Assembly (NCBI GenBank): GCA_002633005.1 | Contig: NMRA01000296.1 | Location: 62,001 to 126,000, forward strand | Origin: Phoronis australis | Taxonomy: Eukaryota > Animalia > Phoronida | DNA length: 64,000 bases | Reading direction: 5' to 3' | Part shown: one piece after another, positions 1-64,000 of the stretch | How positions within the stretch are numbered: the stretch's first letter is position 1 | How the letters are laid out: each line of letters starts with the position of its first letter | Made by a program: the position numbers and the translations under genes | Notes under the pieces: generated by a model | Databases searched by the model: none | What the model was told of the DNA's origin: nothing | Seen by the model: only the letters and a program-made list of their open reading frames with translations

Positions 1-673
1 AACTCATTTTGAAACCCATGCTCACTACCCAAAGAAAAGAAAAATACCTGCCTGCATTAATTTTTTAAAAAGCCCCACAAAAGCACGGAAACAAGGTTTT
101 AAACACCTGTTAGGCATGAGTGCTACCTCACACGTTTGCTCGTCTCAGGTGGATTTTTTTTGAAAAGTGAGCAGTTTACTGAAATACCTCACCACGACAA
201 CAATTTTCAAAACATCCAAAGATCAGAACCACATTTGTTATTTTGGCCTAGAATATCGTTGACTGAAGTAGAAGATAATATGTGCAATTGTTGGCTTGGG
301 TGGTAAATAACACACTTACTTGATAAGTTCTACACGTAACAGCAGAAGGTAAGACCTGTTAACTTCAAAAATACTGACACTATCCATTTACAGTATTGGC
401 AAATATCTCCCTCACCACCAGGTTGCGCAGTACACATCAAAAGTTATCAGACCTCTTGTGACAGGTCATACCCACAACTCGAATGGAGAATTCCGCTTAC
501 CCTCAGCCATCATGAAAACAAATTCTGCTTGAACTCAGCCGCCATAATGGGGATTTCCAAATAATTTTGTCCGATACTTTTTGGTGTGTACCGTAGAATG
601 TCTACTATTTCCCCTCTGTCATTTACAAGACACATTTCCTCAGAAAACGTCGCACAAGATTTGAATGTATTAC

Positions 674-796
674 CCATTTGTTCAACATCCATCCACACTT
701 TGTAGCCAGCCTCCTTCAGCTTGTCCTTGACCCATAACATCGTCTTCTGACTATCCCACTGATAACTAATCATCACGTGCTGCACGTTCTCATGAG
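674..796 (-). CDS. Paralog A exon: TIR domain N-terminal part
   Basis: HVMISYQW..GYKVWMDVEQM is a TIR betaA-alphaA-betaB pattern. Canonical splice sites on both sides. Confidence 0.88.
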
Positions 797-3700
797 CTGC
801 AAAATAAACCACATGAGTTACAACGATCATTTCGTTTCATGTAGGATTGACGAAGCAGTGACGATAAGACGAGACGAGTTCAGTAAATTTTCTTCACATT
901 ACAACACAATATAGTGGAACAGTAAAATTTATATTTTAACAAAATTTTCAACACAAGCAAACAAGAACTAAAATTTTACTGATTAATAAAAATGTTATTT
1001 TTTATGGCTGTCATCAATAAACACACAATGAAAGTTTGAACATTTTTGGATTTTTGGCAATACACTGTCACAGTTTTGGTCATTATTTTTGTTTTAATTT
1101 GAGGAAACTTTAGCGTACTTTGTGTCTCAGGTGTACTACAACCGAACACACTGACAGTGAGTGACAATCTACTTTCATCTTTCACTCGAATCAATTTAAA
1201 GATTGCCTCAATACTATTTCATTACTACAAGTTTGTAAATTACCCCGATTACAAAATTTGTATTTAAAAGATCATGATATCAGAAAGCCAGGTATTCAAT
1301 TAAATCAGTTTTTGGCCACAATAAGATTAAAAACCGGACGATCGCCGCACAAATAAAAAAGTTCAAGTTCAATTCAATGTTTCGTCTTTTCATTAGACAT
1401 CATCAGGATCATATTTACAACAATTTAGGACAACAAGTGCCAACATACAGCTCAGGTAACATCCATAGAGTGAAGTGAGAGATACATAGAATATAGTCAG
1501 TAGCTGGTCATCACCATAGTTACAGGGTCACTGAGCTCTGCATGTTATTCAGAGAATCAGTGGCATGCTGGTTCTGAATGGCCAATGACTCTTTAATGTA
1601 CAGTAACTCATTAGGTTCTCAGCAGACAATACTAACATAGTTGGCTTGGTGATTGTAGCTAATACAATGCCTATATACGTTACTTTTCTCTGAGGTGTGA
1701 TGTTCTTTCAACCTGTCACAGAGGCGTCTCTGTGTGAGTCCTATATAGAATTCCTTACAGTTGTCACATTCAACCTTATACACAACATTGCTCTTGTTCA
1801 ATAAAGGGATGTGTGACTTCAGTTTACACAGCATATTGGAAAGTTTCCGAAGGGTTTGAAAACAACTATCAGTTCAACTGCTGGGTCTATGCAAATTTTG
1901 ATAGTGACGTAGCTATGATTTTCCAGTTATTGCGTGCCAATGGTTACCCTCTGAATTTTCTGAATAGCCGTAAAAGGCACTTTCTTTCAAAAATGAACGA
2001 GGCAGATAAGGTAGCTGTTATTGGACCCGAGAAAAAGAAAGTTATCTTTTCTCTTAGTTACACTGGGTCAAGTAGTATAAAATTGAAACGTCAATTATCT
2101 CGCCTTACTCATTGCATAGACCCACTGACTATACTCTATGTATCTCTCACTTCACTCTATGGATGTTACCTGAGCTGTATGTTGGCACTTGTTGTCCTAA
2201 ATTGTTGTGAATATGATCCTGATGATGTCTAATGAAAAGACGAAACATTGAATTGAACATGAACTTTTTTATTTGCGTGGCGATTGTCCGGTTTTTAACC
2301 AGGTATTCAAGACAGATGGGAGGAGTTTGGACACCACCTGGACATCTACAACTTGTCTCGTACTTTCAAGCTTCGTTGGCGCTCTTCCCCATAACAACAC
2401 TCAACCTGCGCACATATCAGAGTTAGGATGTGTGGCGATTTCATCCACAGCCCTATCATTCTTCAATGCAGTGTGGGACGGTTGACATAAACAACAACAT
2501 GGTGACATGTAAACAATATGGTGGATAACAACACCTGTCACATGCGTGAAAACATGGGTCAACTATAACATGGTAATTGGTGCAAGTACAACAAAGCCAC
2601 CACCATAGAAATACAAAAAAATGAAAAGTCAGTCTAAAAATGCAGTGAATAAAGGCAACTAGAACAGCAAACCTTTTGCGTGAATGATTCTTGACACTAG
2701 TGCCATCTCATCACGCTCAAGTTAAATCTCACCGCCCAGATGCAAATTATAAATCAGATTACACATCCACAAATTATCCATAGGGTCACCGCATGTTTAC
2801 CAGCCAACAATGTCACACAATGCATTTAAAGATAAACAGCAGTGACATCGGATATATCAAATCCCCCAAAGACCAGTGGCTACTGATTTTTTTGTTCGAA
2901 AATCACCAGCATACACTGACTCTCGTACTTACATGCACTTTCCACAACGTCCTTAGTCGTCTCCTGTTCTCCCAGTACCCACAATGCACCTTTTGCCGCT
3001 GCCTGGATTTTATCATTGGAATCACCAAGCAGCTCCTTTAGACCTACAAGGCAAATAAAGCATACCCAAAATTCATAATGAAAATCTCAAGTGGTAACAT
3101 TTTCAATTATTGTCCATAGTAGTGTTGAAAATAACTACAACAAGGAAATTCATAGTAAAACACAACAAGTTACTTGGATATGAAGCATCTTCAAGTAAGT
3201 ATAGGTGAAACATTGAGTGCTCTGATAAGAAGTCAATTGAACAACAACCTTCAAGAGAATACAAACAGTTACCATAGCTGTGAGTTAAAAGAGGTCCGAG
3301 TAGCATTCTCTGAATAATAAGCCAGCTGTTCTTTTATTGTCAATGATTCTTTGACGAACAGTAAACGTTTTCTCAATAAAGAAAAATGTCAGGGCTGTTC
3401 CAGTAAAATCCGTGTGGGAGGGGGGGACGGCAGTAGAAATAAAAATTCATGGGTGGTGGTCTTCAGAAAAAAACTCAAATTATGGGTGGTTGTTCCTGTA
3501 AGAAGTGATGCATTAAAAATGGGTGGTATTTTTTGATCTATTAACGTTGACAGGTTGGTTAATTCAGCCAACACATCTCCAAAGAAATCAAAACTCAAAA
3601 AATGCGATTGGCATATATCCCAACTTATCCCAATACAAAAAAGCCCATATTGCCAGTGAACAGAGTGCAATATGTTCACTAAGCCATTAATCAAGTCATG

Positions 3701-6341
3701 GGCAACTTGATTTGAGCCAAGTGCTTGTCTGCAGTCCTATTGAATTGAAAAGTTATGCAACACTAAACTGGTGTTAACACATATAAGAAAATTGATGATT
3801 TTTAAATAAAAAGTATGAGGAGTAAGATAAACAAGTTCCAATATTCACTTGACATAGAAGTATAAAAGAGTTTGTGGAGACAGTTTGAGATTCATAGATC
3901 CTTATAATTGAAAAAATGTTCATTGAAATTATAGACACATGGTGAACAGAGACACCTGGTGGCTGCCAAAAGTATTGTTCACAGGCTACTTTAATTTTTG
4001 ACAATATTGGACAAGACAACTAGTTCTTGTCTGTCAATCATCTAAGTTCTTAACAGGTCCTCCTGGAGGCAATTTTTTGCAAGTGTTGGATTTTATATTT
4101 TAACCTATTAAAAATAATTAAAAAATTATGGGTCATGGGTTGGAGAAATAAATGAAAAATATGGGCGGTGGGTACGAAATAAAAGTGCCTTCCCCCCCTC
4201 CCATACAGATTTTGCTGGAACAGCCGAACAGTAAACGTTTTCTCAATAAAGAAAAATGTCATGTTTTACAATGAATTTCATCATTATTGTGCTCACATTT
4301 AAATTCTTAGCATAATCAAAATATTCGTCACAGGCTCCAGTTGCAACGGTACGATAATAGCACTTCATCACATTTGTTTTAGGCCAGAAGAGAAGCATGA
4401 ACATTTAGATTGCTCTGGTGTTCAGATCTCAGACATGGATAATGCCACCCTCAGGCTCCTCATAAAGGAGGCTATACATATACGGTTGAACCATGCTGAG
4501 CACTATCTCAACAGAAGAAACATTGGTTCATTTGAGCACCAACTATTTTGATTTCTGGTCTCTCCCCCTCAAAATGCATTTTGACATGTACCTGTACAGT
4601 CTGTTCTCTACCCGTGTTGCCTGTTTGAGTATGTGAACTGTTTCTATGAGAATGGTTTAAAGAAATAAATGGAAACGTGGGATAAACATATGTCGCAAAC
4701 ACTTCATGATTGAAGAGTTTCTCAAAGGATTAGTTCACATTCTTTCTGTAATTCACAGCGGGATCTAAAGTGACAGTTTGAAGCACCGTGCAAGCACAAA
4801 TCAACAGCCAAAACGAACAACTTAGATCTTTCCTTCGAAACAATGTCCGTGAATGAAAAAAGAAACTTTTACCCACCGTCTATGCACCCTGGTTCATCTC
4901 GTATCAGCTGTTTGTTTTCTGGTGAGAATGAAAGAGTCCACAGACCTCTGGCAGCCAGTAACCTTTCATCCTCCGAGCCTTTTAAGCATCTCACATACAA
5001 CGGCAGGGCACCACTCTTAACTATTGTGACTTTGTTGGCGTCATTGATCGCGATCTTGTTCAAGCCAAGCAACACTTCATTGACCGCAAAACCATACCTG
5101 CCAGTGAAGTGGGATTTAAAACTCAGCGCACTTTCCAAGATGGACACGATAAATTTAATGTTCATATCAGATGCGTTGACCATGTCATTTTCTTCCTCTG
5201 TAATAATGTGCGACAATGTCATCACTGCCTTAGTTTTCACCATCAGAAACTTTGAGCGGAGAAATATCTGCAGGACGTCCACTGCACCTGCTTCTCGCAT
5301 GACATCACGAACGTCCAGCCTTGTACAGATGTTGAACAGGATTCCCAAAAGGCCTTTGACAACATACGTCTTGTTCTTTGAACCTTTCAACACCTCAGGT
5401 GCAAATACCTCACTGCGCAGCAAAGCCATGTGCCGAGACATAACGCCAGAGTCGATGACACGCTGGCATATCTCAGAACAAGCATCGGTTGTGTTCCAAA
5501 CAACAAGCATGGCTTTTTGGAAGTTTAACTGCACAGTTAGTCGTCCTTCGGCTTCCTCTTCATAGTATTTCCCATCCTCGACAATTTTAAGCATCTTGGC
5601 ATAGACGTCATCAATGTAGCCTTCGTTTAACACAGTAAGTGCGTTTCGAAGACGCATCTCTCTGTTGCGACCTTTGTTGTATTTGTATAAAACAGCCAAG
5701 TGTTCCCTTATTGTCTTGTCAGTATAATCTGCATTCTCTTCCTTGAGGGCACCAATAGCCTGCTTTATATATTCAGTGTGTTTACTTACATTATCGTCTT
5801 CACTGTCACCATCTTCAGTGTCACTTCCATTCTCCTTATCACCTGAGATTGGTGATTGAGGAGGCTTTGGTTCATCAGAGGAGGGTTGATCTGTTGTATT
5901 CAAATTCTCAACAGCAACATCTAGTGGTTGAGGTGAAGCCTGGGAAGATGTGTTGGTCTCAGCTATGCCCACAAAGTTTGGTTTGCTTACTTTCACTTCA
6001 GCTGACGAGATCAGAGCATGTGATGTGACTGGCATAGATGCTTCAGGATTATGCAACTCACTCTCGCCATTTTTTGCTATGGCCGAAGGCGATGGGTCCT
6101 GCAACCCAACAAAATCCGAAGCCCCAACACTGCTCAACTCAATCAAGGGTTTAATGTCCAAGCTGATTGTGTGTTCACTTCGTTTCCTAGTTGGTGGTAG
6201 TGGTGATGTCCTGCCACCGAGAGGTAATTGGTGAGATGGAAGCGAGGATGCGCTAATAGGAGGCAGTTTCTTCTCAGTCTGTTCTGTTTCCACTCTTCTC
6301 CTCCCTGAGCCAGGACGGTCTTTAGATGGTGCACTCAACAT
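674..6341 (-). CDS. ARM-repeat/TIR protein, paralog A (3' part lies beyond window start)
   Basis: Exons 6341-4877 (ATG; S/P/D-rich N-terminus then ARM repeats; donor G|GTGGGT), 3043-2933 (tag|GT, GLKELLGDSNDKIQAAAKGALWVL, donor T|GTAAGT) and 796-674 (cag|CT, HVMISYQWDSQ...GYKVWMDVEQM, donor G|GTAAT). All three introns are phase 1 and the frame is continuous. Clearly paralogous to 15530-21549. No further TIR exon was found in 1-673. Confidence 0.88.
1300..2298 (-). mobile_element. Penelope-like retroelement remnant with inverted pseudo-LTRs and 12-bp TSD
   Basis: GIY-YIG fragment on - (NVVYKVECDNCKEFYIGLTQRRLCDRLKEH...YIKESLAI). RT-thumb/linker fragment on + (LRANGYP...LSYTGSSSIKLKRQL). ~175-bp inverted repeats at 1327-1501 and 2124-2298. 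CCAGGTATTCAA duplicated at 1288-1299 and 2299-2310. Confidence 0.88.
2933..3043 (-). CDS. Paralog A exon: last ARM helix and linker
   Basis: Not in the ORF track. Translates to GLKELLGDSNDKIQAAAKGALWVLGEQETTKDVVESA, matching paralog B GLKKLSQSGNEKIQEAARGALWVLEEEQTTK. Confidence 0.85.
3392..4225. mobile_element. Non-autonomous DNA transposon (MITE-like) with ~40-bp TIRs
   Basis: GGCTGTTCCAGTAAAATCCGTGTGGGAGGGGGGGACGGCA at the left end has a near-perfect reverse complement at 4186-4225. Flanked by a 37-bp direct repeat. Confidence 0.8.
4877..6341 (-). CDS. Paralog A large first coding exon (disordered region + ARM repeats)
   Basis: 490-aa ORF 4869..6341 with ARM-like helical repeats (VKGLLGILFNIC, REAGAVDVL, GLNKIAINDANKVTIVKSGALPLYV, AARGLWTLSF). 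Acceptor tttttcag|G at 6387/6386. Confidence 0.9.
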
Positions 6342-6437
6342 TTTGTACTTACGTTATCACAATCCTTTGATCTGAACTCTCATTTCCTGAAAAAGAGACA
6401 ATGTACAATAACTGACCTCAAGGGAATTGGTCTTTTA

Positions 6438-6514
6438 CAGGGATCTAGCATTTGGGAACCAGTTTTCGCACCCAATGATGGACATCAAACTGGTTCTCAA
6501 AATCCTGGATCCCT
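6438..6514. repeat. Short inverted repeat (mini-MITE)
   Basis: CAGGGATCTAGCATTTGGGAACCAGTTT ... AAACTGGTTCTCAAAATCCTGGATCCCTG, imperfect ~28-bp arms. Confidence 0.65.
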
Positions 6515-7470
6515 GTGCTTATTGCCGCCCTGAATAGTTTAACAAGGAAACATTGAAACCAAGAGTTTCCAAACAACCACTCTGGTTAAAAACTCTGGAT
6601 GAGGTGCAGTACGGTGTTCTTTTCTTGAGCAGTTCAGTTCACAAATGTATGCTTAGCAGCCCAATTTTCCGAAAACTGTCAATCTGGAACATACTAAAAA
6701 TGGCAAATTTTTCAACGTTCAGCTCCACGAAAAGAAAGATGATAGCTGAATTTAGAAACTGAAAGATTGTTCTTAAACATACGTGTTAACAACACATTTT
6801 GTAAGCCACAGGGCCGTCCCGGATTACACAGTGACACTCGTATCTCGCTTTGTTTACTGAACATCCATCAAGCACTTTTGTAGCCTTGTTATGAGTCATT
6901 GGAGTTCCTTACTCGTTCTTTGTGGTTGTATTCTTTTGATACAAACTTTTTTCAGCTGCATTACTCTATTCTTCCTTCCAATGCCAACGAAGTATTACAA
7001 CTGTGTTGTGGGCAGCAACTGTGATGAGTGAAAGTTGGATAAACTTACCAAATTGTAATGGATGTGTGACGCTTAGTTCTTACTCTTCCCGACATCGATC
7101 AAAAACAAGATAATGCAGAACGAGTGGATAAAGCAAGGTCATTGGGTTAATTTTAAACCAAAAACAATCTCTTTTCTTGAAGATACCTTGTCAATTCAAG
7201 TATTTATAAAGGGTTGGAATCAGGAATACTTCCACAGCCATACACCTCAATAGTTTTCATATGTCCTATGAAAATGTGCCCGATATTCATAAATGAGGCC
7301 AGTGGAAACAACGCGTTTTCTTACCTCCCGGACAAAAGAGAGTTCTATCGCTGTGTGATCCGGAAGAGTCGAATTTGGCATACCATTGTCATTGTCAGAC
7401 TCAGGTTGTTGAACTTGAGACTAAGATCTTGTTTTAGTGACAAAAACTGAAAGCGCTCCGTGGAGCGAAC

Positions 7471-7792
7471 CTTGGCGAAATTATCCAAAAAGATGACGAT
7501 AAAGATGATGACGAAGATGACGAATATGACGACGATGGTGGCGAGGATGAACAATGGAGTAATAATAACATACACATGACGAACGTAGAAGTCCGAAATC
7601 AGTAAGAAAAAGTCTACAGTCTTGTGCGACACTTGGCGAAATTAACGGAAAAGACAACGACGGAGATGATGACGAAGATGATGACGATGATGACGAATAT
7701 GACAATGGTGGTGGCGATGATGAACAACATCACAACATTCATATGATGAACTTAGATTTCATAAATCAATAAGAAATAGGCTACAGTCTTGT
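7471..7792. repeat. Diverged tandem duplication (~160 bp x2) containing GAT/GAC microsatellite
   Basis: Both units begin CTTGGCGAAATTA and end CTACAGTCTTGT. Confidence 0.75.
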
Positions 7793-8778
7793 TCAATAGA
7801 AGATAAACCAACATCAATGTAGCAAGAGCGCTCAACAAAGGACCAGCGTTATCAGAAAATCTCAAATAACTCGAAAAGTAGACGTCCTAGCGAAAAATGA
7901 AAAACATCTTCTGAAAGCCGGTTCAAAATTCTATCTAATCTGATGGTATGGCTTAATTCCGTAAATTTTTCGAAAAAAAATGAAATTTTGCGTTTTTTTT
8001 GAAGAAATTCAAAGTCAAATAACTCGAAANAAAGAAAGGGTGTCGAAAATAAGAATTTATGTAGTAAGTATTTTCGGATACTGGAACCACATGGGCAGTT
8101 TGCAACAAGGACTTTAAATGGAAACAAAATGGCCGCCACAGCCGCTATTGTGGATCCGATTTTGACGAAAAACAATAGGCTTCCAGGACTTCCGGAACTA
8201 CGTGTTATGTGTAAATTTCGTGATGATCGGACGAAAACTGCGACCTGTATCGTGCGAACAAACAAAAAAAAACAAACTTAGTGGAAGAGCAACATACTTG
8301 GCAAAATTTATTTCGCCAAGTAATAAATGATCTGATGACAGATATCGCAAACACAACCAGTGTGTTAACTAATTCACAACTTACCAGGCTCTCATCTAGA
8401 TTCCATGGCATCTAAATGGACACCTCTACTCAAATTTAGACACCCTCCCTAGCCAGGATGTCCTGTTCAGCATTTGTATGCCATGTTCAGAATTTGGATG
8501 CCCCTGTAAGAAAATAAGCATTTTTCACTTTTAACTTTCCAAAAGCAGCTCTGGAAGCTCAATGACCTTGACATAATAAAAAAGTTTAGTTCAAACATGA
8601 TGTGGGATATACGAACTATTACAGACCTATGTCTCCACAGTAACATGACAGCAATTTGACTTGGGGTCATCAAAAATTCAGCTACACATCAGTCGTCGTA
8701 AATATCCTGAGCTGAGAAATCATGGAACCCAGATTTTGAACATTTTGAAATTCTGGATCAGTCGAGCAGCTTACCAAC

Positions 8779-9053
8779 TAGGCAATGACCATCGCCTCTG
8801 TTGGCCCGACCAGAGGCGATTTTGGGAACTGAAATAGGGACTGCTCGAAGAAAAAGTTTGATAACGAGAGTATTTGTTCGAGTTGGAAGGAATTAAACAC
8901 ATCGACAACCTCCTAAGGTGTTACTCTATGTGCAAAAGGTATATGTTTTAGTCAGTGTGAAGCATAATTCGACGAAAAGCTTCCGGCGTACGGAGCGCCT
9001 ATAGGAGCTGCATCGCCTCCGGTCGGGCCAACAGAGGCGATGCTCATTGCCTA
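8779..9053. mobile_element. MITE with 42-bp TIRs and 9-bp TSD
   Basis: TAGGCAATGACCATCGCCTCTGTTGGCCCGACCAGAGGCGAT with its reverse complement at 9012-9053. CTTACCAAC on both flanks (8770-8778, 9054-9062). Confidence 0.9.
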
Positions 9054-9860
9054 CTTACCAACCAGCTATCTAACTGCGTACACATGACTAAACATTAAAA
9101 CAGAGCTAGTGAACGATGTGGGTAAAATTTCATAAATTAAGCGAGCTCGCTTTTTCACCTTGTCACATCTGTGAGTGGTCCTCTCACAAAACTAACTGTA
9201 TCAAAATCCAGCAGGTACAACCATGCGAAAGTTACAACTCCAACATTCAAATGACACCAACCTTGTCTGTTGCAGCCATTTACATAAACGCAATCAAATG
9301 AATGTTATTTTGTTACATCACTCTCTCCTTTTTAGTAGTGTGGCAAAGAAAATTTAAACAAAGACATGACCTCAAAGCAGTATGCTCGTGACATACGCAC
9401 ATGGTATTTGCTCGAATCTTGGTTCAGATGGCAATGATAGCAATTTCTTCAAAGCAAAATTTCATCAAGATTTCCGTTTGCTGGTAGTGAAGAAGTACTG
9501 AAAGTGAGTTAGGAAAGAAGTGCAAAAACTGCTGGCAAGTTGTTGTGAACTGTACACAGCCTTGTAAAAAGGGACAGTGGAAACAGAGATTGACCAGCAG
9601 ACAGCGCTCACTTTTCTGCAGCTAAAAGCTGACGCATATGATTATGATCGCTTCACAAACTTAACTGCTGAATAACAGACAACCAAATTCTTTTCGAGTC
9701 GCCGTCGGTATAGCTGTGTAAGTCGGTTTACTGTGTACTCGTCACGGACGAGCTCAATAAAACAACTTTGCTGCCAATCATAACAAAAAATTTCCCTCAT
9801 ATCTATAAGAAAATCGTTTCGTTAATGCGTAGTATCCAGTGCATCCAAGCAATCATTTAC

Positions 9861-9975
9861 CTGTAATCAGTGCAGAGTTCCTTCTTAACTTTTAACGAGT
9901 CTCAGCAAACTAGGCATAGATTATAGACAACTATAGTCTATGGTTGCATACCAAACAGTAACACTTCCGGTAAGC
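9861..9975 (-). promoter_or_regulatory. Putative promoter / non-coding first exon of paralog A
   Basis: Donor CAG|GTAAAT at 9861/9860 on -, and an ETS consensus CCGGAAGT (acttccgg, 9963-9970) about 100 bp upstream. Inference only. Confidence 0.35.
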
Positions 9976-12900
9976 TGTAGTGTTCGATTAAAAGAAAATG
10001 AGAAAGCACAACGTTTAAAATTTGTGGTGATGGAATTACCCAGTAAAAGAAAGACATATCTTAAACGATATATTTTTGAGATAGGCTTTGTGTGAAAGAA
10101 ACTTTTTTATTCACGAACATGCTATCTTTCGCAGCGCCCCCATGTGACATGAATAATGAGCGCTGCAAATAAAGCCACCTGGAATTTCTAAGAATATCCT
10201 AGATAATACCAGGGAAGGGCGCACACCAAAAATACTATAATTTCATCTCTTGGCCAACGTTGGTTATTATTATCGACCTTTTTTGCCACGTTCATGCAGG
10301 GGACTCAGCTTAGGCTTGTGCCGGCAACTAAAACGCCCTAGCTAAGCAAGAGTACTGGCATAAATTAGTTTCATCGTTGTGAACTTCCAGAAACGGAAAC
10401 TACTAAGTAATGACCCTCTTCCAGTATATCGAACCTGATTTTCACAAGCACTGCACTGGGAATCTAAATACTAAAAATACAATTAAATTACTAGTTTTAG
10501 TGCCCCCAAGCAATTGAAATAGCCCACCCCTCCGGGGTAAAACACCAGGGCCGGGTAGGCGTTTTGCCCTGAGTCTCACTGATTATCCGTCTGACAAGTT
10601 TATTTAATTTTCAAGAGATTTGCATGACGATGTAACACTGAGGATCGAGTTAAGAGTAATAGGCCTACAGTGTCAACTGTGTGAATGCTAGAGTATTAGA
10701 ATCGAATTATAGACCTATGGCTTTCATTGGTGAGCACAGAAGAAGGCGTCGTTGTATAAACATATTATTATTGCTATTGAAATAAAAGCTGGGAATGCTT
10801 TTTTATTACCATATGACGACGATGTTACTCTAGTTGGTGACTCTCATGTCGTGAACACATCCACTAAAACAAGAAACTGTAGGAACACCGCCTTTATCCA
10901 CCTTCACTCTTATCAGGCTTCTATTGTGAGTCAGCAAGCGTGAATAATTGGCTGATAAGCCACCTCTGGAACTACTTTTGGCTGAATGGATGAACAGGCC
11001 ATAAAATGATAATTAGCCAAGACCAGTTACTATAATGCAACAAAGAATATTGTCTTGCATCACCTAGCCTTGGTGGAAAGCTGTATACTGTATTGGCTCA
11101 AACAAACGCTTAGAAAAATTCATTTCACGGGGAGGGGACGCTTATTGTAGTGAGCCTACGGCAGTTGAAACCCGGTTTCCCAAACGGGTAAAATCGGAAG
11201 CTAGGATTCATCAAATTTACGNNNNNNNNNNNNNNNNNNNNNNNNNNNNNNNNNNNNNNNNNNNNNNNNNNNNNNNNNNNNNNNNNNNNNNNNNNNNNNN
11301 NNNNNNNNNNNNNNNNNNNNNNNNNNNNNNNNNNNNNNNNNNNNNNNNNNNNNNNNNNNNNNNNNNNNNNNNNNNNNNNNNNNNNNNNNNNNNNNNNNNN
11401 NNNNNNNNNNNNNNNNNNNNNNNNNNNNNNNNNNNNNNNNNNNNNNNNNNNNNNNNNNNNNNNNNNNNNNNNNNNNNNNNNNNNNNNNNNNNNNNNNNNN
11501 NNNNNNNNNNNNNNNNNNNNNNNNNNNNNNNNNNNNNNNNNNNNNNNNNNNNNNNNNNNNNNNNNNNNNNNNNNNNNNNNNNNNNNNNNNNNNNNNNNNN
11601 NNNNNNNNNNNNNNNNNNNNNNNNNNNNNNNNNNNNNNNNNNNNNNNNNNNNNNNNNNNNNNNNNNNNNNNNNNNNNNNNNNNNNNNNNNNNNNNNNNNN
11701 NNNNNNNNNNNNNNNNNNNNNNNNNNNNNNNNNNNNNNNNNNNNNNNNNNNNNNNNNNNNNNNNNNNNNNNNNNNNNNNNNNNNNNNNNNNNNNNNNNNN
11801 NNNNNNNNNNNNNNNNNNNNNNNNNNNNNNNNCCCCTCCCGACCTCCCCCATTCGGTGCTATGCGCATCTACAATCGTGGTTTGCGCAAATGCTTACAGC
11901 CGGACAAGATGTTGGGCCCCCCCCCTTGTGATATCCTAGATCCGCCACTGTAGAAGGTGATGTTGTACAACTTGCTGCAGGATACTCGCACGCAAAGCAA
12001 TGGATTTGGTTTAATATTCCCCGTCTCATCCTAGTAGAAACGCATTGGTCAGCCTTCAATTTTTTTGGACGAAATGACAGCACCCATTTTATTCTTTGGA
12101 ACAGAAAATGCTAAAACAAAATGCTGTACATGTAGTTACTGTACTGGTATTAAGATGACCAAGATCATTGCAAAGGGAAAGTGCAACCTTCAGGATTGAT
12201 CTGTGTCTATGGGTGGACTTATCAAATAGCTTTTGAAAAGATTGAAATTGCAAACGGATAAACTTCCAGTACAATGTTGTTGATGTAATGTGAAAGGCAA
12301 TTACACGGTTCTATTCAATTGGTTTCGGTCTTGTCTGTTTGAACTAGGGCGTTGATCAAGAAGAGTACTTTTTCGTCACAATTCAAATATAGGCTTTGCC
12401 AGTTGGTTGTCGGTTGTAGAAAATGCAAATAAGTACAAATTTTACAGAGGTGTTGAGTCTCACTTGTCTTCCTAAAACGGTATTTATGTGGGAAGCTGGC
12501 GCAGCAGCAGATATTTTTATATAGCGAACATTAGAGGTTTACCACAACTCACAAATTAAAAATTGAAAACGGCAGAAGAAATGGTATTCCTCGAAGAAAA
12601 AGAATTCGTAATATTTGTAATACAATAGAGATTGAGAGAGAAGTGCATTTCATGTTACGTTGTCAAGTCCGTATAGATTTAAGAAATAGATTCAGACCAC
12701 GTTGCCACTTTACAAACAACGGTATCGGGTCTCTTTTAAACTCGAGTGCAGTAAATACTTTTAAAATTATTTCAACGTATATTATACAAAGGTCAGTAAT
12801 GGTCAAAAGCGAAATATTGAATCTTTAAAAGGATTCCAAACCCCGTTTTGACGAATTCAACCAATCCTCGTTCAGTTTTCCGCTAACTTTGGCGTCAATT

Positions 12901-15529
12901 TTCCAAGTTAAAGGCGGAAATTAACTAAAAACTTATACCCCCGGTGTCACAAATTGTGTATAATTATTATGGTCCTTGTTGGGTGGCCCTTTCCCTCAGT
13001 TGCCATGAAAGAAGTTTTCAAAATTTTCTCCAAACTGTCGAGGGTTGTCGAGGGTTGCAGAGCGTATTATTTTGTTGCAGAGAACTGGATGGGAGAGTGG
13101 TTTTAGCATCTGTTAAGAGGTCAAAACCGGGTATCAGGCATCCTTTAGTTGCTGTGTACGCGTGTATAAATATGTTCGAACTGTGGACCGATGGCCTCTT
13201 GTTCAATAAAAGTATTATAGTTATCATAATTATTTTTAATCTTTATCATTATTACTACTATTATAACCTCCTATTTCTTCAAAAATATACCCCTCGTGTG
13301 GTTCACTACCAGGCGTGTACTCCTCAGGTATTCTACTTCCATCCGTTCTTTTTCGATTTTTTGCTGCCGATAGGGACTGCTCGACTTTTTCAAACACATT
13401 TGAAAACATCTTTTTTCGTTTCTTCCATTATTAGTTCATAGATACACACGAGCCTTCAGCTGTGGCGTAGAATGGTCATCGGTAGTGCATCCAACCTCGA
13501 AGATTTGAATTGTGTATACGCCGAGCTTACTGGACGCCCATTGTCATTTTCTCCCTCGATTACAGTAAAATTGTTCTCTACAAGTGCTTGTTCTTGTTCA
13601 ACCAGTTATTGATAACTTGATCGACTTTGGTCAATACCTTCCTTTCATGTTAACCAAATAAAAATCCATACAAAGCTCCCATGACCTTATCGCGTGCCGC
13701 TTACTTCATGATTAAACAAATGATGTCGCCGCGTTATCAACACATCGAACCGTTAGAGCGTAGATTCCAGGTAAGTGGAAGAAATACCCTAATGTTTCGT
13801 GTTGTTTGTCGCTCTTTAGATATTCCTTGCCATAATGAAATGATAATTGTTGATTTATGGTCTATGAACTAATGTCATTATTAACCGTAGATGTGTGTAT
13901 ATAGAGAGAGACATTGGTTACATTCGCTACTGTACTCAAGTTGACGTCACATTTCACCGACGATGTTCAGTGCTATGCTGAAAGATACTGTTTTAGAAGT
14001 GAAACGTTTTGCATAATAAACTGTTCGTAGAAACCTTGAACCAACTACGAATAAAATGTGCAGGTAGAAAATAGCTTATGGGACATTTCTTGAATTTTTC
14101 TGTTAGGTTAACCCTCGAAACCAGGCTGTATAAACTGCGTACTTCATATAAAACGGAATGCTGTTGAATTGATTGTATCGACAAGTAAATCCGTGTTCGG
14201 TATTTTCATGAATAAAATATTATCGATATGTAATGTTTTTGTAAATAACATGCAGCATATATTTCAAATCACTGTATATAGAGGTTGGCATCATATTTCA
14301 CGATAACAGTGACATGCTGTATTACAAGCAAATCGTTTTGCATAGTGAACTGCTGGGTGAGAATTTTAACCAAATACGAAAAAATATGCAAATAGAATAT
14401 ATCTTGTTTGCACTGTCTTCAAAATATTACGTACCGATAACATATAGCTCTCAGACGCCCTGCCGGATAGATCATGGCGGACAATATTGGTTTCAAAGGT
14501 CTTAATAAAAACTTAACCCACAGCTTATCAGATAGTATAACTGGTAAGTTAGCATAGGGATTATCGTTTGTACTAGTCGATAGGGTGGCCTTTGTTACAA
14601 CAGGGTCTTTCGAGAGTAGCATGGCTTGTACACGGAACAAATGTTATATATACTCAATAACGTACACTCAAACGTATTTCTCGGATACTAAGAACATGAG
14701 ATTAGTCAATCACATTACGTTTAGAATAACATGCGACCAAGTGAGAAAATTGTTTTCGACTTTCGCATGAAAAAGAGTTTTTGGCTACACAATGCCTAGG
14801 CTTGCTGCTTCTCCTGCCGCCAGAGACCCATGCCATCCTGCTGGTTCAAGCAGGCCTAATACTCAACACTGTGAATTGGCCTCGTGAATGCGGCGCTCAT
14901 TGGACTTTGCAGGCATTTGACTCTGAAGCGACTATCAATGAGGGTTTAAAAAATTACCTCGCTCATCAGACCTTGAGTCCCTGCCTAATGAGCCGGCAAC
15001 TCCAGTCATTGCCTACATTCGCAATTTTACCGCTGGCTATAACCCCAATAAACTCTCGATAAAGAATGCGAAACCGATTTCATGAGCAAAGGTTCCAATT
15101 CTATATTAGTTTTCAAGAAGCTAAACATGACGAAATCCAACCGCTTTAAAGCTGCTGTGAAAACGAGTTTCCGTCCAAACAAGTGAAGTTTTGTTTCGAC
15201 CTCTTACATGAAACCCCTTTGACTTCCTTAATCAGATTACGGATAATTCCTGGGCGTTTCGTTATATCACTGGCCTGAAAATAGGGTCAATGAGGCGTCG
15301 CTTTAGGACCCGAACATTGTCTCAAGAACTATCTTCCTGAGAGGAAAAGGATAGTGTTTTAGTATGATGGTAAGTGGTCTGAATCAAAAGTTATGTTGAC
15401 GGAAAATGAGCTCACTGCCAAGTTTGAAATAAGCTTCATTGTCAAAAGCCTAGCTACACTGAAATGTAAACTGGTTATTTGTTTTGTAGGTTTTCGTCAA
15501 AATGTGCAAGCTTTCCTTTGGATTTCATT

Positions 15530-16811
15530 ATGTATAGACAACAAATGGGTGGAAGAAAAAACATCAGGGGTGAGAACGTAACGCCATCCAGCGGAAGGCG
15601 ACGTGTTTCGGCCAGTTCCCCGTTACCTCCCATTTCCTCTCCGAGTGGGTCTTCTTTACCGCCTAATACAGTGAAAATAAGCGGCCAGTCAACACGACAC
15701 TCTTTACCATGGGAAGATAAAGATGAAAGCGCGAAGCTTGGGACTCAAGCATTGGTTGATAAACCTGAAGACAATAACAGGACCTCAACGAACTTTGGCG
15801 AGATCTCAAATCCGGTAATCCCCGCAGCTACAAACATTCAACAGACACCTAAAACATCCGGAGACGTTAGCAAACAATCACAAGACGAGCATCTTGACAT
15901 TGGCGATGCAGAAAAGGAAATACGAGCGGCCGTTACGAGATTGAAAAGCGAGGAAGCAAGTTACATAGGCAGGGATTGTAGACAGTTTTTCGAAAAAATA
16001 TTTCTTTGCAATACTTACAATTATACAAAGGAGCAACGAAAACGCCGAGCAACGATTTTACTGTACGAAGATTACATAGAGGAAGTATATTTGAAAATTC
16101 TTGAAGATGTTAAAGATAAAAAATGCTATGAAAGAAATGACGAACCAGCAGAAAACCTGAGAACGAATTTTCAGCGGGCAATGGCAACCATCTGGAACAC
16201 GTCCGATGCGTCTTCTGAAATTTGTCAGAGGATACTGGATCTTGGGGTTGTGGACAAGCATTTAGACATGTTAGCTTCTCCTGTATTTGAACCGAAATCT
16301 CTGGCGAATTCCGACAAGATTTACGTTGTCAAAGGACTGCTAGGAATAGCGCACAATGTGTGTCGGCACGTTGATGCCCGCGAGAGACTGCGCGCGGCTG
16401 GCGCGGTTGAAACGCTGCAGTCTTTCGTTCTTTCGAAGTATTTGATGATAAAGACAAAAGCTATACTGACGTTGGCTTATATAATCGATGAGGAAGAGAA
16501 CGATAAGATCCACGCATCAGATAAGAACACTGCGTTTATCGTCACTATTCTCAATTCAGCTCTTGAAGATGAATCTCATAAATCTCAGAAGTATGGGTTC
16601 TCAGTTTTGGAGCTCTTGCGGGGATTAAACAAAATGGCCGCCAACGACTCCAATAAATTAGCTTTAGTGAGGTGTGGTGCCTTACCTTTGTATGTGAAGT
16701 GTCTTGGCGGTTGTGAGAAAGAACAATTTCTATCAGCACAAGGCCTTTGGATATTAGCATTTGGCAAAGGTAATAAGCAGTTGATACGAAACGAACCAGG
16801 ATCTATGGAAG
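15530..16811 (+). CDS. Paralog B large exon (disordered region + ARM repeats)
   Basis: ORF 15479..16831. Acceptor ttttgtag|G at 15489/15490, donor G|GTAAGT at 16811/16812. Confidence 0.9.
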
Positions 16812-19800
16812 GTAAGTGCAAAGTGGTCTGAGTGGTTATTTTTTCATTATTTTTGTCATTTTGTTTGTGATTAAAGGGGTTTCAGTTGAAGACTTCGCTC
16901 GGAAATACAAGTCAATGTGAAGTATAGCCAGCCAGCTAGCTGTATGAAGACTGCCGTCAAAATACAGCTAGGTACCACTGTGTGTATTTGTTCCGTAGAC
17001 CCCGAAATTGCACGCAGCCAGGGTAGTTTTGCTCGTCATCGCGCCGTGAAACTTGTATCAAAATGTAAAGCTAAAAACTGGACGGGGCGCATGCAAAATC
17101 TGGGAATCAACCGATACTCACCTTGCCCGTTACAGCCATTTAAGTAAAAAACAATGCGATGAACGTCATTTTCTTGCGTAACTCTCCGCCTTTTCTAACA
17201 ATGAAAAGTATGACGTCGTTTTGAAAACTATACGCTCGTGTCACGCGCACGCGCCATTTCCTAAATTTTCGCGACAACTTCGGAAAAGCAAAATTTGTTC
17301 TGAAATTCGTTTTTTCGGTATCGAAATTCTAAAAACTTGTAATGAAGTGAAACCAGTTCCAATAATTTGTTGTGACGTGTACGCAAGCTCGTGAAAGAAC
17401 AGCAGTTGGATGAAGAATCGGCGAAAAAAGAAACTGGCCAATAGGTGACGCAATATTTCATGGCGTCGAAAGCCGTCGCTGAAGATCGCTCAACTTTAGC
17501 TGCAGAATAACGGTAGAACGCCATTTTTCCAACACTGTTAAATAATATTGTTTACTGAAGGAAGACTGTAGTTTTTAACGACACTAATTTTGTGTCAGAT
17601 TTTATCTTACCACTTTTTTACCCACATCGGTGCAAAGCTGTATTTTTATATACAGCTTTGTACCAAGGCTATGTGAAGTAATACATCTGATGGCTATTAA
17701 TCCTTTCAATGAAAAATCTTGAAATCAATCTAAAAACTCAAGATAGCGGGACAACTACCTGAGTGTATGAAGACTATCTTGGAAATACGGGATTGCAGTA
17801 AAACTAAACTCTAAAGTGCTTATGAAGATGTTGTTAATTTCATTTGTCACTTTTAGAAGCCCGGTTTGGCGTTTTTCTGTGAGTGATTACCTGTGCTGTA
17901 AACATTCGACAAAGCAGTTATGTCTTTGTTGATCTCTGCAGGATTAAAGAAGCTTTCGCAGAGTGGAAATGAGAAAATACAGGAAGCAGCCAGGGGTGCC
18001 TTGTGGGTACTCGAAGAAGAGCAGACGACGAAAGTAAATCCTCAGCATGAAAACCTGAAACACGTGATGATCAGTTATCAGTGGGACAATCAGCAGACGA
18101 TGTTATGGATAAAGGACATGCTAAAAGGGGCCGGTTATAAAGTATGGATGGACGTAGAGCAGATGGGTGAGTTGAAGATTTGTGGCGCTGGAGAAAGAAC
18201 ACGTGTATTCGCTAGTGTAGGCCCGTGTACGTAATAAATGTGTCATAAAACTAATGGAACCCTTGCCATGTGCTGGCATTTAAAAAGGAAGAAACCCTTA
18301 CCACTTCAAAACATTTTACATCCATACTAAGTAGGTCTACGTTTACCATAAAGCGTAAAAAACCTTTACCACGAAACGTGATGTCATCTGAGCTCAGGCA
18401 CACTTACCACGCACAAATATGGTTCAGTTTTTAATGATCTGGCTCTTTGTAAGTAGCAAGGTCTAGCGGTGACATTTTTCGCAGAGTGGTAAGGTTTCCC
18501 AGCCTATAATAACGGTTCGATTAGTATCGCTTCTGGTGACTTGACATTCATGGGTCCTTGTTGCAGAGGGCAGTATCTTGGAAGCCATGGCGTCAGCAGT
18601 GGAAAACGCTGCTGTTGTCATTATTTGTATGTCACAGAGGTACAAAGACAGCCCCAACTGTAGAACAGGTACGTTCATATTTATTAGAGCTCGACATAAT
18701 GGCGCTGGAAGAGCCTACCGTTGTCATTTTGATTGACGGCTGCTTTAGCTTATATATTGCAAATGGTACAACAAGGAGCACACCTACATGTAGTCTTGTA
18801 AACCTGGAAAGTGGTAAGAGGCGTTATTTCGATGAAGTGCGTCGGCGCTTTAGAAGCCCGGACCTCTAAAACTTAAAAAGTTATGTAGTATATAAAATGG
18901 TCACTTGCTTAGAGACATGGTTGGTTGTTAGCAGACGTTTCGATCTGGTTCGCCAGGTCTTTGTCGATGAATGATGAATTTCCCGCTTTTCGTTCGTTAA
19001 CAATGCTGGAGTACACGGGGGGTTAAGTGGAGTCCTCTGTCCCGGTTCAAGAGGGGGCGCTGACAGTTGATGTGTATGGCCTCGTTGAGCTTACGAGTAT
19101 GCCAAATTTGTTCCTTGGCTAGGATCCTGGATGACGCAAGAGAGATGGTGTGCCCAGTGGCCAAAATAGGTTATATAGGACCTTTGTAAACGACCTCAAC
19201 TCTAAGTCAGATACCAAGAAACTATACTTTTCCACCTTCAGAAAGGAGAAAGATTGAGAATTCTAAAAACAAGCTTCTTACTACTGTGTTTTATTAGTGT
19301 CACGTGACCATGTTTTTAAAAGTCAAATTTTCGTGTGCAAGAAAAGTATATTCATAGCAAAATAACCCCCAGCCGATTTTACTATAACGTTTTTTACAAA
19401 ATGAATATGCCTTGTATTTTGCAAGTTAATATGGCATAAAACCCGAATTAAGTGAATAATCAAAAAGTGCTAAAAGCGTGCAACTTTAGCTGTTTTAGAC
19501 TATCTTTGAAACCTTTCCAATCATCGATAAATGCATTGTTTTTCGGTCCCAGTTACCAATTCTAAACTAATCGGTATCTCTATATGTTTAAGAGGCCGAG
19601 TATACGTTCAAGTGCCGCAAGGACATCGTACCTCTTCGACTGCAGTCACGTTACACTCCCGACGGCTGGCTTGGTGCTATGATTGGCAATAGACTGTACT
19701 TCGATTTCAGCAAGCCCGACACATGGAGTACCACGTTACCGCAGTTAATAAGAGAATTGAAAGATAGGGGCAAATCTGTTGGTGAAATGAACCTGTTGGT

Positions 19801-21549
19801 TGAAAGTGAGGAAAGTGAGTGCTTAAAAATCCTCCTCTGATCGCCAAATCAAATGCAGACTTATTGCGATTTGTATGAGAAGTTGGTGTTAACACGGTGA
19901 ATTTGTTTTTGCATTCTTGCATGCTAGTATTACCCACTGCATTGGTTTTCATCCAATACAGACTGGGGCCAAAGCATTTGCTTTATTGGCTGTACCAGAG
20001 TTAGAATTGTAGTTGACAATATACATAGTGAATACCAGTCCACCGTATGTTTAAATACTTGACAGGTATTAGCAAGATTTGAGATTGCAGTTGCATATTT
20101 TGTATTGAGGACATTCAAACGTACCTCTCAATCCTGGCGTGAATTTTGAAAACTATGCAAACCGCTGAACATCAAATCAGTCGAGCAGTTGTTAAGATGA
20201 ACGTTTGTAATCGTAATGTTAATTTTAGCTGGAGCTGCAGCTTTAGCACACGTTAAGATAACTTTTTTAAATAAATCAACATCATTTTTTATTTAGATAA
20301 CAACGTCTTGAAGTCAGATTCTCCTGGTGTTGAATCGTGGACACGAGACGACGTCCAACAGTGGTTAATTAAACACGACTTGAAAGAATGCACCGACAAG
20401 TAAGCCAGTCTCAGTTTAATACTCTAAAAGCCTTTTCCTTTCATTAATTTGTTTTATTTACAAATTCGCCAGGTTTTGTTTTGTAAAAAAATTGACCACC
20501 TCAGGTTTCGTTCCTTGTACAGACACTTTACTCCTTAGTCTTTGGTGTATAACTGGTGTAACCATATTGCCTGTATAACAATCATTTGTTCTAATATTCA
20601 CCATGAAGGTTCAAGTGGATAGACACCGATTTTCATGTTTTTGAAAATAATCTGTTTAACTGAGACGAAAATGATTAATGCCATTTAAACGATTGGACCT
20701 TTGTCAATAGATTGTGACCAGTTCCTTTGTTTTGTGACTTGCAATCATGGCGAAATTGTGCTTTAAAAATAATGACTTCAACGCAGTCGCTGGAAGTTCC
20801 GTAACTGGTGTGTGCTATACCTGCGATGTATAGATGGCACTGTTATCTTGATTTCATTCGTATATCGAACTCCAAGCTTCCGGAATCAGCATATTTCACC
20901 AAAAGATAATATCATCAGGTAGCTTTTACAATGTATGTGTCATGCCTGGAACCTTTTCAAAAATGCTGTTTTTATAAAAAAACGTCTCTTTTTTGTCGCA
21001 CTTGTCCCGGATGGTCGTGACGAAAAAATTTTATCGGTCAGTCAAAGAAAATCTCAGTTCTCAAAGCTTACACCCAGGAATTTGGCGGGGAGGATCTCTC
21101 TTCTGTAAGAGTAATCCATGTCATATTCAAAGCGCATTCTGTGCCACTATTTCGCAATCTCCGGGGACCGAATACCCCGGGTGTCCAATTTCGCAAGTTA
21201 CACTTTAACTTTATATTACTTCGGACATCTCGACCAGTGCTTTTTTATTTTTAAATCACGTTTAAAAACAAGTCAAAATAAGCGAAATAGTTGTCTTTTC
21301 CTGATACCATGTATGAGTGTGTCCTTTGTCTGCTTACGTTTTGTGTTTTTTCAATCACAATTAAAACTGCATGAATTTTGCCTTTTTAGATTCCAAGAGT
21401 TTGACGGTAAAATTCTACAAGAACTTGTTCAGATGTGCCATTCATCACCTGAGTTTTATTACAAAGCTATGAAAGACGACTTCAAGTTAGACCTGCTACT
21501 GCTACTAAGGTTTACAAATGTTTTGAAATCTTTGATAAATGATTCTTGA
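15530..21549 (+). CDS. ARM-TIR-SAM protein, paralog B (complete, ~686-697 aa)
   Basis: Exons 15530-16811, 17942-18166, 18567-18668, 19593-19814 (or alternative donor at 19781), 20297-20399, 21390-21549 (TGA). All introns GT-AG. Total 2094 nt (or 2061), both multiples of 3, with no internal stop. The start could instead be ATG 15545. Confidence 0.9.
17942..18166 (+). CDS. Paralog B exon: last ARM helix + TIR start
   Basis: GLKKLSQSGNEKIQEAARGALWVL...HVMISYQWDNQ...VWMDVEQM. Splice sites cag| and G|GTGAG. Confidence 0.9.
18567..18668 (+). CDS. Paralog B exon: TIR BB-loop to alphaC
   Basis: Translates to EGSILEAMASAVENAAVVIICMSQRYKDSPNCRT, a different frame from the listed ORF. Splice sites ttgcag| and G|GTACG. 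Confidence 0.9.
18900..19162 (-). mobile_element. Penelope-like element 3' fragment in an intron of paralog B
   Basis: The - strand translates to GHTISLASSRILAKEQIWHTRKLNEAIHINCQRPLLNRDRGLHL (Penelope GIY-YIG C-terminus), followed by a stem-loop + GAAACGTC motif. Confidence 0.8.
19193..19460. mobile_element. Partial copy of the foldback element at 49820-50690
   Basis: Shares ACCTCAACTCTAAGTCA...GAAAGGAGAAAGAT...TGTCACGTGAC...AACCCCAGCCGATTTTACTA with 49871-50080. Confidence 0.75.
19593..19814 (+). CDS. Paralog B exon: TIR C-terminal half
   Basis: EAEYTFKCRKDIVPLRLQSRYTPDGWLGAMIGNRLYFDFS...LIREL. The 3' end is ambiguous between in-phase donors after 19781, 19805 and 19814. Confidence 0.85.
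20297..20399 (+). CDS. Paralog B exon: SAM domain start
   Basis: VESWTRDDVQQWLIKHDL fits the SAM helix-1 signature (V..W...DV..WL). Splice sites atttag| and AA|GTAAGC. Confidence 0.85.
21390..21549 (+). CDS. Paralog B last exon: SAM-like remainder
   Basis: FQEFDGKILQELVQMCHSSPEFYYKAMKDDFKLDLLLLLRFTNVL with the SAM F...DG..L motif. The phase-2 acceptor matches the previous exon. Confidence 0.85.
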
Positions 21550-21921
21550 CAAATTTAGTCCGGAGGTGAACGGGGCATTCAGGGTGTTGGTCTTGAGTCC
21601 CGTTGAACAGTGGAGGACAAAATGGGTAACGATGACACTAATTTTTAACGACGCCGTTGTCACTTAACTTAACTCAACAACTGAGATGTCAACGAAATTT
21701 CTCAAATGCGAAGACGAAATAGAGGTTTGCGATTGGTTACTCGTCAGGTTTGCCAAGATTGCGAAGACGTGCTTCGAGCCTCTTAACATATGTGCAAGGT
21801 CGTACCTGGTTAGGGAAGGTTGCTGCTTATGTTTCATCGGCGGTCTGTTGAAAGCCACAAAGACTTCGAGTTGAACTGAAGCTGACGCAAAGATATGCTG
21901 TAGTAGATCAGCTCTCTGTCC

Positions 21922-22474
21922 TTGACCAGCTGCTTTTTGGCGCCTTGATACATGTAGATTTAACTATTCACAGAAACATTTGTTGGAGAACACAGCTGCA
22001 TATTTCAGTCACACGTATTTACCTTCTTACGAATGAATCAAGCCAAAAAGACACGTGGGACATGTCCTGTCCATACCAAAGGTGCTCTCACGTGACTTAA
22101 ATCACGCAATATGTTCCTGCATGATGGCAGCACAACAGAGAGATGTGAATCGCGATCGTGTTTCGAGCATCGTTGCGCGTTGTACATTTAGAATCCCANT
22201 TGACCAGCTGCTTTTTGGCGCCTTGATACATGTAGATTTAACTATTCAGAAACATTTGTTGGAGAACACAGCTGCATATTTCAGTCACACGTATTTACCT
22301 TCTTACGAATGAATCAAGCCAAAAAGACACGTGGGACATGTCCTGTCCATACCAAAGGTGCTCTCACGTGACTTAAATCACGCAATATGTTCCTGCATGA
22401 TGGCAGCACAACAGAGAGATGTGAATCGCGATCGTGTTTCGAGCATCGTTGCGCGTTGTACATTTAGAATCCCA
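21922..22474. repeat. Near-identical ~277-bp tandem duplication joined by a single N (probable assembly artefact)
   Basis: 21922-22198 and 22200-22474 are identical except for a 2-bp indel. N at 22199. Confidence 0.85.
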
Positions 22475-25400
22475 TGCAGCCTCATTTTTAAAAAATCATT
22501 ATTTTGGCCCATATTTTTAGAGATCGAAGCCCCTTGTTAGAATTCGTAATTAAGGTGATTGCGCCAGGCTTGAGAAACGACTCGAGAAGCCTCAATTAAC
22601 GCAATAGGTGAAACGCGTAAATTTATAGTAACAATAACACGTTACTTTCTATGAGAGACACAACACAACTCCGTCTGACGACGTCAAGAATGAAGTGGAG
22701 GAGAGCCAGACAGGAGAAGGATTTAATCCAAAGTTCCCCTTTGCCCCGCTGAAGTAGCCTTGGACGGGACTATGGCCTACGATATTTCCGACGCGGGAGA
22801 TGCAAAACAAGCAACAACGCTCTCTCGGACGTTGTTTCTTCGTGAAAATTCAGCGCTGTCAATTTGAGTTATTCAACTCTTAAGTTAACGATTTCGGCTT
22901 AGCTTAAATAGCGCTGCATGAGTCTTTAATAATTAACCTGTGCAATCTGATGTAATGTTAATTTGATTTCTGAGAGTAATATTTTTATTGCTTACATTGT
23001 TTATGGAATTAATTGTATCGTTCCATGACGAGGCTGTTACTTTTCACATCTATAGAGACCCCTGGTGGAATTTAATGGAATACCACCCTAGGGGTGGCGA
23101 CTGTATCGCTTAAAACGAATATAAACCCGTGCTAGCGTTATACAAAAACAACTAAATGATTTAGGCCACTTACAGTTATGAAATGTTCTGGAAGTTATTC
23201 CCCAGTCAAAAAGATGAGATTCCTGAACTTTGAAGGAACTGAGAGTACGCTAATGATTAAGGCGGGTCTCTGACTTGTGTCATCATCTGGTCTTCAGAAC
23301 AATGGCGAACTGTTAGTTTTTTGCGAGTCCAAAATCAGTTATCATCTGAGTAAGGAACACGTCGAGATTAAGTTTATAATGGTAAGGGAACGTTCCGCAC
23401 GTATTACGTCATCCAAAATTTCCCACTGTTCACCCCCTCTGTCATTACCTGTCATTACGATCTAACCCACCCCCCGTTCAGCCTCTAATTACCGTCATCA
23501 CAGGCAAACCTCCGCCCCTGTTTTTGGAGTAACTGACAGCTGGTTGGAGATTCTGTCTTTATGATTCAAGACAAACTAATATCGCTTTACACGATAAGTT
23601 CCATTTGCCACTCTTGTATTCAGAAGTCAAATAAAATACGTCATTTTAACTATCAAACCAAAAGTAATGAATATTTTCATGCCTACATCAAAGGAGTGAA
23701 GACATGGCTGGAAAACATGTTTTAATAATGGCGTCCTTTGTATGGCTGCCATCTCTGTCCTGCGTCAGCTGCTGTATCTTTATGCAGGATCTTTATGACA
23801 TGAGATTTGGCAGATGTGTTTCTATAAAGCAGACGAAGACGAATGTCGGGACAATCCGACTACTGCTCAGCCCTCTAGTAACCCTTGTGGTGATTTTGTA
23901 TTTTTGTGACCGTGGCTAGGTCTACTAAATGTGACAATGACTGCCCACGAGTTTTTGTACGACTCTGACTTCCGCTGTGCCCACTAGTGACAATTTTAGT
24001 TTCTGTGTTTGCGTTTGTGTCTTTGGAGTCCCTTATAGGATTTTCATGAATTTTGGCAAATAGTTTTGTATTAAAGAGACTACGCCTTCGCAGTTTTAGA
24101 CGGGTTTGACGTAGTCTGCGCATTGTAACAGTCATTTCTATGATACTAAAAACACCTCTTGAGTCAAGCCGTTTGGGATACAGTAGTGGGTGCATTTCAA
24201 TGTTCCACGTTAGTTGCTCTTCTACTATTAAGTTACACTATCGACTTCTGATACTCCTCTGAATCAGCAATCTGGAGAGCAAAACTTGAGACTTGACAAT
24301 GAAACGAAGTATGGTTGGTATGATAGCAAATTAAAACAACTCTGGCATGTTTAATGTGATAACGAAAAAATCCGTCGCAACACTGCATATATGCGTAACA
24401 AGCTCACAATGTAAAATCCCATATCCTGCTTAATATGACCACTCCTGTCACTGTGGTGATTGTCAGTGATAGACAGTGACGGAATGGGGCTGACGTTTGT
24501 GTACATATTTATAAGGCAGGCTAAGCCTAGTGAAATATCATCAAATCTTGGTGGATGCGTGAAACGGTAGGTCACGGTTTTGGATATAGTTGATTCTGTT
24601 AGAAAGCGAACCAGTTTGTCATCGATAGGTACTGTGATGGAGAGATTCTAATAAACCAGATGACGTCACCGTGAGTCTAACCCCGTCTGCCATAAATCGC
24701 CATCTTTTCCAAACCCCTCTCCCCCTCGAGTGATGACGTAATATGTGACCGCTCCTTAAGTGGTCTAAAACAAAAATTACTTTTTCTGAATGTACGCAGG
24801 TTTATAGCCAATGATGTGAAAATCTTACTTACAACTATACATTTTCTATCGTTTCCTCACAAGATACCCTGTAGTTTCAAAGAAGATTGGTCGGTCCGCG
24901 TACGACGTGTTATAGGCGCCTCGATGATGTATCGGCCTACATACCTTTAAATCGGTTTCAATGTATCAACTAAAATTACCAAAGACTCTCGCTCCTCTGC
25001 TTTCTTAAACACATAATGGGTCACACTAGTCGATATCACGTGTTCAGCTAGACGTACTGGTAATTAACGAGAATTGTTGTCGCCCCAAGCGGAAGATAAC
25101 GTCACCACTTCGTAGCACAGCACCTTCGGTTATCACTAATCTTGTGCCGCTGCCGGAGGCCTTAGTAAAAGAGTCACTTGTGAATATTAAATAAACCGAT
25201 TTGGCAACATTTATTGTGTGAAGTTGAAAGGAAGCCCAAAGGCATGAAGCCAAATCGCCACATCATCTTTCATAGTTTTGTTACTCATAGTTTCATTTAA
25301 TCGTCATTCACATAGTGATTAAAAAGCAATACATAGACGCTTGTCAAGGATAGGCAGACGTGAAGTATACGCAAATGTTATAGTAGTGGAGCGAAAAACG

Positions 25401-25627
25401 TTCGCTAAAAAAACTGTTAAGAGCCATTCCAAAAGAAAATCAAAAGAAATAAAAAATCACCTAGCTTAAATTTTTTTATTTGATCATGGTGTGTTTCGGA
25501 TACAAAAATCACTAATTTTGCACTTGTTTATCTTTTAATTTTTACCTATGGGCTTCCAAAGGTTCACGATGAAAATGACGCGTTTTTGCATACTGAAAAA
25601 AGTATCTTTCTAATATTAAAATCAGCT

Positions 25628-26523
25628 AGATTGCATGCAATGACAGAAAACACATAATGAGATTAGACAGCCATACATAAGGAGTCCCAAATAAAATTAA
25701 TACAAATAATTTCGCTGCATCTATCACGTGACATGCGAGAGCACTTTTTGTAGCGTTGAAAGCGGGTGTCACTCACGTTCTTCTACAAGCCAGTTTGTGG
25801 GGATGTGGACATTAAAGGAGAATGCTACCCGATTTAATTAGTCTTTTTTGCCGTCTTAATCGGTCTATATCCACCTCGCCTCGCATACGGTCGACCTTAC
25901 CTTGCCAAGATGTGTCGCGTTAACCTGTGAGGAAGGTGAGAAACGACGCTAGCGACGTCAGTGGTTCATATGCAGAGTGAATGCAGCTATGTTGCGGTGC
26001 ATCGTTCCCGCTTGTCCGAACTAAGCAGCTGCGAGGAAAGCGGGTATAACGTTTTACTTACTTCCTCGAGAGTCCAAAATGCTTAGGAAGTGGCTCATGG
26101 TAGTGAAGAGTGAAATGTACGCTGTAAATAACAAGTATGAGGCCGTGAAACATCTCCGTGTCTGAGGCCTGCAGACGAGTCGACCCGTGTGCCTGACGAA
26201 TGCCGGCTTACCAAATAACTCGAGCATACGTTCCGTTGTCTGAGCTTGTTCAAAGCGCCTCTCTAGTATTTCTTCATCACCCGTTTTTGCACACCGTAAA
26301 AAAGCAATTTTTCAATGTCAAAAATAGGTAGATTGCATGCAATGACAGAAAACACATGAGATTAGAAAGTCATACATAAGGATTCCCAAATAAAATTGAT
26401 ACAAATAATTTCGCTGCATCTATCACGTGACATACAGTGTAGGAGAGCACTTTTTGTAGTGTTGAAAGTGGGTGTCACTCAAGTGCTTCTACAAGCCAGT
26501 TTGCGAGACTGTGAACATTAAAA
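25628..26523. repeat. ~190-bp direct repeats (25628-25817, 26329-26523) around an intervening TE-like segment
   Basis: TAGATTGCATGCAATGACAGAAAACACAT...CTTCTACAAGCCAGTTTG...ACATTAAA occurs twice with scattered differences. Confidence 0.75.
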
Positions 26524-29500
26524 GCTGTGTTTATGGATAGCTTTTGGATGTATGAAAAAATTTAAGAAATCTCTCGAATGGGCTTTTTATTTTTGTTCTA
26601 TAATGTCCCAATATTTCGTATTCTGCACTTTTTAAGCGAATGTTTTTTATAACTTCATTACATTTAAATGGCTTCAAGCAGAAAAAATGAAGATCAACAT
26701 TTTAGAGACCATAATTCTGTTTGACAGTGGGTCAGAGGTTACATATGCACAGGTGATGACACACTTGCCTGTTGCCATTACCCAAAACGATTAACTCCTA
26801 TTGAGGCAATTTTAAGGCTGATATGAATAATTGACGTTATTTTTAATGAAAGTTTCTGATTTGTGCACTATTTAAAGAGAATTGACGTCTTATCTATCTT
26901 CAGAATTAAGGTTCGGGTAAATCGAATATCATTTCTTTTCGCTTTGAAGAAAAAGCCTATATCACAGGAAAGGTATCGTTGTCTGCAATACAAAAATGGA
27001 AAAAATATCAAAGTGGCACAGTGCCTTCAAAAGTTGTCACAATTTTGTATCAAAATTTGACTCACTTTTTATCGAGTCGGCCATCTTGGACGACAGCTGC
27101 GTGGGTTACGAGTTTAAAAATGTTTATATTTTTTGTCACAAATATTCTGCAGTAAAATTTAGTGAGACGTTTCTTTACCAACAATTCGTACGATTTAAAA
27201 CTTTTAAGCTCATATTGAAATAACTTTGTATATCTATTGTAACGAGTGTCAGGTAGTAAGGTGAACTTTTATCACGGCACAGCATCTGCTAGCAGTTGGC
27301 GAGTGGGGAGGTCACAGGTTGGACATAGTAACGGACTCCAAAATGCTAAAACTGTCTCTGTTGGTGCAGCACAGGTTAGAATTATTCGAAAACATGTATG
27401 TGCCATTTTTTCGAGAATAGAAGTATTTTGCCCAAATTTCATGAAATTCACGAAAGAAATCCAGTCACAGAAACTGCTGCCAGGGAGATTAGCAGTAGAC
27501 GAATCATCTAAAATTTGACATTGATCAATTTCATAACCATAGAGACGTAACAAAATAATGGGGCTATTCGGAGAATTCTCCTCGCGGTGTCGCTGCTGTA
27601 CTAGTGGTGATTGAATTGCGCATGCGTGGCTGTCTGCATGTAAACAACTGGTAAAAGATGGGATTTTTTTCAAAATACGTCGTCGCGCTAAGCCTTATTA
27701 CTGCTAATTTCCCTGGTGCAAGTCTTCGACAGGTGGCCACAAATTCCCAAAAGACCTAAGGTTACTATATTCGTGGACACTTGCGGTCAACAGGGTCAAC
27801 TAACTGACAAAAAGTATGTGGATGCTGAAGCACTGCGTGTGCTCTATGACCATGTCTATGCACTATGCACTTCCCGGCATTCGGAGACTACTACACAACA
27901 TTACTTGGTAAGTTTTTAGCAATCAGTTTCTATCAACATCGTTCGGTGATGCTATCCCCACCAGTTACCCCACTGAATAACAGGTTTATTGAGAGGAACT
28001 AAGTGTTTCTTTTTGGAAACTCACGCGATGCCCCGGGGTAGGCTAGCAGCACATATTGTCCTGGGTGGGAGTGCTCCCAAAATAAGAGGTGTATGGTACG
28101 TGATGCACAGAAGTCAAGAGTGACTTTTTCACAGCAGTTTCTCTTCAAAACTATGCTGTTTCCAATAAAATTCTCTAGATGAGTGTGTTTCCTTATTTTA
28201 TCGTGGACCCCACCCCCAGGACCACCAGCTCAGTTACCGAATTAACATGAATAAGCCTTAATTCAGTAAATGTCGTAACATTGCATTGGAAAAAAATGCT
28301 TGTTGAGATCAGAAGCACATTTTAAGTGTCATGAAAAATNCTTTTTATTTGTTATTTTTCTTAGTCAGATAACAAACCGGTGGAAAATATTATCTAAAAT
28401 CGCTAGCACCCTGCAAAAGTTCCATAAATCAAATACACGAAATTTGTTAAACTTTAGCGAATTTTGGCAAATTTTGGCCTTCTAATTAACGTTAACGGAA
28501 ACCCCTTTGAAAATGCAAAGACTATCTGAAGTTCTAATAAAGAGGTTCAATGTCTACATAAACATAAAGATTTTTTCTTTCCCGTTCTTCTAAACTGTTT
28601 TAAAAGTGTTTTATTTACTGAACCTCTTGAACACAAAACGGACTATTCTGTGCCAAAATATTCAAAATGCCCTAAAATAATGGCTCAATTTTTTGAAATA
28701 AACATTCTAAACACATCTCACCAGGATGCATGAACTCAAAAACTTTTTTACGATCTGAGTCAGTGACCCTAGAGTCGACCTTATAATGGTGTCGTGCTAT
28801 GACGGTTAAAAGCCGACCAATTAGTGGAGTTGGCGGTTTGCCAAAATGTTTACAATGACTGTCAACTGTTCATGATTTGACTTTGTGTTTGAAGATACTC
28901 TTATTTTGTCCGATAAGTCATAAGTTTCAGGAACTTTGGCGCTGAACAGCTGGAAAGGGGATGTTTTCTATAGATTATGAATGCCTGGGCCTTTTCTTCG
29001 ACCACTTGTTGCTGTTTGACCTTCAAGTTCGTAATACCTTTGGAACTCATATCTGCTAGTTATATTTAGCCCTATGTCATTTTCAACTGTTTACGTAGCA
29101 GGGCCCCCGTTATCACAAGGCAAACGGTCACACAGAGGTACTCTGTGATGCAGATACGAATCGATCTCGTACTTTGTTTCAATTCTCAGTTCAGCAGAAA
29201 AACCTGACCACCAGTTCAGACTAAAACATCGTTACTCTTTGCGAGTCGATGTATTAAGGTAAGAATGTCAATAATTATGGGAGAAATGCGGGAAATGATA
29301 TAAACGCATCCAGATTTTCTGAGTTGGAAATTGAGGATGGTTAATTCAAAGAATGGATTGTTGTAACTCTTCATAATGTACGTAATCCGATGTTAAACGT
29401 AAGAACGCCACAATCTCCGAAAACAATTTGTATGACACGTGTATTTTCAAATTGAGACCAAGGCAAACATCTTATTGTGATCTTGAGTAACAGGTCTGGC

Positions 29501-30081
29501 TGAAATATTGATTGTATTCTGACTGACGTTATCAGTACGAAGAACACAATAGACAGATTCAATATATTGATCATCTGAGAATTTCTTGTGTTTGTGTCAG
29601 TCACAATCCGGACAGATTGGCTACTCGACCACAATAACAGGACCTTTCAACCAGAGTGCAGTTGCTATAGGTGTAGATCCAATATATCACGAGGGTCGAC
29701 ATTCGAACCTAAGCGTTGCACATGCTTTCAGACTTTTTCATCGGCAGTTTTAGGAGGGCTAGATGCCCCGCTTCCGTCCGCACACGACCAATAAAAATAC
29801 GTGTTGTTTTGGGGTGCTGCAAATGCTTATTCTGCTTAAAATGTAACAATTGTGACCAGTGATCGCCCCGTCATAACATCCTAGTCTCCCCAGTGATTTA
29901 ATTTAGGGTACGCTTCAAGTTCAAATGATGTATTACAGACGACAACAACAAAATAAAAAAGTAAACTTTGCCGTCGTTTTAACTATTTTGTTGCTACCGA
30001 GAGAGGACGTCGGCCTCCTCAGTAATTGTGAATCTGTATAAAATTACAAACATATTTGTTGCTTGCAGAAGCCGATACAGA

Positions 30082-30651
30082 ATGCGACGCGGGGAACCCA
30101 GGGATGCGTCTCACAACTTGGCACTGAGTGTGATTCATCTCACGTGCGCTGTGGTGTCGCTGGGACTTGGCATAACACAGCTAGCCATGCGATCTGAACC
30201 CGTTCATTTCTGGTCGCTCAGTCTTTTGTCATCTGGGACATGGTCAGGTGTCGTATTTCTAGTCACCGGAGTTGTGGGCCTCAAATCATGGAACTCGCCA
30301 ACTCGTTGTTCTGCTACAACCATTCTCACATTTTCCGTGATTTCAGCCTTTGTCGCCTTCTTGTATACAATGTTTTCGGTAATTTTGATCTGTTTGGACT
30401 CGGCATATTATATCCAATGGCCTTTTTACGTTGACGTTGCTCAATGCATATTCGGGGTTGTTGAAGTGATAGTCGCTATTGTTCACGCGGCTGTCACATG
30501 CAGCACAATGGGCTGCGCGTGCTGTTCATGTTGTCCTGGAAACGAAGAGCCCGAAGTTGACTTCAGGATTGGTGGCGTTGATATGGATGACGAAAGAGAC
30601 CCGCTCGTTTGGAGAAAAGGAATGGTTAACTATGATACTTTAATACTGTGA
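30082..30651 (+). CDS. MS4A/CD20-like four-transmembrane protein (189 aa), single coding exon
   Basis: Four hydrophobic segments, a GTWSGVVFLVTGVVG motif typical of the CD20-like TM2, and a Cys cluster after TM4. Acceptor ttgcag| at 30068. Probable 5'UTR exon ending at 29258 (AG|GTAAGA). Confidence 0.8.
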   Translation: MRRGEPRDASHNLALSVIHLTCAVVSLGLGITQLAMRSEPVHFWSLSLLSSGTWSGVVFLVTGVVGLKSWNSPTRCSATTILTFSVISAFVAFLYTMFSVILICLDSAYYIQWPFYVDVAQCIFGVVEVIVAIVHAAVTCSTMGCACCSCCPGNEEPEVDFRIGGVDMDDERDPLVWRKGMVNYDTLIL

Positions 30652-31719
30652 GCGAAACACAATGTGAACGAGCCAAAAATAACCCGTACAATATTTCAAT
30701 GTTTCTGTTATCGAGTGGTCACCCACGACCATTGCGTTATTGCTTTACTATTGTATCCTTGGAAATGGCGGCCGCTGAAATGATTCGTCTGTGGGGTTAG
30801 AATGTTGATTTATGGGATATAATTCCGTTCCGTTTCATAAATATCTCGTCACAAAAGTGTGTTACGTCTACGGACCGCAGCCCTTTTTGCATAAATAATC
30901 TTCAAGCTAATGCTGTATGACTATTGAACTGACGGAAACTTCTAACAAAACAACTCGTTGTATTGTGTTCGCGGAAATAAATATGATCCAGATTTTGTGC
31001 CACAAATGCGGGTACAGAAATGATGCGAGTCGGAGGTGTCTGAGTTGCTGCATGCACACAGCCATCCGAATGTGTTACACCTTTTCTGGCAGAGCTCTGC
31101 TGTAATCACTAAGTCTCGAAATTATTGATGGCAAAATAAGTATCCATCGTTCTGTGCTCGAGTACTATGTGGTATACGCAGATGGCTTTCTAATCCAAGT
31201 TCACATTTGGTGACCCCTGAAATTGAGCTACAAACTCGAGTTCAGAATCGAACTTATAAATAACAGAAATCTTCCAAGCTGACTTGTTATAGAAGATGTC
31301 TGCTTAGAGCTTTGATGTGAGAGTTATCAAGTGGAAAGTTGGATCAGAAACATTTATCTTTACTTCGCCCATATGTAGCACGAAAATGACAAAATAATTT
31401 CTAGCTCAATTCAGGGTACAAATGTTTCATCTTGGGGACAGATGTATGTCAGCATTCGTCTCATCACCATGTCGATAACATTTATATGCAGTCTCGTCTA
31501 CAGTGCGTTGTCTATCACCAAAAGATAGCGCCTGTCACGTGCAACTCCCCACTGGATCCGTCGTCATTCTAGAGAGGTGCCAGTGACCACCAGGCTGTTT
31601 TGAAGCTAACTCCAAAAACGTCTTGGTATTCATAAAATGTTCAGTGATGTACTTAACTTGTGTTTTATTGTAAAGCGCATGTATGTTGTAATGATGGAAT
31701 AGCGGTGATAGTACTTGTG

Positions 31720-32360
31720 ACGATGACGATGGAGAGGAAGAAGAAGAAAGAGATAAGAGAAGAATAAAGGGAAAGGTGAAGATGATGATGATGAAGATGA
31801 CGGCGATGATGATTGAAAATGATGATGATGATGATTTAGAATGATGATGATTTAGAATGTTGATGATGATGATGATGATGATGATTTAGAATGATGGTAA
31901 TTTAGAATGATGATGATTTAGAATGATGATGATGATGATGATGATGATGATGGTGATGGTGATGGTGATGGTGATGGTGATGATGGTGATGGTGATGATN
32001 NNNNNNNNNNNNNNNNNNNNNNNNNNNNNNNNNNNNNNNNNNNNNNNNNNNNNNNNNNNNNNNNNNNNNNNNNNNNNNNNNNNNNNNNNNNNNNNNNNNN
32101 NNNNNNNNNNNNNNNNNNNNNNNNNNNNNNNNNNNNNNNNNNNNNNNNNNNNNNNNNNNNNNNNNNNNNNNNNNNNNNNNNNNNNNNNNNNNNNNNNNNN
32201 NNNNNNNNNNNNNNNNNNNNNNNNNNNNNNNNNNNNNNNNNNNNNNNNNNNNNNNNNNNNNATGATGATGATGATGATGACCACGACAGCGACGATGATG
32301 ATGAAAAGTAATAAAAAGAAAGAGAAATGTGACGATGGTCACGATGACAATGATGATGAC
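31720..32360. repeat. (GAT)n/(GATGGT)n microsatellite spanning an assembly gap
   Basis: Visible GAT and GATGGT runs with TTTAGAA interruptions. Ns at 32000-32260. Confidence 0.95.
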
Positions 32361-35300
32361 ATTTTCAATATGTGACTGGGTGGAGGTAAAATTCGTAGCA
32401 AATGAGATTTGGTAACTGACTTCATATTCAGTTTTGAAACAGCATTCAATGTTATTGTTTCTGAGAAGTTTGGAAGTATTATACGTTTATTCATACTCGA
32501 TGCCATCGGCCCACAATACTTACATATCAATCACAACAATAAAATACAGTAAATACGCACACGCATGTGTAGTAGTTTCAATCGTCAAGTAGTTCTTGTC
32601 TTAAAACAGAAGCATGATGTATAAACTTGATTAGGTTTTAAGCACACTGGGATCAGAAATTTTCATTAATCTTGGAAATTCACGATTAGTCGGATTGGTC
32701 CAATATATTCACGGTAACATTCTAATTCTCAGATCATCATGAAATGGGCATATACAAATAAAGTGATATCCATCCTTAATAAAATTGTAATCAAGGCTCT
32801 GGTTACATGAAGAACATTTTCGGAGGTCTTTATCGATTGGTAACTGTCGACCTACCTAAGTTTCTCTGGGCAGCAAGTGAGAAAACTTTCTGTGCTTGGT
32901 AACTGACTTCATATTCAGTTTTAAAATAACATTCAATGTTATGGTTTCTGGGAAGTTTGCAAGTATATTAAGTGTCTCTGGGCAGCAAGTGAGGAAACTA
33001 GTTGTGCTTCAAAACCGACAAGAACGGTACTGTAAACTGAACGGTGTTGCGAACACCAATGTAGCGGACCATCCTTGTATAAACAGTGTCGGCAGAAATC
33101 AATTAAGATTGCGAGAACATTGACTCGACGTCAAATAAAAAATCGCTAATTTCATAAACGCGTGCGTATTATAAATTAAGTCCCATGTGCATGAAATTAT
33201 TTCAAACGTAGATAAAATACACCCACGCTTGGACTTCAGAACGAATCCGAAAGAGTTTGCTCTGAAGTAGCGTCGTACCACCATTTGAAAGAAGATTTAC
33301 ACTACGCAAACGCCAATGTTGTTCAATTTTTAGACATAGGCCTGCAGGAATTTTGGAAATTTTCATTAAAATTTTGTTCTTTTTGATTTGCAATGACTTC
33401 TGGACCATGTTCGGTTAGAATCTCTGGTGTTAGTAATCGTGTGCTCGTGTGCCTAAATGCTCTTTGGAGAATTTAACTATCTGGAACACCTCGGGCATTT
33501 TCGTATCCTCGGAGGGTAACGTTATTGGCGCATGTGCAGTGGCAAGTCATGGGTCTTTCAAACTGGAGAATGATTCGCTCTATGTGTGAAATTCTGACAT
33601 GCGCAGATAATGTTCAGCTCAGTGGCGAGATTTGAGGATAAGAAAATACCTGAGGTGTTACAAAAGGGATTTTTCTGGAGTATGTTCCCGAGCGTTCTCA
33701 GATATCACCTTAAAAGACAATCTTTCATCAGTCCAGGGTGTCTGTTAAACGCTCCGCTCCTCTGCATTCAGTTCAAAATTTACTCAGTTTTTTAAAATCA
33801 GCTTCACTACCATTCTTGGTCCTCTTTTTCTACACTGGTTTGTATTTTATTGTTTTCTGTATAACGTGGTTCTGTTAAGGTTAACGCTTAGGACGCTTTT
33901 TTCACAGGCGCTCAATAAATGGCGTTAATTTTTATAATGATTTACTTTTATTACTGATTACACGTTCATATGAATGACCTTAGTTTGTGTTTTTATTCTT
34001 GTTAGATCAATCGAAAGTAATACAACTGCTTATGAACATGCACTAATTGTCGTATTTGACAAATTAAATTAGATCGAATCAGACTTTAATATTACTTATC
34101 CCATCGAATCAGTATCTGGTTTCTCAGTTTGCCACAGCCAAACTATTTCAATTGCGGAAAAATTCATGGTTTCATCAACTAATAGGTTTGACTTATTATA
34201 CAAATGTACGGAGAAACCGAAGGACTTACATACCACCTGACTCCATTTACAATGAATACATTTGGCAATAAAATCAAACGTTACACGCGAAGAACAGAGA
34301 GAACGAATGGATTTTTACTTTTTGCATGAGTCTGAGAATAGCTAATCTTGACTTGTCACCGAGATGTAAGTGTTCAAGTTTTGTATTGAATTTCAGGGAC
34401 CTGTTTTATGAAAAGTGACTTAACATTTAAATCAGACATTTGGTTTTACGCGCCACACAACTATTTATGAATAGTAATTAAATTTCACTTGAGCAAAGTC
34501 TCTGAGAATACACGGATAACTGCAGGGTGCGAATATAATTTATGTGATTTTTTTTCTGGGATGGCATGGTTACTTGGCAAAACTCTAATCAGCAATAGTG
34601 AAGTGAGAGCGCAAGATCAAATTTCTGCCTTAGGTCTTACGTCATTTCCGTGAAAAAAGGCCATCCCAGGACAAACATCAGCCTCGGCTATTATATTGGG
34701 ACACCCGTGTATTTCAGAAGCGTATCTTGCTTTGTTTGGATTTTGCTTTTAAATCTGTCTCTTGCGTAATTAGAGCTCGTGAGAGCTCCGAGGCGGCTCA
34801 TATATGTACGATAACAAAATGTCGATGTATGGTGTATGCTAATGTAAACACAGAGGCCATTTTGCAAAATTCTTCGAATTAAGAGATGTTTAGCTTAAAG
34901 TTATGAAACTTGAAACTTATGGTATTTGTAAAAAGTATGAGGAAATTGTAACGTTTTCAATTTTTATCGAAGCTGTGAAGCCGATACTGAGGCTAGCTTA
35001 AAAACAGAAGGCTCGAAATACTGGGCTGCGTTCCGTAGATCCAAGAAAAGCCAGTGTGGTCACCTGTTTTGCTTGTACTGCATGGGATTTCTCTCGAAGA
35101 CATGGGTGGTCTTGCGTTTTTGCGAGTTTCATGCGTCTACAGAACGCAAGCCTGGCATTGCTTTGCGCTGTTTGGCGAGGACCTTCCATTGCGCTCGGCA
35201 GATTATCTTATAAATTTGTGACGGCTTAGTTACTAGTCTGAAAACATTTCTCTTACAGGAAAGTGCCCCGTTGTTGTTATTGTGTACATTTTTGACAGAT

Positions 35301-38300
35301 GAAATAATTCAAAAAAACAAAACACGAGTCAAATTAAGAGTTGTACTTTTCCACCCTTCCTAGAGTGGAACTCACACGCAGTTTTTGGGCGTTTTGAGCT
35401 CACCTTAACATGTTTTTATCTTAATTTGGAGTTGCAGATTTTTCAATGCCTTCTCTAAGTAACAGCTGTGGACTCGCGATGACGACTGGAAATAATTATT
35501 TTTCTTGGAGCATCCGAACATTTTGTGCTAATCCCGGAAACAGACACTTACGAGGGTCCTGGATTTCTATAACCAGTTTGGTGCCCGTCAGTCAGTGGAA
35601 AAACTGGTTCTCAAATTGCGCGGCCCTTGTAGATGACTACTCCAATCTCGGAGCAAAACTTCTTGGCAGTACGAAACGATATTACTGCTGTTGAAATAGA
35701 TCTACAAAACCATTATACGCTTTACCTACAAAATTTTTGTTCCACTTAACCAACAAATGGTTAATTTATGAGCTATTTTAGCAATGCAGTCCTTGAGGAA
35801 CTAAAAACGCGAATGACACAAAGTAAACAATCAACCCTAGTAAATCAATTGATTTACTAGCGTGTCCCACCCGCCCCCCTCCCTCCTAGGGCACGAGCTT
35901 GCAAATTATTTGGACGTAGATATGACATTGGAATTGATATTTAGTGAGCTGGTTTATTGTAAATAACAAGACCTCTCGAGGCCCGGTGTAAAAATAAATC
36001 TGCTTTTCGTCGTACTTTTCAATTTGATTACATCTTTTTAGTCGGAAATCAAAGCCGTTGCAGAAATGTAGAACCCATGAAATGTAATTATGTTTTAACT
36101 TTCTCTATCTTCCTCCCTCCCTCTCTCCCTACGGAAGTTAGAGTATATTAATTATCTCCTGTGTAGATGTACTATATTATGCTTAAATATGAAAATATTC
36201 CACCAAATTCCTGCTATAAATTTTCACTGAAGACCCTCGGTGAATGAAGCGCATACAGTTCCTTTCTAAACAATTGGTCTAAAAGTATGTCATTAATATG
36301 TCACCTTTCTGGAAATCTGGTGTCTTCATTTTTGTCAATTGAGTACTTGCACTAAAAGACTTTGACAGAAAGTCGTATGCTGTAATAGCGTTTTATTTAT
36401 AGGCTTGGGAATTTTGAAAAATCAAAAAATGAAATCTTACCTCTCCTTTACGTTCTTGGATTTCTGTACAGTAACTCACATCATTCAGGTAACCGCGCAT
36501 GTCACGCTCACAAAAAATTGAAATAATGTTAAAAATGTTCTTTATGAACAAGATAAGGAAAACAAATAACTTAATTTCAAAAAAGTAGACCCACTTGTAT
36601 AATCAAAGCTGTAACACCTAATTAATAATTAATAATTAATAATTTGTCTCAACATTTTGGTGTTACCTGTGTTTGTGTTTGCTTTAGTTGCGTTGATAAT
36701 TGTTGTTTGGACCCAAATTTAAACTCGACGTCCGAAGGCCACGAGTGACAGTTTCCTCGACAATACTAACACGTCAATCGTGATAGCTGATAAAAGGCCG
36801 TTGAAGGCTGAAGAATGAAATTGGCGTGAACAATATCGCCTAGGTAGACATGTTTGCGACTTTAATTTCCTACGTAAATGAAACAGGGAAAAGCTTGCGT
36901 TGTGTACAATTGGTGGCAAACATGTAGATACAAGAACTATTGTTAACTGAATATAGCTCAAAATGTTAGAACTGCATTTACGGTATTCAGTACTAATAGC
37001 GCGCGTACAAAAACAACGTTTTGAGGCGCTAAAGGTTTCGGTAAGTATTCCCATCATTCTCAGACGCAGTATTTGTTTGTTACATTGTTTGTTGTTATTG
37101 TAGAGGGACATTATTGGTACTTCAGACAAAAACATTTATTTGCTTTCACCAAAGCTATAAAAAACAAAATCCGTTGAGTGTTTTTGTGATTTTGTTACAA
37201 ATCGTCAAATCTCGCCGTTGTCCAACAGACGTTCGCTGAAATCACGGCGACAGAGCGTTAATTCAGCTGCTATTGTGAAGTTAGTGGCTTCGATTTTTGA
37301 GTTACTGATTCTGCAATATTACTTATAACGCCGGACATGTCTCCTTAAGACTGATCTGATCATGACGCATAAGCAATTTGCGCTAACGATCTCCCTTCCT
37401 CGTTGCTACCACCCCCCAGCCACCCCACCCCTGCCCCCTCCCCCTCCTCTTTCTTTTCTACGAGCTGCATTTCATTTCTCACCAACTGAAATTCAATTCC
37501 TTTCTCACGTACCGCAACAACATTGTTTTTACATTCTTGCAAACAGTCTGTTCTTTGACTTTATGAAATATAACATAAAACGGAACATGGGCCTATCCGT
37601 GCAGTTTGTGGAAATAAATTACGAAATGTATTTGTTTTCCATGCCTCAAATCTTAAAGGACGCGAAAGCTCGTCAAAAATATCTTGTAAATTCCTGATGA
37701 AAGTATCATCTTGCAACGTCTAGTACAGAGTAATTCATTTTCCCTTCTGAGAACATTTCCTGAAAAATCACAAAATTCACTATGTTTGAAATACGCCCGA
37801 AGGAAAAACTCTGTGGTTACTGCAAAGTTTCTGATCTCCCTCCCGCTGATGATAAAAGCGCCCACAGTCAGTTGCTTGAAGTCGCTTGCGGTCAAAGGTC
37901 ACATTTTCCTTATAAGGGGAAACGTTTTACGTCTATGTCTTTCCATACCAAATAGGAGACGTGCTTTCCCTTGTGGGAGAAAAATCGACGAAGAGTCGAG
38001 CAGTTTTCAGATCTTTCTTTTGAAATTTGAAACTAAAAGAAAATGCTTTGATATCAACATAAATTAAACATCTTTACGAACAAACCCTGAAAATACCTGC
38101 TGAGCAGGTTAAATTCTGATTCAGTGGTAGAAACCACTTTCAATATTGCAATTTAGTCAGTTCATCGCATTCCAGGCCTCTTTAACGTTTGATTTGGGAG
38201 GCGTTTTGTGCACCAGGTTCTCTAATTTTGAAAGAAATTAACACGAAATTATTGGGGGAGTACATCATGTTTGGGTAATAAAATGCGGCACACGAGAAAA

Positions 38301-39829
38301 GAATTGGGTTCGCAAGAACTACATTGCCGTTCACCAGAAAAGAATACAGCTCGTGAAAAAATAAGAATTTTGTCAAATCTGCGCGATTTTTTTGTTGACA
38401 GTAAATCGTCGGGTCATTGAACTAGCACACATTATCTAATTTTGTCGGGATCCAGCGCATACTAAATGATTATTGGTCAGGAAGTCTCAAGATTTTTCTT
38501 GACGACAAATAGCCATGTTATTCAACCAGCACACACAATGCAATTTTTGACGTTGCAGCCAGTGCACACGATACGATTTTTTATCAGCAACTAAAAATCG
38601 TTGTCGTCATCGCTGTTCCTTCGGCAACTTATTCTACATCTTAAGACTCGCACGAAATAGCAGCTCCGCGTCGTAACGCCAGGGGCCTTTTTGAAGTTGT
38701 GTCTACTGGCAGGGGGTGACCGGGGTGAAAACTGAGATGATCTGGGGTAGTTGGAATTACTACGTCATCCAGATTTTTAAAAGTTTAGGAATGACCAAAC
38801 AGCAGTAATGAGACACTGTCAAAACGAAGGTCAATAATTACGATTCGTGTCTATTTGTAACAGTGTTTGTGATCAAGTATCAAAGGTGCTAATGGGCGCG
38901 GAACAAGATGACATTTCGCATTCCAAACCGTTGTTGCCATGGTTACGCCATGCTTACGTGTGATAGTGTACGCCTATTGTAACACAACTGACGGCGTGGT
39001 CGTGGTTGATGTACAGATTTTACAGCAATGTTGCCAGACAAATAAAGAAATTTAGGAATTTGGGGTGGTTAAATGGCAAAATAAAAATGAATACATGGGC
39101 GCGTTCCAGTACTTTGGCTAAAACAGTGTCACAGTCATTCGGGCATTATAGCTGGAGCCCTACACGTTTTACTTTTAATGCCCCAGTGAGAATCCTGCCT
39201 CTTCTTGGAGTCGCTCCTTTCTTTACACTACTTACTTGAAGCAGTAACGCTCTGGTCTTAAACAACAGATAGATTAACAAGACGAATTATTTAAATTAAT
39301 GAGGATAAACTTTTCCCGAATTCAGGAAACAAGAGTATAAGGGAGCATTTTTACCATTGTGGCGATCTTGCTAAAACTTCGGAAGTACAAGAAATATCGG
39401 CTTCGCCTTTCGAATGACATTCCCATAATTTCGCTTATATTTGTTGCAGAAAGTCACATGTATGTAATAGGAAACATATCAAGTGAATGTTGTGCATGTG
39501 CTAGAGAATACTTGACAGGTTTTGTTTTTTACCAATTCCATGAAATGAACCTCAGAGATTTTCTTCGAGTCAAAACTGTTTTGGTTTTCAGGTTATTTGA
39601 ATGCTAGCCATATTTTGTACTCAAAGTGCATTATTGGTTTTGCGACAGAAAACGCATTTTTGGGGGATTATTGTTAGATGGGATAGAAAGGAAGTCGTTA
39701 GCTTTGTTCAGAGTCGTGTATATTTTATCACCGAACGCCAATTTTCGTCGTTGTCTGCCAGACGTTTACTAAACCCAATGACTCTACCGGTTGAAACACG
39801 TAATATGCTTTAATTGTCGTCTAGAGAGT

Positions 39830-39940
39830 GAGGCTTAGCTCCTCCAGCACGGCGGTAGACTGCCACCACGGAGCTCACGGATTCGATTCTGCGCTGAGAG
39901 TGATCTCAGAAAGTCCCTTTGTTGGCCGATAATGTCTCTT
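39830..39940 (+). mobile_element. tRNA-derived SINE-like element, copy 1
   Basis: TTAGCT A-box-like start and degenerate B-box GATTCGATTC. Homologous to the reverse complement of 44765-44855. Confidence 0.55.
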
Positions 39941-40765
39941 CAGGAGCATGTTGCGGTGGGGGCCATAGCCCGCCCTAAAACTCTCCCAGATTCAATTTGG
40001 CAGTTCGGGGGTGTGGATATCTGAAGGGCAAAATCCTGGCTAGTACTCTGCCCTGCCCCCCTGACTAAAAATCCTGGATCCGACCCTGTGTTGCATTTGC
40101 GCACAATGGAGTTTTGGGAGATCTTGAAAAGCAGATGACCAAGTCGGGCGTGGCCACACTTTTTATCTTATTTTATTTTTTTCTTCAATTGTTATCGTTC
40201 ACACTTAGATGACTTTTTAGGCTTAGACTTTCCGTCGGTGAGTTGCTCCGATGCAGAACTAAATCCTGAACGCGGTGGTAGTGCGTGGTTTCTAATAATC
40301 TTGAGGAAACTTCTCGAGCATAATAAGTTTTCAAAAATGTTCACGTGACAGCTTGTCCTTTTTATTAAAATTCCTTCAAACGATAAGAAACCAACTTGTA
40401 CATAGTGTTGACTAGAGCAATAGTACGTATGTTCAAAGTTTGTAGGTTTGAAACAAAGTAATAATTATCCCACCAGTGTTAATTGCTAGTGTGGATACGT
40501 TTTGTGGATACTTTTTGTAAAATGTGTTTTAATACAGAATTTTAATATCAAACGTACAGAAATTACACGTCCACTTGTGAATTCTGACACTCGTGAGCAA
40601 TTATATCTAACACTTACACGTGATTGGTTTAAAAGTTCCATAATTAGATGATTACGTGAAATCGTTAACGTTGGACAGCAAATGAGATTCCAGCGTCGTT
40701 AATATTTAGTAGAGGTTTCTTCCACCATCCGGACATCCGAATCTCACACCTGTGAAAGCTGAAGC

Positions 40766-43700
40766 ATGTATAGCGAGAACAGCGTGCGTAAAATGACGCC
40801 TGTGTCTCACTGGCAAGAAACTTGTAACGCCACAGCCGTGAAAACATTACCCACTCCGACGTTTACAGAAAATGGCTTGCAAATGAGGCCTGCGTGCAAG
40901 AGGTACGTTCCTGAAACATTATGTGTTTTCGTGTAATTTAGTCGATCAATACTTACACCCCGAAAGTTGGATAAAAAACTCTTGGTAACGAATCTAGTCT
41001 AAAATTGTGCCAATGGTCACATGCTTCCTGGGGATCTCCAGGATCGTTCGTTGTAATAGAGTCGCACATAGAACACGTAAAAAGATTGCAAGCATAGTTA
41101 ATTTTGATAAAGAGTAACGCAGTGGAAATTTGAAATCTCCTTGTGCATTCATAGAATGCTCGTAGTTTCGATCTCTTGTCTTGTAGATCTCGAAGAGTAA
41201 TTTTATTAGAAAATTGGAAAAAGTGACACGTGCACGCACCCAGGGGGCTCGGGGTGCTCGGGAGGCTCGAACGACCTCCCCCCCCCCTCCATTTAGCGAA
41301 GTAGGCAAAAAGGTCCGCCTCAGAGAAATAAAATGTCCGAGAAAACGAGACAAATTCGACGCGAATGCGCAATTCATAGGTCTGAGCGTAGTATTTCGTT
41401 TATTTTTTTAGTCCCCCTCTTTTATTTCAGTAAAAGGTACACGTACTGAAAAATTCACGCCTCCCGGGTTCGCGCGCGTTTTGCTCCGTAACAACGAATT
41501 TACGACTACTTAAATATGATGTTTGTTTTTAACACACCAAACTCCTCCATTGGCGTTTCCCAAGCTCGTCAAAATATGTTTTAAATTGTATTTTGAGCGC
41601 TGTCTTGGAAATATCACTAATGCCTTGGTACATCTCTTTTCGTGCTGTTGTGAGTACCGAATGGTTTTGACGGTCACAAAAAACGGGGTTGGGAAATGAG
41701 GCAAGTTGACACTTTTTGTGTTCCGTGGTTATTCTGTGATCGTAATGGAACAACGGTGTAGATTGTCCAATCGACAACATTTCCAAAAATCCTCCAAAGC
41801 CAACTAATGGTATTCTATCCCAAAATCACGGTGCGATGCTTTGTACGTTGTTAATGACAGGAGATAGGCTACTGTTCATCGAGATCTGTCGGACATTTTG
41901 ACACTGAAAGAAGGGTAGTTTTGATGTTTCTTATGTCAATGTTTTTGATACTGGAAAGTAGACCAATGTCTGTAACAAAATTTCACCTTCTAAAAGTGCG
42001 AAAAAATGACGTTTCTTTGGTGTGGCGGCAGTGTCAGTAAATTACGAAGCAAATTTCCTGCACAAAGATGTCCAATTAAGTAAGGTGCAAGTTGCATCGT
42101 TAATGGAGAATAATTATCGCTTATTTAAATAGGCTATTTAACCGTACTAAGGTTCAGGTGTGGGCTAAAAATGCGTTGTTGTGCAACTGAAAACATGCGC
42201 AGTTTATGGTAAAAAATTCCCAGAGACCACTGTGCGCCAGTCAAAATTGAAACGAAGGCTTGAGTGATTTGAAATATTTGTTCAGTCAAGCGTTCCAATG
42301 GCTTGAAATGAATACCGCGACATCTCGTTGTAAAGAACTTGGTAACTTAGGTAAATAAATAAATGAAGCGCAGTGAAAACACCCCTCTTCCAAAATACAT
42401 GAAAATTAGAATGTTTCCGAAACTCGAACGCAAATATGAGAAATTAGCGAAATATTTTAATGCTAAGATTGGAATATTCTGCTGGTACGAATTCAGTTAC
42501 TGAATTTCCATTCTGTCCTATTCTACTGTATTGTATTGTATTTTTTCCCTGCTCACATTGAACAGAGAAATTATCTAAACTAAAATACTATTCACAAAAA
42601 TTACAAAGTGTGAGCGGAATATAAAAAATTATAAAAACAGCTGCTGCGGGTTAAATTTGATGAGAAATAATTTCTACTTACATATGAACAATAGTGGGTT
42701 TTGGCCATGATGAGAGGTCACTCAACTGGAATGTTGGAGTATACAAGATGGAGTTGTGGTAGATCGTTGTCAGTTGTCACATTCAATGTCATGTACTGTG
42801 ATGTGAAGTGAAGTGGACATTCTGTTACGGTATTCTGTTCTATTGTACCTGAGGATGATGTTTGCCAAAAATCGAAACGTCGGTCTCGCTGCACTCTAGC
42901 GTTGTTTTTGTTTTCAAACATATGAACACACCGATTTTCTGAATATCGTGTCATGTTTTTGTTGCAGGGACACAACTGACCACACGCCATTTCAAGCATC
43001 TCACGCCGGTGAATCAGAAAATTTCGTTACTGTGAAGTCGGAAAGGCCCTGTTCCTACCGCGGGAACTGCGACTTTGCACCCCCGGTATATCCCTGCGCG
43101 ACCCAACTTAAAGTTGAAAACAAACCAAATTACCACGTTGGTTACACCGCTGCAAGACCGAGAGAAAGCCACTGTTGCTATGACAACACGGAACAAGAGG
43201 TCAAGGAATCCAAACTAGGTAAATCCTTTTATAACATTTGAAAAGATATAAAAAAGAAAGGGTGACTCCCAATTACATATGGATACAGGTTTAAGTTAGA
43301 ATGGGGAATTCATATTCTTCATGTAAATCAAGATTGGTATTTTGAGAGACCATTCTGATAGCGCTTATTTTTCTATTTGTCAATATCAAAAATACACCGA
43401 TCACGCGCTTAAAAAATATTCAGTTTTCATATGAAAAATTGCAGCTCCCAAAGACGAGACCCAGAGTTGCAAAAATGCACTTGCTGCCATTTAAGGTTGC
43501 GCAGGACCCTAAAAAACGTCCAAATTTGGCTTTGGAACATCACATCTCAGAAATGGCTGATCGGATTAATAGGAACGTTCAGATACTGGGATTTATGCAT
43601 TGTTCTCTAAAATACTTTTAGGATTTGTTTTTAAAATGTTTCACTTTTGCAAAACGCAAGACGTATCAAACGAAAACGATATGATAATTTAGAAAGCTTA

Positions 43701-46700
43701 CATTGTTCTTGATATTTCATCTTGAACATTTGCATCAGATGAAATTTGGTCATGTTAACGAATCCGTAACATACTTTGATTATCCTTTTTTGCTAAGGCC
43801 TGGTCCAGTGACCTAATTAATAGCAAATTGATATAAAGTTGAATATCAAATGCCAAAGGCTTTCTTCTTTCAGAAAGTTTTGTTGAAAACACGACTAAAC
43901 TTTTATTAGATATTTATTATCATTGATAAACAAGTACAAAAACAAACAAACAAATAAGTACATCCACTCATTCACGCATGCGCACCTCAGGAAAGACCAT
44001 TCTCATATCTCTTATAAAGTAAACACGACTGCTACATGGAGTTAACGTGAACTATATAATTTTTCCATTTCCCAGAGAAGCTGTCATATACAAAATGTTT
44101 ATATGCAATTGATTTTTTAGCATTGTAGTACTCATAAGTATATGTAAAAAAACTTGTGAATATTAGGTATATTTTTGTGACATATCTTCTTGTAAATGTA
44201 CTGTTTGGCTAGCAATAGCAAAATGTTAAATAAGAACTGAATCCAACTTTTCAAGGGCATTTGTGACCCCAAATCCCACCACAGACTTCGTTTGTCTGTG
44301 ATCTGTGTTCCTACAACTTAAGTCGATTTTTTTCTGACCGACGGCAAAAATGTACGGATACAATTATAACATGTCAAGTTTTTTTTTGCTGCGTGTCCGC
44401 TAGCGGACAGGCAAGGAACCAGCGACGGTTTTTTGATGCAACAGTCGAGTCAATGACCAAGACAGACATTTCACGCATGGCTTGCCTGCAGTAATGTATT
44501 TTTCAGTGGACAAATATCAGTTCTGTCAAATGGACGTAAAATGTGGTTTTCCAGTATCTTAGCATTTTGTATAAACATTTTTGTCAGTTCAGTACCAGTG
44601 CTGTAGTGGGGCGTAGGCGCACGTAGGCGCAGCTAACCACCTTTTGGCATTTGAACGTAGCGCCTACGCACCGTAAGTAACGTTCAGTGCTCAAGGTGAT
44701 ACCATGGGCTTTGTGCGCCTACTTACCTCTAATTTTACCACTACAGCACTATTCAGTACGTCAAAAGTGACATTATCGGCGATGATTTTCTGAGTCCACC
44801 TCAGCGCGGATTCGAACCTGCAGTCCAACGCCCTGCTGATGAAGCTAAACCCCGTTTGATGAATGGCAGAGTATCTTAAGCGTATTTTTAAATACGCTTA
44901 AGATACTGGTTAAGTCACCTGTCTTGATTTCAGTGAATGTATGGCAGACAACGGCGAGAACTGGCGATTTGCAATAAAATCGCAAAGCACAGCGGATTTT
45001 GTTGTTCTATACCTCTGGTAAAAGCAAATCACTTCAAGAATCCAACACTAATCTCAAAAACTTGTTTTTGGCAGTAAAACCGATAATCAAGAAGATGATT
45101 GAAAATCGCTTATTAAAAATATTATATTGTTCTTCTTTGATCAACTATCGTTTTCGTGGCAATTAGCCTATGTTATTTTTATTTATCATAGTGACATGAA
45201 TTCACCAGTGAACATAGGTAACTAATTAAACGTAAAAATACGAGACAAACCCAATGTCACGTGAGCATGCAAGTCATCGTATCAACATTTGTGTACAGAC
45301 AGCCAATACAATTTTACTTAACTTCAACTTATTTTCTCTTTTTTGACTTCGTGATTCCGAGACATTGATGATACACAAAATAGAATTTACTCTTACGTAT
45401 GAGATAAATCGTTTATTGTTCTTGCTGTTCACAACATCATAGCATGAGATTGTATTCTTATATTATGTTTTGATGAGCAAGAAGGATTAACGCAAAGCTG
45501 TGTTTCGCCCTGTGGCTGAAACGAGTATCGAATTAGGCCTTTACTCTCATAAAATCTGTTTCGTAATATTCCTTATAGTGACATGATACTATTTTCGTTA
45601 CCAACAAGAACATTCGAGCAAACGCGTCAGAGTTCGCCAACCCTAAAATTGCAAAATCGAAAATGCACATTGCCTGTGACTTGATTTGCTTGTTCATTCG
45701 ACAATAATTAAAAACCTGGTGAGCGCAGTAATGTTTATAAGCCCAAAGTGCGTAGGTTGAGAGTTCAACCTTGACAGCTAAACAGGGATAAAATTCAGCT
45801 TGAATTGATTCAAAATAGAAAACGATTTCGTAAATATCGTATAACTATTAACATGTTTATGCACTTTCACACGTTATTGTGTCAATTTTCAGTTGACGTA
45901 AAGGTGCGGCCATTTTACTCGTCAAGATGTTTCCCGTCGGACTACCCGATATACTTCCCCCTATATCAGAGACGCGGATCCATGCAACTGTGGCAGTTTC
46001 TTATTACTTTGCTGGATGACCCTTCGAGCACGCAATGCATAGCGTGGACTGGGCGTGGCATGGAATTCAAGCTACTTGACCCTGAAGAGGTAATGGAAAA
46101 AACAAAAAAACAAGGGTCTTTCCCCATCCTCGCTATCATGCCTCTCTCACCCCTTCCCTCAACCCTGACAGCTGATCAACCGCTGGGGTTGTTTTTGTTG
46201 AATTTATATGAAATTGGTAATTTTAAGCATTTTAATGCTCATATGTATCAGATTTTGTTATATTATGTTAGGTGTTTCGTTGACAACCGATTAGAGGAAT
46301 GATTGGCAATTTCACATTATGAAAAACATAGAAATTTACGTTTTCTATATCGTTAACCTGTCCTGTGTTGTGTTTTCTAGATTCTTTATGGTATCATACC
46401 TATTATTATGAAGTTTAAAGTAACTATACAGGGGCAGATCTAGGATTTTGAGTTGGGGGGCACGGCACAGGAATAAACAGTATTTCACCACGTGTGCGCG
46501 TCCAGCCTAAAGCGTAGGAATGGAGGGATCTCGAAATTTTGGGTTTGTGGACCTTATTCATGCGCGCACCCAGCCTTCGATATGGGGGCGCTCGAATTCC
46601 CGACGTTGTGGACCATTCGCTAACAAAAGAGCGGGCGGACTAAAAAAAACTGGAGGACCTCTGTGTACGTATTGCGACTTTGCGCTTATTTAGTGGACTT

Positions 46701-47780
46701 TTTTCCCATTTTCTCGGGGGCGGACCTTTTTGCCCACTTCGCCANGCATGTTATTACTAAAAAAAACCGGTAAACGGGGTTTGTTCAAGGCCTATGCTTT
46801 GTGAATTCGCCCCCCCGAGCCCCCCTGGGTGCGCGCATATGCTAGTCAGCAATTCGCACCCCCAACTGCCAAATGGTACCTGGGAGAATTTTAGGGGGGG
46901 CACGGCCCCCTTGCCCTCCTCCCTAAATCCATCACTGCTATATCAGAAACTAACATATGATTCAGACCAGAACGAGAATGGTTTCCGTGCCAGGAAGGAA
47001 GAACAGACAGTTCGGTAATGCACTAGATCATGCTCCGTGCTCAAACTAACCAACAGTGACAAGTTAGCTCAATCACCGAGACTCGTCTCTACGCAATAAC
47101 GAACCTCTTTCCCAACCCATGGAACGAGTAGGGAAAAAGTCAAGGGCATTTTACTGTCAAACTTTGTGAATTACAGAAATTTTCATTTCGTAGACTACAG
47201 AACGAATGTTGTAATTTTACAGGTGGCAAGGCGGTGGGGTATACAAAAAAATCGCCCGGCAATGAACTATGACAAACTCAGTCGTTCTCTGCGCTACTAC
47301 TACGAGAAGGGCATCATGCAGAAGGTTGCAGGAGAAAGATACGTCTACAGATTTGTCTGTGACCCGCAAGCGCTATTCGCGTTGGCCTATCCTGACAGAT
47401 TGCGCCCCATGTTAAAGTGCGATAAGGACGGCAACCCGTATTATCAGAACCCGGTGCGTCAAATCGTGACAGATAGATTCGCTTGCCCATCTGAGAAAAG
47501 TCGGCCGACCGTGGCGTCATCTGGCGTCAACATGCATCCGTGTACGGAAGAACCCGTTTATTTACGTAATAAAATGTATTGGGAGCCAACGAGACAAGGA
47601 GCGAACACACACGCAAGCTATGAGCCAAGTAGACCAAAAGGCGAGCCAAGATTTGACAGTGGTGACCTCCTCGAATCGACAGTAGATAGAACTTATCTTG
47701 GCGGCCAATCATTTTCAGCGTGTTTGCAGTTCCCACCATCACAAAATCACGAGCATTGGTCCCACGGACATGCTTTTTGA
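40766..47780 (+). CDS. ETV1/4/5 (PEA3): ETS transcription factor, PEA3 subfamily (~380 aa model)
   Basis: Exons 40766-40902 (tentative), 42968-43218, 45893-46089, 47223-47780; 1143 nt, frame-consistent. ETS domain [20 protein letters not shown]...FKLLDPEE|[52 protein letters not shown] is diagnostic of PEA3. Confidence 0.88.
41227..41480 (+). mobile_element. MITE family copy (CATGCGCGCAC-type ends), degenerate
   Basis: Aligns along its length with 49119-49372 (GGGGCTCGGGG, CCATTT.GCGAAGT.GGC.AAAAGG, CAATTCATAG, AGTAAAAGG). Confidence 0.7.
44596..44751. mobile_element. hAT-type MITE with 8-bp TSD
   Basis: TIRs CAGTGCTGTAGTGG / CCACTACAGCACTA. TTCAGTAC duplicated at 44588-44595 and 44752-44759. 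Confidence 0.88.
44765..44855 (-). mobile_element. tRNA-derived SINE-like element, copy 2
   Basis: The - strand reads TTTAGCTTCATCAGCAGGGCG...GGTTCGAATCCGCGCTGAGGTGGACTCAGAAA...GCCGATAATGTC, with a perfect B-box. Confidence 0.6.
45893..46089 (+). CDS. ETV1/4/5 (PEA3): PEA3 exon: ETS domain N-half
   Basis: [12 protein letters not shown]...[17 protein letters not shown]. Splice sites tttcag| and GAG|GTAATG. Confidence 0.93.
46429..46937. mobile_element. Nested MITEs: CAGGGGCAGATC-type element containing an inverted CATGCGCGCAC-type copy (~46559-46840)
   Basis: Outer ends CAGGGGCAGATCTAGG / CCTAAATCCATCACTG. Inner ends CATGCGCGCACCCAG / CTGGGTGCGCGCAT. Confidence 0.7.
47223..47780 (+). CDS. 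ETV1/4/5 (PEA3): PEA3 last exon: ETS C-half + C-terminal tail
   Basis: [27 protein letters not shown]. Acceptor tttacag|, stop TGA at 47780. Confidence 0.93.
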
Positions 47781-49118
47781 CATTCATAAACCTTAAATGG
47801 ACAATGAACTCAATGCCAGCCTATTAACTGGAATTAAAGAGACGTTTCGCCGTCGCTTAGCTATCAATGTTGAGCTGCTAACCACCGAAGCTCTTTGGGG
47901 GTACAAAAACATTATCGCGCTCATCCGATCTTGGGTGTTGCCGAATGAGCCTGCAAGTACTCTAACAAAAAGAGAATTTTGCCACTAGCTCGATTTCGTT
48001 TTTTTTTTTTTTTGTTAGTTCAGAGAGAAATGGACTGTAAATAACGCTTTGGTCTCGAAAATCTTTAGAATAAGATATCCCGGCTTTTCTAAACTCGCCA
48101 ACATTCAAAAGTTTGGCCAAAAGCGAGTTTGAAACTCCTTTACAAAAATCTCAGTGCCAAATCGTGAAGCGTGTCTAACCTTTTGCGCGAATTATTCGGC
48201 AATTGGGCGGGAAATGATCGTTCATATCGAACCATAAATAGCGTCCGGACAGCCCTCAAACCTAGCGACAACTCGCTCTATCACTAACTTGTTCAAGGTT
48301 TTTAGTCTGTGTGTTTTGACGGCACTTAAGTTATTACAAGTGGGGTAAGTTGCACTAGTTTACAAAGCGTCCAGACAGCACTCAAGCCTAGCGACAACTC
48401 GTTCCAGGAGTAACCTGTTCTAGTTTAAGTCTGTGGACGGCACTCTGAAGACATGGGAGGTACCAATGTCATGACAGCAGGCTGGTATCACTACCAACTT
48501 TGGGTGAAATCACCATTCAGTATTCAGTTGATAACGAAATGGCTAGGCACAAGAATTTGTTTCGTGTCCCTTAGCGTACAGTCCGATTTGATGACGTATC
48601 GTAACGTAAAGCTATTACGCGTTTTATCTTGACAGTTTTCCACCGTATTGGTTCCCACTTTCATAGGGGTGATAATTTGTTAAACCTAACTACACACGAC
48701 ATCCCTAAAAATTTTTCGCCTCTGATTTAAGAGTTAAACGCCGGGTTTGAGCAATTGTGAGTTTTCTTATGTTGTGTCAATTGTATACTAGATTAAACAA
48801 TTAAATTGGTCCTAGAAATGTAAATTTGAATAATAAATTAGCTCACAAAATTCTCTTTTTTACTGTTGCGTACACAACTTTCATCCACCACGCAACCTTT
48901 CGATGACGTCGGAGACAGAAGAAGAAACATAAAAAAATGAGAATTGAATATACATGTATATTTTTAGTAGAAAACTTACATTCACCCTACAGTGAGAGAA
49001 CAACTCCACTAATTATTTAAAGGGGCGAGTCCTTTAAACTCACAATCTAAAATACAAAATATGAAGCAAGTTTCTCAAAATAGAACTATGTCTCAAGCCT
49101 TTTCGAATCATGATAAAT

Positions 49119-49372
49119 CATGCGCGCACTCAGGAGGGCTCGGGGGGATCGAACGAGACCTCCCCATTTGGCGAAGTGGGCGAAAAGGGCACCTCTGAGA
49201 AACAAAAGTCCTAAAAAGTATAAAACGCGACAATGTTCTACTAAAAAGGCAGGAATTCAGCGAATGAACAATTCATAGCTCTGAACGTACCCCGTTTTTT
49301 GTTTTTTTTTAGTAAAAGGCCCACATACTCAAAAATTCGAGCCCCCCTATTTTTAGGCTGGGTGCGCGCATG
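49119..49372 (+). mobile_element. MITE with CATGCGCGCAC TIRs
   Basis: CATGCGCGCAC...GTGCGCGCATG termini, with TAAAT on both flanks. Confidence 0.8.

Positions 49373-64000: not shown

What the first reader, a model, noticed from the sequence alone, without database searches (positions are those of the whole stretch)
674..21549. Head-to-head pair of SARM1-like ARM-TIR(-SAM) genes: candidate paired NADase/immune signalling module
Seen: two paralogs point away from each other (start codons 6341 on -, 15530 on +) with no recognisable gene in the readable DNA between them. Both have long intact ORFs and conserved phase-1 introns after the ARM exon and after DVEQM. By eye the ARM regions are roughly half identical, while the first TIR segment differs at only 5 of 35 residues. 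Established: SARM1 uses an autoinhibitory, metabolite-sensing ARM domain, SAM oligomerisation and a TIR NADase. Divergently transcribed paired receptors (plant RPS4/RRS1, RGA4/RGA5) are co-regulated and act as hetero-complexes. Inference: diverged ARM sensors on a conserved TIR suggest an old, maintained pair that senses different ligands or hetero-oligomerises through TIR/SAM. I know of no characterised animal pair of this kind, but I cannot search.
Basis: partly seen in the sequence, partly recalled or inferred. Interest (0 to 1): 0.85.

Follow-up and report, generated by a model that had tools for sequence, protein, structure and literature searches.

The report
Back-to-back invertebrate ARM-TIR-SAM duplicate genes
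These are two real, back-to-back duplicate genes of a widespread, little-studied invertebrate family that has the same kinds of parts as the nerve-degeneration enzyme SARM1 in a different order and likely cleaves NAD+; one RNA sample reads one gene without the other, so they most likely act as independent copies rather than as a plant-style receptor pair.

Summary
Gene B (+, 15530-21549) is a complete 697-aa ARM-TIR_2-SAM gene, with all five introns confirmed by RNA reads and a glutamate (E537) at the predicted catalytic position. Gene A (-, from 6341) is its transcribed paralog and leaves the window after 35 TIR residues. These are not SARM1: the domain order differs, there is one SAM, and SARM1 TIR motifs are absent. 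They belong to a large invertebrate ARM-TIR family (1,046 clusters), multi-copy elsewhere and found earlier by this scan in an oyster. TIR more conserved than ARM is the family default (99% of 1,326 other pairs). A and B are sister duplicates, not sensor and executor clades. One of three RNA runs reads A but not B, and the transcribed regions start about 9 kb apart across repeats and an assembly gap. Best reading: an old inverted duplicate of a likely SAM-clustered, ARM-gated NAD+-cleaving enzyme. One unexpected lead: B reads almost lack the first ~700-900 coding bases, suggesting an ARM-truncated TIR-SAM isoform. The rest of A, linkage in relatives and binding between A and B were not testable.

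The parts
4877..6341 (-). Gene A coding exon 1: low-complexity N-terminus (about 190 aa) plus most of the ARM domain
   Evidence: ORF, Pfam Arm E=1.7e-9, stranded RNA depth, mean 9.9/5.3/4.9 in X1/X2/X3
2933..3043 (-). Gene A coding exon 2: last ARM repeat
   Evidence: GT-AG, phase 1; family-profile hit; sense reads in X1-X3
674..796 (-). Gene A coding exon 3: linker plus first 35 TIR residues; the rest of the gene is off the window
   Evidence: Pfam TIR_2 E=1.1e-7; sense depth in bin 376-750 is 4.6, 3.3 and 0.02 in X1, X2, X3
6342..6849 (-). Likely 5' untranslated region of gene A; likely transcript start at 6849, with an inferred intron of about 6782-6388
   Evidence: 5, 8 and 5 molecules end at 6849 in X1-X3; donor-like site at 6782; acceptor-like site just above 6387 seen in the sequence. 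The intron is inferred, not read
11222..11832 (.). Assembly gap (611 N) between the two genes
15530..16811 (+). Gene B coding exon 1: low-complexity N-terminus plus ARM; reads in X1 and X2 cover almost only its 3' end
   Evidence: Pfam Arm; ARM model pLDDT 77; depth 0.74/0, 0/0, 5.5/4.5 and 37/23 (X1/X2) over four successive bins
17942..18166 (+). Gene B exon 2: last ARM repeat and TIR start
   Evidence: Pfam TIR_2; junction reads
18567..18668 (+). Gene B exon 3: TIR middle; the codon of the predicted catalytic E537 is split across the exon 3/4 junction
19593..19814 (+). Gene B exon 4: TIR C-terminal part and linker
20297..20399 (+). Gene B exon 5: start of the single SAM domain
   Evidence: Pfam SAM_2 E=1.3e-4, above the curated cut-off; junction reads
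21390..21549 (+). Gene B exon 6: end of the SAM domain and stop; 3' UTR reads continue to at least 21900
   Evidence: family-profile hit E=1e-12; reads

Best explanation
A and B are two old, inverted duplicates of the widespread invertebrate ARM-TIR-SAM family; each likely acts on its own as a cytosolic immune or stress enzyme whose ARM repeats likely gate a TIR domain that is predicted to cleave NAD+ once the C-terminal SAM domains cluster the TIRs. Shown: gene structure, sister relationship, family membership, B's glutamate, expression, and expression of A without B in one run. Inferred: ARM gating and its ligand (by analogy with SARM1; no SARM1-type nucleotide pocket is shown), SAM-driven clustering (a model of a relative only), NAD+ cleavage to cADPR or ADPR (from other animal TIRs), and an immune role (family lore). 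The back-to-back layout is most likely a relic of an inverted local duplication; any mixing of A and B subunits would be incidental. B likely also makes an ARM-truncated TIR-SAM isoform from inside exon 1, which would be less inhibited, like C. elegans TIR-1b.
For: Family: a profile of both ARM exons plus one relative finds 1,046 clusters at E<=1e-3 among 1.84 billion proteins. Of the 150 listed plus P0001, 52 carry the TIR start after the ARM. 20 of 20 full-length hits scanned have TIR_2 after the ARM region, and 6 of 20 also reach a SAM model at E<=1e-3. Named members come from annelids, a brachiopod, molluscs, echinoderms, hemichordates, amphioxus and a tunicate. Ptychodera flava has at least 5 members, 3 on a contig of the same length; Owenia has at least 2. 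Tree of 66 ARM rows, chosen from 126 that span the profile: A+B form one clade at 100/94 (bootstrap not fully settled), and named paralogs elsewhere group largely by lineage. Silent differences are alike in ARM (103/169) and TIR (12/23), p=0.5, so there is no sign of TIR gene conversion. E537 is Glu in 46 of the 47 homologues with a residue there (52 rows, 5 gaps). 12 of 61 animal TIRs with this Glu were active, most making cADPR (bioRxiv 10.64898/2026.04.20.719644). Self-association: three copies of the TIR-SAM part of the Owenia relative P0005 scored 0.36 against a best control of 0.00, with the interface entirely SAM-SAM, head-to-tail. The runs agree in at least 37% of contacts and pLDDT is at least 70. 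The mark was reached by 21 of 30 solved homo-pairs and 0 of 23 single chains (microbes), and on eukaryotes by 17 of 29 (animals 7 of 16) but only 1 of 7 without an older solved relative, so the pass may be from memory of SAM polymers; three copies is also outside the calibration. B keeps 12 of those 28 interface residues identical, and its TIR is 84/125 identical to P0005. Independence: A exon 1 depth 9.9/5.3/4.9 against B exons 2-6 at about 24-52/30-46/0 in X1/X2/X3. There are no B-sense reads in bins 13177-15528 in any run, and A's likely 5' end (6849) is 8.7 kb from B's ATG.
Against: Only 3 raw-read runs from one study were available, each read to 18-19%, and they come from samples other than the assembled one. 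B's absence in X3 could be absence of the gene in that animal rather than regulation. B's long form may have an unseen first exon closer to A, and A and B are co-detected in 2 of 3 runs. The A/B TIR segment is more conserved relative to ARM than all but 17 of 1,326 other pairs, which fits mild co-constraint. No close relative (same lineage) is in the databases, so the sister relationship cannot exclude a pair conserved within the lineage. Only 12 of 61 Glu-bearing animal TIRs were active in the cited test, so the glutamate does not prove activity. The complex prediction is a marginal pass on a stand-in protein. A's catalytic residue and SAM are off the window.
Confidence: 0.68

Rival explanations
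1. One reading: an obligate, co-regulated pair of two full-length ARM sensors with different ligands that hetero-oligomerise through TIR or SAM, like plant RPS4/RRS1.
For: Head-to-head orientation and two maintained frames; TIR conservation at the high end of the family range; both genes read in X1 and X2; SAM-SAM self-association predicted for a relative makes mixing of paralogs physically plausible.
Against: A is read without B in X3, and B's ARM-coding 5' part is almost unread in all three runs. About 9 kb of repeat-rich DNA and a gap lie between the transcribed regions. TIR more conserved than ARM is the family default. A and B are sisters, whereas plant sensors and executors form distinct subclades (PMC6709784). 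19 of 19 conserved ARM positions are shared, and the groove helices diverge no faster than the rest, 44/78 against 80/145.
Confidence: 0.07
2. Asymmetric split pair: A supplies mainly ARM (possibly ARM plus a dead TIR stub, by stopping in intron 3) and restrains in trans an ARM-truncated, otherwise active TIR-SAM made from B.
For: B reads begin within bin 16201-16536, near in-frame Met306 and Met369. A is read across its whole ARM exon in all 3 runs, and B is read only in runs that also read A. Sense reads lie in A intron 3 (bin 1-375: 1.55, 2.19, 0). Annotated Patella isoforms stop at the same intron. The ARM-less TIR-1b isoform of C. elegans is described as an activated form (PMC10121217).
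Against: This rests on coarse depth bins only; no 5' end, junction or poly(A) site was read for either short form. Some depth on A exon 3 could be cross-laid B reads (82% alike). A's downstream exons cannot be seen. n = 3 samples. No interaction data.
Confidence: 0.07
3. The odd read pattern reflects population variation: presence-absence of B, or alleles and chimeric paralogs whose 5' ARM region is under 90% alike to the assembled copy, in a fast birth-and-death cluster.
For: Coverage falls abruptly inside B exon 1 while the 3' exons match closely; X3 lacks B and the TIR part of A exon 3; gene presence-absence variation is reported for mussels (PMC7653742, search listing only).
Against: About two reads' worth of depth (0.74) lies on B's 5' exon 1 in X1, so a matching 5' end is transcribed rarely. 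X1 and X2 show the same fall-off. A's exon 1 is well covered at the same threshold.
Confidence: 0.1
4. A is a decaying or truncated copy (an ARM-only relic) and only B is functional.
For: No sense depth on the TIR part of A exon 3 in X3, and sense reads in intron 3 in X1 and X2; A's intron 2 carries a transposon relic.
Against: 566 open codons with intact splice signals; amino-acid differences far fewer than silent ones, pN 0.32 (ARM) and 0.06 (TIR) against pS of about 0.8; all 19 conserved ARM positions kept; transcribed in 3 of 3 runs.
Confidence: 0.08

Closest known systems
Invertebrate ARM-TIR class (oyster survey PMC4346834; Aplysia survey PMC9334734, 11 genes; the ecTIR-DC families of Gerdol et al. 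2017, PMID 28109746, paper not held)
   Same: ARM repeats plus a TIR_2-type TIR, cytosolic, multi-copy in marine invertebrates, described as of unknown function.
   Different: The surveys as I saw them count ARM-TIR genes without describing the C-terminal SAM or the genomic arrangement. I could not assign an ecTIR-DC family number. The ARM-truncated expression of B is not described in what I read.
SARM1 / TIR-1 / dSarm
   Same: Same three domain kinds, and a Glu at the catalytic position in B. SARM1 and TIR-1 are the top Foldseek matches of a full-length relative's model (E 5e-7, TM 0.28, 11-13% identity). The family profile matches the SAM region of TIR-1.
   Different: Order ARM-TIR-SAM against ARM-SAM-SAM-TIR; one SAM; none of three SARM1 TIR motifs; ARM no closer to SARM1's than to other ARM folds (Z 16.0, tied with V-ATPase H 16.2, CNOT9 16.1 and beta-catenin 15.7); multi-copy rather than typically single-copy.
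Plant paired NLRs (RPS4/RRS1, RGA4/RGA5)
   Same: Head-to-head paralogous genes with a TIR (RPS4/RRS1).
   Different: No NB-LRR; no integrated decoy or architectural asymmetry in the visible parts; sister duplicates rather than sensor and executor subclades; A read without B in one of three runs; no hetero-complex shown.

Membership tests
SARM1 orthologs | ARM-SAM-SAM-TIR order with a C-terminal TIR | tested here: not met
   B is ARM-TIR-SAM; in A the TIR follows the ARM directly
SARM1 orthologs | Tandem SAM domains | tested here: not met
   One SAM of about 75 aa at B's C-terminus; the model of P0005 has one helical domain after the linker
SARM1 orthologs | Group-24 TIR motifs (Box 1 PDVFISY, BB loop E(R/K)LEAG, EE loop H(D/E)YQ; PMC7075850) | tested here: not met
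   None in B, none in the visible part of A, 0 of 37 family members
SARM1 orthologs | ARM domain homologous to SARM1's, with the NMN/NAD+ allosteric pocket | tested here: inconclusive
   SARM1 is not among the 25 PDB sequence hits of B's ARM. The structural match (Z 16.0, rmsd 4.2, 227 aligned, 12% identity) is tied with unrelated ARM proteins. Pocket residues were not compared.
Catalytic TIR (NADase / cADPR synthase) | Conserved Glu on helix alphaC | tested here: met
   B E537; Glu in 46 of 47 homologues with a residue there. Its assignment as the catalytic position uses the recalled C-x-x-E motif. Off the window for A.
Catalytic TIR (NADase / cADPR synthase) | Measured NAD+ turnover | not testable with these tools
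   Needs an assay
Invertebrate ARM-TIR(-SAM) family | ARM repeats followed by a TIR_2 domain, alignable over the whole length with family members | tested here: met
   A profile of 37 homologues matches B 94-693 (E 5e-205) and A 156-566 (E 1e-117); Pfam
Invertebrate ARM-TIR(-SAM) family | Assignment to a numbered ecTIR-DC family | not testable with these tools
   Defining paper not held
Paired receptors (RPS4/RRS1 type) | Adjacent, head-to-head genes | tested here: met
   across a 611-N gap
Paired receptors (RPS4/RRS1 type) | Partners fall in distinct sensor and executor clades | tested here: not met
   A+B are sisters, 100/94, among 66 rows; no close relatives of this lineage were sampled
Paired receptors (RPS4/RRS1 type) | Both partners expressed together | tested here: inconclusive
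   Together in 2 of 3 raw-read runs, A alone in X3, and B mostly without its ARM 5' part; too few samples, and the samples' genotypes are unknown
Paired receptors (RPS4/RRS1 type) | Role asymmetry (integrated decoy or dead signalling domain in one partner) | tested here: inconclusive
   Visible coding parts are symmetric; A's C-terminal half is off the window; read depth hints at asymmetric isoforms
Paired receptors (RPS4/RRS1 type) | Linkage conserved in relatives | not testable with these tools
   No genome is held for the window, and the genome search tools hold prokaryotes
Paired receptors (RPS4/RRS1 type) | Physical hetero-complex needed for function | not testable with these tools
   A's TIR and SAM are unavailable, and B's TIR is split over three exons

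The most novel reading that the evidence does not exclude
An animal sensor/executor pair made by isoform choice: gene A provides an ARM-bearing (perhaps TIR-truncated) sensor and repressor, and its back-to-back sister B provides an ARM-truncated, SAM-clustered TIR NADase that A holds in check until a ligand binds. This would be the animal counterpart of RRS1/RPS4, built from SARM1-type parts in a new order.
Probability: 0.07. Interest if true: 0.8.

Novelty: new member of a known kind. Interest (0 to 1): 0.3.

Why it matters
The pair itself is most likely an ordinary duplication. The family is the more useful target: more than a thousand clusters of invertebrate proteins with SARM1's domain kinds in another order and a conserved catalytic-position glutamate, for which my searches found no functional study. 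B gives a read-validated gene model, and apparently a natural ARM-truncated form, with which ARM gating and NAD+ cleavage can be tested directly. If the split sensor/executor reading were true, it would extend paired-receptor logic from plants to animals; a search for such animal pairs listed none.

Tried and rejected
The window's genome is not held, so there is no flank for A, no genome-wide copy count and no synteny. The word-index protein search with B's ARM found 1 hit among 3,863 candidates; the profile search was needed. No indexed RNA holder was listed for B exon 1 (no evidence either way); three raw-read runs with the same species label were laid instead. The X4 contigs were uninformative: one 156-base piece on A exon 1 and none on B's exons. 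The ESM Atlas returned only generic ARM clusters. A PDB sequence search with B exon 2 gave nothing significant. SARM1 was not among the rows shown by Foldseek for B's ARM model. TIR gene conversion between A and B was rejected. Faster divergence of the ARM groove helices was rejected. No non-coding similarity between the two loci marks the duplication breakpoints beyond two short repeat-like matches. A lophotrochozoan placement of A+B in the quick tree (support 90) did not hold in the careful tree, so I do not claim it. Of 153 sequences scored, 126 spanned the ARM profile and 66 went into the tree (the top 60 by score plus 6 named rows); 17 of the 66 were labelled with an organism, from the look-ups made before the tree. 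An A-B hetero-complex was not modelled; the one complex job went to self-association of a relative. Gerdol 2017 is not held. Table S4 of the bioRxiv TIR survey was not seen and may say whether a TIR of this family was already assayed (its Figure 3 legend lists an ARM-containing architecture).


Full report
1. Observation. Gene B (+) has six coding exons (15530-16811, 17942-18166, 18567-18668, 19593-19814, 20297-20399, 21390-21549) that give an open 697-aa protein. Stranded RNA reads span all 5 of 5 introns in runs X1 and X2. Gene A (-) has three coding exons in the window (6341-4877, 3043-2933, 796-674; 566 aa) and stops being visible after 35 TIR residues; no further family-like exon lies in 1-673. 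Pfam gives Arm on both first exons, TIR_2 on the following exons and SAM_2 on B exon 5. ARM identity is 51-52% and the TIR segment 30/35. Silent sites are saturated (pS about 0.8) while pN is 0.32 (ARM) and 0.06 (TIR), so the duplication is old and both frames look maintained. A has one intron that B lacks. A 611-N gap lies between the genes. No third copy is in the window, and three intergenic ORFs (one scanned in part) gave no Pfam hit.

2. What they are. A profile of both ARM exons and one relative found 1,046 clusters at E<=1e-3 among 1.84 billion proteins. Of the 150 listed plus P0001, 52 include the TIR start; many of the others end at the ARM exon boundary (58 of the 118 that reach the profile end). 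All 20 of 20 full-length hits scanned carry TIR_2 after the ARM region, and 6 of 20 reach a SAM model at E<=1e-3. Of 30 hits looked up, named ones come from Owenia, Dimorphilus, Lingula, five molluscs (Sinanodonta, Argopecten, Dreissena, Patella, Ylistrum), three echinoderms, three hemichordates, Branchiostoma and Clavelina. Ptychodera flava has at least five members, three on a contig of the same length. This matches the invertebrate ARM-TIR class counted in oyster and Aplysia surveys (PMC4346834, passages and section 7; PMC9334734, passages, 11 genes of unknown function). The related ecTIR-DC classification is known to me only through citing papers (PMC6321704, PMC6836662, PMC5549309; passages).

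3. Not SARM1. The order is ARM-TIR-SAM with one SAM. The three TIR motifs that define SARM1 orthologs (PMC7075850, passages) are absent from B, from the visible part of A and from 37 of 37 family members. B's ARM has no SARM1 hit among 25 PDB sequence matches, and structurally it is as close to V-ATPase H, CNOT9 and beta-catenin as to SARM1 (Z 15.7-16.2). In the other direction, a full-length model of the Owenia relative P0005 (pLDDT 83) has SARM1 and TIR-1 as its top four Foldseek hits, at TM 0.23-0.28 and 11-13% identity, as expected from sharing all three domain kinds. It may work like SARM1 without being a member.

4. The pair argument. Among 1,326 pairs of other members, the 35-residue TIR segment is more identical than the ARM in 99% (medians 54% against 28%). 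A/B lies at the conserved end: 17 of 1,326 pairs have as low a TIR/ARM distance ratio. But the expected identity at this ARM distance is 76%, and P(>=30/35)=0.12; the five pairs with ARM identity 0.56-0.64 have TIR identities of 0.77, 0.57, 0.83, 0.86 and 0.83 (the pairs are not independent). Silent differences are the same in both domains, so conversion does not explain it. The intron after DVEQM appears ancestral: two annotated Patella isoforms end exactly there. In a 66-row ARM tree A and B are sisters (100/94), whereas plant sensor and executor partners form distinct subclades (PMC6709784, passages) and have distinct roles in a hetero-complex (PMC4246468, passages). No close relative is sampled, so a pair conserved within this lineage is not excluded. 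A and B share 19 of 19 ARM positions conserved in at least 80% of 52 homologues, and their groove helices diverge at the background rate.

5. Expression. Three stranded raw-read runs with the same species label were laid at 90% likeness, 18-19% of each. A exon 1 has mean depth 9.9, 5.3 and 4.9; B exons 2-6 about 24-52, 30-46 and 0. So X3 reads A but not B. In all three runs molecules end at 6849, the likely 5' end of A. No B-sense reads lie in 13177-15528, so the transcribed regions start at least 8.7 kb apart, with repeats and the gap between. Unexpectedly, B's depth in X1 and X2 is 0.74/0 and 0/0 over the first two bins of exon 1, 5.5/4.5 in the third and 37/23 in the fourth, while A's exon 1 is covered throughout in the same libraries. 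An internal start, a cryptic acceptor or a diverged 5' allele could each give this; in-frame Met306 (16445) and Met369 (16634) are available. For A, X3 has almost no depth on the TIR part of exon 3 (0.02), and X1 and X2 have sense depth in intron 3; part of the exon 3 depth in X1 and X2 could be cross-laid B reads. These are coarse bins, three samples and unknown genotypes.

6. Mechanism. B has Glu537 in a C-x-x-E motif (its catalytic role is recalled, not tested), conserved in 46 of 47 homologues. A recent survey found 12 of 61 Glu-bearing animal TIRs active, mostly making cADPR (bioRxiv 10.64898/2026.04.20.719644; parts 1-3 of 6 read, supplements not seen). Three copies of P0005's TIR-SAM were predicted to associate head-to-tail through SAM: score 0.36 against a best control of 0.00, at least 37% of contacts shared between runs, pLDDT at least 70. 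The mark was reached by 21 of 30 solved homo-pairs and 0 of 23 single chains in microbes, and by 17 of 29 eukaryote pairs but only 1 of 7 without an older solved relative, so it may come from memory of SAM polymers. B keeps 12 of the 28 interface residues. I therefore infer ARM gating, then SAM clustering, then TIR NAD+ cleavage, in each paralog separately. An ARM-truncated B form would parallel C. elegans TIR-1b, described as activated (PMC10121217, passages). The ligand and the immune role are not shown.

7. Literature scope. Searches listed no functional study of this family and no characterised head-to-head ARM-TIR pair in animals; most subscription papers are not in the library. PMC5094078 and PMC2575513 were seen as passages (the latter reports a TIR-SAM transcript in amphioxus), and PMC7653742 as a listing only.

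8. Verdict. A real observation and a new member of a known kind. The paired-module reading is not supported by the tests that could be run. Best explanation 0.68; obligate pair 0.07; split sensor/executor by isoform 0.07; allelic or presence-absence effects 0.10; A decaying 0.08. Interest 0.3.

Noticed in passing
window 15530-16811 (+): RNA reads of B in X1 and X2 cover almost only the 3' end of exon 1 and the later exons, suggesting an ARM-truncated TIR-SAM isoform or a diverged 5' allele.
   Followed up: partly
window 1-796 (-): X3 has next to no reads on the TIR part of A exon 3 although exons 1-2 are read; X1 and X2 have sense reads in intron 3, whose read-through frame would end at 510 with a catalytically dead TIR stub.
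   Followed up: partly
window 1327-2298 (A intron 2): Broken GIY-YIG endonuclease relic on the - strand (about 1834-1510; Pfam E 4e-4, below the cut-off; Penelope-like by recall), flanked by a 175-bp inverted repeat, 97% alike, at 1327-1501 and 2124-2298.
   Followed up: partly
window 21922-22475: Two 276-bp tandem copies, 99% alike, split by a single N at 22199: probably an assembly overlap artefact.
   Followed up: no
window 29983-30651 (+): Single-ORF CD20-like (MS4A) membrane protein, Pfam E 3e-8.
   Followed up: no
window 45775-47780 (+): ETS-domain transcription factor exons (Pfam Ets); PEA3-like by recall.
   Followed up: no
window 63540-63941 (+): Exon resembling the N-terminus of a MAP3K12/13 (DLK/LZK) kinase by recall; Pfam gave no significant hit.
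   Followed up: no
proteins P0167, P0168 (Patella vulgata): Annotated isoforms of a family member end right after the first TIR segment, giving ARM plus a TIR stub.
   Followed up: partly
protein P0083 (Dimorphilus): A 1,195-aa family member with two TIR_2 stretches, possibly a tandem fusion of two ARM-TIR units or a merged gene model.
   Followed up: no
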